A DNA stretch of 37,459 bases from NCBI GenBank assembly GCA_035557125.1, contig DATMEC010000256.1, positions 1 to 37,459 on the forward strand. The letters are read 5' to 3'. This document shows positions 1 through 37,459 of the stretch, one piece after another. Positions within the stretch are counted from its first letter, which is position 1; each line of letters opens with the position of its first letter. Source of the stretch: Steroidobacteraceae bacterium. Lineage in GTDB: Bacteria; Pseudomonadota; Gammaproteobacteria; Steroidobacterales; Steroidobacteraceae. The translations under genes and the position numbers were made by a program. Below the pieces are notes generated by a model. It was not told the DNA's origin and ran no database searches. It saw only the letters and a list, made by a program, of their open reading frames with translations.

Positions 1-60
1 CTCGGGGCGATGGGCAAGCGCTGAGCGCCCAACGGGTACGCCAGGAGAGTGAGCAAAGCC

Positions 61-2367
61 ATGCGAAATCTGTGCACTACGCTAGCCTTCAGTGCCTTTC
101 TGGCTTGCTTCGGCGCGGAGGCGCAACCCGAAACTCCGACCTCCGCGATCGAAGCTCGCACCGGCATCTACGACCCCGCCCTCGACGCCCGGGTTGAAGC
201 CCTGCTGCGCAAGATGACGCTCGAGGAAAAGGTCGGACAGCTGGTCCAGTACTCGGCCGGTCAACCGACGGGTCCCGGAACCGGCCGCACGGACTACGAG
301 GACATGATCGCCAAGGGGCAGATCGGCGCCCTGTTCAACATCTCGACGGCGAAAGAGACGAACGCGTACCAGCGCATCGCCGTCGAGAAGTCACGCCTCA
401 AGATCCCGATCGTCTTCGGCCTCGACGTCATCCACGGGTTCCGGACGATTTTCCCGGTGCCCCTGGCGATGGCTTCGACCTGGGATCCGAAACTCGTGGA
501 GCAGTCGGCGAGGATCGCGGCGCGCGAGGCCTCCGCCACCGGGATTCGCTGGACGTTTTCGCCGATGGTCGACATCGCCCGTGATGCCCGCTGGGGCCGC
601 ATGACGGAAGGCGCCGGCGAGGATCCGTTCCTCGGGTCGGAAATGGCGGCCGCCTACGTGCGCGGCTACCAGGGAACGCGGCTGGACGCGCCGGCCAGCA
701 TTGCCGCCACCGCCAAGCATTACGTCGGCTACGGGGCGGCGGAGGGCGGTCGCGACTACAACACGACGGAGATCTCCGAGCATACGCTGCGTCAGATTTA
801 TCTCCCGCCGTTTCGAGCCGCCGTGGACGCGGGGGCTGCCACTATCATGTCGGCCTTCAATGCGATCAACGGCGTGCCGGCGTCCGCCAATCCGTTCACC
901 CTGCGGCAGGTCCTGCGCGAGGAGTGGGGATTTCGCGGCATCGTCGACAGCGACTGGGAGTCGGTTCGCGAGCTGATCCAGCACGGCATCGCGAACGATC
1001 GCGAGACCGCCGCCCGCAAGGCATTTCTCGCCGGCGTCGACGTCGATATGGCCAGCAGCGTCTACCACGACTACCTCGCCGCGCTGGTGAAGTCCGGACA
1101 GGTCCCCGAGGCACGCATCGACGAGTCGGTACGGAATGTCCTGCGCGTGAAGTTTGCGCTCGGCCTGTTCGAGCGGCCGTATGCCGACGAGTCGCGCGAG
1201 GCCGCCGCCATGCTGCGGCCGGACGGCATCGCGCTGGCGCGAACGGTGGCCGAACGCTCCTTCGTGCTGCTGAAGAATGCGCCCGGACCGGGTGGCGCGC
1301 CAATCTTGCCGCTGTCGGACCGCTTTCGCCGCATCGCGCTGATCGGGCCGCTCGCCGACGATCTGAACAGCGCGCTGGGATCCTGGGCGGGCCTCGGTCG
1401 CGGCGAGGATGTGACGTCCCTCGAGGCCGCGCTCGCCCAACGCGTGGGCGCGCAAAGCCTTGTCCGGCACAAGGGCGTCGGAATCACCGACGGCTCCGAC
1501 GCAGACCTTGCCGCGGCCGTGGCTGTTGCCGCGACGGCGGACGTCGTCATCCTGACGCTGGGGGAAAGCGGCCAGGCGATGACGGGCGAGGCGGCGTCTC
1601 GGGCGCACCTCGGCTTGCCGGGGCGTCAACAGGAGCTGCTCGAGAAGATCGTCGCGACGGGCAAGCCGGTGGCGCTCGTGCTGTTCAGCGGCCGTCCCCT
1701 GACGCTGCCCTGGGCGTTCGAGCACGTGCCTGCGGTGCTGGCCGCATGGCTCCCCGGCATCCAGGCGGGACCCGCGCTCGTGCGCACGCTGTTCGGAGAT
1801 TCCAGTCCCACCGGGAAGCTCGTGGTGAGCTGGCCGTACAGCGTCGGGCAGCTGCCGATCTATTACAACGCGCTCAATACGGGGCGTCCGGCGAACAAGA
1901 AGGACCTGACCGAACCGCCCGGTGACAGCGACGACATGTACGTGTCGCGCTATCTCGACGAGCGCAACGAGCCGCAGTTTCCCTTCGGCCACGGCCTCAC
2001 CTACACGACGTTCCGCTACGGACCGCCCGAGTTGAGCGCGAGCTCCCTCAAGGCTTCTGCGCCTTTGGCATTGACCGCGAGCGCCGAGGTGACGAACACG
2101 GGCTCGCGCGCGGGCGAGGAGGTCGTCCAGCTCTACGTCCGGCTCATGGGCACGAGCGTTTCCCAGCCGGTTCGCGCCCTGAAGGGCTTTCAGCGCGTCG
2201 CGCTCGCGCCGGGCGAGACGAAGAAAGTGTCCTTCACGTTGCAGCCCGACGCGTTCGCGCTGTGGAACGATCGCAACCAGTGGGTCGTCGAGCCGGCGAA
2301 AGCGGCCGTGTGGATCAGTCCCGATTCGGCGCAAGGCACGCCGGCCGCGCTCCAGATCCTGCCGTGA
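61..2367 (+). CDS. bglX: Periplasmic GH3 beta-glucosidase (BglX-like), paralog A
   Basis: ORF 49..2367. Signal peptide MRNLCTTLAFSAFLACFGAEA. GH3 motifs MTLEEKVGQL, KHYVGYG and GIVDSDW (nucleophile Asp context), with a C-terminal Fn3-like domain. Overall architecture resembles E. coli BglX. Start set to ATG 61 by alignment with the paralog start at 30402; GTG 49 is the alternative. Confidence 0.9.
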   Translation: MRNLCTTLAFSAFLACFGAEAQPETPTSAIEARTGIYDPALDARVEALLRKMTLEEKVGQLVQYSAGQPTGPGTGRTDYEDMIAKGQIGALFNISTAKETNAYQRIAVEKSRLKIPIVFGLDVIHGFRTIFPVPLAMASTWDPKLVEQSARIAAREASATGIRWTFSPMVDIARDARWGRMTEGAGEDPFLGSEMAAAYVRGYQGTRLDAPASIAATAKHYVGYGAAEGGRDYNTTEISEHTLRQIYLPPFRAAVDAGAATIMSAFNAINGVPASANPFTLRQVLREEWGFRGIVDSDWESVRELIQHGIANDRETAARKAFLAGVDVDMASSVYHDYLAALVKSGQVPEARIDESVRNVLRVKFALGLFERPYADESREAAAMLRPDGIALARTVAERSFVLLKNAPGPGGAPILPLSDRFRRIALIGPLADDLNSALGSWAGLGRGEDVTSLEAALAQRVGAQSLVRHKGVGITDGSDADLAAAVAVAATADVVILTLGESGQAMTGEAASRAHLGLPGRQQELLEKIVATGKPVALVLFSGRPLTLPWAFEHVPAVLAAWLPGIQAGPALVRTLFGDSSPTGKLVVSWPYSVGQLPIYYNALNTGRPANKKDLTEPPGDSDDMYVSRYLDERNEPQFPFGHGLTYTTFRYGPPELSASSLKASAPLALTASAEVTNTGSRAGEEVVQLYVRLMGTSVSQPVRALKGFQRVALAPGETKKVSFTLQPDAFALWNDRNQWVVEPAKAAVWISPDSAQGTPAALQILP

Positions 2368-3230
2368 ACCGTGCGCGCATTGCGGCTCTGCTGCTCGGCA
2401 TCGCCGGGCTGCAGGCCGCCCAATGCGCCGAGACGATTCTTTTCGTCGGCAACAGCTTCACGGCCGGGGCGGTGCCGCAAGTCGAGCGTTTTCGGCCGGA
2501 GACCGTGACTGATCTCAATCGCGAGGGCATCGGTGGGATACCGGCCTTGTTCGCGGCCTTCGCCCGGCAGGCGGGACTCGAGTACGACGTCCACCTGGAG
2601 ACGGCCGGAAGCACGAACCTGGATTTTCACTATCGCGAGAAATCGGCGCTGATCGGGCGTGCCTGGGACCACGTCGTCGTGCAGGGTTACAGCACGCTCG
2701 ACGCGGATGCGCCGGGCAGTGCCGGGACGATTGTCGAGTACGCCACGAAGCTCGCGCAGATGTTCCATGCTGCGAACCCGCGGGTCGACGTGCGGCTGTT
2801 CGCGACCTGGTCTCGCGCCGACCAGACCTGGCTCGAATCCGGTCACTGGTTCGGCAAGCCGATCGACGCCATGGCCATCGACGTGCGCGCCGCGTATGAC
2901 AAGGCGGCCGGGCGCTCGCCGCAGGTGCGCGCCGTCATTCCGGTCGGCGAGGCCTGGAGCCGCGCGATCGCCCAGGGCATCGCAGCGGCAAATCCCTACA
3001 AGGCGGTCGGCCCCGATCAAATCAATCTCTGGGCGGAAGACGGCTACCACGCAAGCGCGTACGGCTCCTATCTTGCAGCGCTCGTGATCTTCGGCAGCGT
3101 CACCGGCCGCGATCCGCGGGATCTCGGGGGCGACGAAGAGGCCGCTGCGGAGCTCCGCATCGAGCCTGGACAGGCACGCATGCTTCAACGCATCGCGTTC
3201 GAGACAATGACGACTGATCGACAGCGCTAA
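2364..3230 (+). CDS. Secreted SGNH/GDSL-type hydrolase (probable carbohydrate esterase)
   Basis: C-terminal part of ORF 2262..3230. GTG 2364 overlaps the GH3 stop codon (GTGA). Signal peptide VNRARIAALLLGIAGLQAAQCAE. Block I ILFVGNSFT (Ser nucleophile context) and block V DGYHAS (DxxH). Confidence 0.7.
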   Translation: MNRARIAALLLGIAGLQAAQCAETILFVGNSFTAGAVPQVERFRPETVTDLNREGIGGIPALFAAFARQAGLEYDVHLETAGSTNLDFHYREKSALIGRAWDHVVVQGYSTLDADAPGSAGTIVEYATKLAQMFHAANPRVDVRLFATWSRADQTWLESGHWFGKPIDAMAIDVRAAYDKAAGRSPQVRAVIPVGEAWSRAIAQGIAAANPYKAVGPDQINLWAEDGYHASAYGSYLAALVIFGSVTGRDPRDLGGDEEAAAELRIEPGQARMLQRIAFETMTTDRQR

Positions 3231-3252
3231 AGGGCGCGGGCCGTCGAATCAG
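3214..3252. terminator. Imperfect hairpin at the convergent SGNH / GH-A gene junction
   Basis: CTGATCGAC (3214..3222) pairs with GTCGaATCAG (3243..3252): 9 bp with a 1-nt bulge. An inner GCGC/GCGC stem lies at 3224..3227 and 3234..3237. Only 18 nt separate the two stop codons. There is no U-tract, so the call is weak. Confidence 0.25.
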
Positions 3253-4172
3253 GGTGAATCAGGCGCCAGCAGTTTCCTGAATTCGCGGTAGGCCAGTTTC
3301 TTCCCGAATCCGCCTTCAGGCCCGTACGTCAGGCCCCAGCCACTGTCCTTGTCGGGCGGCGCAGGATAGTGCTCGTCGTTGAGCTGGTAGTTGAAGATCA
3401 CTTGGATGGCGGGATCGGCCCCCAGGATGCCGCGCTCCGGGTCGTAGTATTCCTCGACGTACCTGCGCTGTGCTTCCTCGCCGCCTTCCTGGTCGGCCGT
3501 GGTCCAGCCGGTTTCCGTGATCCAGATCGGCTTGCGGCCGGCGACGAGGCGCTTCACGGCCTCGAGTTGCTGGCTCCGGTGGAAGACGTAGTAGTGCACG
3601 GACACGGCGTCGACGTATTCGAGCAGCCCGGATTCGATGAGCTTCCTCAAGTACGCGACGCCTTCTTCGGTTGCGCCGACGGCCGGGGCGACGATTCGCG
3701 CGTCTGGTTGGGCGGACCTGATGATGGAGTGCGCGTCGCGGAGCATTTTCATGTAGTCACCCGGCGCAATCGGGCCGCCCCACCAGCTCATCTCCGGCTC
3801 GTTCGCGATTTCCCATGCGGCGACGCCGGGCACGCCATGGACCTCCTTCCGGACGAGGGCCGGCCATCCGGCGGTATCAGCGGAATACCAGGGCAGGAGC
3901 GCGAGCACCCGGATCCCCTTGCGCGCCATGTCGGCGACGAAGGGGAAGTCCTTCGCCGGGTCCTCGTAGTCGCCGCGGATCCAGAAGGGCCCCGCGGCGC
4001 GCAGGTCGTCGAGGACCTTCGCGGCCTCCGGCGTGTATTCGTCGCCGTAGGCGCCGTGGTGGAAACAGACGCCGAGCTCGACGCGCTCGCGCGCGGCCGC
4101 CGTCGACAGGTGGCACAGGGCCAGCGCGATGAGAGCTACGTGGCGCCGTCGAATTCGCGGGCCCGGAATCAT
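3249..4172 (-). CDS. Secreted clan GH-A (beta/alpha)8 glycoside hydrolase, family unassigned
   Basis: C-terminal 307 codons of ORF 3249..5450, starting at ATG 4172 (MIPGPRIRRRHVALIALALCHLSTAAA signal peptide). WEIANEPE (acid/base NEP motif) and IWITETGW (nucleophile Glu) are typical of GH5/GH39-like clan A enzymes. ATGA overlap with the upstream gene. Confidence 0.7.
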   Translation of the reverse strand: MIPGPRIRRRHVALIALALCHLSTAAARERVELGVCFHHGAYGDEYTPEAAKVLDDLRAAGPFWIRGDYEDPAKDFPFVADMARKGIRVLALLPWYSADTAGWPALVRKEVHGVPGVAAWEIANEPEMSWWGGPIAPGDYMKMLRDAHSIIRSAQPDARIVAPAVGATEEGVAYLRKLIESGLLEYVDAVSVHYYVFHRSQQLEAVKRLVAGRKPIWITETGWTTADQEGGEEAQRRYVEEYYDPERGILGADPAIQVIFNYQLNDEHYPAPPDKDSGWGLTYGPEGGFGKKLAYREFRKLLAPDSP

Positions 4173-5380
4173 ACGATTCGCTGCGCGGCCGGCAGATGCC
4201 GCGGAGACAGGCGGGCCAACAGCGCCGGGGCGCCCGGAGGGCGCAGCTCCGGGTGGTCCGCGAGAAAGCCGCGCTGCGCGCTCGCCGCCGTGTGCGACGC
4301 ATCGCCGGGCGCCCAGCCCGGCGGCTTCACGAGATAGGCGAGCTTGATGCGCCAGCCGCGCGCACTGCGCAGGTCGCGCGCGAGCAGCAGGAACTCGCCG
4401 AAGTAAAAGTCCACGAAGCTGGTGACGTTGATGTCGCGCGTGATGCCGTATTCGATCTTCACCTCGTCGCGCAGGGGCTGGAGCGTGCCGAACATCCAGT
4501 CCCAGAACGGCAGCAGCGAGCAGAAGTTCCTGTCCATGTAGAGCGGGTTCTTCGCGTGATGCACGCGATGGTAGGAGGGCGTGATGATGAAGAAGCGCGC
4601 CGGGCCGAAGCGGCCCGTGCGGAACGAGCGCTCGCCCGCGTGGATGAAGGTCCCCCAGGTGACCTCGAAGGCCATGAGCACGACCAGCATGGCGGGCTCG
4701 ACGCCTAGCAGCATCAGGATCGGTACCTGCACTAGTGCGCTGTAGTAGCCCTCCGCGAAGAAGTGCACCCAGGCCACCGTCATGTTCAGGTTCTGGGGCG
4801 CGTGGTGCGGTGAGTGCAGGCACCACAGCAGGCGCACCTTGTGCGCGCTGTAATGCCAGGTCCACATGGACAAATCCCATATCAGCAGGGCATAGAGCCA
4901 GCCGTACCAGGTGTAACCGACATGAAACAGCGCAGACTGCTGGAAGTACGGCAACAGCAGCCAGAATACGTCGATCACGATCAGCCGCGGCAACAGGCCG
5001 AGCAGCAGACCTGCGAAAAAGGTGGGCTGATATTCGAGCGCCGTCGCCCGGAACAGTCGCGCCGCCATGCCCGGGCTGTGCCCCTGGGCGCGCTCCTTGC
5101 CGGCCTGCACGATGAAGAAGCGCGCGAGCTCCCACAAAGTCAGCAGCGAAATCAGCAGCCCGACCACCGCCAGCACGCTGTCGTGGTAATCGCCGTCGTT
5201 GAAGGGCTTGAGCAAGTCGGAGACAAATCCCTCGCCGCCGGCGGTTTTTTGCGCATAGTGCACGAGGCCGACCGCGAGGCCCCAGGTCGTGTAGACGAAC
5301 ACGGCAGCGAACAGCAACGCTTCGAGGTGCCGCCAGATCGGCGGGGTATTGCGCCAGGCCGGAATCCCAAGTGGTGTCAT
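4169..5380 (-). CDS. Integral-membrane fatty-acid hydroxylase / sterol desaturase superfamily di-iron oxygenase
   Basis: Part of ORF 4169..5512, starting at ATG 5380 (MTPLGIPAWRN...). Several hydrophobic helices. Three His boxes: HYSAH, HSPHH and HRVHH. ATGA overlaps at both ends (5377..5380 and 4169..4172). Confidence 0.8.
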   Translation of the reverse strand: MTPLGIPAWRNTPPIWRHLEALLFAAVFVYTTWGLAVGLVHYAQKTAGGEGFVSDLLKPFNDGDYHDSVLAVVGLLISLLTLWELARFFIVQAGKERAQGHSPGMAARLFRATALEYQPTFFAGLLLGLLPRLIVIDVFWLLLPYFQQSALFHVGYTWYGWLYALLIWDLSMWTWHYSAHKVRLLWCLHSPHHAPQNLNMTVAWVHFFAEGYYSALVQVPILMLLGVEPAMLVVLMAFEVTWGTFIHAGERSFRTGRFGPARFFIITPSYHRVHHAKNPLYMDRNFCSLLPFWDWMFGTLQPLRDEVKIEYGITRDINVTSFVDFYFGEFLLLARDLRSARGWRIKLAYLVKPPGWAPGDASHTAASAQRGFLADHPELRPPGAPALLARLSPRHLPAAQRIV

Positions 5381-8300
5381 GGGATGCGCTCGAATTCGAC
5401 GGCGTCGATGTAGACCGCGCCCGGCTCGTCGGAGGCCTGGCCGAAAACAAGGGTCAACCGGGCCTCGATCGCGCCGACCGGCACTACAGCTTCCAGTTCG
5501 TAGTCGTGCCATGAATTGGTAGGTGTCGCCGCGTCGGCAATCGCCCGCTCTTGCACGCCGAGCATTGCCGGGCCGCCGAAATAGTCGGCCCAGTGGTTGT
5601 AGAACTCAATTTTCATTGATGCTCGGTCATTCGGATCGGTCAGTTTCTCCTGTGAACGCACGAGCGCCGCGAGCCTTGCACGGACCCGCTCGCCGCTGGC
5701 GACGCTGATGCTTTGGCTCGTGCCGGAATAGTTGCCACCGCCGATCCCCTGACCGGAGATCTTCAACGCGTGAGTGCCATCGCGCACCGCCTCGCGATGC
5801 ACGAGCACATTCGGTTTGCCGTCGACGATATTGCCGAAGATGTGCCAGCCGGCCGGCGAGCCACCGTTCTCGTCGAATCCACCGTTTCGAAAAGTCCGGC
5901 TGCCAGGTTCGTCGGCGAGCTCGTAGACGCGGACCCAATCGACGAGCAAGCGCTGCGGCCACACCGTCGTCGCGTCCGGTGGCGGCAGGAAGTCGCCGCC
6001 GACCGCCGTATCGATGGCGAGCCGCATCGGCGCGGTGAAACTCGGCAGAAGGTATCCCACCTCGTCGTTGTAGTACGTCGCGTGATGCATGTCGTCGACG
6101 TAGAACCGGAGCTGGTTGTCGACCCATTCGCAGGCGAAGGTGTGAAATCCTTCGTCATACGAAACGAGCTGGCCGTCGATCCCCGTCTGCTGCGCGGTTC
6201 CAAACGACTCGTGTGAATCCGGGTTTTGCGTGCCCCAGCGAACGCTGCTCGAAGTGATCGTCGGCTGGTCGCCGCGATTCTCCATGATGCCGATCTCAAC
6301 CCCGGCCGGCCACGGCCCATCGGGCAGCAATCGGATGGCGGGCCACACGCCGCTGCCGCCAGGCAGCCTGGCCCGGACTTCCCACCGCCCGAGCCGTTGT
6401 GCCATTCGACTGGCGACCTTGCCGGAGCGATACGGCAGGCCGCGCGACGGCCTGTTCTCGGACAAAAGTTCCAGCTTGCCGTCCTTGACGCGGACTTGTC
6501 CCGGCAGAGAGTCCTGCAGCGAATCGTTCGTCGGCCGACTGTCGTCGATCAGCTCCCATTTGTCCGGGTCGAGCGAGTCGAAGTCCTCACTCCACACCAA
6601 CCGCCACTTGGGCGGCGGTTCGGGAATCAGCGTCAATCTGACGAGCGCGCCTCCCGCTGCGGCGAGGGGGAGGGTGAGCTCGTCGACTGGCGTCACTTCG
6701 CGCGATTCGAGCTTGAAGCCCTGTTGCGTGGCGAGATCGTCCCGGTAGGTCTCCGCCTGAAACATTCCCGCCGGCAGGAATGAGAGCGGTACCCGTACAT
6801 CTCTAGCGTGCCGATCCGTCATCGCACCGACCCACCAATCGTTGCCGCTGCGGCGAGCGATCACCACTTCCTCGCCCACCCGGGCAGCCAGCGCTACCGT
6901 GTCGTCCCAAGTGGAAGGTATAGCGGCCATGAGCCGTGTGAGCGGATGCCGGCGATAGGCCGAGGGATAGTCGGCCATCATCGGCAAGTGATTCTGCAGC
7001 ACGACGTACGAGGCGAGCATCCGGGCGGGCGTGCCGATCACCAGCGGTTCGGCGACCCTTGGCTTGAACCGGTCGAGCGGCACGCCGCGGAGCGAGCCCT
7101 GGTGGTAGTCGAGCGGGCCGGCGAGCATTCGCGTGAGCGGCACGGTGACGTCGTGCTCCGGCGTCACGCCGACTTCGTCCCACTTGCCATGCTCCAGGTT
7201 CAGCACAGCCTCGCTGTTTAGCAGGTTCGGAAAGGTCCGCTCGAGGCCGGTCGGCGCCGCGACGCCGTGGAACGTCACGGTCAGGTAATTGTCGGCCGCG
7301 AGCTGCAGCAGCTCGCGCTGGAATCCGACCATCTCCTGGTCGTCGCGGTCCATAAAGTCGATCATCACGCCCTCGATGCCCCAGGCGCGATAAAGCGGAA
7401 ATGCACGGGCCATGTGTCGTTTCGCCGCCTCCCAGTGCATCCACAGCCGAAGCCGCACGCCCTTCTGCCGCGCATAGGCGATGACTTCCTGTAGATCGAG
7501 TCCGTCGATTCCTTGGGTGATGTCGGCGCCTTCGTACGGCACGATAGGCCCGCCATACCAGGCCAGGCCGTTGACGCCGTCGAGCGTGTGATAGGGGATG
7601 CCGTACTCTGCGCAGAAGTCGATGTAGTACCTGGCCGTTTCGGTGTTGAGACCCATCTTGAACGGCACGCCCGTTTCAAAGAAATCGTTCCACCACGGGA
7701 ACGTCGTCTTGCCCGGCCTGATCCACGAAGTGTCGGCAATCGCGCTCGGCGCGTTGAGCTTGAGTACGGTGTCCGATTCGACCAATTGCCGCGCCTCCTG
7801 ACCAACCAGGATCAGCCGCCAGGGCGACTCGTGCGGCAGGGTGGCGCGGACGGCAATCTTCGGCTTGTCCGGACGGGGCGAGAGCCGGCTGACCAATGTG
7901 TTGCCGGAGCCCGTGCCTCGCGCGAGATACATGCCGGCGTAGTCGGTGAGGTTCGCCTCGAGGACGACGGCCCAACCGACGCCCGACAGTTCCACCAGGA
8001 GCGGCAACCCCAGCAGCCAGTCGGCTGGAATCTCGTCGACGCCTCGCCGCTCGTAGCGGCCTTCGTGCGACGTGGTGAAGCCCGCGAGCGGCAGCGCCGT
8101 TGTGACCGCGCCTCTCGGAAAGGCAAATTCCGTCAGCTCGTCGGCCAGTTCCAGATCCGACCAACCCGGCTGTTTGGGAAACCGGTACCGCAGCGCGACG
8201 CCGTCGTCATACGCGCGAACCACGAGCTGCCATTCAAACAGCTTCGCTCCGCGCTCGCGCAGCGTAATCGTGGCCTGGGATGCGCGATCTACCACGTGCC

Positions 8301-8628
8301 TGCGCTTGCCGGGATATTGCTCGAACGAGTCGTCAATCTCGATCGAGTCAGTGCCAACGACCACGCTATTGCGACCGAGCTCCATTCCCTCATTCAGGCG
8401 AACGCCCAGGTTCGATGCGTCGACGACCATTCGATCCGACAGGGAAACCCGGTACTGGACCTGGGTCGCCGCTCCGGACGCCGCACTCGTGAAGAGTTCG
8501 AACTCTAGGCGCCCACTTGGAGAGCGGACGACCACCGGATTGCTCTGTGCCGCTTCGCCCGCGCCGACTGCTCCGCACAGCAATACGCAAAGTCGGGCTA
8601 GGCGGGCAAGGAATGTCGTCATTGACAC
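5377..8628 (-). CDS. Secreted three-module enzyme: GH97 alpha-glucosidase-like + GH16 beta-glucanase-like + C-terminal CBM-like domain
   Basis: ORF 5377..8628 (GTG 8628; alternative ATG 8622). Signal peptide MTTFLARLARLCVLLCGAVGAGEAAQ. GH97 signature GIEGVMIDFMDRDDQEMV. GH16 block GVWPAIRLLPDGPWPAGVEIGIMENRG starts after about residue 670. The last ~175 aa (FRNGGFDENGGSPAGWHIFGN...) resemble a CBM4/9/22-type sugar-binding jelly roll. Confidence 0.8.
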   Translation of the reverse strand: MSMTTFLARLARLCVLLCGAVGAGEAAQSNPVVVRSPSGRLEFELFTSAASGAATQVQYRVSLSDRMVVDASNLGVRLNEGMELGRNSVVVGTDSIEIDDSFEQYPGKRRHVVDRASQATITLRERGAKLFEWQLVVRAYDDGVALRYRFPKQPGWSDLELADELTEFAFPRGAVTTALPLAGFTTSHEGRYERRGVDEIPADWLLGLPLLVELSGVGWAVVLEANLTDYAGMYLARGTGSGNTLVSRLSPRPDKPKIAVRATLPHESPWRLILVGQEARQLVESDTVLKLNAPSAIADTSWIRPGKTTFPWWNDFFETGVPFKMGLNTETARYYIDFCAEYGIPYHTLDGVNGLAWYGGPIVPYEGADITQGIDGLDLQEVIAYARQKGVRLRLWMHWEAAKRHMARAFPLYRAWGIEGVMIDFMDRDDQEMVGFQRELLQLAADNYLTVTFHGVAAPTGLERTFPNLLNSEAVLNLEHGKWDEVGVTPEHDVTVPLTRMLAGPLDYHQGSLRGVPLDRFKPRVAEPLVIGTPARMLASYVVLQNHLPMMADYPSAYRRHPLTRLMAAIPSTWDDTVALAARVGEEVVIARRSGNDWWVGAMTDRHARDVRVPLSFLPAGMFQAETYRDDLATQQGFKLESREVTPVDELTLPLAAAGGALVRLTLIPEPPPKWRLVWSEDFDSLDPDKWELIDDSRPTNDSLQDSLPGQVRVKDGKLELLSENRPSRGLPYRSGKVASRMAQRLGRWEVRARLPGGSGVWPAIRLLPDGPWPAGVEIGIMENRGDQPTITSSSVRWGTQNPDSHESFGTAQQTGIDGQLVSYDEGFHTFACEWVDNQLRFYVDDMHHATYYNDEVGYLLPSFTAPMRLAIDTAVGGDFLPPPDATTVWPQRLLVDWVRVYELADEPGSRTFRNGGFDENGGSPAGWHIFGNIVDGKPNVLVHREAVRDGTHALKISGQGIGGGNYSGTSQSISVASGERVRARLAALVRSQEKLTDPNDRASMKIEFYNHWADYFGGPAMLGVQERAIADAATPTNSWHDYELEAVVPVGAIEARLTLVFGQASDEPGAVYIDAVEFERIP
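6280..6297 (-). other. GH16 catalytic motif variant E-I-G-I-M-E (canonical E-I-D-I-M-E)
   Basis: The reverse complement of 6280..6297 reads GAG ATC GGC ATC ATG GAG. The middle Asp of the ExDxxE motif is replaced by Gly (GGC). Confidence 0.85.
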
Positions 8629-8638
8629 GGTTGCGCCG

Positions 8639-11140
8639 TCAGCGCCAGCGCACCACGACTTCAGCCGCGTCCTCGAATTCGAGCGTCGCTTGTGGAGTCA
8701 TCGGCTCCATCTGGCGCAGCTGTTCGAGTTTCTGCTTTTCCCAGTAGACGTCGCTCAGGGCCTCGAGTGGGTCCAGCATGCGTACGACCTCCGATTGCAC
8801 GTCCGTCGCCGCTCCGTTGACCGTCGCCCCCTGCGCCGTGTCGAATCCGTGCAGGATCAGCTTGATCTTCCGGAACCGCCCGGTAAAGCTCCCTTCGGGG
8901 CGCGAGAAGCGGACTTGCTTCGTCGCTGGGTCGAACGTGATCAGCCGCTTGTGAAACCGCCCCTTGCGGTAGTCAAGAGTTTCGCCGTCATCGTCGTAGT
9001 AGGCGAACTCGCTCCGCTCGGCGCCATTGAAGACGTGGACGTAAAGCAGCGGCCCCGGATCGTCTCGTGTCGATTGCACCTTTCCCTGCATCGGAATGAT
9101 TGCCGACGCCTTTGCGAAAATCGGGATCCGGTGGCCTGCATAGTCCGCTGTGTGGATGCGGCCGCCGTCAAGCCGCTCGTCCGTGAACAGGTCATACCAT
9201 TGTCCTGCGGGCAGGTACGTCGACTTCCTCTGCTCGCGGCTCGTCATGGGATTCACCAGGAGCCCGGGACCGAACAGGAACTCGTACTGATAGTCCGGGT
9301 TGTAGACGATGGCGTCGAAAGGCGAATCCATGGCGAGGCTGCGGCTCACCGGCATGCCGGTTTGGGACGATTCGAAAAAGGTCGAGTAGAGATATGGCAT
9401 CAGCTCGTACCGGAACCCGATGTAAGCCTTCGAAATCGCCTCGACTTCCTCGCCGTAAGCCCAGGGCTCGTTGGCCGCCGTGTACTGCCCGCGATGGTTG
9501 CGCAGGTACGGGGCGAAGACGCCGACCTCGATCCAGCGACGGAACAGGTCCTTGTTGCCGTCGCCGATATAGCCGCCGAGGTCGGGACCGGTGAACGGCA
9601 CGCCGGACAATCCCATCTGGTTGATGAGCAGCGCGCCGAGCAGGATGTGCTCGTCCTTCGCCTGGTTGTCGCCGCTCCACACCGCGGCGTAGCGCTGGAT
9701 TCCCGCAAACCCCGAGCGGCTGAGCACGAAGGGTCGCCGGTTCCCGCCGTATTGCTCGGCCGACTCGAACGCGGCGCGCGCCATCAGCATGCCGTAGTAG
9801 TTCTGCGCCTCGAGCGCCGAGGCCTCCTGGCCGTCGAAGTCGAACACCACGTTGTCCGGCATGGCTTGCCCGTCGATCGCGGGCTCGTTCATGTCGTTCC
9901 AGAGACCGTGGATCCCGAGGTCCTGGTATAGCTTCATGTTGTCGACCCACCAGCGGCGCCCGCGCGGGTCGGAGAAGTCGACGAAATGATTGGTGTTGGG
10001 CGCGATGTCCGCGATCCAGAGTTCGCCGTCCGCGTAGCGCAGGAAGACGTCTTCCTTAAGACCGCTCTTGTACTGATCGTACGTGTCGTCGATCGCGATC
10101 CCGGGGTTGACCGAGGCGGTCAGCTCGATGTCCATGTCGCGCAACGTATCGGCGAGGCGCCGCATGTCGGGGAAACGTTCTTTATTGATGCGAAATGGCT
10201 GGTATCGGTGCAGGTAGTCCGCGTCGAGGACGATGCCGTCGAGAGGTATGCCCTTGGCCCGGAACGTGTTGGCGATGAACATCACCTGGGCTTCCGGATA
10301 GTAGCTGCACCGCGACTGCTGGTAGCCGAGGCTCCAGCGCGGCGGCAGGGGCATCCGGCCGGTGAGGCCGGTGTAGTGCTCCAGTACTTTTCCGGGAGAA
10401 GCGTCGAACATGAAGAACTGGTCCAGTGCGCCGCCGTCGAAACTGAAGGAGGCGAAGCGGCGGTTGGAGGCGCCGAAATTGAAGACGGAACGATAGGAGT
10501 TGTTGAAGAAGAGGCCGTAGACCTTTCCGTGATGCAGTCCCATGAAGAAGGGAATGCTCACGTACATGGGAATCTTGGGATCGTCGTACTGGTAGTTGTC
10601 CGTGTTCTTGAGCGTGATCACCGACCCGCGCCGGTCAAGGTTCCCGAGCGCCTCGCCCATGCCGATGAAGCGCTCTGCCTCCTGCAGCCGCTTGTAGATG
10701 GTCAGCTTGCGGCCGATCGTCGTGATTCCGAGCTCCCTGCCGCGCAGGTCCTCGTTGATGACGGCGCCGCCTGCATCCTTGAAAGTGAAGCGCAAGTCCG
10801 GCCGCAGTTCGACCTCGGTCGTGACGCTCGACGTTTTCACTACGACGATAGGATCAGCGGCGCTTACGCTGAACTGCGAAAAGTCTGGTACCTCGTCCGT
10901 CTTGAGGGCGTAGCCGGCGTGCCGCTCCACTCCCTCGGGCAGGACGCGCACGCGGATGACGTGGGGAGAGTAGACATCTACAGAGAAATCGGCCGTCGCG
11001 GTGCGCCCGGCGATGCCGTGCGCCGTTTTCTCGTACGACAGCACAGGGCCGAGATTGTCGGCGTGCGCAATGGGCGCCATTGCGCCCAGCATCAATAGGC
11101 CAGCACCGGCCGTCCGGACCACGGAACGAGTCGCCATCAT
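8639..11140 (-). CDS. Secreted GH31 alpha-glucosidase family enzyme
   Basis: C-terminal 833 codons of ORF 8639..11389, starting at ATG 11140 (MMATRSVVRTAGAGLLMLGAMAPIAHA signal peptide). GH31 signatures GLWNDMNEP (nucleophile Asp), WSGDN and GPDLGGY. ATGA overlap with the cytochrome b561 stop codon. Confidence 0.9.
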   Translation of the reverse strand: MMATRSVVRTAGAGLLMLGAMAPIAHADNLGPVLSYEKTAHGIAGRTATADFSVDVYSPHVIRVRVLPEGVERHAGYALKTDEVPDFSQFSVSAADPIVVVKTSSVTTEVELRPDLRFTFKDAGGAVINEDLRGRELGITTIGRKLTIYKRLQEAERFIGMGEALGNLDRRGSVITLKNTDNYQYDDPKIPMYVSIPFFMGLHHGKVYGLFFNNSYRSVFNFGASNRRFASFSFDGGALDQFFMFDASPGKVLEHYTGLTGRMPLPPRWSLGYQQSRCSYYPEAQVMFIANTFRAKGIPLDGIVLDADYLHRYQPFRINKERFPDMRRLADTLRDMDIELTASVNPGIAIDDTYDQYKSGLKEDVFLRYADGELWIADIAPNTNHFVDFSDPRGRRWWVDNMKLYQDLGIHGLWNDMNEPAIDGQAMPDNVVFDFDGQEASALEAQNYYGMLMARAAFESAEQYGGNRRPFVLSRSGFAGIQRYAAVWSGDNQAKDEHILLGALLINQMGLSGVPFTGPDLGGYIGDGNKDLFRRWIEVGVFAPYLRNHRGQYTAANEPWAYGEEVEAISKAYIGFRYELMPYLYSTFFESSQTGMPVSRSLAMDSPFDAIVYNPDYQYEFLFGPGLLVNPMTSREQRKSTYLPAGQWYDLFTDERLDGGRIHTADYAGHRIPIFAKASAIIPMQGKVQSTRDDPGPLLYVHVFNGAERSEFAYYDDDGETLDYRKGRFHKRLITFDPATKQVRFSRPEGSFTGRFRKIKLILHGFDTAQGATVNGAATDVQSEVVRMLDPLEALSDVYWEKQKLEQLRQMEPMTPQATLEFEDAAEVVVRWR

Positions 11141-11712
11141 TTCCGTTCGACGCCGCGGAACGTCATGCGCTGGAACGTCGGCACGCGGTCGAACCACTGG
11201 TGCTTGGAAGCGCCGATGAGGTGCGCCGCGAGCAGGAAATACAGCAGGTAGCTCAACCACTCGTGCACGATGTGGGCCAGTTCGTCGAGGGCCTTCTTCG
11301 GCTCCGGCGCCATGTTGGCCACCCAGGCGATCCGAGGCATCTCGAACAGTCCGAAGACGTCGATGGGGACATCGGCAGCGTATTCCCACGCCGAATCATA
11401 GATCCATCCGGAAATCGGCATCGCCAGTATCAAGAAATACAGGGCGGCATGGCCCGCGCGCGCGGCAACCGCCTGCCAGCGCGGAATCGCCGGGCTGAAT
11501 GGCGGCGGCCGATGAGCGATGCGCCACAGGAGCCGCATCAGCGCAAGACCGAGGACCGTGATGCCGATGGTCTTGTGTGCATTGGTGACTGATTGGGTCC
11601 ACGAGTAATCCGGCCAGATCTTGAAGATCCATGCCAGAGTCACGTTGCTGAGGACCATCGCGCCGATGACCCAGTGCAGGACGATCGCGGTGCGCGTATA
11701 GCGATCGTTCAC
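11137..11712 (-). CDS. Cytochrome b561 family membrane protein (CybB-like di-haem b-type cytochrome)
   Basis: ORF 11137..11712 with a GTG start. Pattern YTRTAIVLHW...AHKTIG...RLLWRIAHRPPP...GHAALYFLILAMPISG...HEWLSY...AAHLIGASKH...FQRM matches the conserved His and helix layout of E. coli CybB-type proteins. Confidence 0.8.
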   Translation of the reverse strand: MNDRYTRTAIVLHWVIGAMVLSNVTLAWIFKIWPDYSWTQSVTNAHKTIGITVLGLALMRLLWRIAHRPPPFSPAIPRWQAVAARAGHAALYFLILAMPISGWIYDSAWEYAADVPIDVFGLFEMPRIAWVANMAPEPKKALDELAHIVHEWLSYLLYFLLAAHLIGASKHQWFDRVPTFQRMTFRGVERK

Positions 11713-12548
11713 CGTGGCAGATTCCGCGCCGTGGTGTCGCGCTCATCGGCGAGCCAAACGTCGCTTGCCTCGTCGCCGCTGAATCGCCGCTCCCCGTACT
11801 CGCGGATGCGGCTGCCCGGAACCTTGGTCAGCGGCGTGTAGCGAGGATGCTGGGAATCCTTGTACGGGTCGTTGCGCGCGGCGTTGTAGCTGCAGATCAT
11901 CGACCAGCGCGGGTTCATCGACTTGTTCTGGTCCGACCGATGCAGCGTGTTGCAATGGAAGAAGAGGACGTCGCCCGGTTCCATCTCGACGTGCACGAGC
12001 TCCTGCCGCTTCAGGACCTCCTTCACGCGCTCGATGTCGGCCCCGGCCTGCTCGCCGGTGAGGACGTGGTCGATGCGGCCCAGGTGATACGAGCCGCGCA
12101 CCACCTGCAGGCAGCCGTTCTCGCGCGTCGCGCGGTCGACCGCGATGAAGGCGCTTCCCATCCATGGATTGAGGACGCCGTTGTGGTACCAGTAGCCGTA
12201 GTCCTGATGCCAGGTCCACGCACCGCCGGTCAACGGGTCCTTCATGATCATCTTGGAGTGATAGTGGTAGACCTCGCCGCCCAGGAGCTTCTCCATCGAT
12301 CCGACGATGGACTCCGAGCGCGCGATCATGCCGTAGATCGTGTCGGTAGGATGGTTCCAGAGCGACAGTCGCACCGTGCCGCCTTCGCCATCCGCGCGCC
12401 CGAAAGAATGCTGGTCGAGCACGCGGTCTTCGCGCGCCGCGCGCGCGAGGAGATCCACCTCGACGGCGTCGAGCATGCCGCGTGCCAGCACGAAGCCGTC
12501 GGCGTTGAATGCGCCGACTTCCGCATCGCCGATCGGTCCGCTGGTCAT
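11709..12548 (-). CDS. PhyH (phytanoyl-CoA dioxygenase) family Fe(II)/2-oxoglutarate oxygenase, cytoplasmic
   Basis: C-terminal 279 codons of ORF 11709..13649, starting at ATG 12548 (MTSGPIGDAEVGAFNADGFVLARG). HxD triad context WTWHQDYGYW and distal His FFHCNTLHRSDQN. No signal peptide. 4-nt overlaps at both ends. Confidence 0.75.
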   Translation of the reverse strand: MTSGPIGDAEVGAFNADGFVLARGMLDAVEVDLLARAAREDRVLDQHSFGRADGEGGTVRLSLWNHPTDTIYGMIARSESIVGSMEKLLGGEVYHYHSKMIMKDPLTGGAWTWHQDYGYWYHNGVLNPWMGSAFIAVDRATRENGCLQVVRGSYHLGRIDHVLTGEQAGADIERVKEVLKRQELVHVEMEPGDVLFFHCNTLHRSDQNKSMNPRWSMICSYNAARNDPYKDSQHPRYTPLTKVPGSRIREYGERRFSGDEASDVWLADERDTTARNLPR

Positions 12549-13879
12549 TGGCTTCTCCTCGACGGCTCCAACCAGTGCTTTTCGATCTCCTCGAGCGTCC
12601 GGTTCCGGGTCTCCGGCACGAACCTCCAGGTGAACAGCGCCTGCGCCAGCGAGAACGCCGCCAGGATTGCGAACGTCGGCGCCTGGCCCAACTGATTCAA
12701 CGCCGCCGGAAACAACAGTACCACCACCGCGTTCGCCACCCACTGGGTCAGCACGGGCACTGTCATCGCCGTGCCACGCACGTGCGTCGGCAGGATTTCC
12801 GGCACCAGCGTCCAGAACACCGGCCCGATGCACGAGGCGAAAAAGGCGAGGTAGGCCAGGATCAGGACCAGGGCCAGCGGGCCTTCGAAATGCCCGAGCA
12901 GCACCGAAATCGTCAGCGCAGCGAGCGCGACGGCCATGCCCAATGATCCGACGATGTACAACGGGCGGCGACCGTAGCGATCGATCGTCCAGAAGGACAC
13001 CAGCGTGAACACAAAATTGGCGATGCCGACGACGAATGTAGACAGCAGCGCGGCGTCCAGATCCCAGCCCGCCGATTGGAAGATCATGGGCGCGTAGTCG
13101 ATGACTGTATTGATGCCGGAGAAATGGATCAGGATGGCGAGCCAGAAGCCGACGAATACGGCGCGGCGCACGCCCGGCTGGAACAGATCCCGCCAGGAGC
13201 GTCCGGTCGTGGTCGATACCTCGGCAGCCGCCGACGACACCTCGTCGGGCGAGTCTCCGATCCGACTCATGACGGCGCGTGCCTCGTCGCGGCGTCCCGC
13301 CATGAAGAGAAACCTCGGCGTCTCGGGAGCGCGCAGCAGCAGCGCGAAGAAAACCACGGAAGGGAACACGCCGGTGCCGAACATCCAGCGCCAGTTGTCC
13401 GGTCCGATGTCGTGCAGCAGGTAGTTGATGCAGTAGGAAACCAGAATGCCCGTGACGATGGACATCTGGTAGAGCGCGCCCAGCCTCCCGCGCACGGCCG
13501 CCGGCGCGACCTCGGCGATGTACATCGGCGAGACCAGTGACACCGCGCCGACGGCCAGGCCGCCGATGAATCGTGCGGCGAGGAAACTGGGGAAATCCCA
13601 GGCGAGGGCCGTTGCGACCGAGGTCAATGCGAAGAGCACGGCGATCCACAGCAACACGTACCGGCGGCCGTAGCGATCGCTCATTCGGCCGGTAACGGCG
13701 GCTCCGAGTGCACAGCCGAACAGCAGCGAACTGAACGCGACCCCGAGGCCGAAATCGCCGAGCTCGAAATGCCGGGCCAGGAACGGCCCCGCGCCGCTGA
13801 TGATCGCGACGTCGAACCCGAACAGCAGGCCGCCGGTCGCAGCGGTGCAGGCAAGGAACAGGACGTAGCGCAGGTTCAT
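12545..13879 (-). CDS. MFS sugar porter family transporter
   Basis: ORF 12545..13945 with the start set to ATG 13879 (MNLRYVLFLACTAATGGLLFGFD). Motifs GRMSDRYGRRYVL and PETRNRTLEEIEKHW. 12-TM-type hydrophobicity pattern. Confidence 0.85.
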   Translation of the reverse strand: MNLRYVLFLACTAATGGLLFGFDVAIISGAGPFLARHFELGDFGLGVAFSSLLFGCALGAAVTGRMSDRYGRRYVLLWIAVLFALTSVATALAWDFPSFLAARFIGGLAVGAVSLVSPMYIAEVAPAAVRGRLGALYQMSIVTGILVSYCINYLLHDIGPDNWRWMFGTGVFPSVVFFALLLRAPETPRFLFMAGRRDEARAVMSRIGDSPDEVSSAAAEVSTTTGRSWRDLFQPGVRRAVFVGFWLAILIHFSGINTVIDYAPMIFQSAGWDLDAALLSTFVVGIANFVFTLVSFWTIDRYGRRPLYIVGSLGMAVALAALTISVLLGHFEGPLALVLILAYLAFFASCIGPVFWTLVPEILPTHVRGTAMTVPVLTQWVANAVVVLLFPAALNQLGQAPTFAILAAFSLAQALFTWRFVPETRNRTLEEIEKHWLEPSRRSQ

Positions 13880-13881
13880 CG

Positions 13882-16089
13882 CTATTCCCTGGCGAGTATT
13901 TTCAACATCTCGCCAATCTCCGGATTCGACATGAACGCGCGCCACAGGAGCCCCGTGCGGTGGTTCTCGACCATCGCGACGATCGGCGCCTGGTTCAGGC
14001 CCATGTAATGTGCGGACAGCCAGCTCTGGGTCGGGTTGTAGTTGTCGCGCGGGCCGTAGATGCCCCAGAGCTCAGCGCCGAGCTCGCGGTAGAAGTGCTT
14101 GAACGCGGCCATCGACGCTTCGGGCGTGTACGGGAACGAGGCGAGCGCCCCGGTCAGCGTGATCGTGCCGTCGTCGTTCCACTGGTCCGGGGCCGGCGTC
14201 GTGTAACCGTTCCAGCCAAAGCTCGCCGTCAATCCCCAGGCGTTCGCCCCATAACCCTTGAAACCTTTGGGATTCGCGATGCAATAAGCCCGGTTGATCT
14301 CGGCGATGCGGCGGTTGTTGTCGAAGTACGAGTCCGTGTACCGGTCGCGCAGGGCACGCGGGTCGATGCCCATGAACATGTAGTGGATGAAAAAGAGAGG
14401 CCCGCCGCTGCTGACGCCGACGTCGAGCTTGATGCCGTAGTAGCTGTTGCCGTTGGCGTAGAGCCGGCCGTCGGGGCTGCCGGACCAGCCCTGCCGGTAG
14501 TCCTGCGCGCGCTTGTCCTGGCTCGCCCAGCCACTGTAGTACAGGCTCGCCGGCACCGGGTGCGTGGGCGAGGCGATCCCCAGCAGGTAGGTCAGCTGGG
14601 TCTCGTTGAACCCGATCAGCGGGTGCTGGATTCGGTATCCCCACTGCGGCGACCAGTGCCAGTAGAGGAACGGACTGTCGGCCGTCATGCGGAACCAGTC
14701 CCATTCCACCGCATGCCAGAGCGCTGTGATCCGCTCGCGCAGCGACTTCTCGCGCCGCGTGCCGCGGTCGAAGTATCCGCGCGCCGTCAGCAGCCCCTGG
14801 ATCATGTACGAGGTCTCGATGATGTCGCCGCCGTTGTCGTACATACCGAAGAGGGCCATCGTCCCGCCGGTGTCCTCGTTGTAGTAGTGCGACCAGGCGC
14901 CGTGATAGCGCGGCGCGCGCTCGAGGAAAGACACGAGCGTTTCGAGCCGCTCGAGGCCCTGGTCGCGCGTGATGAACCTGCGGTCGACGGCCGCGATCAG
15001 GGCGCTGAGGCCGAGCCCCGTCGCGCCCGTGGCCAGCACGCGGTCGTCACCCGGCAGGTTTTCGCGCGCCATACCGGTGCTAGCGCTCGACGCTTCCCAG
15101 TAGTAGCGGAAGGCCGCCTCCTGCAGCATGTCGAGTAGTTCGTCGTCCGTCATCTCGCGTGTTGCCGCCGTGACCGCGGCCGATGCACTTGACTGGCGCC
15201 CCTTCCAGTCCGCGGCTGCGACCTGGTAACGCGCCGTAACGCCCGACCGGCCGATGAAGTCGGCGTATCGGTTGACGCCCGGCCGTTGCGTGCCGACCGG
15301 CAGGAACGGCCCGCCGTCGATCGAGCGGGACACGACGTAGTACTCCGCGGCGCTTTCCACGGGCGCGCGCCATTGCACGTCGATATGGCGGTCATAACCC
15401 TTCGCCGACACGCCATCCGGCACCGGCAATGCCGTCGCGGCCGCGCCTGCCGCGGTTTCGTCGTCGATCCGGATGTCGTCGACGATCAAAACGTGCTTCT
15501 TTCCGTCCGCGCGCCGTTGGTGAAGAATGACGCTTTGCAGGCGCTCGGATCGAAACTGGTAAACGGACGCCGAGCGGAGCTTCGCGAACGGAATCCGGAC
15601 GGGTACCCATTCGCCGGCGGGAAGGTCGCCCGTGTAGTCCGCGAGCGGTTCCTCGACGGTGAAGCTGCCAGGCATCGTCGCCACCTGCAGGCCCCCGCGC
15701 GCATCGGACAGCGTCACGTTGGGCAGATCGGCCGCCGCGATGGGTTCCGGCGAATAGACCCAGAAAAAGAGTGTCCCTCCGGCAAAGTCCGGAAATCGAT
15801 TCGGGTAACTCACGAACTGAATTTGCGCATCCCAGCTGCCGCCGGGCACCGAGGTCCACTCGATACGCAAAGCGTTGGGTGCCGTGCGAAATACCGTGGA
15901 TTCCACCGGCAGGCGGTAGTGCATCGAGCGGAGCTGGCTCGGTTCCGTCTCCGCGGCGCTCGACTGGAAGTACTGCTGGAGCTGCTGGCTGTTGTCGAAG
16001 AAGACGTGGCGATAGTAGTCCGACTGCGCTGCAGCAGGATGGCCGGCGCACAGGCCGACGGCGAGGAAGCAGAGTAACGGGCGATTCAT
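13882..16089 (-). CDS. Secreted multi-domain (alpha/alpha)6 glucanase of the putative-glucoamylase/DUF3131 type, most likely a GH144-like endo-beta-1,2-glucanase, with N-terminal CBM-like and Fn3-like modules
   Basis: ORF 13882..16098. ATG 16089 is preferred because AAGGA lies 8 nt upstream. Signal peptide [22 protein letters not shown]. Catalytic region motifs [48 protein letters not shown] and [23 protein letters not shown] resemble proteins annotated as the glucoamylase family (GH144). The family assignment was made from memory only. Confidence 0.65.
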
Positions 16090-16125
16090 CTTGCGCATCC
16101 TTTCGCTTCTGGCAACAGGCCCATG

Positions 16126-18318
16126 TCAGCGGGCAACGCCGATCTCCTGCGCCAGCGGCAGGTTCCGCGACGAGGCACCGACGGCAACGCGATAACGTCC
16201 TGTCGGACGGTTCCAGCCGGCACTGCCCGAATCCCAGACGCGCAACGCATAGGGATCCGGAGAGATGCGCACGCGGCGCCGCTCGCCCGGCGCCAGCTCC
16301 ACGCGCGCCCAGCCGGCCAGTCGCTTCGAGGGTTCGTCGGACGACGGTGGGAACTCCAGGTACAACTGCGCGACCTCGATGCCCGCCCGGTCGCCCGTGT
16401 TGGCGAGGTCGAAGGCGACCGAGAGATCGGGATTCACGGCGAGGTTGGAGTACTCGAACGTCGTGAAGGACCGCCCGTAGCCGAACTCGTATGCCGGTGT
16501 CTTCTTCTGCGCGTCGTACCACCGATAGCCCACCGCCAGGCCTTCGCTCAATCGGATGACCGGCTGGCGCGACGGCGCGACGGCCGGTTTCGTCGGGTCC
16601 GCCAACGACTCGGCTGGATGAGGGCGTGGCAGGTCCGCCTCCGTGCGCGGGAAGCTGATGGGCAGCCGGCCGGACGGGTTGACACGGCCGAACAGGATGT
16701 TCGCGATCGCCTCCGCGCCGCGATTGCCGGGATACCAGGCTGCGAGTAGGGCGCCGACCTGCGGCGCCCACGGTGTCAGTACGGAACCTCCCGTCTGGAG
16801 GACGACGACAGTGCGCGGGTTGGCGGCCGCCACCTTCCGGATGAGGTCGTCCTGGCCAGCCGGCAGCGACAGGGTCAGAAGGTCCTTTCCTTCCTCGCGC
16901 GACTGCCACGCAAAGAGGATCGCCACATCGGCAGAGGCGGCGAGGGTGGCCGCGGCATCCGAGTTCTCGCCGGACGCGAACTCGACCTTCGCCGAGGGCG
17001 CCATCTTCGCGATCGCCTCCAGGGGAGACGAGTGATGCCAGCCGGTGCTCGCGAACATGGCGAGCTCGGCCGGCGTGCCGGGCGGCGTATCGTCCAGGGT
17101 GACGCCGCCGATCGCATCGACGCGCGACGACCCGCCGCCGGACAGGACGCCGATGTCGGCGCGACGGCCGATTACGGCGATCTTTTTCAGGTTCGCCGCT
17201 TGAAGCGGCAGCAGTCCGTCACGGTTTTCCAAGAGTACGATACCGCTTTCGGCAACGCGCTGCGCGACGGCAAGGCCCGCCGCGCTGTCGACAGGCTGCA
17301 CGGTTTCCGTACGGTCAAGCGCACCGATCGCGGCGAGGCTGCGCAGGATGCGACGCGCCATGTCGTCGATGCGCGCCCTGGAAACCTCGTTTTTCTCCAC
17401 GGCTGCCTTCAGCGCACTCGCGAAATAGCGCTCCTCGTAGAACTCCTGGTCGAGGCCCGCGTTAGCGGACTGCGCGGTGCTGTGCGTCGCCCCCCAGTCG
17501 GACATCACCCAGCCCTTGAAGCCCCACTCGGACTTCAGGATGTCGCTGAGGAGGTGCGAGTTCTCGCAGGCGTAAATGCCGTTAACCTTGTTGTAGGCGC
17601 ACATCGTGCTGCCGACGCCGGACTCCTTCACGACGATCTCGAAGGGCAGCAGGTCGACCTCGCGCAGCGACCGTTCATCGACGCTCATGTCGACCCAATG
17701 GCGATCCGTCTCCTGGGAGTTCGCCACGAGGTGCTTGACGGTCGAGACCACGCCCGTGGACTGGATTCCGCGCACCTGCGCCGTCGTCATGCGCCCCGCC
17801 AGGATCGGATCCTCGCCGAGATACTCGAAATTCCGCCCGTTCCAGGCGTCGCGCTCGACGTTTGCGCCGCCGGCGAGCAGCACGTTGAAGCCGCGGTCGC
17901 GCGCTTCGCGGCCCATGACTTGGCCGCTCTCGAACGCGAGATCCGCATCGAAGGTCGCGGCCAGCGCCTGCGACGACGGAAAGGCCGTGGCCCGGCCCTC
18001 CGGACCGCCCGCGATATTCCTCACCCCGAGCGGTCCGTCATTCAGCTGCAGCGCGGGAATTCCGACCCGCGGCATCGCCGCGATGAAGCCGGCCCCTTGG
18101 TGTGCGCCGTCAGGCGCCGGCTTTCCCGCGTAGGCGAACCCGAGCGACCCGTGGAACAGGTGGAGCTTCTCGTCGAGCGTCATGGCCCGGACGAGCGCGT
18201 CGGCGCGCTCGTCCGGGCTCAGCCCGCGGTCCCGCCAGGCCTCGGGCGGCTGCGCATTCAATGTGGACGCGCCGAGTGCGGCCAGCGCAAATCCGGCGCC
18301 CCGAATACTCCATGACAT
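16126..18318 (-). CDS. Periplasmic GH3 beta-glucosidase (divergent from the two BglX-like paralogs)
   Basis: ORF 16126..18318. Signal peptide MSWSIRGAGFALAALGASTLNAQ. Motifs MTLDEKLHLFHG, KHLVANSQE and GWVMSDWGA (nucleophile Asp), with a C-terminal Fn3-like domain. Confidence 0.9.
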   Translation of the reverse strand: MSWSIRGAGFALAALGASTLNAQPPEAWRDRGLSPDERADALVRAMTLDEKLHLFHGSLGFAYAGKPAPDGAHQGAGFIAAMPRVGIPALQLNDGPLGVRNIAGGPEGRATAFPSSQALAATFDADLAFESGQVMGREARDRGFNVLLAGGANVERDAWNGRNFEYLGEDPILAGRMTTAQVRGIQSTGVVSTVKHLVANSQETDRHWVDMSVDERSLREVDLLPFEIVVKESGVGSTMCAYNKVNGIYACENSHLLSDILKSEWGFKGWVMSDWGATHSTAQSANAGLDQEFYEERYFASALKAAVEKNEVSRARIDDMARRILRSLAAIGALDRTETVQPVDSAAGLAVAQRVAESGIVLLENRDGLLPLQAANLKKIAVIGRRADIGVLSGGGSSRVDAIGGVTLDDTPPGTPAELAMFASTGWHHSSPLEAIAKMAPSAKVEFASGENSDAAATLAASADVAILFAWQSREEGKDLLTLSLPAGQDDLIRKVAAANPRTVVVLQTGGSVLTPWAPQVGALLAAWYPGNRGAEAIANILFGRVNPSGRLPISFPRTEADLPRPHPAESLADPTKPAVAPSRQPVIRLSEGLAVGYRWYDAQKKTPAYEFGYGRSFTTFEYSNLAVNPDLSVAFDLANTGDRAGIEVAQLYLEFPPSSDEPSKRLAGWARVELAPGERRRVRISPDPYALRVWDSGSAGWNRPTGRYRVAVGASSRNLPLAQEIGVAR

Positions 18319-18334
18319 CGAAGGGGGGCTTTCT

Positions 18335-21300
18335 CTAGAACATCACGTTCATGCTCACCTTGAACGTGCGCGGCACACCCGCGAGATCTCCATCCTTGAA
18401 GTAGAACGGCTGATCCGGGTCCGCGCTGAAAAGGAATGCCATGTTCTCCCGGTTCGTGGCGTTGAGGACGTCGATCCGGAACTGGACGGCGCCGCGGTCG
18501 CCGAACTCGAAGGTCTTCGTGGCCTGCAGGTCGAGGGTGAAGAATCCAATCGTGTCCTGCGGATGCCGCGAGCGCTTGATGAAGTCGTAGTTCAGGCCAT
18601 TGGGAGGCGCGACGTCTTCATCGAAAGTGTAGATGCCGGCCAGGGGTTTCGGCGTCTCAACCACCATCTTGGCGCCCAGAGTGATACCCCAGGGCACATC
18701 GTAGCTGCCCACGGCAACCAGGCGGTGCTTGGGCACCTCGCCTGACAGTGCGTACGGCGAGTAATACGGAGAGGCGTAGTCGAACTGGTAGTCGCCGTTG
18801 AATTCGAGCCTCTCCTTCGCGTAGGAGAACGTGTATGCGAGACTCGTCGACCAGCCCGTTTCCGCGTCGTACGGCCTGTCGGCGGACAGCAGCAGCTGCG
18901 TGGTCCGGGTCGCCTTGGCGTTGTCGAAGAGGCGGAGTGCTCCGCCGCCGGCGTTCGGGATTAACGCGGTAGATTCGGCGTATGCAAACGAGTCGTACCA
19001 GTACCAGGTACCATCACCGAAGCGGTTGCCGCTGCTGGCGATAACGCCGTCGTAGCTCGTGATGTAGGCGATGGCGGCGCTCGTGTTCCACTCGCCCACC
19101 AGGTTGCGCATGCCGAGCGTGAACTGGTCGGAGTAGGGCGCATCCAGGTTGTTGTTGATGAAGTGCATCTCGCCGAAGTTGCCCGGCGCGATCGACGCCA
19201 GACCTTCCGGCGTCAGGTAGGCATCGTCCCAGGGGAGGCAAAACGCGTTGTTCAGCGTCCCCGACGGGCAGAGGTTTCCGACGGCATCACTGTCGTTCCA
19301 GAACTGGACCGTCGGCACGTAGAGCGTCGCCTTGTTTGTCTCGTGCTGCAGGATGCTGAACGTGTTGCGGTCGTAGCTGCGGGCGGCGCCGCCGAAGACC
19401 ACGTGCGCCTCGTCGCCGTTGACGTCGTAGGAGAACCCGAACCGCGGCGCGATCTGGTCGCTCGGGTCGCTGCGGTTGCTGCCGTTGCTGATGTAGTCGT
19501 CGATGTCGATGCCGGCAATCGCCAGGGTCTCGCGGTATGTCTGGCCGGGCTGCGACCCGTGATAGCCGCCGCTGAAGTTGTAACCGCACAGGGCAGGATC
19601 GTCCTGCACATCGACCGGACACCCGTTCGGATCGAGGGCGTTGATCGCATCGATGAAACGCTGCGGCGTCACGTAGTCCGTGTACGTCGGCGTCTCCTCG
19701 TAGTCATAGCGGATGCCGAGATTCAGCGTCAGGCGGTCGTTCACCGCCCAGTCGTCCTGGAAGTAGATGCCGTACTGGCGGTTCTTCGACGTCGAGGTCG
19801 GGTTGATGCTGGCGTCGGCCTGCGCGCCGAAGGTCACCTGGAACGGGTCTTCCTCCACGCCGCCGTTCGCGGGATCCGGGCTGACCCAGAAGTCATAGAG
19901 CGCCTCCGTCGAGGCGTCGCGAACCTGCAGTTCGACGTCCTTGAACTTCACGCCGGTCTTGAGCGTGTGCTCGCCATGCCAGTCGAACTCCGTGAACGTG
20001 ATGTCGTCCTGGACGGAATAGCCGCTCTGGGTCGTGAAGAAGTAGCTGCGCGGATCGACGCCGTCGATCTGCAGGATTGGATCGAAGCCGTCGCCCTGCG
20101 TGTTCAGGGCCACAAACCGCTGGCCCGGCAGGTCGCCCGCCTTCGAGGGCGTGTCGCGCGTATCTTCGTACGTGACCGCTGCCTCGTTGAAGTAGCTGTC
20201 GCCCAAGTGCTCCCAGCGCAGCGCGAGGCGCTCGTCGTCGTTGATGTAGGTCGACGCCGCGGATTCGGCCACCACGCCGGCTGCGCCGCTCTGCTGGCGC
20301 TCCTTGCGCTTCTTGCCCGACAGCTCGAGGCGATCGGAGCCGGTGATCTGCCAGTCGAGCTTGGCGAAGATGAGATCTTCGTCGAACGGATTGGCGACCG
20401 GGCCGTAGTTTTCCCGCAACTCCGGGGTCAGTCCGCTGGCCCAGTCCGGCACCTCGCCGCTTGCGTCAAAGATCTGCGGCACGAGTATGGTATTGGGCGT
20501 CGTGAACTCCTTGGCTTCGTAGGTCACGAAGAAGTGCAGGCGGTCCTTGATGATCGGCCCGCCCAGCGAGAAGCCGTATTCCTTGCTGTCGCCGCCCTGC
20601 TTGCCGGTACCCGCGGCCAGTTCAGGCGGTGTCTTGGCGCGGAAGTCTGAGTCCGAATAGGTCATGAAGGCCGCGGCCTCGAATTCGTTCGTGCCAGACT
20701 TGGTGACGGCCGTGATGGCCGCCCCGGAGACCTGGTCATACTCGGCCTTGTAGTTCGAGGTAATGACCTTGTACTCGGCGATGGCGAGCTGGGGGAACGG
20801 GTTGCCCGGACTGCCGGTGGTATTCTGGTTCGAATCCGCGCCGGCCTGTCCCGTCACGCCGCTCGGACGCACGTAGTTCTTCTGCCCGACGCCGTCGATA
20901 TAGACGTTGGTCGTGCCCGTGTTGAGCGTGCCGCTGCGGATCTGCGTGTTGCCCCTGGCGTCGACCTCGAACTTCATGCCCGGCACGGCATCGGCAAACT
21001 CGAGGAAATTGCGCGTGATCTGCGGCGTCGACTCGATCTGCCGCAGCGACACGCCGCCGCCGACCTCCGACGTCTTGACCTCCGCCAGCCGCCCTCCGCT
21101 GACCTGGACCTCGCCAAGCGCGGTGACCTGCTCGCCGCCTTCGAAATTGAGCGTCGAAGTGGATGCGACGCTCAGCGTGACGGTGCGCTCCGTGCCTGGA
21201 CCCGCACTCACCTGATACGTGCCGGGCGGGAGGCCCACCAACACGTAAGACCCTTCGCTGCTCACCTGAACCTGTCGCGTGAAACCGGTTTCCGCGTTCG

Positions 21301-21466
21301 TGGCCGTAACCTCCGTGCCGGCGGGCGCCTTGCCGCGCAACGCGGAGTTGGCCGACTGCGCGGCGGCCTCTTGCGGCAGCACATTCGCCATCAGGATCGC
21401 GCCCACGAGAATCGCGAGTCGCCGGCTGCCCAGGGTCCCAGTCCTCATCGTCTTCCGAGTGTTCAT
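18335..21466 (-). CDS. TonB-dependent outer-membrane receptor with N-terminal carboxypeptidase-regulatory-like domain (Oar-like)
   Basis: ORF 18335..21559 with the start set to ATG 21466 (MNTRKTMRTGTLGSRRLAILVGAILMANV...AAAQ). The N-terminal segment GTEVTATNAETGF...GSYVLVGLPPGTYQV is followed by a plug and a long beta-barrel region. The protein ends with Phe (...SMNVMF). Confidence 0.9.
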   Translation of the reverse strand: MNTRKTMRTGTLGSRRLAILVGAILMANVLPQEAAAQSANSALRGKAPAGTEVTATNAETGFTRQVQVSSEGSYVLVGLPPGTYQVSAGPGTERTVTLSVASTSTLNFEGGEQVTALGEVQVSGGRLAEVKTSEVGGGVSLRQIESTPQITRNFLEFADAVPGMKFEVDARGNTQIRSGTLNTGTTNVYIDGVGQKNYVRPSGVTGQAGADSNQNTTGSPGNPFPQLAIAEYKVITSNYKAEYDQVSGAAITAVTKSGTNEFEAAAFMTYSDSDFRAKTPPELAAGTGKQGGDSKEYGFSLGGPIIKDRLHFFVTYEAKEFTTPNTILVPQIFDASGEVPDWASGLTPELRENYGPVANPFDEDLIFAKLDWQITGSDRLELSGKKRKERQQSGAAGVVAESAASTYINDDERLALRWEHLGDSYFNEAAVTYEDTRDTPSKAGDLPGQRFVALNTQGDGFDPILQIDGVDPRSYFFTTQSGYSVQDDITFTEFDWHGEHTLKTGVKFKDVELQVRDASTEALYDFWVSPDPANGGVEEDPFQVTFGAQADASINPTSTSKNRQYGIYFQDDWAVNDRLTLNLGIRYDYEETPTYTDYVTPQRFIDAINALDPNGCPVDVQDDPALCGYNFSGGYHGSQPGQTYRETLAIAGIDIDDYISNGSNRSDPSDQIAPRFGFSYDVNGDEAHVVFGGAARSYDRNTFSILQHETNKATLYVPTVQFWNDSDAVGNLCPSGTLNNAFCLPWDDAYLTPEGLASIAPGNFGEMHFINNNLDAPYSDQFTLGMRNLVGEWNTSAAIAYITSYDGVIASSGNRFGDGTWYWYDSFAYAESTALIPNAGGGALRLFDNAKATRTTQLLLSADRPYDAETGWSTSLAYTFSYAKERLEFNGDYQFDYASPYYSPYALSGEVPKHRLVAVGSYDVPWGITLGAKMVVETPKPLAGIYTFDEDVAPPNGLNYDFIKRSRHPQDTIGFFTLDLQATKTFEFGDRGAVQFRIDVLNATNRENMAFLFSADPDQPFYFKDGDLAGVPRTFKVSMNVMF

Positions 21467-21530
21467 GAGATTTCCCTTGCTCGTTGATTCCCGCGGCGCC
21501 GCCCGTAGCCGGCGCAGCCCCCAAATGAAG

Positions 21531-22487
21531 TCACCGGACCATCGACGCCTCGACAGCACTCAGTGCCGCGCCAATCAGTCCACCTCGCGCGCCGAGGCGC
21601 GCACGGCGGATGCGCACGCGCCGCGCGTACCGGCCCGCCGCAAACTGCGGCAGCGCCGCGCGAAAGCTTTTCCAGTAACGGCCGGGGGCGGCCCCTACGC
21701 CGCCTCCCAGCACGACCAGCGACGGATCCAGGGCGTTGACCAGGATCGCGACGTGGACGGCGAGCTCGGTCGCAGCCGCGTCGACCACCTTGCGTGCGAT
21801 GCCGGGCCGAAAGCGCGCCGCGCGGCAGACCTGCTCCGCATCGTCGGCGCGGTAGCCCATCGCGTTCGCGCGGCGCACCAGGGCGGGTCCCGACGCGCGG
21901 GATTCGAGCGGAGCGAACTCCGTACTGCCATTGCGGGCGCCGATGGCACTGGTCGGGCCGCTGGCGAACCCGATGGCGTGTCCATGTGTCCCGAACCAGG
22001 GCCGACCGTCGACGAACAGGGTCGAGCTGATACCCGTGCCGACGCCGACGTAGAGAAAGGTCGGGCTGCCGCGTGCCGCGCCAAGGCGCGCCTCGGCGAG
22101 GGCCGCTGTTCGCACATCCGAAGCGATGATCACGTCGCCGTATTCGGCAAATGCCTTTCGCACGCGCGACGACCGCCACGGCAGTACCGCGCGGCTTTCG
22201 ATCTCGCCCTTCGGCCCGACGAGCTCGGGCACGCCGATGCCCACCTTGTCCACCGACAACCCAGACCTGTTGCCGGCTTGCACGACTTCGCGCGCGATGG
22301 TCGCCGCGCGCGCCAGCGCCTGCCGACCGCCATCAGCGGCATCCGTCGGGATCGATCGAACGTGCCGGACCGACCCGGATCGCGGCACGAAGAGGCCGGC
22401 CCGGATGCTGGTGCCGCCAACGTCGATGCCGAGCACACAACGCTGCCGATTGCGCGCACGGCCTATGCGGCGCGAGGCGTCGCTCAT
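21531..22487 (-). CDS. ROK-family sugar kinase (divergent, Cys-less)
   Basis: ORF 21531..22487. Motifs CVLGIDVGGTSIRAG (DxGGT phosphate-1), SDVRTAALAEARLGAARG and YVGVGTGISSTLFVDG. The usual CxCGxxGC zinc motif is absent. Confidence 0.75.
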   Translation of the reverse strand: MSDASRRIGRARNRQRCVLGIDVGGTSIRAGLFVPRSGSVRHVRSIPTDAADGGRQALARAATIAREVVQAGNRSGLSVDKVGIGVPELVGPKGEIESRAVLPWRSSRVRKAFAEYGDVIIASDVRTAALAEARLGAARGSPTFLYVGVGTGISSTLFVDGRPWFGTHGHAIGFASGPTSAIGARNGSTEFAPLESRASGPALVRRANAMGYRADDAEQVCRAARFRPGIARKVVDAAATELAVHVAILVNALDPSLVVLGGGVGAAPGRYWKSFRAALPQFAAGRYARRVRIRRARLGARGGLIGAALSAVEASMVR

Positions 22488-23329
22488 GGCAGGTATCTCG
22501 GCGCGACGCCGAGCATCGCGGTGGCGGCCCCGGAGAAGGACAGGACTTCGTACTGCCCCGATTGGGGAATGAACACGGCGTCGCGCGGGCCGAGCGGGAA
22601 CGTCGTTGACTGGGACTTCCAGTGCGTGCGGACCATGAGTTCGCCGGAAATGCCGACGATCATCGCGTCGCCGCCGTGCGCGGTTTTCTCGCCTGTGGCG
22701 CCCGCCGGCACCTGAAGCTCGGCGACGGTCAGGTGCTCGGTGCTGACGACCAGGCCGACCGCGATTTCGCCTTCCAGCCGCAGCGATCGCTCACGCGGCC
22801 CGATTCGATGCAGGGTCTTGAGCGCGGCCGCGCCGACGAAATTCCCCAGCAGCTCGTCGCGCCGATACACCGGCGCGTCCAGGTATTCCTGTTTCATCGC
22901 ATAGTTGCCGCTCGTGCCTTGCGACGGCGGCGGCGCGAAGAATTCGAGGACGCGCAGCGGTTCTGCGCCATGTGCGCGGACGTGGTGCCAGGTGTCCTTA
23001 CGGAAGAACACTGATTCACCCGCCAGGCACTCGACGACTTCGCCCGTCTGCGGATTGCAGGCCAGCATCGCACCCTGCAACACGTGGAGGACCTCATCCG
23101 CAGCAAACACGGTCCGGAACGCCGGCGAATGCTTGAACCAGTGTCCGGGCGCCATGCCGAACTCGATCACGTGGATCTTGTCGGTCGAGGCATACAACCA
23201 GTCGCCGACGAGCCCTGACTGCTTGTCGCCCCAGACGTGATGCTTGATTTCGCTGCGACGGGCGAGCGCAGGCGCGTCGTAGGTCGGGCGCGGGGAAGGG
23301 GTGTATCCCGATGAACCACTATCGTTCAA
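22484..23329 (-). CDS. Bicupin (two cupin barrels), function unknown
   Basis: ORF 22484..23428, with cupin-like cores in both halves. I prefer the in-frame TTG 23329, which is preceded by GGAGG at 4-nt spacing and lies downstream of the predicted promoter. ATG 23428 is the ORF-track alternative. ATGA overlap with the ROK gene start. Confidence 0.6.
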   Translation of the reverse strand: MNDSGSSGYTPSPRPTYDAPALARRSEIKHHVWGDKQSGLVGDWLYASTDKIHVIEFGMAPGHWFKHSPAFRTVFAADEVLHVLQGAMLACNPQTGEVVECLAGESVFFRKDTWHHVRAHGAEPLRVLEFFAPPPSQGTSGNYAMKQEYLDAPVYRRDELLGNFVGAAALKTLHRIGPRERSLRLEGEIAVGLVVSTEHLTVAELQVPAGATGEKTAHGGDAMIVGISGELMVRTHWKSQSTTFPLGPRDAVFIPQSGQYEVLSFSGAATAMLGVAPRYLP

Positions 23330-23379
23330 CGACCCTCCGCCTACTTGTGGTAGTGGATCAACGACGCGAGCCGGCCCAA

Positions 23380-23408
23380 AATATAGGCTAGCACCGGGAT
23401 CGTTGCAA
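23380..23408 (-). promoter_or_regulatory. Sigma70-like promoter for the minus-strand operon
   Basis: On the minus strand, TTGCAA (23408..23403) is followed by a 17-nt spacer and TATATT (23385..23380). This is the only AT-rich patch in the divergent intergenic region. Confidence 0.4.
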
Positions 23409-23436
23409 CCAGATGCAACCATCGCCAACCAGTTGG
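23402..23436. promoter_or_regulatory. Three 10-bp-phased nGCAACCA repeats plus two short palindromes (candidate operator cluster 1)
   Basis: CAACCA occurs at 23406, 23416 and 23426. The palindrome GTTGCAAC lies at 23402..23409. CCAAC-CA-GTTGG lies at 23425..23436. The cluster overlaps the predicted -35 element. Confidence 0.5.
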
Positions 23437-23534
23437 GGAGGGTTTCGTTGACTCGGCGGCCTCGCGGCGTTGCCTCGCCGCAGATCGCTCGGTAATCTGC
23501 CCGGGCGGGCGCTGGCGCTCATGCTGCACTGCAA

Positions 23535-23552
23535 GGCAACCAAAGACAACCA
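23535..23552. promoter_or_regulatory. Two further 10-bp-phased CAACCA repeats just upstream of the regulator gene (candidate operator cluster 2)
   Basis: GGCAACCA lies at 23535..23542 and GACAACCA at 23545..23552, 16 nt upstream of ATG 23568. Confidence 0.45.
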
Positions 23553-23567
23553 ACGCGATTGACCACA

Positions 23568-24344
23568 ATGACCCGGACCAAGCACCGCCGCCGCCGCACA
23601 CGCCCGTCCCTGGCGGCGCTCAGCACGACCTCTCTCTACGAAACCTGCGCCACGGCGCTGAATCGCGAGATCGAAACCGGGGCCCTGCGGCCCGGGCAAC
23701 GCCTGCCGTCGGAACGTTCGCTGGGCGACGCGCTCGGATTTACGCGCCTCACGGTACGGCGGGCCTTGCAGGTGCTCGCACAGCGCGGCCTGCTGGAGCC
23801 GGACGAACGCCGCGGCTGGCAGGTGCGCAGCGGCCAAGTCAGCGACAGCCTGTCAACGCTCATGGGCTTTACACAGATGGCCCGGATGCGGGGCTTGGTC
23901 GCCAGCTCGCGCATCCTTTCGCTCGAATATCGCGATGCGACTTTCGACGAGTCCGAGGCGCTGCGTGTCGCGCCCGGTGCGCCGATCCTCGACCTTTCGC
24001 GATTGCGCCTTCTTGACGACCGACCGACGGCGATCGAGCGGCTGCGAATGCCGACGAGCCGCCTGCAGTGGCCGGACGGGTTCGACTTCACGGGCTCGAT
24101 CTACGCCGCCCTGGAATCGCGGGGCATCGTGCCCACCGTTGCGGATGCGTACGTCGACGTGGTGGATGCGACCGAGGCCGAAGCGGGCCTGCTCGGCGTG
24201 GCGACCGGCCGCGGCCTGTTGCGCATGAACTGTGTGACCACCGGTGCCGACGAGGTGGTCATCAGTCTCGAGTCGTCCATGTATCACCCGGATCGCTATC
24301 GATTCCGTGCAATTCTCCAGAAGCGCGCGAAGCGGTGGCCCTGA
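23568..24344 (+). CDS. GntR-family transcriptional regulator, HutC subfamily (wHTH + UTRA effector domain)
   Basis: ORF 23559..24344 (TTG 23559 or ATG 23568). The wHTH segment is LPSERSLGDALGFTRLTVRRALQVLAQRGLL. The C-terminal UTRA-like domain covers residues from about position 100 to the end. Confidence 0.85.
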   Translation: MTRTKHRRRRTRPSLAALSTTSLYETCATALNREIETGALRPGQRLPSERSLGDALGFTRLTVRRALQVLAQRGLLEPDERRGWQVRSGQVSDSLSTLMGFTQMARMRGLVASSRILSLEYRDATFDESEALRVAPGAPILDLSRLRLLDDRPTAIERLRMPTSRLQWPDGFDFTGSIYAALESRGIVPTVADAYVDVVDATEAEAGLLGVATGRGLLRMNCVTTGADEVVISLESSMYHPDRYRFRAILQKRAKRWP

Positions 24345-24349
24345 GCCCG

Positions 24350-25705
24350 ATGGCCTTGTGTCGCGCTGCGCCGCGCGGTTTGACGGCGGCGCAGGTCATC
24401 GCGGTCATCTCGGTCATCTCGGTGGGTTGCGGCCCGGACGCAAGTGATGACGGCGCCAGATCCGGCCGCCATGCGGCCGACGGCGATCGCCGCATCCTGG
24501 AGGTCTGGACGCCGGAAAGCGGAAGCCGCCTGCAAATGGTGCAGCAGCGTGCCGACCAGTTTTCCGCCGCGCGTCCCGACGTGAAGATCAGCTTCACCGT
24601 TCGCGACTTTGGCTCGTACCCCGCACAGCTCAAGCTGGCGCTCGCATCGGACAGCGCGCCGGATGTCGTCATCGGCAACCTCGGATGGTCGCTCGACGGC
24701 CCATTGATCAAGGCCGGCCTGCTGCGCCCCCTCGACCCATGGGCGGCGCGCTACGGTTGGGACAAGCGCTTCCCTGAGGTCGCGCAGCGGCAGATGCGCT
24801 TTACCGTCGACGGCAAGCACTTCGGCCGCGGCGCGATATTCGGCATTCCGTATGCCGCAGACGTCATCGGCTGGTTCTACAATGTCGACAAGCTGGAGAA
24901 GCTCGGCGACGGCGTACCGGCCACCCTGGGCGAGCTCGAGTCGGACTTCGAGACCGCCAGAAGGACGGGCGAAGTGCCGATCATGCTGGGCAACAAGCCG
25001 CAATGGCCCGGGCTGCACCTGTTCTATCTCGTCAGCTGCGACCTCGCCTCCGACCGGGAGATCAACGGCATCGTCTTCGGCGACCGATCGGTGCAATGGA
25101 CGGATCCGGGATTCGTCGAAAGCGCCCGGATGCTCGCGCGGTGGAACGCGAGCGGATACATCGCGGACGGAGTTAACAGCATGTCGCCGGCGGATGCCCT
25201 CGCGAGATTCGTCCGCGGTGCCGGCGTGTTCCTGCCGGCAGGCTCCTGGAATGCTGCGGAACTTTCGGCGGCCATGGGCGACGACGTCGCGTTCTTCCTG
25301 ATGCCCCCGGTTCGCAAGGGCGACCCGAGACGCGCGACGGGCAGCGTTGGATATGGTTGGCACATCACTGCAACGAGCGGGCAGGCGGACCTCGCCGCCG
25401 AGTTCATCGACTTCATGACGCAGGAAGCGTTTGCGATCCAGCTCGCTGCAGGCGGCGACATCTCGCCCCTCCCAATCGACGACGCCGTGCCTCGGGCACC
25501 TTCCCGGCTGGCCGGCGAGATCTTCGCGGCCTGGCAAAGCGTCCTGGCGAACGGGACGCTGCTGCCGTACCTCGATTTTTCCGCGCCGAACGGGGCCGAG
25601 GTCATCTATCCGACGATGCAGTCGATCATCGCTGGGCAGGTGGAAGCCCGGCAGGGTCTCGAGCTGATCGAGCAATCACGCAAAGAATTCCTGGATTCGC
25701 AGTGA
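24350..25705 (+). CDS. ABC transporter sugar-binding protein (family 1 solute-binding protein)
   Basis: In-frame ATG 24350 within ORF 24068..25705, 5 nt after the regulator stop codon. Signal peptide MALCRAAPRGLTAAQVIAVISVISVGCG, with a possible lipobox-like Cys. Size and composition are typical of carbohydrate-binding proteins. Confidence 0.8.
   Translation: MALCRAAPRGLTAAQVIAVISVISVGCGPDASDDGARSGRHAADGDRRILEVWTPESGSRLQMVQQRADQFSAARPDVKISFTVRDFGSYPAQLKLALASDSAPDVVIGNLGWSLDGPLIKAGLLRPLDPWAARYGWDKRFPEVAQRQMRFTVDGKHFGRGAIFGIPYAADVIGWFYNVDKLEKLGDGVPATLGELESDFETARRTGEVPIMLGNKPQWPGLHLFYLVSCDLASDREINGIVFGDRSVQWTDPGFVESARMLARWNASGYIADGVNSMSPADALARFVRGAGVFLPAGSWNAAELSAAMGDDVAFFLMPPVRKGDPRRATGSVGYGWHITATSGQADLAAEFIDFMTQEAFAIQLAAGGDISPLPIDDAVPRAPSRLAGEIFAAWQSVLANGTLLPYLDFSAPNGAEVIYPTMQSIIAGQVEARQGLELIEQSRKEFLDSQ
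24394..24423 (+). repeat. 9-bp tandem repeat, three copies, inside the binding-protein signal peptide
   Basis: The sequence reads GGTCATCGC GGTCATCTC GGTCATCTC GGT and encodes the VIAVISVISV part of the hydrophobic core. Confidence 0.9.
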
Positions 25706-26577
25706 TGACCGCGCGCGGCCGCAGGGCGTTGCCGTATCTATACCTGCTGCCCGCGTTCCTTTTCTTCGTGCCATTCGTCCTCGTGCCGTTTGCCCACACG
25801 GTGGGCCTGTCCTTCTACGACTGGGACGGACTCACGCGCGCTGCATTCACCGGGCTCGGCAACTATCGCGAGGCGTTCGGCAGCGCGCTCGTGCGGTCGG
25901 CCTTCGGCCATGCGTTCGTCCTCATATTCTTCTTCGGCGTGCTGCCCGTCCTGCTGGCCCTCCCGCTCGCCGTGAGCAGCGTGAACGCGAGCATCCCGGG
26001 CGGCAATGCGCTCCGGACCCTGATCTTCCTGCCGCAGGCCATATCCACGGTCGTGGTCGGGGTGAGCTGGGGGTGGATCCTCGCGCTGGACGGCCCGCTC
26101 AACGCGGGATTGCACGCATTCGGCCTCGATTGGGCCGCGGTCGACTGGCTCGGGAGCTTTACCTGGGCGCTGCCGAGCCTCGGCATCGTCGGCACGTGGA
26201 CGCTGACCGGATTGTGCGTCGCCCTGTTTTTCGCGGGCCTGCAGCAGATTCCAGGCTCGCTTTACGACGCGGCTGCGGTCGACGGGGCCGGGCGCCTGCG
26301 CGAATTCCTGGCTGTCACACTGCCAGGGCTCAAGGGGTTGATCGCGGTCGCGCTAACCGTCACCGTCATCTCGGCGCTGCGTGCCTTCGATCTCGTGTTC
26401 GTGACGACGCGCGGCGGACCCGGCACCGAGACGGTCGTGCCGGGAATCCTGATCTACAGGCGCGCGTTCGAGGACGGCCGGCTGGGTTCTGCAGCAGCAA
26501 TTGCGGTGATCCTCAGCATCGTCGTATTCGCCGTAACCCTCCTCATCAACCGCATTGCGGACCGGAACGCGCCGTGA
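25705..26577 (+). CDS. ABC sugar transporter permease (MalF/UgpA-like)
   Basis: ATG 25705 within ORF 25357..26577 (TGATG junction with the binding-protein gene). Hydrophobic protein of 6-TM type with the EAA-like loop YDAAAVDGAGRLREFLAVTLPGLKG. Confidence 0.85.
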   Translation: MTARGRRALPYLYLLPAFLFFVPFVLVPFAHTVGLSFYDWDGLTRAAFTGLGNYREAFGSALVRSAFGHAFVLIFFFGVLPVLLALPLAVSSVNASIPGGNALRTLIFLPQAISTVVVGVSWGWILALDGPLNAGLHAFGLDWAAVDWLGSFTWALPSLGIVGTWTLTGLCVALFFAGLQQIPGSLYDAAAVDGAGRLREFLAVTLPGLKGLIAVALTVTVISALRAFDLVFVTTRGGPGTETVVPGILIYRRAFEDGRLGSAAAIAVILSIVVFAVTLLINRIADRNAP

Positions 26578-27398
26578 GCATCGCGCCGCGAAGCGGGGCG
26601 TGGAGCGCTGCGCTGCTGGTCTCGTTCGCTGCGATCACGATCTTGCCGATCCTCGGCATCGTGCTCCTCAGCCTGCAGCCGGAGCAGGCGCAGCTGTCCG
26701 GCTTCGAGCTTCCGGACCGCCTGCACTTCGAAAACTATGCGCGCGCCTGGGACGTCGCGCAGTTCGCGAGCTACCTGCGATCGAGCGTGATCGTCAGCGT
26801 CGCGGTGGTGGCGGGCACGGTCGTGGTGTCGACGTTGAGCGGCTACGCCTTCGGCACCATGCGCTTTGCCGGCCAGGACGTTCTCTTCTACCTGCTCCTG
26901 GCTGGCCTCGTCATACCCTTCGAGGCCGTGATTGTGCCGCTGTACGTCGAGCTCCGTGCCGGGCATCTCACGAACACCTACTGGTCGGTCGTCCTGCCGC
27001 TGATCGGCGTAAATTCCTCGTTCGGGACGTTCTGGATGCGCGCGTATTTTCGTGCGGTGCCCCGCCAGCTGATCGAGGCGGCGTCGCTGGACGGCGCGGG
27101 GTCGCTGCGTATCCTCTGGAGGGTCCTGTTGCCGGGGGCCCGCCCGGCGCTGCTGACGCTGGTGGTCCTTGTCTTCATGTGGTCGTGGAACGAGTTCCTG
27201 CTCCCGCTCGTGATGCTGTCGCGCGAGGACTTGCGCACCGCACCGCTCGGGCTCGCATTCTTCGCCGGCCGCTACACGGTCGACCGTTCCGGCATGGCGG
27301 CCGCGGCGGTGATGGTCGCGCTTCCGGTGGTGGTGCTGTTCATTGCCACGCATCGGCGCTTCGTGCATGGCATGTGGGTGGGGGCAGTGAAGCAATGA
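26574..27398 (+). CDS. ABC sugar transporter permease (MalG/UgpE-like)
   Basis: GTG 26574 within ORF 26073..27398 (GTGA overlap). EAA loop IEAASLDGAGSLRILWRVLLPGARPAL. Confidence 0.85.
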   Translation: MSIAPRSGAWSAALLVSFAAITILPILGIVLLSLQPEQAQLSGFELPDRLHFENYARAWDVAQFASYLRSSVIVSVAVVAGTVVVSTLSGYAFGTMRFAGQDVLFYLLLAGLVIPFEAVIVPLYVELRAGHLTNTYWSVVLPLIGVNSSFGTFWMRAYFRAVPRQLIEAASLDGAGSLRILWRVLLPGARPALLTLVVLVFMWSWNEFLLPLVMLSREDLRTAPLGLAFFAGRYTVDRSGMAAAAVMVALPVVVLFIATHRRFVHGMWVGAVKQ

Positions 27399-28168
27399 GG
27401 CCACCGCCCTTGCCGCCGCCGCTGCGGCTGACGCCGGCGCAGGTGACGTCGTTCCGGCGCGACGGCTTCGTCCGCGTCGAAGCGCTCACCGCGCAGGCCG
27501 AAGTCGAAGTCCTCCGCGGCCTGTACGACGAGCTGTTTCATCGGGAGGGCGGGTTCGACGCCGGCGATCGCATCGAACTGAACGCTGACCTCGCTCATGC
27601 GCCGCTGCCGCAGATCGTCAACCCCGAACGCTATGCGCCACGTCTGATTGAGGGACAGGCGTATCGCAATGCGCGGGAGATCGCCCGACAGTTGCTGGGG
27701 TTCGACTGCGTGCCGACCGGCAATCACGCCATCCTGAAGCCGGCCCGGATCGGCGGCGCCACGCCCTGGCACCAGGACGAAGCGTACTGGGATCCGCGAT
27801 TTTCCCACCGTGCGGTGAGCATCTGGCTTGCGCTGCAACCCGCGACGCTCGAGAACGGCTGCCCGCGCTTCATACCGGGGACTCATCGAGGGCCGGTATT
27901 GCCGCACGAGCTGATCTCGGCGGATTCGCACGGGCTGCGACTTTGCAAGCCGGTGCCGGATGCGCCGGAGATATCGTGCGAGTTGCCGGCGGCCGGGGCG
28001 ACCATCCACGACGGAAGAACGGTGCACAGTGCCGGGCCGAACCTGTCCGGGCAGCCGCGTCGCGCACTGGTGTTCGGATTCGGCCTCGCTCCCGTGCCGC
28101 TCGACACGCCCAATCGCTATCCGTGGCAACGGCCGGAATGGTCGGGCCCGATCCTTCGAGGACACTGA
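27395..28168 (+). CDS. Second PhyH-family Fe(II)/2-oxoglutarate oxygenase
   Basis: ATG 27395 within ORF 26555..28168 (ATGA overlap with permease 2). Triad context ATPWHQDEAYW and distal His DGRTVHSAGPN. No signal peptide. Confidence 0.7.
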   Translation: MRPPPLPPPLRLTPAQVTSFRRDGFVRVEALTAQAEVEVLRGLYDELFHREGGFDAGDRIELNADLAHAPLPQIVNPERYAPRLIEGQAYRNAREIARQLLGFDCVPTGNHAILKPARIGGATPWHQDEAYWDPRFSHRAVSIWLALQPATLENGCPRFIPGTHRGPVLPHELISADSHGLRLCKPVPDAPEISCELPAAGATIHDGRTVHSAGPNLSGQPRRALVFGFGLAPVPLDTPNRYPWQRPEWSGPILRGH

Positions 28169-28169
28169 C

Positions 28170-29270
28170 ATGCTTCGAATCGGAGTGCTGGGACTCGGCA
28201 GCGTATTCCTCGGGCCCTACCGCCAGTTGATTCGCCAGCTCGAGCAAAGCGGCCAGGCGCGCCTGACCGCCGCATTCGACATCGACCGCGAAAAGACTGC
28301 AGCGGTCGCGGCCACGCATCCGTCGCTCGCGACGCCCGCCACTGCGGGCGAGCTCATCGCGCGCGACGACGTCGATGCGGTCCTCGTGCTGACCAGCATG
28401 AATGAGCACGCGGAGCTTGCGCAGGCAGGTCTTCGAGCGGGCAAGCACGTCCTGGTCGAGAAGCCGATGGCGACGAGCCTCGCAGCCGCGCATGAGCTGT
28501 TGCAGCTCAGCAAGCGCGCGAAAGGCCTCCTGGTCTGCGCCCCGCACATCGTGCTGTCGCCGACGTACCGGGCTATGCATGCCGAAGTGCAGGCCGGCGG
28601 GATCGGCAAGGTCGTGCTGGCCCGCGCACGTTACGGATGGGCCGGTCCCTGGTGGGGACGATGGTTCTACCGTCCGGGTGGGGGCGCACTGTTCGACCTG
28701 GCCGTCTACAACCTGAAGAGCCTCTGCGGATTCATGGGTCCCGTCCAGCGCGTGAGCGCCATGGTCGGCACGGCGATCCCCAGACGCATGGCCGAGGGTG
28801 TCGAGATCGACGTACTGGCCGACGACAATGCGCAGGTCCTCCTGGATTTCGGCGAAAGCCGGTTTGCCTGCATCACGACCGGCTTCACGATGCAGAAGTA
28901 CCGCAGCCCGGCCATCGAGCTCTACGGCACCGAAGGTGTCCTGCAGATGCTCGGCGACGACTGGGCGCCGCAAGGCTACGAACGGTGGGGCAAGGAACGC
29001 GAGGTGTGGGAGTTCCACGAGGAGAGCGAGCCACAGTGGCCATGGACCGTCGGGTTGCGCCATCTCGTCGAGTGCGTGGCCGCCGGGACGCGGCCCGTGA
29101 ACCAGCCTGAGCACGCCTTGCACTGCCTCGAGGTCATCCTGGCGGCCCAGACTTCGGCCCGGGAAGGGCGGCACGTGTCGGTCGAATCCGGCTTTCCGGC
29201 GCTCGACTTCCGCAGCTTGCCGCCCGAAACGAACGACCACCGCCGCCGGCACGACCCGAGAACCGCGTAA
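28170..29270 (+). CDS. Gfo/Idh/MocA-family NAD(P)-dependent oxidoreductase
   Basis: ATG 28170 within ORF 27960..29270, 1 nt after the PhyH stop codon. Rossmann start MLRIGVLGLGSV and the family motif HVLVEKPMA. Confidence 0.85.
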   Translation: MLRIGVLGLGSVFLGPYRQLIRQLEQSGQARLTAAFDIDREKTAAVAATHPSLATPATAGELIARDDVDAVLVLTSMNEHAELAQAGLRAGKHVLVEKPMATSLAAAHELLQLSKRAKGLLVCAPHIVLSPTYRAMHAEVQAGGIGKVVLARARYGWAGPWWGRWFYRPGGGALFDLAVYNLKSLCGFMGPVQRVSAMVGTAIPRRMAEGVEIDVLADDNAQVLLDFGESRFACITTGFTMQKYRSPAIELYGTEGVLQMLGDDWAPQGYERWGKEREVWEFHEESEPQWPWTVGLRHLVECVAAGTRPVNQPEHALHCLEVILAAQTSAREGRHVSVESGFPALDFRSLPPETNDHRRRHDPRTA

Positions 29271-29285
29271 GGACCGCGCACACCG

Positions 29286-30386
29286 ATGGCATCGATCACG
29301 ATCGAAGGCGCCAGCCGCAGGTTCGCGGACGGTACCTGTGCACTGGACGGCGTGAACCTTGCCATCGAGGACGGCGAATTTCTCGTGCTCGTCGGGCCCT
29401 CCGGTTGCGGCAAGTCGACGCTGCTGCGGGCCGTGGCGGGCCTCGAGTACCTCGACAGCGGCCGCGTGCTCATCGGCGGGGTGGACGTCACCGGCAAGCC
29501 CGCGGGCGAGCGGGACGTTGCGATGGTGTTCCAGAACTATGCGCTGTACCCGCAGATGACGGTACGCGACAACATCGAGTTCGGCCTCAAGTCGCGCGGC
29601 ATGAGCGGGCACGAAAGGCGCGAGCGCGTTGCCGACGTCGCAGCGCTGCTCGGACTCGGGTCGCTGCTGTCGCGCCGTCCTTCAGAATTGTCCGGTGGCC
29701 AGTTGCAGCGGGTCGCCATGGGCCGCGCCATCGCGCGACGGCCCCGGGCGTTCCTGATGGACGAGCCGCTCTCCAACCTGGACGCCCAACTGCGCGCATC
29801 CATGCGCTCCGAACTTTCCAGGATGCGCGAGCGCCTCGCGGTCACGACCATCTATGTCACGCACGACCAGGTCGAGGCCATGACGCTGGGGGAACGCGTG
29901 GCCGTGATGCGGGAAGGCGTGCTTCAGCAGTGCGACACGCCGCGCAGGCTCTTCGACCAGCCGCGTAACCGGTTCGTGGCGACCTTCATGGGGTCGCCGC
30001 CGATGAACCTGCTGAACGCGACGATCAGCGAGGGCGTCGTTCGCTTCGGCAGGTACGAACTGCCGCTAAAAGCCGGCGTCAGACTACCCGTCGCCGTCCC
30101 AACGGAACTGTTCATCGGCCTGCGGCCGGGAGACTTTGCTCTCGATCGCAGCGCGCCCGGCCATTGGCCGCGAATCGAGGTGGTGCCGCACGCCGTCGAG
30201 GAGCATGGACACCAACGGATCCTGCGCTTTCGCGCAGATGGCCCGTCGGGCGGCGGCCCCGAGGCCGACGTCAGCGTGCTCCTGAGCGGCCGGGATGTCG
30301 TCGCGGTGGGGGAGAGGTTGCGCCTGGGCGTCGACACGGCGCATGTGCACTTCTTCGATTCTGAAAGCGGCAATGCGCTGGACTGA
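29286..30386 (+). CDS. ABC sugar transporter ATP-binding protein (MalK/UgpC/MsiK-like)
   Basis: ORF 29286..30386. Walker A GPSGCGKST, signature LSGGQLQRVAMGRA, Walker B FLMDEPLSNLD, and a C-terminal regulatory (TOBE-like) domain. Confidence 0.9.
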   Translation: MASITIEGASRRFADGTCALDGVNLAIEDGEFLVLVGPSGCGKSTLLRAVAGLEYLDSGRVLIGGVDVTGKPAGERDVAMVFQNYALYPQMTVRDNIEFGLKSRGMSGHERRERVADVAALLGLGSLLSRRPSELSGGQLQRVAMGRAIARRPRAFLMDEPLSNLDAQLRASMRSELSRMRERLAVTTIYVTHDQVEAMTLGERVAVMREGVLQQCDTPRRLFDQPRNRFVATFMGSPPMNLLNATISEGVVRFGRYELPLKAGVRLPVAVPTELFIGLRPGDFALDRSAPGHWPRIEVVPHAVEEHGHQRILRFRADGPSGGGPEADVSVLLSGRDVVAVGERLRLGVDTAHVHFFDSESGNALD

Positions 30387-30401
30387 ACGGAGAGCGAAAT
30401 G

Positions 30402-32744
30402 ATGCGAATGCTGTGCGCCACAGTCACCTTTTCATTCTTGCTCGCTGGCTACGCCCTGGAGGTACGGTCTGACGCGACTGCCTCAGTGCCCGATGCCCGC
30501 ACCGGCATCTATGACCCCAGTCTCGACACTCGGGTGGAAGCCCTGCTGGGCAGGATGACGCTCGAGGAGAAGGTCGGCCAGCTGGTCCAGTACTCAGCGG
30601 GCCAGCCGACCGGTCCCGGCACCGGGCGCACGGACTACGAGGACATGATCGCCAAGGGCCAGATCGGCGCCCTGTTCAACATCTCGACGGCGAAGGAAAC
30701 CAATGCGTACCAGCGATTGGCCGTCGAGAAATCCCGCCTCAAGATTCCGCTCGTTTTCGGGCTGGACGTCATCCACGGCTTCCGCACGATATTTCCGGTT
30801 CCGCTCGCCCTGGCGTCGACCTGGGATCCGCCGCTGGTGGAACAGGCGGCCCGGGTGGCGGCGCGCGAAGCCTCGGCCACCGGGATTCGCTGGACGTTTT
30901 CTCCCATGGTGGACATCGCCCGCGATGCGCGCTGGGGCCGCATCACGGAAGGCGCCGGTGAAGACCCGTATCTCGGCTCGGAGATGGCGGCCGCCTATGT
31001 TCGCGGCTACCAGGGCACGCGCCTCGACGCACCGGACAGCCTCGCCGCCACCGCCAAACATTTCGTCGGATATGGGGCGGCGGAGGGCGGCCGCGACTAC
31101 AACACCACCGAAATCTCGGAGCACACGCTGCGCCAGATCTATCTGCCGCCGTTTCGCGCAGCCGTGGACGCCGGCGCAGCCACGATCATGTCCGCGTTCA
31201 ACTCGCTGAACGGCATTCCGACGTCCGCCAATCCGTTCATCCTGCGCCAGATCCTGCGCGAGGAATGGGGCTTTCGCGGCGTCGTCGACAGCGACTGGGA
31301 ATCGGTGCGCGAGCTGATACACCACGGCGTCGCGATCGATCGCGAGACGGCGGCCTTGAAAGCCTTCATGGCTGGCGTCGACCTCGACATGGCGAGCAGC
31401 GTCTACCACGATCACCTGGTGAAGCTGGTGAGCGCCGGCAAAGTCCCGGAAGCGCGGATCGACGATTCGGTGCGGAACGTCCTCAGGCTGAAGTTCGCGC
31501 TCGGTCTTTTTGAGCGACCTTATGTCGACGAAGCGCGCGAGCATGACGCCATGCTGCGGCCTGACGGCCTCGCGCTGGCGCAGAAGGCGGCCGAACGGTC
31601 CTTCGTACTGCTGAAGAATGACTCCGTGAGTGGGGATGCACCCATACTTCCGCTTTCGGACCGCGCGGGTCGCATTGCGCTGATCGGGCCGCTGGCCGAC
31701 GATCTCTCGAGCGCGCTGGGATCCTGGGCCGGGCTGGGCAAGGTCGAGGACGTCGTGTCTTTCCGCACGGCGCTCGCGAGGCGCGTCGGAGAACAGAACC
31801 TCGTTCATCACAAGGGTGTCGGCATCACGGAAGGTTCCGACGAGGACCTGGCCGCCGCCGTGGCGGCTGCCGCGAAAGCGGACGTCGTGATCCTGACGCT
31901 GGGCGAGGACGGCGGCGGAATGACCGGGGAGGCCACGTCGCGGGCGTTCCTTGGTCTGCCGGGCCGCCAGCAAGAGCTGCTGGAAAAGATCGTCGCCACG
32001 GGAAAGCCGGTGGTCCTTGTTCTCTTCAGCGGGCGGCCACTGACGCTGCCCTGGGCGTTCGAAAAGGTCCCGGCGGTGCTGGCAGCGTGGCTCCCCGGCA
32101 TCCAGGCGGGACCCGCGCTCGTGCGCACGCTCTATGGCGAGTCGAGTCCAACGGGAAAGCTGGTGGTCAGCTGGCCGCGCAGCGTGGGCCAGTTGCCGCT
32201 CTATTACAACGCGCTCAACACGGGACGTCCGGCCGACAAGAGTGACCTGACGAATCCCCTCGGCGGAGCCGACGACACGTACGTGTCGCGTTACCTCGAC
32301 GAGCGAAACGATCCGCGGTTCCCGTTCGGCTTCGGCCTTTCCTATACGACTTTCGGCTATGGCCCCACGAAGATCGACGGCAGCCGGCTCGAGGCTTCAG
32401 GACTCACGGCGAAACTTCGCGACGCCGCAGGTCGGGACGAAGGCGTGTTGACGGCCAGCGCCGAGGTCACGAACACAGGCTCACGCCCGGGCGAAGAGGT
32501 CGTTCAACTTTACGTTCGGCTCATCGGGACCAGTACTTCGCAGCCAGTCCGTGCGCTGAAGGGATTCCAGAGAATCTCGCTCGCTCCCGGCGAAACCAAG
32601 AAGGTGACGTTCACCCTCGAGCCCGATGCACTCGCGCTGTGGAACGATCGCAACCAATGGGTCGTCGAGCCGGCGAAAGTGGCCGTGTGGATCAGTCCCG
32701 ATTCCGCGCACGGCACGCCCGCCACGCTCCAGATCCTGCCATAG
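30402..32744 (+). CDS. bglX: Periplasmic GH3 beta-glucosidase (BglX-like), paralog B
   Basis: ORF 30399..32744 (tandem ATGs at 30399 and 30402; GGAGAG upstream). Near-collinear with paralog A: 94 of the first 100 aligned residues after ARTGIYDP are identical by my manual count. There is a short insertion near residue ~690. Confidence 0.9.
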   Translation: MRMLCATVTFSFLLAGYALEVRSDATASVPDARTGIYDPSLDTRVEALLGRMTLEEKVGQLVQYSAGQPTGPGTGRTDYEDMIAKGQIGALFNISTAKETNAYQRLAVEKSRLKIPLVFGLDVIHGFRTIFPVPLALASTWDPPLVEQAARVAAREASATGIRWTFSPMVDIARDARWGRITEGAGEDPYLGSEMAAAYVRGYQGTRLDAPDSLAATAKHFVGYGAAEGGRDYNTTEISEHTLRQIYLPPFRAAVDAGAATIMSAFNSLNGIPTSANPFILRQILREEWGFRGVVDSDWESVRELIHHGVAIDRETAALKAFMAGVDLDMASSVYHDHLVKLVSAGKVPEARIDDSVRNVLRLKFALGLFERPYVDEAREHDAMLRPDGLALAQKAAERSFVLLKNDSVSGDAPILPLSDRAGRIALIGPLADDLSSALGSWAGLGKVEDVVSFRTALARRVGEQNLVHHKGVGITEGSDEDLAAAVAAAAKADVVILTLGEDGGGMTGEATSRAFLGLPGRQQELLEKIVATGKPVVLVLFSGRPLTLPWAFEKVPAVLAAWLPGIQAGPALVRTLYGESSPTGKLVVSWPRSVGQLPLYYNALNTGRPADKSDLTNPLGGADDTYVSRYLDERNDPRFPFGFGLSYTTFGYGPTKIDGSRLEASGLTAKLRDAAGRDEGVLTASAEVTNTGSRPGEEVVQLYVRLIGTSTSQPVRALKGFQRISLAPGETKKVTFTLEPDALALWNDRNQWVVEPAKVAVWISPDSAHGTPATLQILP

Positions 32745-32765
32745 CCATCGCGTAGAATCGCCGCC

Positions 32766-33845
32766 ATGGCACTGCCCGCGAAAGACGGATTCCGGATGCC
32801 CGCGGAGTGGGAGCCGCACGCCGGCACCTGGATGCTCTGGCCGGAGCGGGCGGACAACTGGCGTGACAACGCGGCGCCCGCGCAGCGCGCGTTCGCGGCG
32901 GTCGCCGCCGCCATCGCGAAGAGCGAGCCGGTGACCATGGGCGTGTCGGCGGACCAGTTCGAGGCGGCGCGGGCGATGCTCCCCGGCGGCGTGCGCGTCG
33001 TCGAGATCTCCTCCAACGACGCCTGGATGCGCGACGTCGGCCCGACCTTCGTCGTGAACCGCCGCCGGCAGGTGCGCGGCGTCGACTGGATGTTCAATGC
33101 CTGGGGCGGCAAGGCAGGCGGCGCCTATGCGGACTGGGCCCTCGACGACCAGATCGCCGCCAAGGTCCTCGAAATCGAGTCGAGGCCGCGCTACCGGGCG
33201 CCGTTCGTCCTCGAGGGCGGCGCAGTCCACGTGGACGGGCTGGGCACGCTCCTGACCACCGAGGAGTGCCTGCTGAACCCGAACCGGAACCCGACACTCA
33301 GGCGCTCCCAGATCGAGAGCCTGCTCGAGCGCCACCTCGGCGTGCGCGAGATCATCTGGCTCGGGCGCGGCGTGTTCAACGACGAGACCGACGGCCACGT
33401 GGACAACCTGTGCTGCTTCGTGCGCCCCGGCGAGGTCGTGCTCACCTGGTGCGACGACCCGGAAGACCCGCAGTACGACATCTCGCGCGCGGCGTATGAG
33501 GTTCTCGCGCAGGCGCGCGACGCGCGAGGCCGCAGGATCAGGATCCACAAGCTGATGCAGCCGGGGCCGCTCTACATGACCGAGGCAGAGGCCGCCGGCA
33601 TCGAGCGCTCTGCCGACTGCAAGCCACGGCGCTGCGGGGACCGGCTCGCCGGGTCATACGTGAACTTCTACATCGCCAACCGCCACATCGTGATGCCGCT
33701 GCTCGACGCGCGCACCGATCGCGCGGCGAAAGCGACGCTTTCGAAGCTGTTCCCACGCCGCAAGGTGATCGGTGTGCCCTCGCGCGAAATCCTGCTCGGT
33801 GGCGGCAACATCCACTGCATCACCCAGCAGCAGCCGCGCGTCTGA
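32766..33845 (+). CDS. aguA: Agmatine deiminase (PAD_porph family)
   Basis: ORF 32766..33845. Motifs [23 protein letters not shown] and the C-terminal catalytic Cys motif [13 protein letters not shown]. Confidence 0.85.
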
Positions 33846-33897
33846 CGAAAGGGACGCGCACCTTCATATTCGTGAAGGTGCGCGTCCCCTTCGTCAG
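33842..33897. terminator. Long GC-rich hairpin shared by convergent genes (probable bidirectional terminator, no U-tract)
   Basis: 33842..33866 pairs with 33873..33897: 24 of 25 positions, with one mismatch at 33850/33889. The loop is TATTCG. The aguA stop codon TGA (33843..33845) pairs with the complement of the ydcZ-like stop codon (33894..33896). Confidence 0.55.
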
Positions 33898-34343
33898 CCC
33901 CGAGCCAGCAGGAACATGCCGCAGACGACGAGCAGGGCGCCGGCGACGCGCCAGGCGTCGAGCGGGCGCACGGGGAAGCCGAGCAGGCCGTAGTGATCGA
34001 GCGCGAGCGCCGCGACCATCTGGCCGGCGACGATGAGCGCGAGGAACGTTGCGCCGCCGATCATGGGGCCGAAGGCGGCCGAGGCCGCGATGTAGAGACC
34101 GCCGAGGATGCCGGCGCCCCAGGTCCACCAGGGCGCCGCGCCGACGCCGGCAATGGCCGACAGTGAGTTGCGCCCGAGCAGCACGGCGGCGAAGAGGAAC
34201 ACGGTCCCGATCGCGAAGTTGACGAGCGCCGCCGCCATCGGCGAGCCCGCGTGCCCGCGCATGGTCGCGTTCATCCCGACCTGGAGCGCGAGCGTCGCGC
34301 CCGCGAGCGCCGTCAGGATCATCGGGCCGTACTGCATGGTCAT
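33894..34343 (-). CDS. DMT-superfamily small membrane protein, YdcZ/DUF606-like
   Basis: ORF 33894..34343, 149 aa, very hydrophobic with about five TM segments (MILTALAGATLALQVG..., AALVNFAIGTVFLFAAVLLG...). ATGA overlap with the upstream receptor gene. Confidence 0.6.
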   Translation of the reverse strand: MTMQYGPMILTALAGATLALQVGMNATMRGHAGSPMAAALVNFAIGTVFLFAAVLLGRNSLSAIAGVGAAPWWTWGAGILGGLYIAASAAFGPMIGGATFLALIVAGQMVAALALDHYGLLGFPVRPLDAWRVAGALLVVCGMFLLARG

Positions 34344-36382
34344 TCCTTACGCCATCCGAGTTCGACGAAGTATGCGCGACCGCGCCCGGGAAAATAGCGG
34401 TAGTCGCCGAACGCGAAGTCCGCGCGATCGGCATAGGCGCCATCCGCGAGGTTGGTGACGCGAAGCGAGACGAGCCAGTCCCGCGCCGGCTCGATGGAGA
34501 CGCGCAGGTTCCCGACGTCGTGGCCGCCATAACGTGCCGTGTTCGCGGCGTTGGCCCAGTATGGGCCGACCCAGAGCCATTCCAGCTCGGCCTCGAGCCA
34601 GGCGCCGTCGCGGCGGAGCCGCAGAGCATGGATGTCGCGCGGCGCCGTGTCGACGTCGTTGCCCGAGACGATCTGCTCGCCCTGCTCGACGGTGGCCGTG
34701 AACCGGTACTCGTGGCGCGCGAAGGTACCGGCCGCCGACAGCGACCATTCGTCGGCAAACGACCAGTCGGCCGCGTACTCGAGCCCGGCGTGGCGAGTCC
34801 GGCCGCCGCTGACATTGAAGCCCGCGGAATCGCGCAGAATCACGTCGCTCTTGTCCATGTGGAAAAGGGCGAGGTCCATCGAAGCGGTGGCCCACCGCCC
34901 GCGCAATCCGAGTTCGACGGCGTCAGCCGTCTCCGAATCGAGGTCCGCAACCGATTGCTGGCGCTGCAGGCGGTAGAGCTCGGTCGCTTCCGGCGCACGG
35001 AATCCGCGCGCGAGTGACAGGTATGCCGTAAGCGGATCCGCCAGGTTCCAGACGACCCCGATGCGTGGCGCCACGTTCGTGAAGTCATCCGAGCGATCGG
35101 CCGGCCGCGCGTACAGGCAGCCGCCGGGGCAGGGCACGCCGTTCTCGTCGGTGTTGCCTTCGATCATGCGGTTGTCGTAGTCGTATCGCGCGTGCTCGAG
35201 GCGCAGTCCCGCCTCCAGCGACCATCGCGGCGCGAGCGGCCGGCGCCAGTTCGCATAGGCTGCGACCACGCCCGAGTCGACCGTATAGTCGTACTGCCGC
35301 CCGGCCGGGCGGATCGCGTTTGCCTCGGGCGATCCGTCGGTTGTCGGACCGGCCTGCTGCTGGAGCAGGCTGCTCCGCGCAAGCTCCGCGTCGAAGCCTG
35401 CGATCAGCGTGCCACCGCCGAAGTCGCGCGCCGTCGAAAGCATCACGCCGCCGCTGTCCTGGCCGTTGTCCTCGACCGGCTGCCCCAGCAGGAAATGCTG
35501 CAGGAAGTCCATGCGCGAACTGCGCAGGTAAGCGCGCATCTCGCCGCCGAACTCGCCCCGGTAGTGCGCGGCGAATCGCAAGGACGTGGCGTCGCGGTAG
35601 GCTTCGGGATCCGGATTTGAGCGCGCGAGGGCAGGGTCGCGGTAGGCGTCCTCGCCCTCGACGAATCCCGCGGTCTCCTGTTCGAGGTTCGAGCCGGAGA
35701 GCGCGAGCTTCAGCGTGCCGGCCCCGGCGTCCTGTGCCCACACCGCGTTCAGCTTCTGCTCGTGGAATCCCGAAGCGTCTCGCCAGCCGCCGTCGTCGGT
35801 CGCGTGCATGACGAGACCGAGTCCGCCGTCGTCGCCATCGCGCGACGCCGCGAACCGCAGCCGGCGCCAGGCATCGCTTCCGCCTTCGACCGCGACGCCG
35901 AGGACCGGGATCTCGTCCGGCATCGGCGGGATCACGTTGATGATCCCGTGCACGGCGCTCGAGCCGTACAGAACGCTGCCCGGCCCGCGCAGGACCTCGA
36001 TCGCAGCCGCCTGCTCGAGGTTCACCTCGAACAGCTCGTTGACGTTGCAGCTGCCGACAGGCCGGATCGGGATGCCGCCCTCGAGCACGAGCACCGCACC
36101 GCAGGCGCCGGCGCCCGTCAGCACCGGCGAGCGCAGCGCCGTGAGCGATTCCTGGCCGCTGCCGCGCTGGATCATCGCTCCCGCGGCACGATTGACGAGC
36201 TCGGACGGATGCGTCGCGCCGACGAGCTCCGTGGCGCCCGCCGCGATGCGCGTCGCGCTGCCCGGGTAGGACACTAGCGCGACCGGACTGCGCGTCGCGG
36301 TCACGATCACCTCGTCGAGTTCCACGGCGGATGCGGGGAGCGCCACCAGGATTGCAGCAAACGCGAACTTCCGGCATGTCAT
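34340..36382 (-). CDS. TonB-dependent outer-membrane receptor
   Basis: ORF 34340..36421 with the start set to ATG 36382 (MTCRKFAFAAILVALPASA signal peptide). Plug motifs ELDEVIVTATR and IEVLRGPGSVLYGSSAVHGIINVI are followed by a long beta-barrel region. Confidence 0.85.
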   Translation of the reverse strand: MTCRKFAFAAILVALPASAVELDEVIVTATRSPVALVSYPGSATRIAAGATELVGATHPSELVNRAAGAMIQRGSGQESLTALRSPVLTGAGACGAVLVLEGGIPIRPVGSCNVNELFEVNLEQAAAIEVLRGPGSVLYGSSAVHGIINVIPPMPDEIPVLGVAVEGGSDAWRRLRFAASRDGDDGGLGLVMHATDDGGWRDASGFHEQKLNAVWAQDAGAGTLKLALSGSNLEQETAGFVEGEDAYRDPALARSNPDPEAYRDATSLRFAAHYRGEFGGEMRAYLRSSRMDFLQHFLLGQPVEDNGQDSGGVMLSTARDFGGGTLIAGFDAELARSSLLQQQAGPTTDGSPEANAIRPAGRQYDYTVDSGVVAAYANWRRPLAPRWSLEAGLRLEHARYDYDNRMIEGNTDENGVPCPGGCLYARPADRSDDFTNVAPRIGVVWNLADPLTAYLSLARGFRAPEATELYRLQRQQSVADLDSETADAVELGLRGRWATASMDLALFHMDKSDVILRDSAGFNVSGGRTRHAGLEYAADWSFADEWSLSAAGTFARHEYRFTATVEQGEQIVSGNDVDTAPRDIHALRLRRDGAWLEAELEWLWVGPYWANAANTARYGGHDVGNLRVSIEPARDWLVSLRVTNLADGAYADRADFAFGDYRYFPGRGRAYFVELGWRKE

Positions 36383-36461
36383 TGCGGTCGCATGCATCCG
36401 GTACATTATAGGATCGCGCAAGGAGCGCCTGCCGCGCCCGTGCTACCATCCCCTCGACCCG

Positions 36462-37459
36462 ATGAGCGCCCCGACGTTCCGCTTTTTCCCGCTTTTTTGC
36501 CTGTTGCTGGCGTGGCTGCCGGTTGCTTCCGCGGCGGCCGGCCAGGAAGTCGTAGCGGCCGAGCCGGAAGCCGTGGCGGCCGCCCGGCCGCGGATCGGGC
36601 TCGTGCTTTCCGGCGGCGGTGCGCGCGGGCTTGCCCACGTAGGTGTGCTGCAGGCTCTCGAGGAGCTGCGCATCCCGGTCGACGCCATCGCGGGTACGAG
36701 CATGGGAGCGGTCGTGGGCGGGCTCTACGCCTCGGGGATGACGGCCGACGAGATCGAAACGCTGATGCGCGGCATCGACTGGGGCGTCGCGTTCCGCGAC
36801 CGGCCCGCGCGCCACACGCTCAATTTCCGCCGCAAGCAGGACGACCGCGAGTTCCTGGTGCGCTTTCCGCTCGGCATCCAGAGCGGCAGCTTCCGCGTGC
36901 CGCGCGGCCTGATCCAGGGCCAGCGCCTGACGCAGACGCTGCGCCTCGAGACGATGCCGGTCGCCGCGGTCGAGAACTTCGACGAGTTGCCGACGCCGTT
37001 TCGCGCGGTCGCCGCGGACCTCGAAACCGGTGCGCGCATCGTGCTCGCGGGCGGAGACCTGACCGCCGCGATGCGCGCGAGCATGTCGGCGCCGGGCGTG
37101 TTCGCGCCCGTCGAGGTCGACGGGCGCCTGCTGGTGGACGGCGGCATCGTCGAGAACCTGCCCGTCGACGTGGTCAAGGGCATGGGCGTCGACATCGTCA
37201 TCGCCGTGGACGTCGGCTTCCAGCCGGTCGGCCGCAAGGAGCTGACCTCCGCGCTCGCGGTCTCGAACCAGGCGGTCACGATCATGATGCAGCGCGAGAC
37301 GCTCAGGCAGCGCGCGCTGCTGTCGCTGAACGACGTGCTGGTCGAGCCGGACCTCGAAAACCTGCAGTCCACCGACTTTGCGGCCGCCCGGCGCACCATC
37401 GGCCTCGGGCTTGCGGCGACGCGCGCGAACGCCGAGCAGCTCGGCCGCCTCTCGCTCGG
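36462..37459 (+). CDS. Secreted patatin-like phospholipase (RssA/PlpD-like), 3' end beyond the window
   Basis: Not in the ORF track because no stop codon is reached. I translated by hand from ATG 36462 and the frame stays open to 37459. Signal peptide MSAPTFRFFPLFCLLLAWLPVASAAA. Oxyanion motif LSGGGARGLAHVG, lipase motif GTSMG (GxSxG), and catalytic Asp motif VDGGIVENLPV. Confidence 0.8.
   Translation, partial: MSAPTFRFFPLFCLLLAWLPVASAAAGQEVVAAEPEAVAAARPRIGLVLSGGGARGLAHVGVLQALEELRIPVDAIAGTSMGAVVGGLYASGMTADEIETLMRGIDWGVAFRDRPARHTLNFRRKQDDREFLVRFPLGIQSGSFRVPRGLIQGQRLTQTLRLETMPVAAVENFDELPTPFRAVAADLETGARIVLAGGDLTAAMRASMSAPGVFAPVEVDGRLLVDGGIVENLPVDVVKGMGVDIVIAVDVGFQPVGRKELTSALAVSNQAVTIMMQRETLRQRALLSLNDVLVEPDLENLQSTDFAAARRTIGLGLAATRANAEQLGRLSL

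Follow-up and report, generated by a model that had tools for sequence, protein, structure and literature searches.

Three separately conserved sets of oxygen- or NAD-dependent enzymes lie in a sugar-utilisation region of a soil bacterium, a Steroidobacteraceae-like gammaproteobacterium, and a literature search found no paper describing either the three units or the combination of redox enzymes with glycoside hydrolases (GHs), in keeping with an earlier note on this DNA that had called the combination undescribed. In a window of 37,459 nt (the whole stretch of DNA analysed), the analysis established protein families, catalytic and localisation motifs, the organisation into operons and the conservation of gene order. 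The sets comprise cassette A (PhyH2, a Gfo/Idh/MocA oxidoreductase, a bicupin, a ROK kinase and an ABC importer), unit B (a membrane di-iron hydroxylase) and unit C (an MFS transporter and PhyH1); they probably finish modified sugars beyond the reach of ordinary glycosidases. The earlier note had envisaged a single module built into a glucan locus; the sets are instead separable and independently conserved. Its contention that the redox genes are not passengers is borne out by neighbourhoods that recur elsewhere, those of two units in more than one phylum. Recurrence of gene order holds for the PhyH2/Gfo cassette, for the hydroxylase with GH97, GH144-like or GH128-like genes and for MFS-PhyH1, and fails for cytochrome b561 outside its own lineage.

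Locus layout and exported hydrolases

Twelve genes form a minus-strand operon (23329 to 3249) and eight a plus-strand operon (23559 to 32744), the two diverging from a 229-nt intergenic region (Table 1). The six non-hydrolytic genes previously picked out by eye of a model were recovered at the same positions and in the Pfam families claimed for them, all above the gathering score. The 4-nt ATGA/GTGA overlaps were likewise found, as was the single nucleotide between PhyH2 and Gfo, with start codons that are inferred; such overlaps are frequent in GC-rich operons and thus indicate operon membership and nothing rare. The GH calls were also correct (GH144-like, GH31, GH97+GH16 fusion, GH3), the 'GH-A' enzyme being a weak PF11790 (GH128-type) match. 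Over residues 29-730 the GH144-type enzyme aligns with BDI_3064 (PDB 5z06, E = 3.5e-208), and it also matches an endo-beta-1,2-glucanase (5gzh, E = 5e-116); the closest PDB entries to the GH31 protein are alpha-glucosidases. The window resembles a TonB-receptor-based glucan utilisation locus, putatively centred on beta-1,2-glucan, in which periplasmic glycosidases would combine with the three independently conserved oxidative units.

Two GH3 genes fall within the range covered by the earlier note. The GH3c/DUF4886 pair lies outside it and is convergent on the GH128-like gene; GH3c (49-2367) and GH3b are paralogues, 82% identical, and in two related loci (L001 and L006) the GH3-DUF4886 pair also adjoins the hydroxylase/GHcc genes, making it part of the same conserved neighbourhood. 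Signal peptides were found in all seven GHs and in none of PhyH1, PhyH2, Gfo, the bicupin and ROK, which suggests that the oxidative enzymes act after import. The start of each PhyH gene overlaps the stop codon of an importer gene, that of the MFS transporter in the case of PhyH1.

Table 1. Features of the window, with positions, strand and supporting matches
Feature	Position	Strand	Evidence or remark
GH3c + DUF4886 protein	49..3230	+	Pfam; GH3c 49-2367, DUF4886 about 2364-3230
GH128-like clan GH-A glycosidase	3249..4172	-	PF11790, weak, E = 5.3e-9; N-terminal signal/anchor
Membrane di-iron oxygenase, FA_hydroxylase (sterol desaturase) superfamily	4169..5380	-	PF04116, 90 bits
GH97 + GH16 fusion, exported	5377..8628	-	PF14508, PF10566, PF14509, PF00722; 1083 aa
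GH31 alpha-glucosidase-type enzyme, exported	8639..11140	-	PF01055, PF13802, PF21365, PF17137
CybB-type di-haem cytochrome b561, inner membrane	11137..11712	-	PF01292, 97.6 bits
PhyH1, cytoplasmic Fe(II)/2OG dioxygenase	11709..12548	-	PF05721, 115.5 bits
MFS sugar/H+ symporter-type transporter	12545..13879	-	PF00083, 379 bits
GH144-type enzyme, exported	13882..16098	-	PF10091; full-length relative of BDI_3064
GH3a glycosidase, exported	16126..18318	-	PF00933, PF01915, PF14310; signal peptide
TonB-dependent outer-membrane receptor	18335..21466	-	PF25183, PF00593, PF13620
ROK-family sugar kinase	21531..22487	-	PF00480, 112.8 bits
Bicupin	22484..23329	-	PF07883, 45.1 bits; 281 aa, first minus-operon gene
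Imperfect inverted repeat	23398..23423		Divergent promoter region; candidate GntR operator
GntR/HutC-type (UTRA) regulator	23559..24344	+	PF00392, PF07702
CUT1-type ABC importer	24350..27398	+	PF01547, PF13416, PF00528
Solute-binding lipoprotein (SBP) of the importer	24350-25705	+	
Two permeases of the importer	25705-26577, 26574-27398	+	
PhyH2, cytoplasmic Fe(II)/2OG dioxygenase	27395..28168	+	PF05721, 108.1 bits; EvdO2-like subfamily
Gfo/Idh/MocA NAD(P)-dependent sugar oxidoreductase, cytoplasmic	28170..29270	+	PF01408, PF22725, PF02894
MalK-type ABC ATPase	29286..30386	+	PF00005, PF17912
GH3b glycosidase, exported	30399..32744	+	PF00933, PF01915, PF14310; signal peptide

Cassette A and its possible chemistry

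Cassette A consists of a GntR regulator beside the order SBP-permease-permease-PhyH2-Gfo/Idh/MocA-(MalK)-bicupin-ROK. Orthologues of all its parts (34-75% identity) are found together in Actinomycetota and in further lineages (Asanoa of the Actinomycetota, L087; L088; L089). The cassette is also present in four Steroidobacteraceae loci (L001, L005, L006 and L008), and forms a stand-alone seven-gene operon in L174 and L175; in most cases no GH accompanies it. PhyH2 and Gfo form one set with the bicupin and the 'kinase', a grouping that the earlier note missed: bicupin orthologues (42-70% identity) adjoin PhyH-Gfo in L087, L088 and L089, a Cupin_2 gene occupies the bicupin position in L174, and in these four loci ROK stays adjacent to the bicupin and a GntR/HutC-type regulator accompanies the cassette.

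PhyH2 matches EvdO2 (PDB 4xab) with E = 1.6e-51 and 44% identity over 227 residues, and the HxD...H triad and Arg are conserved in PhyH2 and PhyH1 alike. Gfo and ROK reach only sub-threshold scores with specific NCBIfam models (for ROK, the kinase models). In the PDB, Gfo has scyllo-inositol/L-glucose dehydrogenase and a 1,5-anhydrofructose reductase as neighbours (E of roughly 1e-18 to 1e-21), the SBP only weakly resembles proteins that bind chito-, xylo- or malto-oligosaccharides, and the AlphaFold2 model of the bicupin (pLDDT 87.7) predicts two jelly-roll domains in a generic fold that is uninformative on its role.

EvdO2 is an orthosomycin oxygenase that oxidises oligosaccharides, and EvdO2/HygX-type enzymes take hydrogen from the sugar carbon next to the ring oxygen (PMC13374393). 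An Fe/2OG dioxygenase together with an NAD(P)H reductase converts sulfoquinovose through 6-dehydroglucose to glucose (PMC10507154), and PF05721 enzymes were found in 2025 to O-demethylate a sugar hydroxyl, that of 2'-O-methylribose (PMC12709175). Decoration removal and C3-oxidation/elimination, the two chemistries suggested earlier, are both plausible; the former gains from the 2'-O-methylribose precedent, although PhyH1 and PhyH2 share only 21-31% identity with the proven sugar O-demethylases (PMC12709175). That PhyH2 is a mere demethylase is argued against by Gfo and the bicupin, which would then be superfluous and yet are always present.

The explanation that we tentatively favour, granting it somewhat less than an even chance, is that a substituent of an imported sugar is stripped or opened by Fe/2OG hydroxylation, with NAD(P)H redox, an isomerisation and a phosphorylation as the next steps; here we infer the substrate and every chemical step. 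Cassette A would be a portable cytoplasmic pathway converting an imported, hydrolase-resistant modified sugar to hexose phosphate. With Fe(II), 2-oxoglutarate and O2, PhyH2 would hydroxylate a C-H of the substituted sugar carbon or of a carbon beside it, leading to O-dealkylation, to opening of an ether or anhydro ring, or to oxidative release of a leaving group such as an amine; Gfo would reduce or re-set the carbonyl left behind, and its product would be isomerised by the bicupin and phosphorylated by ROK.

An alternative that we regard as unlikely, and still as the strongest, is redox-elimination through a 3-keto-sugar, in which Gfo would be the central enzyme and would act on imported disaccharides, as a glycoside 3-dehydrogenase or as a GH109/SqgA-type NAD+-dependent glycosidase, in a cytoplasm devoid of classical GHs; the bicupin would handle the keto/enone intermediate, ROK would trap the hexose, and PhyH2 would be an accessory or alternative front end. 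Neither the window nor the canonical cassette encodes a cytoplasmic GH, and some NAD+-dependent glycosidases are known to have a Gfo-like fold (PMC10755693), although GH109/SqgA is absent among the PDB matches of Gfo at E <= 1e-10 and Gfo falls well short of the thresholds of the models for the BT_2158/BT_2159 3-dehydrogenase and for levoglucosan dehydrogenase. Since L172 and L173 contain the Gfo-bicupin pair without PhyH, the core chemistry of the cassette may be keto-sugar handling, with PhyH one possible front end. In L173 SIS-Gfo-bicupin adjoins GH4, itself a C3-oxidising glycosidase, and in L172 bicupin-Gfo-ROK lies among 3keto-disac_hyd, AP_endonuc_2 and a GMC oxidoreductase linked to Gluconate_2-dh3, which is of the glucoside 3-dehydrogenase type; the AP_endonuc_2, 3keto-disac_hyd and GMC genes are, however, absent from the window, and redox-elimination leaves the invariably adjacent, catalytically intact PhyH2 without a role.

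The membrane hydroxylase, MFS-PhyH1 and cytochrome b561

The hydroxylase of unit B is a member of a large family, with four predicted TM-like segments and eight conserved His that include the boxes HYSAH, HSPHH and HRVHH; these had been read correctly in the earlier note and are invariant across 15 homologues. Comparison of its predicted structure, a poor model, with solved structures gave no match. The commonest neighbour of the family is GH97, with Gfo and GH144-like genes completing the top three; of 76 species-level loci, 11 have a GH144-like gene immediately upstream, and GH31 genes follow within a few genes downstream in several Bacteroidota loci (L022, L033, L051 and L085). Close relatives carry the hydroxylase and the GH128-like domain that follows it as a single in-frame fusion; such fusions make up six clusters of proteins of varied source (P0006, P0008, P0010, P0011, P0013 and P0014), with a hydrophobic linker in the in-frame P0010 sequence. 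In both phyla the hydroxylase is accompanied by haem proteins, which are b561 in the window and PSCyt/DUF2231 proteins in Bacteroidota.

Under the modified-sugar explanation that we favour, unit B would be an inner-membrane di-iron oxygenase working with the GH144-like, GH97 and GH128-like enzymes, probably oxidising a lipophilic or ether-type substituent of a glycan or glycoconjugate, with cytochrome b561 as its likely local electron donor. Unit C might carry out a single hydroxylation comparable to that of PhyH2 on a monosaccharide-sized compound imported by the MFS carrier. PhyH1 has at least 569 metagenome relatives, and MFS-PhyH1 adjacency is retained in near relatives only (L004, L091-L094 and L105). 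Cytochrome b561 is lineage-specific; outside the window, L004 and L091, both of the same lineage, are alone in having it in this gene order.

The synteny that links the hydroxylase to GH144-like, GH97 and Gfo genes across phyla, its in-frame fusion to a GH domain in relatives, and the conservation of cassette A about an ABC importer for sugars and a sugar kinase of the ROK family leave only a slim chance that the redox genes, or some of them, have their function in other metabolism and are simply co-transcribed with GHs in this lineage, for example in amino-acid or compatible-solute hydroxylation (PhyH1), membrane-lipid modification (the hydroxylase) or superoxide/quinone chemistry (b561). Such coincidence would fit the restriction of b561, the frequency of 4-nt overlaps in GC-rich genomes, and the 25 of 58 hydroxylase loci of >=12 kb (about 40%) that lack a recognised cluster of glycan genes within 7 kb. 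It would also fit PhyH1, whose closest solved relatives, all weak, are amino-acid and ectoine hydroxylases (E = 1e-22 to 1e-16) and whose homologues at 57-74% identity mostly have no window-type neighbour, many having none of the recognised glycan-gene clusters nearby; the distant homologues with recognisable neighbours, in contrast, reside in gene clusters for sugar catabolism (Gfo, GlcNAc 2-epimerase family, Glucosamine_iso, UxaC).

Anhydro-sugars and the intergenic region

It is very improbable that cassette A catabolises 1,5-anhydro-D-fructose or 1,5-anhydro-alditols, with Gfo as anhydrofructose reductase, PhyH2 as a C-1 oxygenase turning 1,5-anhydro-mannitol/-glucitol into the aldose, the bicupin as mannose or mannose-6-P isomerase and ROK as hexokinase, or, in a variant, that it opens levoglucosan-type anhydrosugars oxygenolytically, even though all four enzymes would be used and no GH needed, as in the stand-alone cassette. 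Kuhn, Yu and Giffhorn reportedly described such a C-1 oxygenation step in Sinorhizobium morelense in 2006, giving no gene, but rhizobial plasmids in PLSDB yield no PhyH2 homologue at E <= 1e-20. The hydrogen abstraction of EvdO2/HygX-type enzymes (PMC13374393) would suit this chemistry, and the nearer PDB relatives of Gfo include the 1,5-anhydrofructose reductases 2glx (E = 5e-18) and 4koa (E = 1e-15); Gfo is nevertheless no closer to anhydrofructose reductase than to other Gfo enzymes, the GH31 of the locus is alpha-glucosidase-like, unlike glucan lyases, and there is no link between anhydro-sugars and beta-1,2-glucan.

The TonB-dependent receptor starts at 21466 or, alternatively, at 21559, the ATG at codon 31 being followed by signal-peptide-like sequence. 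The inverted repeat between the two operons, GATCGTTGCA-N6-TGCAACCATC, is a single 10-nt pair with 90% complementarity.

Organisation of the locus and its predicted substrate

Gene calling by codon-position GC and ORF analysis, with Pfam scans on all large ORFs, resolved two divergent operons in the window, a complete 37,459-bp contig (P0121; G+C ~66%; Table). The six non-hydrolytic genes singled out in the earlier note lie where it had placed them and belong to the families it had named, all clearing the Pfam threshold by a wide margin; the overlaps of 4 nt (ATGA/GTGA) and the 1-nt gap between PhyH2 and the Gfo/Idh/MocA gene (Gfo) were recovered as described, the His boxes HYSAH, HSPHH and HRVHH of the hydroxylase are present and invariant in a 15-sequence alignment, and the bicupin call agrees with an AlphaFold2 model of two jelly-roll domains (pLDDT 87.7). 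Start/stop overlaps are ordinary in compact GC-rich operons and thus argue for co-transcription, nothing more. Consensus scans of the minus operon for internal promoters and terminators gave counts at or below those of shuffled sequence.

Coordinates of features in the window and of compared regions in other genomes or contigs (L-numbers)
Feature	Position	Strand	Content
GH3c	49-2367	+	with a DUF4886 gene, left of the range covered by the earlier note and convergent on the GH128-like gene
Minus operon	23329 to 3249	-	bicupin, ROK kinase, TonB-dependent receptor, GH3a, GH144-type, MFS sugar transporter, PhyH1, cytochrome b561, GH31, GH97+GH16 fusion, FA_hydroxylase-type di-iron protein, PF11790 (GH128-like) glycosidase
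Hydroxylase and GH128-like genes	3249-5380	-	two ORFs with a shared ATGA
'Shadow' ORF	3249-5450	-	733 aa, through the hydroxylase gene in another frame
Di-iron hydroxylase	4169..5380	-	
GH97+GH16 fusion	5377-8628	-	one exported 1083-aa protein; ~200 C-terminal residues without Pfam match
Cytochrome b561	11137..11712	-	
PhyH1	11709..12548	-	
Bicupin	22484..23329	-	
Imperfect inverted repeat	23398-23423		GATCGTTGCA N6 TGCAACCATC, within the 229 nt that separate the divergent bicupin and GntR genes
Plus operon	23559 to 32744	+	GntR/UTRA regulator, CUT1 SBP, two permeases, PhyH2, Gfo/Idh/MocA, MalK-type ATPase, GH3b
PhyH2	27395..28168	+	
Gfo/Idh/MocA	28170..29270	+	
GH3b	30399-32744	+	
Right flank	32766-37459		agmatine deiminase (PF04371), YdcZ-type membrane protein, second TonB-dependent receptor, patatin-like phospholipase
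Hydroxylase-GH128-like fusion	L001:10001-12076		
Hydroxylase homologue region	L084:8001-17236		
Bicupin region with 3-keto-glycoside genes	L172:4514-20996		
Bicupin region with GH4	L173:1575-10837		

The operons encode a TonB-dependent receptor, exported glycoside hydrolases, inner-membrane sugar importers and a local regulator, and by gene content the window fits a TonB-receptor-based glycan utilisation locus of Pseudomonadota. The nearest relatives of every tested window protein come from Steroidobacteraceae metagenome-assembled genomes (81-93% identity). Simple N-terminal and hydropathy inspection indicated signal peptides on all seven glycosidases, a lipoprotein-type signal on the SBP, and membrane localisation of the hydroxylase and b561, and detected no signal peptide on PhyH1, PhyH2, Gfo, the bicupin or the ROK kinase; the window encodes no cytoplasmic glycosidase. 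Both times, the PhyH start overlaps the stop of an importer gene (MFS for PhyH1, ABC permease 2 for PhyH2), which, together with the lack of signal peptides, suggests that the soluble oxidative enzymes act on an imported small molecule rather than on the polymer.

Several further features of the layout were recorded. The inverted repeat in the divergent region may be a GntR operator. GH3b and GH3c are 82%-identical paralogues in direct orientation at both ends of the locus, and in the relatives L001 and L006 a GH3c-like gene comes after the ABC ATPase, the position of GH3b in the window, which suggests a duplication or rearrangement bringing the units together. The right-flank genes look unrelated to the locus. 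Long out-of-frame ORFs similar to the 'shadow' ORF occur throughout and were rejected as genes, being artefacts of the high G+C content.

The GH144-type protein aligns over its full length with BDI_3064 (5z06; E 3.5e-208), an enzyme that frees sophorose from beta-1,2-glucooligosaccharides, and also matches the Cpin endo-beta-1,2-glucanase (5gzh; E 5e-116), a degree of similarity that would place it among the GH144 beta-1,2-glucan-active enzymes. Combined with the three GH3 enzymes and the TonB receptor, it points to beta-1,2-glucan as a probable substrate. Characterised beta-1,2-glucan clusters likewise comprise a GH144 endo-glucanase, the BDI_3064 exo-enzyme and GH3 (PMC12102758), whereas the GH31, GH97, GH16 and GH128-like enzymes of the window differ from them and suggest a substrate that is broader or more complex. 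By Pfam, GH31 and GH97 belong to alpha-glucosidase types, and the structures nearest to GH31 are alpha-glucosidases, leaving the sulfoquinovosidase and glucan lyase alternatives for this protein unsupported; beta-1,3-glucanase types are represented by GH16 and the GH128-like enzyme. Taken with GH144 and GH3, these activities suggest a mixed or decorated glucan. Relatives of the GH97+GH16 fusion have GH97 alone in L005 and L008 and a weaker GH16 part in L001. One beta-1,2-glucan enzyme paper, searched for these terms, mentions neither oxidoreductases nor desaturases, and our literature searches returned no paper joining GH144, 'dioxygenase' and 'gene cluster', and none on PhyH, FA_hydroxylase or the PhyH2 cassette in glycan loci.

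A portable dioxygenase-reductase cassette

Glycan utilisation loci are usually interpreted almost wholly through their glycoside hydrolases, yet the porphyran P450 demethylase and the sulfoquinovose oxygenases illustrate that single 'odd' genes can unlock a substrate. Three oxygenase units are conserved in this locus, two of them across phyla: cassette A (GntR, CUT1 ABC importer, PhyH2, Gfo, bicupin and ROK kinase), unit B (the di-iron hydroxylase with its glycosidase genes) and unit C (MFS transporter and PhyH1). The single oxidative module proposed in the earlier note is not borne out, the units being separable; in the Steroidobacteraceae relatives L001, L005, L006 and L008 the plus-strand block is kept and directly abuts the hydroxylase unit, so that the units are shuffled even among close relatives. 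Gene order recurs for the PhyH/Gfo cassette across lineages and for MFS-PhyH1 in relatives, but the full chain GH144-MFS-PhyH1-b561-GH31-GH97/16-hydroxylase was found only in L004 and L091, which are of the same lineage. The further proposal, that the redox genes are functional members of the locus, is supported by synteny, most strongly for cassette A and the hydroxylase.

PhyH1 and PhyH2 score 115.5 and 108.1 bits against PF05721 (gathering cut-off 22), and the HxD...H iron triad and the 2OG basic residue (numbered H114, D116, H203 and R214 in PhyH1) are the same throughout both PhyH groups in the alignment, which identifies them as predicted PhyH-type Fe(II)/2OG dioxygenases. EvdO2 (PDB 4xab) is by a wide margin the closest solved relative of PhyH2 (E 1.6e-51, 44% identity over 227 residues), whereas PhyH1 matches it at E 7e-4 only. 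The orthosomycin oxygenases EvdO2, EvdO1, AviO1 and HygX are thought to oxidise sugar-ring C-H in oligosaccharides (PMC13374393); they are biosynthetic, orthoester-forming enzymes of actinomycete antibiotic clusters, whereas PhyH2 belongs to a catabolic ABC-kinase operon, its neighbours being an ABC importer, Gfo, a kinase and glycoside hydrolases rather than an oligosaccharide-antibiotic biosynthetic cluster. A tblastn search of 72,556 plasmids, made as a rhizobial test of the anhydrofructose idea, yielded only eight distant PhyH2 homologues (31-38% identity), from Burkholderiaceae and actinomycetes and in unrelated contexts. An apparent PhyH-Gfo fusion (P0195) was rejected as an assembly frameshift artefact, its sequence running out of frame at each of the two junctions; apparent fusions among metagenome proteins thus need to be checked in the sequence itself.

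PhyH2 homologues (56-67% identity) with the same gene arrangement around them occur in Asanoa iriomotensis (Actinomycetota, L087), in two other metagenomic lineages (L088 and L089) and in L174 and L175, where the cassette forms a free-standing operon in the order GntR / SBP-permease-permease-PhyH-Gfo-cupin-ROK. By tblastn, each component has its orthologue in the window (34-75% identity), bicupin and ROK included, while in the window the latter two sit across the divergent promoter from the rest of the cassette, at the head of the long glycoside hydrolase operon. The cassette usually lacks an adjoining glycosidase: there is none in L087, L089 or L174, whereas L088 has GH125 and GH3 nearby.

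Gfo, which combines an N-terminal Rossmann domain with a C-terminal alpha/beta domain (PF01408, PF22725, PF02894), is generic as judged by sequence: none of the NCBIfam equivalog models scored above its cut-off (best iolG, 85.5 vs 355; levoglucosan dehydrogenase, 49.5 vs 650; BT_2159 family, 31 vs 650; other sub-threshold matches were UDP-GlcNAc 3-dehydrogenase and xylose dehydrogenase), and the PDB entries nearest to it are a scyllo-inositol/L-glucose dehydrogenase and a 1,5-anhydrofructose reductase (E ~1e-18 to 1e-21). No specific function of this family, be it that of a glycoside 3-dehydrogenase, a levoglucosan dehydrogenase, an inositol 2-dehydrogenase or an anhydrofructose reductase, is supported by an equivalog score above the cut-off. 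The PDB holds no protein related in sequence to the bicupin, whose fold matches (oxalate decarboxylase, quercetinase, MncA and seed globulins; TM ~0.65, 9-15% identity) are generic, so that function cannot be drawn from the model. Matches of the SBP are weak (E 1e-21 or worse) and include chito-, xylo- and malto-oligosaccharide binders, with no recognisable beta-1,2-glucooligosaccharide-binding protein among them. The presence of a ROK kinase implies a hexose or amino-hexose as the end product.

Precedents from other systems, among them KanJ/KanK, suggest a general mechanism for cassette A. KanJ, of the PhyH family, hydroxylates a substituted sugar carbon so that an amine is expelled to leave a ketone, and the NADPH reductase KanK restores the hydroxyl; Sucipto et al. 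reportedly described in 2012 the conversion of kanamycin B to A by this pair. It matches the adjacent PhyH2-Gfo pair, but is biosynthetic, and KanJ (PDB 6s0r and others) is remote from PhyH2 (E 5e-5). Reisky et al. are said to have reported in 2018 the P450 6-O-methyl-galactose demethylase of porphyran utilisation loci. There too, an oxygenase inside a glycan locus removes a decoration that blocks glycosidases and downstream metabolism, with a P450 and its ferredoxin and reductase partners in place of the Fe/2OG and membrane di-iron enzymes of the window; demethylation of 6-O-methylgalactose by P450s is documented (PMC6292453). Sulfo-ASDO follows the same logic: the Fe/2OG dioxygenase SqoD strips a substituent and the resulting dehydro-sugar is reduced with NAD(P)H by SquF, so that sulfoquinovose is converted through 6-dehydroglucose to glucose, and a GntR regulator and a transporter are encoded in the same cluster (PMC10507154). 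SqoD is of the TauD family (PF02668) and SquF of SmoB type, whereas the window has PhyH (PF05721) and Gfo/Idh/MocA proteins plus a bicupin and a ROK kinase; no window protein matched PF02668 or PF00296 (TauD- or luciferase-type SQ oxygenases), and nothing points to a sulfonate substrate for its enzymes. FJS and PHYHD1 (PF05721) O-demethylate 2'-O-methylribose with release of formaldehyde (PMC12709175). They have the Pfam family and the HxD...H chemistry in common with PhyH1 and PhyH2 and act catabolically on an O-methyl ether of a sugar hydroxyl, but their substrates are nucleosides and sugar-importer operons are not reported for them (PMC12709175); PhyH1 and PhyH2 share only 21-31% identity (E 1e-4 to 1e-12) with enzymes of this type from Acidisoma, Sphingomonas, Poribacteria and Fadolivirus, which rules them out as orthologues of the 2'-O-methyl-nucleoside demethylases.

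On this model, the PhyH step would hydroxylate at or beside a substituted sugar carbon, the substituent (candidates being O-alkyl, an anhydro bridge or an amine) would be lost or opened, Gfo would reduce or epimerise the carbonyl, the bicupin would isomerise the product and the ROK kinase would phosphorylate it. The best-supported mechanism is one of oxidative de-substitution, with redox repair and phosphorylation as the later steps; we favour it tentatively, at somewhat less than an even chance.

A keto-sugar or C3 oxidation-elimination pathway, the second idea of the earlier note, is the main rival, and in our estimate an unlikely one. It draws support from bicupin relatives that occur without PhyH: in L172, bicupin, Gfo and ROK genes lie among a GMC/Gluconate_2-dh3 (glucoside-3-dehydrogenase type) pair, a 3-keto-disaccharide hydrolase and AP_endonuc_2 proteins, and in L173 a SIS-Gfo-bicupin set is divergent from a GntR-ABC operon with GH4; NAD+-dependent glycosidases with a Gfo-like fold are also documented (PMC10755693). 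Keto-sugar salvage may thus be the role of the invariant Gfo-bicupin pair, as a module to which different front ends can be attached. Pfam scans of the window found none of the 3-keto-glycoside cluster markers AP_endonuc_2, 3-keto-disaccharide hydrolase and GMC 3-dehydrogenase.

The membrane di-iron hydroxylase

The hydroxylase scores 90 bits against PF04116 (cut-off 31), and its eight-His motif (HX3H, HX2HH, HX2HH; H176, H180, H189, H192, H193, H271, H274 and H275) is invariant, as are H206 and H247, in the 15 aligned sequences (42-83% identity to the window protein), which assigns it, on motif evidence, to the FA_hydroxylase / sterol desaturase di-iron superfamily. Four peaks in a simple Kyte-Doolittle scan mark an integral membrane protein. 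An AlphaFold2 model built from the 15 sequences consists of long helices at a pLDDT of only 70.8; a Foldseek search of the PDB returned nothing below E = 4, the PDB sequence search was empty, and no curated model of a named FA_hydroxylase subfamily (OlsE, CrtZ, sterol enzymes) was matched, only OlsE (ornithine-lipid hydroxylase) appearing at 44 bits vs a cut-off of 475.

Some 1,800 homologues were detectable; scanning one genome per species gave 80 loci, in which all neighbouring ORFs were clustered. The commonest neighbour families were GH97 (14 loci), Gfo/Idh/MocA (13) and GH144-like (13). A GH144-like gene lies directly upstream on the same strand, 5-148 nt from the hydroxylase, in 11 of 76 loci, all from Bacteroidota (Chitinophagaceae, Ferruginibacter, Flavobacterium). 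Among the 58 loci of at least 12 kb, at least 33 have recognisable GH, SusC/D or sulfatase clusters within 7 kb, and the rest, L084 for instance, do not. Representative gene orders are three GH144-like genes followed by hydroxylase, Gfo, PhyH, GH43, GDSL, GH97 and GH3 (L002), and GH30 followed by GH144-like genes, the hydroxylase, Phosphodiest, GH31, a pair of Gfo genes, SDR and ROK (L085).

In several close relatives, L001 included, hydroxylase and GH128-like domains form one in-frame protein of ~690 aa, represented by six clusters (P0006, P0008, P0010, P0011, P0013 and P0014) from JGI, ENA and Logan assemblies. The linker is hydrophobic and corresponds to the signal peptide of the separate GH128-like protein, and we infer a topology in which the glycosidase domain faces the periplasm and the di-iron site the cytoplasm. 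Members of this di-iron superfamily require an electron donor. The candidate haem-protein partner in the window is b561, encoded two genes upstream; among Bacteroidota, haem proteins of the PSCyt1/PSCyt2/PSD1 and PSCyt1-DUF2231 kinds adjoin the hydroxylase instead in three or four loci.

Alkylglycerol monooxygenase, of the FA_hydroxylase superfamily, and the rhizopine O-demethylase MocD/MocE are membrane di-iron systems that cleave ethers by hydroxylating the carbon beside the oxygen; MocD acts on an O-methyl cyclitol, alongside the Gfo-family MocA. The likeness of both to the window hydroxylase is one of described chemistry, MocD being of the FA_desaturase family, not FA_hydroxylase. By this analogy alone, we read unit B as a glycan-locus oxygenase that may act on a lipophilic or ether-type substituent.

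Side by side, units A and B suggest a wider reading. Inner-membrane di-iron oxygenases, sometimes glycosidase-fused, could have a dedicated place in the glycan loci of Bacteroidota and Gammaproteobacteria, where, with locus haem proteins as electron donors, they would oxidatively cleave a substituent of ether, alkyl or lipid type from a glycoconjugate that contains beta-1,2-glucan, and the Fe/2OG dioxygenase-Gfo-bicupin-ROK cassette could be a previously unknown oxygen-dependent route from a hydrolase-resistant modified, anhydro- or amino-sugar to hexose phosphate, both new to glycan catabolism. That all of this holds jointly is possible but doubtful. Oxygenase accessories in glycan catabolism are already known; there is a real chance that two undescribed enzyme systems are present here. 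With its ties to GH144-like genes and its fusion to a GH in some relatives, the membrane di-iron oxygenase would be a new enzyme class of carbohydrate loci, and natural beta-1,2-glucans or related glycoconjugates could then carry decorations not so far considered. Cassette A is compact and carried by a named actinomycete with a deposited genome, A. iriomotensis, and its SBP, dioxygenase and reductase are soluble, so that a new sugar-catabolic pathway could be revealed quickly.

Other hydroxylase neighbourhoods were also noted. In the Bacteroidota loci L011, L021 and L039, a conserved block downstream of the GH144-like and hydroxylase genes encodes PSCyt1/PSCyt2/PSD1 (DUF1549/DUF1553), DUF1501, a xylose-isomerase-like TIM protein, a PSCyt1-DUF2231-LRR membrane protein and an ADP-ribosylglycohydrolase. 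In L084, a 50%-identical homologue adjoins Aminotran_5, Aldedh, Phosphodiest, FAD oxidase and DUF5690 genes, which look like an aminoethylphosphonate catabolic-type set; Phosphodiest genes also lie beside the hydroxylase in the GH144 loci L085, L033, L037, L051 and L060.

PhyH1 and cytochrome b561

The function of PhyH1 is the least constrained of the three units. Adjacency of MFS and PhyH1 genes is kept in relatives at 65-92% identity (L091-L094, L105 and L004), sometimes with an adjoining GH144 gene, and PhyH1-like genes of 41-42% identity occur in the Bacteroidota hydroxylase/GH144 loci L002, L009 and L022. The b561 protein matches PF01292 with 97.6 bits over residues 4-184 of 191 and scores 51 against the NCBIfam CybB equivalog model (cut-off 170).

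At least 569 PhyH1 homologues of 57-74% identity were found in metagenomes, mostly with other neighbours; where recognisable, these are sugar-catabolic, with Gfo-type oxidoreductases in nine loci. One cluster, taken as marine, brings together GlcNAc-2-epimerase-family, Glucosamine_iso and UxaC genes, which Pfam confirmed along with Gfo, and mannitol-dehydrogenase-like and SBP5-like genes, which were read by eye. Seven loci on contigs taken as marine (L143, L145, L147, L150, L160, L162 and L168; PhyH1 homologues of 58-63% identity) share a conserved cluster in which GntR, UxaC, PhyH, Glucosamine_iso and SBP5 genes are combined with an aldo-keto reductase gene and one of the GlcNAc-2-epimerase family, and which, from its gene content, appears to be another uncharacterised sugar pathway with a PhyH enzyme.

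Follow-up and report, generated by a model that had tools for sequence, protein, structure and literature searches.

A membrane di-iron oxygenase gene coupled to glycosidase genes in GH144 β-1,2-glucan-type loci of two phyla

INTRODUCTION

Glycan-utilization loci are read almost wholly as sets of hydrolases, lyases, and esterases, and the few oxygenases known from them, the demethylating P450 of porphyran loci among them, have exposed hidden substrate chemistry. The stretch of Steroidobacteraceae DNA analyzed here (37,459 nucleotides, referred to as the window) presents a gene for a membrane oxygenase between two genes for exported glycosidases. Why should such an enzyme be encoded there, and on what might it act? 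A preliminary description of this DNA took the protein for a membrane di-iron hydroxylase, suggested that it may act on a lipid or ether aglycone or on an O-alkyl or O-methyl decoration of the substrate that its glycosidase neighbors attack, and held that it would then be an unusual PUL component. Here, we examine the protein, its operon, and the neighborhoods of its relatives.

RESULTS

The gene encodes a predicted di-iron membrane oxygenase

The oxygenase matches PF04116 over the entire profile (positions 1-132 of 132; residues 161-299, 90 bits against a cutoff of 31, E = 2.3e-25), and this is its sole Pfam match. The three-box pattern HX3-4H, HX2-3HH, HX2-3HH, which binds the di-iron center in PF04116, is satisfied by H176YSAH180, H189SPHH193, and H271RVHH275, and an AlphaFold model and a hydropathy scan agree on six long hydrophobic helices; the earlier call of a membrane di-iron hydroxylase is thus upheld. 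In an alignment of the window protein with 32 homologs (33 sequences), the His-box histidines, H206, and H247 are invariant, as is a largely acidic and aromatic set of residues near the boxes (E84, E210, E250, D283, N285, W161, W168, W204, W242, W295, and Y326). A C-terminal extension of about 100 amino acids is also conserved, and Pfam returned no match for the C-terminal 103 residues. From these features, we predict that the window protein is an O2-dependent, histidine-ligated di-iron membrane oxygenase.

The same alignment places M1 at position 5380. Judged against the homologs, a 447-amino-acid version starting from an upstream ATG at 5512 and a 733-amino-acid open reading frame at 3249-5450 in another frame were discarded as high-GC artifacts. 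The AlphaFold2 model (pLDDT 80, pTM 0.79) retrieved only meaningless channel and receptor matches from the PDB with Foldseek (E > 2, TM < 0.2) and gave no functional lead, and a PDB sequence search with the oxygenase family profile found no relative.

The oxygenase gene lies in a GH144 locus with further redox genes

The features of the window are listed in Table 1. Its GH144 protein aligns over its full length with the β-1,2-glucooligosaccharide sophorohydrolase BDI_3064 (PDB 5Z06; E = 3.5e-208). With a GH144 enzyme this close to characterized β-1,2-glucanases and a GH3 enzyme of the β-glucosidase type, the window is a GH144 β-1,2-glucan-type locus by predicted activity. Beyond what the preliminary description recorded, the locus has a TonB receptor, and PhyH and Gfo/Idh/MocA join the oxygenase as redox partners; the PhyH protein encoded next to the MFS gene is the ortholog of the PhyH protein in Bacteroidota GH144 loci. 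The operon contains no ferredoxin or reductase gene. Searches of the PDB with the ABC binding protein and the Gfo enzyme gave generic sugar-type relatives only, and Rfam found no match in the whole window.

TABLE 1 Features of the window
Feature	Position	Strand	Basis or remark
Convergent GH3 (49-2367) and DUF4886 (2262-3230) genes	49..3230	+	
Small exported clan GH-A glycosidase, 307 aa	3249..4172	-	Weak PF11790 match; NEP and TETG motifs
Predicted membrane di-iron oxygenase, FA_hydroxylase superfamily PF04116, 403 aa	4169..5380	-	Profile match, His boxes, predicted TM helices
Secreted GH97 + GH16 protein, two catalytic domains	5377..8628	-	GH97_N, GH97, GH97_C, and GH16 matches; ATGA-coupled to oxygenase
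GH31 α-glucosidase-type enzyme	8639..11140	-	Likely start ATG 11140; ORF reaches 11389
Cytoplasmic PhyH-family 2-oxoglutarate/Fe(II) dioxygenase	11709..12548	-	ATGA-coupled to MFS gene
MFS sugar transporter (Sugar_tr)	12545..13945	-	
GH144 (PF10091) enzyme	13882..16098	-	Full-length homolog of BDI_3064
Secreted GH3 β-glucosidase-type enzyme	16126..18318	-	
TonB-dependent outer-membrane receptor (CarboxypepD_reg + OMP_b-brl_4)	18335..21559	-	Operon head
ROK sugar kinase (21531-22487) and bicupin protein (22484-23428)	21531..23428	-	Upstream of receptor
Second, related unit	24068..32744	+	Sugar ABC importer (SBP, permeases, MalK), PhyH, Gfo/Idh/MocA, GH3
Second PhyH; cytoplasmic Gfo/Idh/MocA; GH3	27395-28168; 28170-29270; 30399-32744	+	Within second unit

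No SusD is encoded in the window, though a TonB-dependent receptor and CAZymes are, and the locus is therefore of the proteobacterial TBDT type and not a Bacteroidota-style PUL. The label "unusual PUL component" survives in its first word: the literature that we searched on sterol desaturases, fatty acid hydroxylases, and PhyH proteins in connection with PULs, SusD, GH144, and TonB loci describes no such component, so that "unusual" is fair.

The assignments made earlier to the two flanking genes hold in most respects. The downstream glycosidase scores 36 bits against PF11790 (Glyco_hydro_cc; cutoff, 21), carries the clan motifs ANEPE and ITETGW, and has a signal-peptide-like N terminus, in agreement with its placement in clan GH-A. 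For the upstream gene, the GH97 and GH16 domains are confirmed, but the CBM label has no Pfam match behind it in the C-terminal 180 residues.

Both junctions of the oxygenase gene are ATGA overlaps, as can be read directly on the minus strand. At 5380-5377 (...cccATGAcacc...), the oxygenase ATG (5380-5378) overlaps the TGA of the upstream gene (5379-5377), and at 4172-4169 (...cgtATGAttcc...), the ATG of the downstream gene (4172-4170) overlaps the oxygenase TGA (4171-4169). The spacings along GH31, GH97/GH16, oxygenase, and GH-A are accordingly 10, -4, and -4 nucleotides. Genes in operons overlap by ATGA more often than in any other way, and the pattern is unremarkable. Further instances in the window join MFS and PhyH (12545-12548), ABC permease and PhyH (27395-27398), and ROK and cupin (22484-22487). 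What goes beyond chance is the conservation of the neighborhood across genomes, not the overlaps themselves.

Adjacency to glycosidase genes recurs in Steroidobacteraceae and Bacteroidota

In Steroidobacteraceae, the block GH97-GH16 / FAH (the oxygenase) / GH-A / DUF4886 / GH3 / ... / Gfo recurs at loci L001 and L009-L012. The GH3 and DUF4886 pair flanks the oxygenase block in these relatives too, and the second unit (ABC importer, PhyH, Gfo, and GH3) directly adjoins it. At least six protein clusters consist of fusions (FAH-TM-GH-A), in which a single open reading frame of about 690 amino acids encodes the oxygenase and the GH-A glycosidase, joined by a TM helix; one such cluster, P0008, holds 11 sequences from eight contigs.

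Bacteroidota orthologs, 44 to 54% identical, lie directly downstream of a GH144 β-1,2-glucanase gene on the same strand in all 13 related loci, with a gap of 6 to 9 nucleotides in L002 and L004. These GH144 neighbors closely resemble the endo-β-1,2-glucanase 5GZH (E = 1.8e-138). The partner set recurs as well, with genes for Gfo/Idh/MocA, PhyH, GH97, GH31, GH3, ROK, and esterases in the Bacteroidota loci, and SusC and/or SusD is present in three related ones (L018, L026, and L019, the last from the cultivable Flavobacterium sp. XS2P39). Across the family, GH144 occurs within ±10 kb of the oxygenase gene at 15 of 23 focal-group loci and at none of 62 others (Fisher p = 2.7e-11, for loci that are not phylogenetically independent). 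The adjacency is thus not confined to one genome: operon coupling of the oxygenase gene to glycosidase genes is tight in the window, in Steroidobacteraceae, and in Bacteroidota. Together, the recurrent block, the FAH-GH-A fusions, and the GH144 adjacency tie the oxygenase to glycan catabolism, as had been proposed.

Other branches of the family adjoin different glycan genes (SusC/SusD/DUF4961/GH92; GH20; GH29 with a sulfatase). Stand-alone orthologs, 54 to 71% identical, occur in unrelated, nonglycan contexts (L005/L016, L006, L014, L091, and L092), and the ortholog at L089 lies beside genes for a patatin, a phospholipase C, and a second FA_hydroxylase protein. No conserved dedicated electron-transfer partner and no conserved aldehyde- or formaldehyde-handling gene was found in the loci. 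A GH94-like neighbor at L088 was considered as independent evidence for β-1,2-glucan and set aside, being only a distant relative of cellobiose phosphorylase (E = 1e-14).

In the oxygenase tree, bootstrap values are 81% for Bacteroidota group B, 48% for group A, 40% for A and B together, and 26% for the whole focal group. The single clean "glycan clade" of a first neighbor-joining tree was lost on bootstrapping, and we do not claim monophyly. With groups A and B joined at 40%, a single recruitment of the oxygenase or repeated recruitments may each fit the tree.

The His boxes are predicted to face the cytoplasm

A net positive charge marks the N terminus of the oxygenase, loop 2-3, the segments with the His boxes, and the C-terminal domain, in contrast to the alternate loops. 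In the fusions, an additional TM helix precedes a domain that has a signal peptide when encoded by a separate gene, an arrangement that agrees with cytoplasmic His boxes. The positive-inside bias and the fusion architecture therefore predict that the di-iron site is at the inner membrane, facing the cytoplasm, and that the glycosidase of FAH-TM-GH-A proteins is periplasmic.

DISCUSSION

A possible oxidative step in β-1,2-glucan utilization

We favor, at roughly even chances, the reading that this oxygenase was taken into β-1,2-glucan-type (GH144) glycan-utilization loci as an accessory enzyme dedicated to them, with a substrate that is hypothetical. It would probably hydroxylate a hydrophobic or ether-type moiety that is resistant to glycosidases, possibly with cleavage of a C-O bond. 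In such a scheme, the TonB receptor would import the glycan, and the secreted GH144, GH3, GH31, GH97-GH16, and GH-A enzymes would trim it. A leftover product would resist these hydrolases because of a group that is hydrophobic or of the ether type, for example a methyl or alkyl ether or an aglycone or substituent resembling a lipid, and would reach the inner membrane or enter through the MFS or ABC transporter. The oxygenase, drawing on a ferredoxin-type electron donor of general cellular use, would then hydroxylate it, the favored site being the carbon adjoining the oxygen, so that the resulting hemiacetal would collapse to a normal sugar and an aldehyde, as with alkylglycerol monooxygenase. 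Neighboring oxidative steps could be carried out by the cytoplasmic PhyH dioxygenase and the Gfo/Idh/MocA dehydrogenase, both of which co-occur with the oxygenase in two phyla. Among the β-1,2-glucan decorations known to us (phosphoglycerol, succinyl, and methylmalonyl groups), none obviously needs such an oxygenase.

A bolder form of the proposal, which we advance tentatively and with more doubt than belief, is that this compact family forms an oxidative class of auxiliary enzymes, new to glycan catabolism. From β-1,2-glucan-type substrates, a di-iron membrane oxygenase would strip groups that resist hydrolysis, whether ethers (O-methyl or O-alkyl) or lipid-like moieties such as a lipid anchor or an aglycone, and PhyH, Gfo/Idh/MocA, and, in Bacteroidota, c-type cytochromes would make up an oxidative side pathway.

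One rather unlikely version is a sugar O-demethylase or O-dealkylase that cleaves methyl or short alkyl ethers of cytoplasmic glucose or oligoglucosides and releases formaldehyde; it is a special case of the favored explanation, with a polar and not a lipophilic substrate. Its task would match that of the cytochrome P450 acting on 6-O-methyl-galactose in porphyran loci. The predicted cytoplasmic active site, the adjacent MFS and ABC sugar importers, and the many invariant acidic and aromatic residues near the His boxes would suit it. No methylated β-1,2-glucans are known, however, the loci contain no conserved formaldehyde detoxification or ferredoxin/reductase genes, and a six-TM membrane enzyme working on a soluble sugar would be unusual for this superfamily. 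The varied glycan gene sets of the other branches would suit an enzyme that removes decorations and has been put to use on several glycans, but loose proximity to glycosidase genes in those clades may be chance, since Bacteroidota genomes are rich in CAZymes. A parallel exists in mocDEF, an accepted part of rhizopine catabolism, whose gene cluster likewise includes a dehydrogenase of the Gfo/Idh/MocA type (PMC10107442). MocD, however, is treated as a protein of the fatty-acid-desaturase type and not as PF04116.

Equally improbable in our estimate is an enzyme that leaves the nutrient untouched and hydroxylates the head group or acyl chain of an endogenous lipid (compare OlsE), being coexpressed to adapt or protect the membrane during the periplasmic passage of lipid-complexing cyclic glucans. 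The stand-alone orthologs in nonglycan contexts, one of them by patatin and phospholipase C genes, keep action on the cell's own lipids in contention. The oxygenase is highly conserved, stand-alone orthologs included, so its chemistry is probably the same everywhere, and a common membrane lipid fits this as well as a molecule derived from a glycan would. A catalytic site predicted to lie within the membrane, on the side of the cytoplasmic leaflet, points the same way, as do the lack of an encoded substrate-specific electron partner and the identity of the sole named NCBIfam match, OlsE (E = 1.6e-11), but that match scores 44 bits against a cutoff of 475. Nor would a housekeeping modifier be expected directly behind GH144 in 13 of 13 Bacteroidota loci, or to share translational coupling or a polypeptide with a periplasmic glycosidase, as happens in Steroidobacteraceae.

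That the gene is a mere passenger, drifted in and kept by operon structure alone with no glycosidase-linked role, is very improbable: neighborhoods do vary among family members and common ATGA overlaps are no proof of function, but the adjacency to the same partner enzymes has held over about 50% sequence divergence and two phyla, several protein clusters contain in-frame GH-A fusions, every catalytic histidine is kept, and the GH144 association (15/23 versus 0/62) is against it.

β-1,2-Glucans are bacterial periplasmic glycans and glycans of symbiosis and virulence, and the adjacency and fusion of the oxygenase point to an unexplained O2-dependent step in their turnover. On the bolder proposal, the natural substrates of GH144 loci in soil and freshwater would bear undescribed decorations. 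Work on this step might reveal hidden decorations or aglycones and a new activity behind the label "sterol desaturase family" that many bacterial genes carry. The alternative outcome would be that bacteria remodel their own membrane while importing cyclic glucans.

Comparison with known systems

The characterized GH144 clusters, those of Chitinophaga pinensis SGL and Parabacteroides distasonis BDI_3064, resemble the loci described here in that GH144 homologs are accompanied by GH3 β-glucosidases. They differ in the redox set (FA_hydroxylase, PhyH, Gfo, and cytochromes c), which is additional here; in the β-1,2-glucan enzyme papers that we searched, no hydroxylase, desaturase, oxidoreductase, or dehydrogenase is described in such clusters.

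OlsE (NF052566) is likewise of the FA_hydroxylase type and works at the inner membrane, where it alters the head group of a polar lipid, whereas it has about 290 amino acids and no glycosidase linkage. Its NCBIfam model covers window residues 163-318 at 44.1 bits, far below the equivalog cutoff, so the window protein is not OlsE.

A demethylase role for MocD, acting on the rhizopine 3-O-methyl-scyllo-inosamine, was reportedly proposed by Bahar et al. in 1998. MocD is similar in being a histidine-rich membrane oxygenase that belongs to a catabolic cluster and is proposed to demethylate a soluble compound resembling a sugar. It is different in that a Rieske ferredoxin and a reductase come with it and glycosidases play no part. 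We rejected it as a same-family precedent, and the window protein as a MocD type: a desaturase survey groups MocD with fatty-acid desaturases, and the window protein matches PF04116 alone in an operon devoid of ferredoxin and reductase genes.

Alkylglycerol monooxygenase provides the chemical template, in which the carbon beside the ether oxygen is hydroxylated and the bond then falls apart. AGMO (TMEM195) shares the PF04116 superfamily, a multipass membrane architecture, and His-box di-iron chemistry with the window oxygenase, a resemblance that is mechanistic only. AGMO is a eukaryotic enzyme that requires tetrahydrobiopterin and has ether lipids as substrates, whereas the window oxygenase has two extra N-terminal helices, its own C-terminal extension, and a place in a glycan-utilization operon.

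The closest functional precedent comes from marine porphyran utilization loci, where, as Reisky et al. are said to have found in 2018, a cytochrome P450 demethylates 6-O-methyl-D-galactose. That enzyme is an unrelated, soluble heme protein with a known substrate, and genes for a ferredoxin and a reductase that serve it lie close by, none of which applies to the oxygenase described here. It too is an oxygenase encoded in a glycan-utilization locus, and it removes a nonhydrolyzable decoration in the cytoplasm so that the glycan can be broken down completely, much as we propose for the membrane oxygenase of GH144 loci.

The oxygenase and its gene

The 403-aa oxygenase matches the whole PF04116 FA_hydroxylase profile (90 bits against a cutoff of 31), and its His boxes HYSAH (residues 176-180), HSPHH (189-193), and HRVHH (271-275), together with H206 and H247, are invariant across 33 aligned sequences. 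An AlphaFold2 model (mean pLDDT, 80) contains six long helices. Profile score, His boxes, and predicted topology together assign the protein to the FA_hydroxylase superfamily, as a preliminary description had proposed from the three His boxes and several transmembrane (TM) helices, and its catalytic core is intact. The named family OlsE was rejected as an identity (44 bits against an NCBIfam cutoff of 475); no other named family was matched in NCBIfam or Pfam, and neither sequence search nor Foldseek returned a related solved structure.

Alignment with 32 homologs places the first residue at 5380; an alternative start lies upstream at 5512. On the minus strand, the oxygenase ATG (5380-5378) overlaps the TGA (5379-5377) of the upstream GH97-GH16 gene, and its TGA (4171-4169) overlaps the ATG (4172-4170) of the downstream GH-A gene. 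The ATGA overlaps first described on both sides of this gene are therefore present in the sequence, at 5380-5377 and 4172-4169. Such overlaps are ordinary in operons, and at least three more occur within the window. Two longer open reading frames (ORFs) were dismissed as high-GC artifacts, one (733 aa) spanning the entire oxygenase gene into the GH-A gene in another frame and one extending the oxygenase frame beyond the start of the homolog alignment; both would mislead longest-ORF gene calling.

Across the 33 sequences, net charge is positive at the N terminus (+2.7), in loop 2-3 (+3.8), in both His-box segments (+0.8 and +2.8), and in the C-terminal domain (+3.9); loops 1-2, 3-4, and 5-6 are near neutral. 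The preliminary description had singled out the face carrying the His boxes for prediction; the charge bias predicts that the di-iron site and C-terminal domain are cytoplasmic. The architecture of natural fusions is consistent with this placement: one additional TM helix connects the C-terminal tail with the GH-A domain, which, when separately encoded, has its own signal peptide.

The window locus

The oxygenase gene is the last but one of a long minus-strand unit (see the table). Upstream of the TonB-dependent receptor lie ROK kinase and bicupin genes, and downstream of the GH-A gene are convergent GH3 and DUF4886 genes. Between 24 and 33 kb, a second unit carries genes for a sugar ABC importer, another PhyH protein, a cytoplasmic Gfo/Idh/MocA dehydrogenase, and a further GH3. 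Over its full length, the GH144 protein is homologous to the β-1,2-glucooligosaccharide sophorohydrolase BDI_3064 (PDB 5Z06; E = 3.5e-208), and this homology assigns the locus to the β-1,2-glucan type. The closest relatives of the GH31 protein are α-glucosidases; those of the GH97 domain are retaining α-galactosidases, followed by α-glucosidases.

Coordinates of features in the window and in related loci (L numbers, stretches of other genomes or contigs with an oxygenase relative)
Sequence	Feature	Position	Strand
Window	TonB-dependent receptor	18335-21559	−
Window	GH3	16126-18318	−
Window	GH144/PF10091	13882-16098	−
Window	MFS sugar transporter	12545-13945	−
Window	PhyH 2-oxoglutarate dioxygenase	11709-12548	−
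Window	Gap, PhyH to likely GH31 start	11141-11708	
Window	GH31	8639-11140	−
Window	GH97-GH16	5377-8628	−
Window	GH97-GH16, C-terminal 180 residues	5380-5919	−
Window	Oxygenase	4169-5380	−
Window	Artifactual ORF, oxygenase frame	4169-5512	−
Window	Artifactual ORF, other frame	3249-5450	−
Window	GH-A	3249-4172	−
Window	Second PhyH	27395-28168	+
Window	Gfo/Idh/MocA	28170-29270	+
L002	Cytochrome-type gene	956-2215	
L002	Gfo/Idh/MocA	11283-12452	
L004	Cytochrome-type gene	725-1972	
L013	Cytochrome-type gene	944-2203	
L025	Cytochrome-type genes	3759-6488, 9106-10515	
L037	Gfo/Idh/MocA	16864-18033	
L044	Cytochrome-type gene	14175-15683	
L088	Region with orthologue, GH97, GH94-like, and GMC oxidoreductase genes	5764-16097	

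The protein encoded upstream of the oxygenase combines GH97 (N, catalytic, and C domains) with GH16, as initially described; the carbohydrate-binding module (CBM) also assigned to it is tentative, as the final 180 residues have no Pfam match. The GH16-plus-tail module is encoded without GH97 immediately upstream of the oxygenase in L008 (Steroidobacteraceae); the Bacteroidota locus L015 also contains a related ORF. The 307-aa GH-A protein has a signal-peptide-like N terminus and contains NEP and TETG motifs. Its PF11790 match (36 bits) is weak but passes the threshold; other matches are weak (PslG/GH39, E = 1.5e-3) or faint (GH59, GH5). Among the loci compared, it was seen only in Steroidobacteraceae. 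It could belong to a clan GH-A family that has yet to be described.

Neither PhyH protein has a signal peptide, and both genes start inside an ATGA overlap with a transporter gene (MFS and ABC permease, respectively). The first is orthologous to the PhyH adjoining the oxygenase and Gfo in the Bacteroidota loci L002, L013, and L026. The roughly 560-nt gap that follows it in an otherwise tightly packed operon contains only a 116-aa ORF without a Pfam match and matches nothing in Rfam; an internal promoter or a regulatory region could lie here.

Coupling to glycosidases in two phyla

Homologs at 80 to 89% identity occur in Steroidobacteraceae metagenome-assembled genomes (MAGs). The block GH97-GH16, oxygenase, GH-A, DUF4886, GH3, and, farther on, Gfo is repeated in L001 and L009 to L012; PhyH adjoins Gfo in the L001 gene calls, and both markers were found in L009, L010, and L012. 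L008 retains GH144, MFS, GH31, GH16-X, and the oxygenase and lacks GH97 and GH-A. In six protein clusters, PF04116 and PF11790 reside on one protein of approximately 690 aa, with oxygenase, hydrophobic helix, and GH-A domain in that order in a single ORF; one such cluster, P0008, recurs on eight contigs, which rules out a sequencing error as the source of the fusion.

A scan with one genome per species yielded 80 loci, which were analyzed by marker tblastn and all-against-all ORF clustering. An oxygenase orthologue (44 to 54% identity to the window protein) lies directly 3′ of a same-strand GH144 gene in 13/13 Bacteroidota loci (Chitinophagaceae, Ferruginibacter, and Flavobacterium), with a gap of 6 to 9 nt where genes were called. 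GH144 lies within ±10 kb in 15/23 loci of the focal group versus 0/62 loci of other family members (Fisher P = 2.7e-11; the loci are phylogenetically nonindependent). The oxygenase is thus coupled by operon or fusion to periplasmic glycosidases in β-1,2-glucan-type loci of two phyla. That it is a mere passenger gene seems very improbable.

The Bacteroidota loci encode one to five GH144 paralogs close to the endo-β-1,2-glucanase 5GZH (E = 1.8e-138), along with PhyH, GH97, GH31, GH3, GH30, GH43, a GDSL esterase, a PF01663 phosphodiesterase, ROK, an AraC-type regulator, SDR, ADP-ribosylglycohydrolase, a xylose-isomerase-like TIM barrel, a multi-haem cytochrome c lipoprotein, PSCyt/DUF1501 proteins, and an exported Gfo/Idh/MocA with a Tat-like SRQxFL signal. 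The lipoprotein (approximately 420 aa) contains some seven haem motifs of the CXXCH type. Immediately after the oxygenase, some loci encode a PSCyt1-PSCyt2-PSD1 protein, a DUF1501 protein, and a membrane cytochrome with PSCyt1, LRR, and DUF2231 domains; these are accompanied by the exported Gfo and the TIM barrel, and the set resembles a periplasmic sugar-oxidizing electron-transfer module within a glycan locus. The SRQxFL motif of the exported Gfo proteins (L002, L037) has a single arginine. The window Gfo, of the same family, begins MLRIGVLG without a signal peptide, lies beside the ABC importer, and appears cytoplasmic; the L001 copy is short (367 aa). Because the signal is absent in Steroidobacteraceae and Tat-like in Bacteroidota, the compartment of this step may differ between the phyla. 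Five GH144 loci (L015, L018, L025, L037, and L044) conserve, beside the gene for the exported Gfo, an ADP-ribosylglycohydrolase gene (PF03747), a family not expected in a glucan-utilization locus.

Neighbor-joining bootstrap support was 87% for Steroidobacteraceae, 81% for group B (L004, L015, L025, L026, L042, L044, L063, and L076), 48% for group A (L002, L013, L018, and L037), and 40% for A plus B, which take in 12 of the 13 GH144-linked Bacteroidota loci (L019 is in neither). With deeper nodes weakly supported, the trees fit one old recruitment and several recruitments alike. When a library is clustered at 50% identity, one full-length representative remains for the full-length family; of the 221 representatives at E ≤ 1e-30, most are proteins of approximately 300 aa sharing part of the C-terminal extension.

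Other branches adjoin GH20, GH29 together with sulfatases, an AT3-SGNH acyltransferase, or an FAD protein. Relatives of approximately 330 aa, lacking the first two helices (39 to 45% identity to the window protein), are divergently encoded from a SusC/SusD/DUF4961/GH92 α-mannosidase polysaccharide utilization locus (PUL) in seven genomes of Arenibacter, Flagellimonas, and a Bacteroidia MAG (L072, L075, L077 to L080, and L082), a second, separate link of this protein group to glycan loci. Loose glycoside hydrolase proximity is weak evidence, as Bacteroidota genomes are CAZyme rich. On the metagenomic contig L088, genes for GH97 and a distant GH94-like protein come after an orthologue (53% identity); upstream, the opposite strand encodes a GMC oxidoreductase and a Gluconate_2-dh3 small subunit, an arrangement reminiscent of glucoside 3-dehydrogenases.

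Proposed role

The block, the fusions, and the invariable GH144 adjacency uphold the link to glycan catabolism suggested in the preliminary description; its chemistry, action on a lipid or ether aglycone or an O-alkyl or O-methyl decoration, stays conjectural. The oxygenase co-occurs with a cytoplasmic PhyH dioxygenase and Gfo/Idh/MocA dehydrogenase, and we give roughly even credence to its carrying out an O2-dependent step on the residue left by the hydrolases. Because the site is membrane embedded and the fusion tethers a glycosidase to the outer face, the simplest reading is that the relevant part of the substrate would be amphiphilic or hydrophobic; candidates are ethers (alkyl or methyl) and lipid-like aglycones or substituents. 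The favored chemistry, proposed with less confidence and by analogy with alkylglycerol monooxygenase, would be hydroxylation adjacent to an oxygen, after which the product would cleave spontaneously.

Against this proposal, we know of no β-1,2-glucan decoration requiring such an oxygenase, and the loci share no conserved gene for an electron partner or for aldehyde handling. Stand-alone orthologs at 54 to 71% identity also count against it. These lie in unrelated neighborhoods (L005/L016, L006, L014, L089, L091, and L092), for example, beside poly(A) polymerase, sulfotransferase, and a TonB receptor (L005/L016) or beside patatin, phospholipase C, and a second FA_hydroxylase gene (L089); L091 is the 71% case. 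The oxygenase might instead demethylate soluble sugars, which we consider unlikely, or hydroxylate the cell's own lipids while coexpressed with the locus, which we doubt to the same degree.

Comparison with known systems

The searched papers on β-1,2-glucan enzymes and gene clusters contain no mention of a hydroxylase, desaturase, or oxidoreductase, and searches for sterol desaturase, fatty acid hydroxylase, or PhyH in a PUL, SusD, or GH144 context found nothing relevant. A known enzyme superfamily occurs here in a functional setting that is both conserved and new, one that specialists in glycan utilization would not expect and in which its role is directly testable. By analogy, its closest functional precedents would be oxygenases that strip nonhydrolyzable groups during sugar catabolism. 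One is the P450 6-O-methyl-galactose demethylase of porphyran loci. Another is the MocDEF rhizopine system, whose gene cluster has been described (PMC10107442) and whose MocD component is grouped with fatty-acid desaturases, a different family from the PF04116 oxygenase of the window.

Follow-up and report, generated by a model that had tools for sequence, protein, structure and literature searches.

E. coli CybB is a superoxide:quinone oxidoreductase (PDB 5OC0) for which the roles of the quinone-site and cationic superoxide-antenna residues have been described (PMC11869295), and LcoA, another member of the b561 family, is reported to work with a lipocalin (PMC9113575). Marine porphyran loci encode a cytochrome P450 that demethylates 6-O-methyl-galactose, together with a ferredoxin and a ferredoxin reductase (PMC6292453). 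The 3-keto-glycoside (oxidation-elimination-hydration) pathway uses a Gfo/Idh/MocA dehydrogenase, a TIM-barrel lyase named 'sugar phosphate isomerase' and DUF1080, and its authors suggest that cytochromes may re-oxidise the dehydrogenase in vivo (bioRxiv 10.1101/2024.03.25.586180). Here we analysed a 37,459-nucleotide stretch of DNA (the window) from a soil bacterium, a Steroidobacteraceae-like gammaproteobacterium, in which an MFS sugar porter, a PhyH-family dioxygenase, a cytochrome b561 and a GH31 are encoded head-to-tail on the minus strand. We place a probability of roughly 0.5 on the reading that the porter and PhyH form a core unit for cytoplasmic sugar oxidation, with b561 as an accessory, quinone-linked conduit facing the periplasm.

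Organization of the glucan-utilisation operon

The four genes appear to form a conserved cassette within a TonB-receptor-linked glucan-utilisation operon of 12 genes and ~20 kb, which is predicted to be co-transcribed and comprises:

22484..23428, minus strand: bicupin protein (Pfam Cupin_2), with a 4-nt overlap with the ROK gene
21531..22487, minus strand: ROK-family sugar kinase of glucokinase type (Pfam ROK, 112.8 bits)
18335..21559, minus strand: Oar-like TonB-dependent outer-membrane receptor (Pfam OMP_b-brl_4, TonB_dep_Rec_b-barrel, CarboxypepD_reg)
16126..18318, minus strand: GH3 beta-glucosidase (Pfam GH3 N-terminal and C-terminal domains, Fn3-like)
13882..16098, minus strand: GH144-type beta-1,2-glucanase with CBM-like and Fn3-like N-terminal regions (PF10091, 219 bits)
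12545..13879, minus strand: sugar-porter-family MFS transporter, 444 aa (Sugar_tr, 379.7 bits; TIGR00879, 362.4)
11709..12548, minus strand: PhyH-family Fe(II)/2-oxoglutarate (2OG) dioxygenase, 279 aa, cytoplasmic (PF05721, 115.5 bits)
11137..11712, minus strand: CybB-like di-haem cytochrome b561, 191 aa, four TM helices (PF01292, Ni_hydr_CYTB, prokaryotic b561, 97.6 bits)
8639..11140, minus strand: secreted GH31, alpha-glucosidase-type, 833 aa (GH31, 330.4 bits, and three accessory GH31 domains, Pfam)
5377..8628, minus strand: GH97 and GH16 fusion, 1083 aa (Pfam GH97_N, GH97, GH97_C, GH16)
4169..5380, minus strand: membrane di-iron FA_hydroxylase-family oxygenase (PF04116, 89.8 bits), its ATG at 5380 overlapping the GH97-GH16 stop
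3249..4172, minus strand: Glyco_hydro_cc (GH128-like) glycosidase (PF11790), the final gene of the array, its start at 4172 overlapping the FA_hydroxylase stop

The bicupin gene probably starts the array, divergent from a GntR regulator at 23559, and the true start of the receptor probably lies slightly downstream of 21559. From the receptor to the Glyco_hydro_cc gene, neighbours were found to be joined by 4-nt overlaps or gaps of at most 27 nt, and a search of the array for promoter and terminator signals revealed none above shuffled expectation. The GH144-type protein matched BDI_3064 (5z06) over its full length (E 3.5e-208) as well as the endo-beta-1,2-glucanase 5gzh, and the closest solved relatives of the GH31 were alpha-glucosidases. 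The porter, which starts at ATG 13879 (alternative GTG at 13945), scored above the TIGR00879 cut-off (237.8); XylE and GlcP were rejected as assignments, as both models scored under their cut-offs.

Direct reading confirmed the gene order and the three overlaps of the original prediction: (i) ATGA at 12545-12548, where the porter gene ends in ...AGC CAA TGA and PhyH begins with ATG 12548-12546 (minus strand); (ii) GTGA at 11709-11712, where PhyH ends in ...CCA CGG TGA and b561 begins with GTG 11712-11710 (minus strand); and (iii) ATGA at 11137-11140, where b561 ends in ...CGG AAA TGA and GH31 begins with ATG 11140-11138 (minus strand). Its four gene identities agreed with the Pfam matches (Sugar_tr, PhyH, Ni_hydr_CYTB and GH31), and its description of the N-termini was borne out by direct reading, as PhyH (MTSGPIGDAEVGAF...) is devoid of a hydrophobic or positively charged leader and GH31 carries a typical Sec leader (MMATRSVVRTAGAGLLMLGAMAPIAHA, followed by DN). 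The same 4-nt overlaps were present on both sides of b561 in a public contig with an identical b561, as detected by an independent gene caller. At least four further 4-nt start/stop overlaps were, however, found in the window (GH97-GH16/FA_hydroxylase, 5377-5380; FA_hydroxylase/Glyco_hydro_cc, 4169-4172; cupin/ROK, 22484-22487; and permease/second PhyH, 27395-27398). Since such overlaps are the norm here, the chaining only shows that the genes share one operon; the stoichiometric expression that had been proposed does not follow from overlaps that suggest translational coupling and are common in the window. The signal above chance is the gene order kept in other genomes rather than the overlaps themselves. 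GH31 is not constant, as it is missing from two loci (L005 and L012).

Distribution and remodelling of the cytochrome b561

PhyH is predicted to be a catalytically intact Fe(II)/2OG dioxygenase: its facial triad (H114-x-D116 and H203) and 2OG-binding arginine (R214) were invariant across the orthologues and coincided in alignment with the residues that bind metal and 2OG in solved relatives. A structure model (pLDDT 55) was too low in confidence for pocket inspection. The orthogroup (66-94% identity) was confirmed at no fewer than 581 loci, in at least 581 species-level genomes from several phyla, with the best 120 clusters at least 71% identical; gene context was read in the best 80 of these species-representative loci (66-92% identical), from Gammaproteobacteria, Acidobacteriota, Planctomycetota, Sphingomonas and Anaerolineae. 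The window encodes a second PhyH, 24% identical, whose gene is flanked by those for an ABC sugar permease and a Gfo/Idh/MocA protein.

The adjacency of PhyH and b561 was found to recur in other genomes: of 22 loci with a b561 orthologue (71-99% identity, Steroidobacterales-like), 20 carried PhyH directly upstream, many of them with the 4-nt overlap retained, and five further genome loci showed the adjacency as well. The pairing is conserved within one lineage but is not obligate as judged from these loci, since b561 was absent from four gammaproteobacterial PhyH loci (L009, L013, L014 and L015), including one whose PhyH is 91% identical (L009), and from all 71 non-gammaproteobacterial loci among the best 80 of at least 581, while one b561 orthologue (L089) resides in a glucan locus with neither MFS nor PhyH. 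The b561 orthologues (at least 71% identity) were separated by a gap from their next relatives (at most 41%), and PhyH adjoined none of about 45 of the latter. A neighbour-joining tree indicated that b561 was gained once and lost once (L009). By this comparison, b561 appears to be a later, dispensable add-on limited to one lineage, and the porter with PhyH the older functional unit.

This distribution bears on whether b561 could instead dock PhyH on the cytoplasmic side and pass it electrons from quinol, either to return Fe(III) to Fe(II) when turnover has been uncoupled or to partly replace 2OG, as one membrane-associated oxygenase system. The near-constant slot of b561 after PhyH also fits such a more direct functional link, the divergence of the b561 clade is what its recruitment to a new role would predict, and the conserved C-terminal tail of PhyH (R255, F256, W265 and L266) could mediate an interaction; however, the tail is equally conserved in orthologues without b561, PhyH does without b561 at 70 or more loci, b561 persists without PhyH at L089, and the two-haem wire, intact quinone site and invariant, remodelled periplasmic loop point to a partner in the periplasm rather than in the cytoplasm. 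The literature searched offered no precedent. We regard this direct coupling as unlikely.

The GTG start of b561 aligned residue-for-residue with M1 of CybB, and residues 1-184 aligned with the CybB structure over all four helices, in agreement with the integral membrane protein originally described. Assignment to the CybB type held for the haem histidines (H13, H46, H150 and H164, four of four conserved) and for the quinone site (R59, R63, H87, H158, T166 and R169 kept), but not for the superoxide antenna, where four of the five CybB residues (R30, R35, R38, R108 and K134) were lost. The net charge of the periplasmic loops was -3 to -6, compared with +2 in CybB, and the second loop was ~11 residues longer and nearly invariant. 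From the acidic face, the long invariant loop and the missing antenna, we infer a partner that is periplasmic and other than superoxide; it counts against this that no periplasmic redox enzyme that could act as the partner is encoded in the operon.

The same residues speak to a second alternative, that b561 is a stress-protection passenger of the CybB/LcoA type, scavenging periplasmic superoxide or lipid peroxyl radicals with no role in sugar chemistry. Its family, fold, haems and quinone site, the radical scavenging of the characterised members CybB and LcoA, and the ability of the locus to dispense with it (L009) would all agree with this. Nonetheless, the antenna is largely lost and the acidic face should repel superoxide, no YceI or lipocalin partner gene was found near b561 at the loci examined, and a passenger would not be expected to keep to a single position in at least 20 loci over the 71-99% range, which makes this role improbable as well.

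Sugar context of PhyH

Among the best 80 of at least 581 loci, the MFS gene was immediately upstream of PhyH in all nine gammaproteobacterial loci, and sugar-type neighbours were found in 54 of the 71 others (TIM barrels, 29 and 24; Gfo/Idh/MocA, 28; LacI, 23). Outside the b561 clade the neighbours of PhyH included sugar porters, Gfo/Idh/MocA oxidoreductases, xylose-isomerase-like TIM barrels, LacI regulators, glycoside hydrolases and c-type cytochromes; for example, a glucokinase gene is divergent from MFS-PhyH (L013), an OprB sugar porin is present (L034), and a Sphingomonas locus is ordered GH43-GH3-PhyH (L084). RefSeq-annotated relatives in the 45-49% identity range displayed GH36-PhyH-sugar porter-SusC/D (Spirosoma), a sugar porter and PhyH beside sulfatases, GH16 and GH2 (Catenovulum), and DUF1080-Gfo/Idh/MocA-TIM-PhyH-sugar isomerase-cytochrome c (Runella). 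The originally proposed cytoplasmic oxidation of an imported sugar is strengthened by this recurrence of the porter with the PhyH subfamily in Acidobacteriota, Bacteroidota (Spirosoma) and Alteromonadales (Catenovulum), where the glycoside hydrolases alongside are of quite different kinds.

It is very unlikely, in comparison, that PhyH hydroxylates an amino acid, osmolyte or lipid-like molecule and that its place in a sugar operon is incidental or regulatory. Such a role would match its nearest solved relatives, which act on amino acids or ectoine (the leucine hydroxylase GriE, and EctD; ~30% identity), the 'ectoine hydroxylase' name given to orthologues by some sources, and several Planctomycetota and Anaerolineae loci without obvious sugar genes. 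Counter to this, ectoine hydroxylase was rejected as an assignment (66.9 bits against a cut-off of 336.5), the sugar neighbours described above prevail, the porter pairing extends over four phyla with differing gene orders, and the PDB matches include enzymes of the PhyH fold whose targets are sugar C-H bonds (SnoK, SnoN and EvdO1/O2).

Enzymes of the FA_hydroxylase family require an external electron donor, which is cytochrome b5 in eukaryotic members, and b561 shares the membrane and one operon with such an oxygenase in the window and at L088, but it is most improbable that b561 serves it in this way, as the oxygenase gene follows GH97-GH16 rather than b561 and is missing from most b561 loci with enough downstream sequence (L090, L091, L001, L005 and L089), which already goes most of the way to showing that the two do not co-occur.

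Proposed function and comparison with known systems

In the preferred reading, with the porter and PhyH at its core, periplasmic glycosidases would free hexose-type sugars that the proton-coupled porter would bring into the cytoplasm, where PhyH may hydroxylate a C-H bond of the imported sugar or a sugar analogue and thereby render it catabolisable or feed a keto-sugar route. The cytochrome b561, presumably recruited once in the lineage as a di-haem transmembrane wire linked to the quinone pool, would be co-expressed with PhyH without being required by it, and the direction of its electron flow, like its partner, is a prediction. Two points count against a sugar substrate: (i) the targeted glucans should yield plain glucose, for which hydroxylation is not needed; and (ii) the amino-acid and ectoine substrates of GriE and EctD.

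Compared with E. coli CybB (5OC0), b561 shares the Pfam family, a four-helix di-haem fold that can be aligned end to end, all four haem histidines and the residues of the quinone site on the cytoplasmic side; it differs in scoring 51 bits against a 170-bit equivalog cut-off, in retaining one of five antenna residues, in its acidic loops and longer second periplasmic loop, and in its placement behind a dioxygenase in a glycan operon. The porphyran system (PMC6292453) resembles the proposed one in combining O2-dependent C-H oxidation of a monosaccharide, once the glycosidases have acted, with electron-transfer proteins in a polysaccharide-utilisation locus. Its enzyme is, however, a haem P450 that depends on soluble, obligatory redox partners, whereas the sugar oxidation proposed here would use a non-haem Fe/2OG enzyme that draws its electrons from 2OG and can do without the membrane cytochrome. 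The gene set of the 3-keto-glycoside pathway surrounds the Acidobacteriota PhyH orthologues and the Runella homologue, with c-type cytochromes alongside, and the second PhyH of the window abuts a Gfo/Idh/MocA gene; yet the pathway as described has no 2OG dioxygenase, and the MFS-PhyH-b561 cassette itself carries none of the Gfo/Idh/MocA, TIM-barrel lyase and DUF1080 genes. Finally, the solved PhyH-fold enzymes (GriE leucine 5-hydroxylase, EctD, 7dt0/7dzz, SnoK, SnoN and EvdO1/O2) matched the orthologue profile at E 3e-26 to 2.8e-4 and share its fold, HxD...H iron triad and 2OG-binding arginine. At ~30% identity or less, they are set apart from the present orthogroup, whose members form a tight clade of their own, share a conserved C-terminal extension of 35 residues and have a primary-catabolism context, whereas the sugar-acting SnoK, SnoN and EvdO1/O2 belong to antibiotic biosynthesis.

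Gene order, junctions and operon context of the cassette

The original prediction of the order MFS, PhyH, cytochrome b561 and GH31, chained by ATGA, GTGA and ATGA overlaps, was borne out by the sequence and by Pfam, with all four genes on the minus strand:

12545-13879, minus strand, MFS sugar porter
11709-12548, minus strand, PhyH, the 279-aa dioxygenase
11137-11712, minus strand, b561
8639-11140, minus strand, GH31

Read in that orientation, the stop of MFS and the start of PhyH have ATGA in common (12545-12548), those of PhyH and b561 GTGA (11709-11712), and those of b561 and GH31 ATGA (11137-11140). The GTG start of b561 aligned with Met1 of E. coli CybB (superoxide:quinone oxidoreductase, PDB 5OC0), and an independent gene caller, on a public contig with an identical b561, likewise gave these 4-nt overlaps at both ends of the gene. 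The overlaps are in themselves unremarkable, given that ATGA-type overlaps were detected at four further junctions in the window: (i) GH97-GH16/FA_hydroxylase; (ii) FA_hydroxylase/Glyco_hydro_cc; (iii) cupin/ROK; and (iv) ABC permease/second PhyH. The MFS protein matched the Pfam sugar-porter family at 379.7 bits and is a member of the TIGR00879 sugar porter subfamily (362.4 bits, cut-off 237.8); it scored under the cut-offs of the XylE and GlcP equivalogs, and its sugar specificity is therefore left unassigned. The predicted locations of the other products also held: direct reading of the N-termini identified a Sec-type leader ending AHA|D in GH31, a single protein with four GH31 domains in Pfam, and no leader in PhyH, while b561 was found to be a four-helix integral membrane protein by sequence reading and alignment with CybB.

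The cassette is part of a single-strand (minus) array that spans approximately 23428 to 3249 with intergenic gaps of 27 nt or less or negative, in the order cupin, ROK sugar kinase, Oar-like TonB-dependent receptor, GH3, GH144, MFS, PhyH, b561, GH31, GH97-GH16 fusion, FA_hydroxylase-family membrane oxygenase and Glyco_hydro_cc. A promoter and terminator consensus scan of 3000-22800 gave no signal above shuffled expectation and carries no information either way. By gene content the array qualifies as a TonB-dependent-receptor-linked carbohydrate utilisation locus, with the receptor, GH3, GH144, GH31, GH97-GH16, a GH128-like enzyme, MFS and the ROK kinase on the same strand with minimal gaps. 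The GH144 protein matched BDI_3064 (5z06), which we take to be a GH144 beta-1,2-glucan-degrading enzyme, from end to end (E 3.5e-208), and the endo-beta-1,2-glucanase 5gzh was a further match; the nearest solved relatives of GH31 are alpha-glucosidases. From the GH144 and GH31 matches, the array is predicted to be a receptor-linked glucan-utilisation operon with beta-1,2- and alpha-glucan activities, probably with a beta-1,3-glucan activity among them. Judged by the best matches of PhyH and b561, the organism belongs in or near Steroidobacteraceae.

The GH97-GH16 gene (5377-8628, minus strand) encodes one 1083-aa protein in which all three GH97 domains (N-terminal, catalytic and C-terminal) are joined to a GH16 domain and about 200 more residues at the C-terminus, a fusion kept in L088 and L089 (L-numbers denote homologous loci from other genomes or metagenomes). 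Between it and Glyco_hydro_cc lies the FA_hydroxylase (PF04116) membrane di-iron oxygenase gene (4169-5380, minus strand), which has ATGA overlaps at both ends and a product weakly matching the ornithine-lipid hydroxylase OlsE. In L088, too, GH97-GH16 is followed by an FA_hydroxylase-family gene, and in L008 by a 399-aa ORF that is a candidate member of the family; a lipid-type hydroxylase is a puzzling presence in a glucan operon. In related Steroidobacterales operons, a TPR and sulfotransferase protein of approximately 533 aa is encoded between GH3 and GH144 (L088, 1896-3497; L090, 1971-3572; L091, 2033-3631). This gene is missing from the window, and a sulfotransferase is odd company for a catabolic glucan locus.

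Catalytic and redox residues of PhyH and b561

PhyH matched PF05721 at 115.5 bits (cut-off 22) over 211 of 213 profile positions. The iron triad (H114-Q-D116 and H203) and the 2OG-binding R214 were invariant in 16 orthologues and aligned with the corresponding residues of the solved relatives 7dt0 and GriE; the triad aspartate is present, and the protein is therefore of the hydroxylase rather than the halogenase type. Judged by these residues, PhyH is predicted to be a catalytically intact Fe/2OG dioxygenase. Its best solved relatives were 7dt0/7dzz, GriE and EctD, with the sugar-acting SnoK, SnoN and EvdO1/O2 lower in the list, and a literature search on 7DT0, 7DZZ, 7E01 and 8H7T returned nothing relevant on their substrates. 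This ranking would favor a main rival to the sugar reading, namely, that the PhyH substrate is not a sugar, against which stands the company of sugar genes that the orthologues keep in several phyla. Assignment as the ectoine hydroxylase EctD/ThpD (TIGR02408) was rejected at 66.9 bits against a cut-off of 336.5, and the "ectoine hydroxylase" label given to some orthologues in some sources appears to be an over-annotation. An AlphaFold2 model was built from the 16-sequence orthologue alignment, to which the listed homologues, all at least 71% identical, could add no greater depth; its mean pLDDT of 55 was too poor for fold search or pocket analysis.

The b561 protein matched PF01292 at 97.6 bits (cut-off 30.1), and its haem ligands H13, H46, H150 and H164, equivalent to CybB H13, H45, H137 and H151, were invariant. 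The six cytoplasmic-side residues of the CybB quinone site (R59, R63, H87, H158, T166 and R169), whose roles have been described (PMC11869295), are all conserved in b561, with one T-to-I exception across 13 orthologues. The periplasmic side was found to differ from that of CybB, in which R30, R35, R38, R108 and K134 were shown experimentally to form a cationic cluster that collects superoxide (PMC11869295). In this cluster, located at the periplasmic haem, only R30 stays basic in b561 (as K31), the other four antenna positions being Y, T, S and H or G. Furthermore, the net charge of the periplasmic loops is -3 to -6, compared with +2 in CybB, and the second of these loops, which is nearly invariant (YDSAWE.A..VPI..FGLFEMPRI.W), exceeds its CybB counterpart by about 11 residues. 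The intact quinone site and two-haem wire indicate that b561 would exchange electrons across the membrane with the quinone pool, the established family function, while the remodeled, acidic periplasmic face indicates a putative partner other than superoxide; no periplasmic redox enzyme that might be that partner is encoded in the operon. Assignment to the CybB-type superoxide:quinone oxidoreductase subtype failed on the cationic antenna and on the equivalog score (NF008566, 51.3 bits, cut-off 170). A second main rival, that b561 is a stress-protection passenger, would draw on this kinship with CybB; the loss of the antenna and the fixed position of b561 in at least 20 loci count against it. 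In the b561 clade, nature has kept the quinone site of the CybB scaffold and exchanged the periplasmic reaction surface; such a variant offers a handle on roles of bacterial b561 proteins other than superoxide oxidation.

Conservation of the porter-PhyH pair and of b561

The b561 homologues form a tight group of 71-99% identity, the next ones lying at 41% or less, and no orthologue above 40% identity was found in the plasmid collection. Twenty-two orthologue loci were compared (4 from ENA/NCBI and 18 from JGI metagenomes), with the presence or absence of b561 and MFS taken from phmmer against all ORFs and not from synteny strings; the greedy ORF caller at times overlooked either gene beneath longer spurious high-GC ORFs. 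PhyH lay directly upstream of b561 in 20 of the 22, and most loci had MFS ahead of PhyH and GH31 after b561. The 4-nt PhyH/b561 overlap was kept in the gene calls of L088, L090, L091 and L163, and the gaps in the remaining loci were short. The two exceptions were L108, where the upstream gene is choline-kinase-like, and L089 (2490-8588), which lacks MFS, PhyH and GH31 and in which a 77% identical b561 comes straight after GH97-GH16 and GH144. The association of b561 is therefore with the glucan locus and not with PhyH alone. Among approximately 45 loci of remoter b561 relatives, none had PhyH, MFS or glycosidase neighbors, the contexts being heterogeneous (YceI, DsbB, Ldh_2 and others).

From the PhyH side, the 120 best clusters were at least 71% identical, and a scan of one genome per species gave at least 581 confirmed loci. 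The best 80 of these (66-92% identical) came from Gammaproteobacteria, many Acidobacteriota (Bryobacteraceae and Acidobacteriaceae), Planctomycetota, Sphingomonas and Anaerolineae. The orthogroup is thus unusually tight and widespread, at 66-94% identity in at least 581 species-level genomes of several phyla. Only in five gammaproteobacterial loci (L001, L005/L012, L008, L010 and L011) does b561 adjoin PhyH. It was not found in L013-L015, nor in any of the 71 non-gammaproteobacterial loci with at least four called genes, so that the expected co-occurrence stands when viewed from b561 and falls when viewed from PhyH. L009 carries MFS-PhyH-GH31 without b561 (PhyH 91% identical, 52-nt gap). In a neighbor-joining tree of PhyH, all b561-linked copies formed one clade, sister to the b561-less L013-L015, with L009 nested inside it; the topology therefore implies one gain and one loss of b561. 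The cytochrome is a lineage-specific addition, dispensable to PhyH and vice versa. A direct PhyH-b561 redox couple, the main rival that the shared overlaps would favor, is disfavored by this mutual dispensability. A partnership of b561 with the FA_hydroxylase of the same operon was rejected on co-occurrence.

In each of the nine gammaproteobacterial loci the gene ahead of PhyH is an MFS sugar porter, and in L013 a glucokinase is divergent from the MFS-PhyH pair. A sugar-type neighbor of some kind was found in 54 of the 71 non-gammaproteobacterial loci. The neighbors counted among the 71 were TIM barrels (29 and 24), Gfo/Idh/MocA (28), LacI (23), a quinoprotein (23) and cytochrome c (14). The Acidobacteriota consensus has LacI and Gfo/Idh/MocA on one strand and, on the other, TIM-barrel, PhyH, TIM-barrel-like, cytochrome c and "acido-empty-quinoprotein" genes; an OprB sugar porin lies near PhyH in L034. 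Elsewhere PhyH adjoins GH43-GH3 (Sphingomonas), GH28 and a fucosidase, or a GH63-like enzyme. Among RefSeq-annotated relatives of 45-49% identity, PhyH was located with (i) ThuA, a TIM barrel, GH36, a sugar porter and SusC/D in Spirosoma; (ii) a sugar porter by sulfatases, GH16 and GH2 in Catenovulum; and (iii) DUF1080, Gfo/Idh/MocA, a TIM barrel, a sugar isomerase and a large c-type cytochrome in Runella.

Several of these loci have features of separate interest. The Acidobacteriota cluster was seen in L024, L041, L048, L051, L055, L058, L061 and others, at about 8000-14000 of each locus; its TIM-barrel-like protein (286 aa) has no Pfam hit, its cytochrome c is approximately 259 aa, and its quinoprotein belongs to "acido-empty-quinoprotein group A" (TIGR04528, 802 bits). 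Some Acidobacteriaceae carry two PhyH orthologues about 5 kb apart or less (L059, 10001-15671; L069, 955-4229; L071, 10001-15671), with a LacI regulator and a 778-aa protein of weak GH31 match between them. In L005 (99-7888), which has b561 and no GH31, MFS-PhyH-b561 adjoins genes for a GFA-domain protein, a Zn-dependent alcohol dehydrogenase and an NAD-linked formate dehydrogenase operon, a set that would suit formaldehyde handling after oxidative demethylation. An O-demethylase role was dropped as a lead, as no other locus showed the pattern; in L013 the 333-aa gene in the similar position is the glucokinase.

In the window itself, a PhyH gene and a sugar transporter are found together a second, independent time, in an operon at 23559-32744. 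Upstream of this PhyH, which is 24% identical to that of the cassette and has a 4-nt overlap with the stop of ABC sugar permease 2, are a GntR regulator, a solute-binding protein and two permeases. The gene and those following it are:

27395-28168, plus strand, second PhyH
28170-29270, plus strand, Gfo/Idh/MocA-like oxidoreductase
29286-30386, plus strand, MalK ATPase
30399-32744, plus strand, GH3
32766-33845, plus strand, PAD_porph-family gene (agmatine/peptidyl-arginine deiminase type, 424 bits), directly behind the ABC sugar operon's GH3

Candidate functions and known systems

The conserved functional core consists of the porter and PhyH. That this pair recurs beside very different glycosidases, kinases, porins and oxidoreductases in several phyla argues that PhyH would act in the cytoplasm on a hexose-type molecule imported by the porter. 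The earlier interpretation, which combined cytoplasmic sugar hydroxylation with a membrane electron conduit, is partly supported: the first half gains from this recurrence in sugar loci, and in the second b561 would be an accessory conduit rather than an obligate partner of PhyH. A link of b561 to periplasmic sugar oxidation is an attractive candidate, because the PhyH clusters of other phyla have c-type cytochromes in a comparable position.

To our knowledge, no 2OG dioxygenase is known in primary sugar catabolism, and none was found in the literature searched. A bolder proposal, which we regard as a long shot, is that the PhyH orthogroup represents an unrecognized class of primary-catabolic sugar C-H hydroxylase that would convert an unusable hexose analogue admitted by the porter to an ordinary hexose. 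The porter would be of glucose type, and the analogue beyond the use of kinases and isomerases. Speculatively, the enzyme might hydroxylate C1 of 1,5-anhydroglucitol to give glucose or of 1,5-anhydromannitol to give mannose, or it might oxidatively remove an O-methyl group or repair a deoxy position. According to a 2025 review, the 1,5-anhydromannitol C1 hydroxylase of soil rhizobia is "still unidentified" and no aerobic pathway is known for 1,5-anhydroglucitol (PMC12441222). Were this speculation correct, the Steroidobacterales hydroxylase would have gained a dedicated membrane cytochrome.

Glycan-utilisation loci have been mined chiefly for hydrolases, and few oxidative accessory enzymes are known in them, namely LPMOs, the porphyran P450 demethylase and the dehydrogenases of the 3-keto pathway. 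In the literature searched, PhyH was not found together with b561 in an operon, and no pairing of PhyH with a polysaccharide-utilisation or 3-keto-pathway context was described. The sugar-associated PhyH orthogroup, large, conserved and uncharacterized, is a more valuable lead than the b561 pairing. It almost always adjoins sugar porters, sugar oxidoreductases or glycosidases; its reaction would extend bacterial carbohydrate metabolism and, once identified, could yield an oxygen-tolerant enzyme for unusual sugars. Among known systems, CybB is the closest to b561, which by antenna and equivalog score lies outside the superoxide-oxidase subtype. The P450/ferredoxin 6-O-methyl-galactose demethylase of porphyran loci is a precedent for an oxygenase and redox proteins in a glycan locus (PMC6292453). 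The 3-keto-glycoside pathway, with its Gfo/Idh/MocA proteins, "sugar phosphate isomerase" TIM barrels and DUF1080, resembles the PhyH neighbors in other phyla, and its authors raise the possibility that, in vivo, the dehydrogenase is re-oxidised by cytochromes (bioRxiv 10.1101/2024.03.25.586180). We classify the cassette with these oxidative accessory functions of glycan-utilisation loci.

Follow-up and report, generated by a model that had tools for sequence, protein, structure and literature searches.

Introduction

The thuEFGKAB genes of Sinorhizobium and Agrobacterium form a locus for the utilisation of trehalose and sucrose, and known oxidative pathways for glycosides are started by Gfo/Idh/MocA-family 3-dehydrogenases (ThuB, DgpA, levoglucosan dehydrogenase and BT_2158/2159). 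Oxygenases are also found in sugar utilisation, with porphyran utilisation loci employing a P450-dependent demethylation of 6-O-methyl-galactose. A pairing of oxygenase and reductase is described for the last steps of kanamycin biosynthesis, where KanJ makes a ketone from a substituted sugar carbon and the nicotinamide-dependent KanK restores the hydroxyl (PMC5533434). Our literature search found no further documented oxygenase and reductase pair of this kind.

Here, we have analysed 37,459 nucleotides of DNA from a Steroidobacteraceae bacterium (the window), in which a first-pass annotation had placed a PhyH oxygenase and a Gfo/Idh/MocA oxidoreductase (Gfo) among the genes of an ABC sugar importer. 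We find that these two enzymes, a bicupin and a ROK-family kinase make up a conserved, co-inherited set that spans Proteobacteria, Actinomycetota and Chloroflexota. The pair looks like an oxidative route for an imported beta-glucoside which has not been described so far.

Results

Layout of the locus

The features relevant to this work are given below. Three further partners of the module, namely the 281-aa bicupin, the ROK kinase and a GntR/UTRA regulator, were absent from the first-pass annotation.

13882..16125, minus strand: GH144 enzyme (full-length match to BDI_3064, 5z06, E 4e-208; also matches endo-beta-1,2-glucanase 5gzh)
21531..22487, minus strand: ROK-family sugar kinase, no HTH domain (PF00480)
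22484..23329, minus strand: bicupin, 281 aa, TTG start, first gene of the divergent operon (Cupin_2)
23380..23423, no strand assigned: candidate promoter and operator in the divergent intergenic region (promoter-like TTGCAA-17-TATATT on the minus strand, plus inverted repeat)
23559..24344, plus strand: GntR/UTRA (HutC-type) transcription regulator, first gene of the plus-strand operon (PF00392 + PF07702)
24350..25705, plus strand: solute-binding protein, CUT1 type (PF01547/PF13416, SBP_bac_1)
25705..26577, plus strand: ABC permease 1 (PF00528, BPD_transp_1)
26574..27398, plus strand: ABC permease 2 (PF00528, BPD_transp_1)
27395..28168, plus strand: PhyH-1, Fe(II)/2-oxoglutarate oxygenase, 257 aa (PF05721)
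28170..29270, plus strand: Gfo/Idh/MocA oxidoreductase, 366 aa, predicted NAD(H)-dependent (PF01408 + PF22725 + PF02894)
29286..30386, plus strand: ABC ATPase, MalK/UgpC type (PF00005 + OB_MalK; UgpC model E 1e-119)
30399..32744, plus strand: GH3, BglX-type beta-glucosidase (BglX model 698 bits, cut-off 666)

Open reading frames and domain calls bear out the plus-strand order first proposed, which runs from the solute-binding protein through two permeases, PhyH and Gfo/Idh/MocA to the ATPase and the GH3; the regulator gene ends 5 nt before that of the binding protein. Most of the junctions noted earlier were also recovered when read from the sequence: the binding protein and permease 1 overlap by TGATG (25703-25707), the two permeases by GTGA (26574-26577), and permease 2 and PhyH by ATGA (27395-27398), with gaps of 1 nt between PhyH and Gfo (position 28169) and 15 nt between Gfo and the ATPase (29271-29285). 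The exception is the last gap, put at 15 nt in the first pass, which is 12 nt (30387-30398) to the first GH3 ATG and reaches 15 nt solely if the second ATG, at 30402, is taken as the start. No terminator-like sites above chance level were found inside the plus-strand operon. On the minus strand, the bicupin and ROK genes overlap by ATGA, and in the divergent intergenic region the promoter-like sequence overlaps the inverted repeat GATCGTTGCA / TGCAACCATC. The translational coupling at the permease/PhyH and bicupin/ROK ATGA overlaps and across the 1-nt PhyH/Gfo gap counts in favour of one module.

The transporter has the composition of a CUT1 carbohydrate importer, with an SBP_bac_1 protein, two MalF/G-type permeases and a MalK-type ATPase carrying a C-terminal OB domain. 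The N-terminus of the binding protein (..ISVGC) is a probable lipoprotein signal, and among solved structures it is closest to NagB1, which binds chitin oligosaccharides (7ehp, E 1e-20); its identity across related loci is 44-86%. The apparent interruption of the transporter genes by two enzyme genes is best read as operon history. Actinobacterial versions of the locus lack an ATPase gene, and the proteobacterial ones have it after the enzyme genes.

Conservation of the module

Of the non-redundant loci, 24 encode a PhyH with 51% or more identity to that of the window; every one of them has a Gfo gene (52-87% identical) close by, and in 21 this gene lies less than 120 nt downstream of PhyH. 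Where PhyH is at least 48% identical and flanks of at least 3 kb are available (31 loci), Gfo is found in 25, GntR in 23, the bicupin in 20, ROK in 18 and the ABC genes in 19; the corresponding counts among 25 loci with a PhyH below 48% are 1, 1, 1, 3 and 0. The four enzymes occur together even without CUT1 genes (L019, L029, L030 and L058). The gene order recurs in Steroidobacteraceae, other Proteobacteria and Actinomycetota, far above chance, and the arrangement is no accident. The first-pass annotation had tied both redox enzymes to the importer and named, as the outcome that would count against this, homologous ABC operons that never carry the two genes; homologous operons do have both, and in the same place. 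In one lineage only, a GlmS-like SIS gene sits within the module (L004/L005), and Rieske and MttB genes adjoin L004, again in that lineage only.

The PhyH protein retains an oxygenase site

PhyH-1 matches PF05721 over the entire profile (positions 1-213 of 213) and scores 108 bits, where the cut-off is 22 (E 1e-30). The HxD...H iron triad and the basic residue for the 2-oxoglutarate carboxylate are present, with H126-Q-D128, H205/H211 and R222/R223 invariant among 12 homologs and aligned with EvdO2. It had been suggested in the first pass that PhyH takes the place of ThuA or a lyase. Because the full iron and 2-oxoglutarate site is kept, we instead read the protein as an oxygenase, and it should be O2-consuming rather than a lyase stand-in.

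The closest solved relative of PhyH-1 is EvdO2 (4xab; 43% identity, E 1.6e-51), and the other characterised relatives detected were AviO1, EvdMO1, KanJ, SnoK/N and MysH, the match to KanJ being weak (E 5.5e-5, compared with 1.6e-51 for EvdO2). These closest characterised relatives all appear to activate a C-H bond beside O or N in sugar-like substrates. In a simple NJ tree EvdO2 branches outside the clade of module PhyH proteins, so its chemistry need not transfer to PhyH-1. An assignment of PhyH-1 to the orthosomycin oxygenases of the EvdO2/AviO2 group was rejected given this branching and its transporter, kinase and glycosidase gene neighbours; glycosyltransferase and methyltransferase genes of the antibiotic-cluster kind are not the neighbours in the window or related loci. 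HygX, an orthosomycin oxygenase, abstracts an anomeric hydrogen (PMC13374393). It gave no match to PhyH-1 in our search of characterised relatives.

The Gfo/Idh/MocA protein and the question of C3 oxidation

The Gfo protein has the features expected for this family: a glycine-rich loop in an N-terminal Rossmann domain, a lysine in the EKP motif, and the Asp-x3-His/Tyr pattern in a C-terminal alpha/beta domain. In the homolog alignment G8-x-G10, D37, E97-K98-P99, D176 and Y180 are invariant, with a mean column identity of 75%. K98-D176-Y180 is the predicted catalytic set, and an Asp37 that closes beta-2 points to NAD(H) as the cofactor. Every solved relative is distant (at most 78 bits), the top match being scyllo-inositol dehydrogenase at 78 bits. 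Two structures of 1,5-anhydrofructose reductase (AFR), 2glx and 4koa, rank comparatively high with 60-68 bits, whilst DgpA and 6a3f, which we take to be levoglucosan dehydrogenase, score 37-53 bits and rank under scyllo-inositol/L-glucose dehydrogenase and 1,5-anhydrofructose reductase. The NCBIfam models for glycoside, disaccharide and levoglucosan 3-dehydrogenases give 26-50 bits against cut-offs of 650-750 (LevoglcsnDh 49.5 against 650, BT_2159_fam 31 against 650, BT_2158_fam 26 against 750).

Two specific assignments were therefore rejected. As a glycoside 3-dehydrogenase of the ThuB, DgpA, LgdA or BT_2158/2159 kind, the protein falls far under the cut-offs of the models and scores higher against inositol dehydrogenase. 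As an AFR, it has Tyr180 where scyllo-inositol dehydrogenase has the catalytic His195, an NAD-type Asp37 and matches of 60-68 bits. The C3 oxidation proposed in the first pass thus loses its footing, given model scores of 26-50 bits against cut-offs of 650-750 and the lower rank of DgpA and 6a3f. A domain scan of the window and the scanned related loci showed ThuA, xylose-isomerase-like (PF01261) TIM-barrel lyases and DUF1080 hydrolases to be absent.

One could nonetheless envisage Gfo acting first, with NAD+-dependent formation of a keto-glycoside (for example at C3), elimination by the bicupin instead of PhyH, and PhyH acting downstream. An Asp37 of the NAD type speaks for a dehydrogenase role, similarity to DgpA and levoglucosan dehydrogenase is detectable, and the His/Glu/His set of the bicupin is conserved. 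We consider this quite unlikely, however: the 3-dehydrogenase scores are not only far under cut-off but below those of inositol/aldose 1-dehydrogenases and 2-ketoreductases, no scanned locus has a ThuA, PF01261 lyase or DUF1080 hydrolase, and PhyH would be left without a role despite PhyH followed by Gfo being the tightest conserved link.

The bicupin, the kinase and the glycosidase context

The bicupin has 1710 homologs, with H67, E79 and H115/H116 invariant, and is predicted to bind metal; its AF2 model (pLDDT 88) has a generic bicupin fold. PF00480 covers residues 19-309 of the 318 in the ROK protein, which has no N-terminal HTH and is of the glucokinase-like kind expected of a ROK kinase, its closest solved relative being Thermus glucokinase (3vov, E 5e-27).

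The GH144 gene shares a minus-strand gene string with the bicupin, ROK, a TonB receptor and a GH3, and BDI_3064, its closest solved relative, is sophorose-releasing. The plus-strand GH3 is probably periplasmic, judging from its N-terminal signal-like sequence, and its solved relatives include BT_3567 (5xxl) and Lin1840 (4zoa), both of them beta-1,2-glucosidases. Elsewhere, GH1 directly follows Gfo in 6 actinobacterial loci, a GH116 adjoins a PhyH in L056, and a GH35 in 5 loci resembles a beta-1,2-glucosyltransferase (SGT-like) over 570 residues, its N-terminal part resembling an exo-beta-glucosaminidase over a far shorter stretch. Beta-glucosidase families GH1, GH3, GH35 and GH116 are thus recurring neighbours in separate lineages. 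In the window the module lies within a beta-1,2-glucan locus, from which sophorose-type beta-glucosides should be released in the periplasm. Given the GH144, the GH3 and the GH1/GH35/GH116 neighbours, sophorose or another beta-gluco-disaccharide, as suggested in the first pass, is a reasonable guess for the substrate. A GH31 gene in the window looks like an alpha-glucosidase or alpha-xylosidase.

This context bears on two further explanations. In the first, the substrate would be a non-glycoside sugar conjugate or a cyclitol, such as an Amadori compound or fructosamine split oxidatively into glucosone and an amine, or, as known from the breakdown of rhizopines, an inosamine or methylated inositol, and the glycosidase neighbours would be incidental. 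In its frame, the frl operon of B. subtilis matches the present locus, combining a CUT1 importer and a GntR/UTRA regulator with a SIS deglycase and a kinase. A SIS gene is present in L004/L005. The top Gfo family matches are inositol dehydrogenases, and in rhizopine catabolism MocA-type dehydrogenases work with an oxygenase. Set against this, beta-glucosidases of four families recur beside the module across separate lineages, hexoses are the substrates of ROK kinases, iol genes are missing from the neighbourhood, and the Rieske and MttB genes of L004 are limited to that lineage. We regard this explanation as very unlikely.

The second is an aerobic pathway for anhydro-sugars. In Rhizobiaceae, 1,5-anhydrofructose is reduced to anhydromannitol and, following C1 hydroxylation, to mannose, with the hydroxylase still unidentified (PMC12441222). 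The module would fit this route if its substrate were 1,5-anhydro-D-fructose or a 1,5-anhydroalditol, with Gfo interconverting ketone and alditol, PhyH hydroxylating C1 to yield mannose or glucose, and the bicupin and ROK feeding the product into glycolysis. All four enzymes would then have a role, relatives of PhyH attack the carbon beside a ring oxygen, and two of the higher-ranking matches to Gfo, 2glx and 4koa, are AFR structures. The known alpha-glucan lyases are GH31 enzymes and the window has a GH31 gene, but that gene resembles an alpha-glucosidase or alpha-xylosidase and the recurring neighbours are beta-glucosidases rather than glucan lyases. Gfo also has Tyr in place of the AFR His, is NAD- rather than NADP-type and scores only 60-68 bits against AFR, and a close PhyH ortholog was not found in the rhizobial plasmids searched. 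Such a pathway therefore seems highly improbable to us.

Discussion

We tentatively propose, as the likeliest explanation but with low confidence, that PhyH, the NAD(H)-type Gfo, the bicupin and the ROK hexokinase form a cytoplasmic module, controlled by GntR/UTRA and fed by the CUT1 importer, for an oxygenase-started sugar conversion. The proposal builds on the observed gene content, co-inheritance, intact catalytic residues and beta-glucosidase context. The scheme itself is an inference as to substrate, site of attack, sequence of steps and which way Gfo runs: the importer would bring in a beta-glucoside or disaccharide and PhyH, with O2 and 2-oxoglutarate, would hydroxylate a sugar C-H at or beside a heteroatom-bearing carbon, possibly the anomeric one or that with the glycosidic oxygen. 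Collapse of the resulting hemi-orthoester or hemiketal would cleave or edit the bond, and the oxidised sugar left over, either an aldonolactone or a keto-sugar (glucosone, for instance), may be reduced by Gfo to an ordinary hexose. The bicupin could then isomerise or epimerise this if needed, and ROK would phosphorylate it.

In favour of this scheme, the ROK protein is glucokinase-like, and KanJ and KanK set a precedent for an oxygenase-made keto-sugar being restored by a reductase. Several points count against it. An NAD-type Asp37 is commoner in catabolic dehydrogenases than in reductases, and both KanK and AFR use NADPH. No activity could be assigned to the bicupin, whose modelled fold is generic. 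Given that beta-glucosidases occur in the same loci, a cleavage of plain glucosides that consumes O2 and 2-oxoglutarate looks wasteful and needless. In addition, there are hints of amino sugars in the proximity of the binding protein to chitin-oligosaccharide binders, the SIS gene of L004/L005 and the glucosaminidase likeness of the GH35 N-terminus.

These hints are the basis of an alternative that follows the logic of KanJ/KanK, in which PhyH strips a substituent from a bound or free hexose, for example by deaminating the glucosamine of chitosan oligomers to a 2-keto sugar or by O-demethylation, and Gfo reduces the ketone to glucose or mannose. As the ketone is reduced, ordinary beta-glucosidases and ROK can finish the pathway, which would account for the beta-glucosidases beside the module. 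The binding protein is nearest to NagB1 and NagB2, both chitin-oligosaccharide binders, and weakly to NgcE; the regulator is of the GntR/UTRA class, which includes NagR and DasR; a GlmS-like SIS gene lies within the module in L004/L005; and GH35 neighbours match exo-beta-D-glucosaminidase. KanJ, itself of the PhyH family, and KanK turn a 2'-amino into a 2'-hydroxy sugar (PMC5533434), and KanJ and MysH are detectable relatives of PhyH-1. We nevertheless judge this editing rather unlikely, since the likeness to KanJ is weak (E 5.5e-5 against 1.6e-51 for EvdO2), the context in the window is beta-1,2-glucan and not chitosan, the GH35 match to beta-1,2-glucosyltransferase is much longer than that to glucosaminidase, and the SIS gene is restricted to one lineage.

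Returning to the oxygenase-started conversion, a more specific version, possible although doubtful, is that PhyH is a cytoplasmic Fe(II)/2-oxoglutarate 'glycoside oxygenase' which breaks or unlocks beta-glucosidic sugars through hydroxylation of the carbon flanking a glycosidic or ring oxygen, with Gfo repairing the product to glucose. Such glycoside-oxidising chemistry is otherwise known from extracellular copper LPMOs. If true, this would be a previously unrecognised, phylum-spanning route of oxidative sugar catabolism and the metabolic stock from which the orthoester-forming oxygenases of orthosomycins were recruited; in one variant, PhyH would be the long-sought aerobic C1 hydroxylase of 1,5-anhydroalditols. 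More broadly, if the oxygenase acts on the imported sugar, then a new step in carbohydrate catabolism (oxidative cleavage, deamination, demethylation or C1 hydroxylation) would be added. This would give a function to thousands of genes labelled 'phytanoyl-CoA dioxygenase family' or 'predicted dehydrogenase', and offer an evolutionary source of antibiotic-tailoring oxygenases. Being small and soluble, and with culturable actinomycetes such as Asanoa iriomotensis NBRC 100142 and Nocardioides iriomotensis NBRC 105384 among its carriers, the system is directly testable.

Comparison with known systems

The locus resembles thuEFGKAB in having a CUT1 importer co-transcribed with a Gfo/Idh/MocA enzyme, a system in which the imported disaccharide is oxidised and not only hydrolysed. 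There, however, the order is EFGK followed by AB, with the enzymes after the ATPase, whereas here they lie between permease and ATPase. The partner ThuA is absent from the operon, the window and the scanned related loci, the Fe/2-oxoglutarate oxygenase, bicupin and ROK kinase present here are missing from thuEFGKAB, and we see no sign of C3 oxidation. The 3-keto pathways (levoglucosan LgdA-C, C-glycoside DgpA-C and Bacteroides BT2157-2160) likewise combine Gfo with accessory metal enzymes and use no classical hydrolase, but as accessory proteins they have DUF1080 hydrolases and TIM barrels of the xylose-isomerase-like type, which are absent here; they involve no oxygenase, and their family models score far under cut-off.

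KanJ/KanK share with our pair a PhyH-family dioxygenase and a nicotinamide-dependent partner, but are biosynthetic rather than catabolic and come without transporter, bicupin or kinase; KanJ is distant from PhyH-1 (E 5.5e-5) and KanK uses NADPH. Amongst the orthosomycin oxygenases (EvdO2/AviO2, HygX, EvdO1 and AviO1), EvdO2 has the same fold and iron site as PhyH-1, and as a group these oxygenases attack oligosaccharides at a C-H beside oxygen. These enzymes belong to antibiotic clusters and carry out oxidative cyclisation to orthoesters, whereas PhyH-1 belongs to uptake and catabolic operons. The porphyran P450 is similar in that an oxygenase in a polysaccharide utilisation locus removes a modification to allow standard sugar metabolism, but it is a P450 with redox partners, acts on another substrate and has no coupled Gfo, bicupin or ROK. 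We found no paper describing this PhyH-Gfo-bicupin-ROK cassette in the searchable literature. Within that literature, the coupling of an importer to an oxidoreductase is already known, and what is new is an Fe/2-oxoglutarate oxygenase locked to an importer, a Gfo, a bicupin and a kinase.

Organisation of the locus

The window has a G+C content of 63-70%, and the nearest relatives of its proteins come from bacteria named Steroidobacteraceae or Povalibacter. On the forward strand, nine genes that overlap or are separated by very short gaps form a single string:

23559..24344, +, GntR/UTRA regulator
24350..25705, +, solute-binding protein (SBP) of a CUT1 importer
25705..26577, +, permease
26574..27398, +, permease
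27395..28168, +, PhyH oxygenase (PhyH-1)
28170..29270, +, Gfo/Idh/MocA oxidoreductase (Gfo)
29286..30386, +, MalK/UgpC-type ATPase
30399..32744, +, BglX-type GH3 with a signal-like N-terminus
32766..33845, +, agmatine deiminase (aguA model, 571 bits against a cut-off of 382)

Direct reading of the sequence bore out the gene order and the TGATG, GTGA and ATGA overlaps described in the first-pass annotation, followed by gaps of 1 nt, 15 nt and 12 nt; the last of these had been given as 15 nt, a value obtained only if the second ATG of the GH3 gene is taken as its start. No terminator-like sites exceeding chance level were found within the string. The agmatine deiminase gene starts 21 nt after the GH3 gene, and since two other Steroidobacteraceae loci (L001 and L002) have different genes at this position, it is probably not a member of the sugar module. 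An inverted repeat, GATCGTTGCA / TGCAACCATC, at 23380..23423 is a candidate operator to which the GntR/UTRA regulator may bind; it overlaps the -35 element of the one site in the divergent intergenic region that resembles a promoter.

The divergent operon opens with two module partners beyond those recognised in the first-pass annotation, a bicupin and a ROK kinase joined by an ATGA overlap, and runs in this order:

22484..23329, divergent, bicupin
21531..22487, divergent, ROK kinase
TonB-dependent receptor
GH3
13882..16125, -, GH144
MFS sugar transporter
11709..12548, -, second PhyH (279 aa)
cytochrome b561
GH31
5377..8697, -, GH97-GH16 fusion (~1100 aa)
4169..5512, -, fatty-acid-hydroxylase-family (PF04116) membrane di-iron oxygenase

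The fusion protein combines a complete GH97 (N, catalytic and C domains) with a GH16 domain and is conserved in L001, L002 and L090. The PF04116 enzyme, the third oxygenase of this one carbohydrate locus, lies inside the glycoside hydrolase string and has a homolog at the same position in L002. Two putative coding ORFs (2262..3227 and 3258..4334, both +) sit between the first GH3 gene and the PF04116 gene; one matches DUF4886 weakly and the other matches no family.

The second PhyH is an unrelated oxygenase, 24% identical to PhyH-1, with 7dt0/7dzz, leucine hydroxylase and ectoine hydroxylase as its best solved relatives. Its ATG start codon lies in an ATGA overlap with the stop codon of the MFS transporter gene, so that translational coupling to a PhyH enzyme holds for each of the two sugar transporters of the locus. 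The stop codon of this second PhyH gene in turn overlaps the GTG start of the cytochrome b561 gene (GTGA). The linkage to an MFS gene is seen only in the closest relatives (L090-L093 and L108), with cytochrome b561 next only in L090 and L091; the family is widespread, and proteins 62-92% conserved occur in other contexts.

Conservation of the module

Gene calls on contigs bearing PhyH-1 homologs of 57-79% identity revealed the same core in L001 and L002, in two further lineages (L004 and L008, PhyH 65-67% identical), in the actinomycete Asanoa iriomotensis NBRC 100142 (L006) and in a metagenome contig (L007). A locus scan with one genome per species returned 80 loci, and ten window proteins, together with the SIS protein of L004, were compared by tblastn against all 88 loci. 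Gfo (52-87% identity) was nearby in all 24 non-redundant loci whose PhyH is at least 51% identical, and in 21 of these it was on the strand of PhyH, fewer than 120 nt downstream. The wider comparison is given below.

Partners found near PhyH homologs, by identity to PhyH-1
At least 48% identical, flanks of at least 3 kb on both sides (31 loci): Gfo 25, GntR/UTRA 23, bicupin 20, ROK 18, CUT1 permease + SBP 19
Below 48% identical (25 loci): Gfo 1, GntR 1, bicupin 1, ROK 3, permease + SBP 0

From these counts the conserved unit is PhyH, Gfo, bicupin, ROK and GntR, with the importer as a usual companion, not a constant one. The enzymes are kept without CUT1 genes in L019, L029, L030 (Nocardioides iriomotensis NBRC 105384) and L058, where the neighbours are an SBP_bac_5 transporter, a LacI regulator and a GH35. 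The same GH35 adjoins PhyH and Gfo in L022, on whose 11.5 kb contig no bicupin, ROK or GntR was detected.

The conserved gene order, together with translational coupling, leads us to reject a chance placement of PhyH and Gfo among transporter genes. An apparent Rosetta-stone protein, a 441-aa PhyH-Gfo fusion (P0075), was rejected as an assembly artefact because its sequence is frameshifted after the PhyH core. Annotated plasmid proteins reached at most 38% identity; the second-best, from Paraburkholderia, lies among amino-acid transport genes and FAD enzymes and is not orthologous.

PhyH relatives below 48% identity, from Armatimonadota, Planctomycetota and Bacteroidota, have none of the partners and lie near AraC regulators, DUF2961, heparinase-like and CBM9 genes, which supports a carbohydrate theme and not the same pathway. 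Two planctomycetal loci (L037 and L043) hold three to four paralogs in 13 kb, 44-47% identical to PhyH-1, beside AraC regulators and a URO-D-like gene, and in a Cytophagia locus (L084) the PhyH gene is flanked by a DUF2961 gene and a gene resembling heparinase II/III. Such surroundings suggest a general association of the broader EvdO2-like clade with carbohydrate loci.

The first-pass annotation regarded the two enzyme genes as insertions that interrupt the transporter. Most actinobacterial versions of the operon (L006, L007, L018, L020, L021, L023, L025 and L027) have no ATPase gene, which would fit the use of a shared ATPase of the MsiK type, as in Streptomyces, and some carry an AraC gene between permease and PhyH. 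The ATPase gene follows Gfo in Proteobacteria and PhyH in L024. The sister group of the proteobacterial clade in the PhyH tree consists of L007 and the actinobacterial L023, and in each of these loci PhyH comes immediately after a permease. We infer that PhyH and Gfo were original operon members and that the ATPase gene sits at the operon end; insertion of two genes into a transporter is the less likely account.

The enzymes of the module

PhyH-1 matches PF05721 over the full profile length and retains H126-x-D128, H205/H211 and R222/R223, as do 12 of 12 aligned homologs, and is therefore predicted to work as an Fe(II)/2-oxoglutarate oxygenase. Among solved structures the closest to it by a wide margin is EvdO2 from the everninomicin pathway (4xab; E 1.6e-51, 43% identity over 234 residues), followed by the weaker matches EvdMO1, AviO1, MysH, KanJ and SnoK/SnoN. 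Each of these enzymes activates a C-H bond beside an oxygen or nitrogen of a sugar or sugar-like ring. The substrate of EvdO2 itself is still unknown; HygX, a fellow orthosomycin oxygenase, abstracts the anomeric hydrogen (PMC13374393), and gave no match to PhyH-1 in our search for solved relatives. KanJ yields a 2'-keto sugar which KanK reduces (PMC5533434). In a neighbour-joining tree, calculated without bootstrap or other support values, the module-associated PhyH enzymes form a single clade and EvdO2 falls outside the entire set of 84 relatives. We had considered that EvdO2 was recruited from within the catabolic clade; its position speaks against this, weakly given the unsupported tree.

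Gfo carries both family domains, with a mean column identity of 75% and invariant G8-x-G10, D37, E97-K98-P99, D176 and Y180. Its best solved relative, at 78 bits, is a scyllo-inositol/L-glucose dehydrogenase with the catalytic triad K106-D191-H195 (PMC5969746). Tyr180 aligns at the catalytic His of that enzyme and Asp37 at its NAD-specifying Asp, which on alignment classes Gfo as a K-D-Y, NAD(H)-type member of the family. Characterised relatives are all roughly equally distant, so that no substrate can be transferred from them. A fructosamine or cyclitol substrate is a further reading, which we regard as improbable.

The bicupin has 1710 homologs and invariant H67, E79 and H115/H116. It gave no match in PDB or NCBIfam, and its confident AF2 model (pLDDT 88) shows structural resemblance to nothing but generic bicupins, among them oxalate decarboxylase, quercetinase and ureidoglycine aminohydrolase; its function is not derivable from these comparisons. 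Glucokinases are the closest relatives of the ROK protein, which has no HTH domain.

Probable substrate class and proposed pathway

The best full-length solved relative of the GH144 enzyme is BDI_3064 (5z06, E 4e-208), a sophorose-releasing exo-enzyme, followed by the endo-beta-1,2-glucanase 5gzh. The GH3 within the forward operon resembles BT_3567 and Lin1840, both beta-1,2-glucosidases. Together, the GH144, the TonB receptor and the two GH3 genes mark this as a predicted gammaproteobacterial beta-1,2-glucan utilisation locus. Elsewhere, a GH1 exceeding the cut-off of the BGL equivalog model comes straight after Gfo in six actinobacterial loci, a GH116 adjoins a PhyH in L056, and the GH35 of five loci aligns over ~570 residues with beta-1,2-glucosyltransferase 7vkw but over only ~190 with exo-beta-glucosaminidase. 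The recurring theme of the module neighbours is beta-glucoside, with two independent hints of a beta-1,2 linkage.

There are also hints of amino sugars: the SBP has NagB1 and NagB2, which bind chitin oligosaccharides, as its nearest relatives (E 1e-20), the regulator is of the GntR/UTRA class, and in L004/L005 a GlmS-like SIS gene follows the module. These two loci represent one proteobacterial lineage, the only one with this SIS gene and the only one in which genes for a GbcA-like Rieske oxygenase and an MttB-family methyltransferase homolog precede the module, upstream of the SBP gene on the same strand. Such hints would suit substituent editing of the KanJ/KanK kind, by deamination or demethylation, a reading that we consider unlikely beside the beta-glucoside theme.

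The module is a co-inherited, translationally coupled oxygenase and NAD-type oxidoreductase with a metal bicupin and a hexokinase, and has a dedicated regulator, mostly a CUT1 importer, and beta-glucosidase company. Tentatively, and aware that it may well prove wrong as a whole, we suggest a chain in which PhyH would hydroxylate the imported sugar at a carbon beside its ring oxygen or glycosidic oxygen, the unstable product would break down into a keto-sugar (glucosone, for example) or an aldonolactone, Gfo would reduce this to a normal hexose, the bicupin would isomerise the hexose where needed and ROK would phosphorylate it. Against this chain stand the ordinary beta-glucosidases in the same loci, the cost of the reaction and the NAD-type signature of Gfo, which is commoner among dehydrogenases. 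PhyH-1 might instead serve an aerobic 1,5-anhydro-sugar route, whose C1 hydroxylase is still unidentified (PMC12441222); given the beta-glucoside neighbours, we hold this to be very improbable.

Comparison with known systems

The first-pass annotation proposed C3-keto oxidation, with PhyH taking the place of ThuA or a lyase. The analysis did not support this: Gfo scores far below the cut-offs of the family models for 3-keto glycoside pathways and neither a TIM-barrel lyase nor a DUF1080 hydrolase was found in the window, so the locus is not a member of those pathways. A route that begins with Gfo, forms a keto-glycoside and uses the bicupin as its lyase would accord with a dehydrogenase role for Gfo; in view of the same model scores we find it distinctly unlikely. 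Like thuEFGKAB, the locus couples import to oxidation, but it lacks ThuA, has another gene order and other partners, and does not belong to that type. Full-text literature searches found no published description of the PhyH/Gfo cassette. Its composition is clearly conserved and easy to test; its substrate and chemistry are inferred. The closest mechanistic precedent for an oxygenase-reductase pair is KanJ/KanK, which is biosynthetic and only distantly related.
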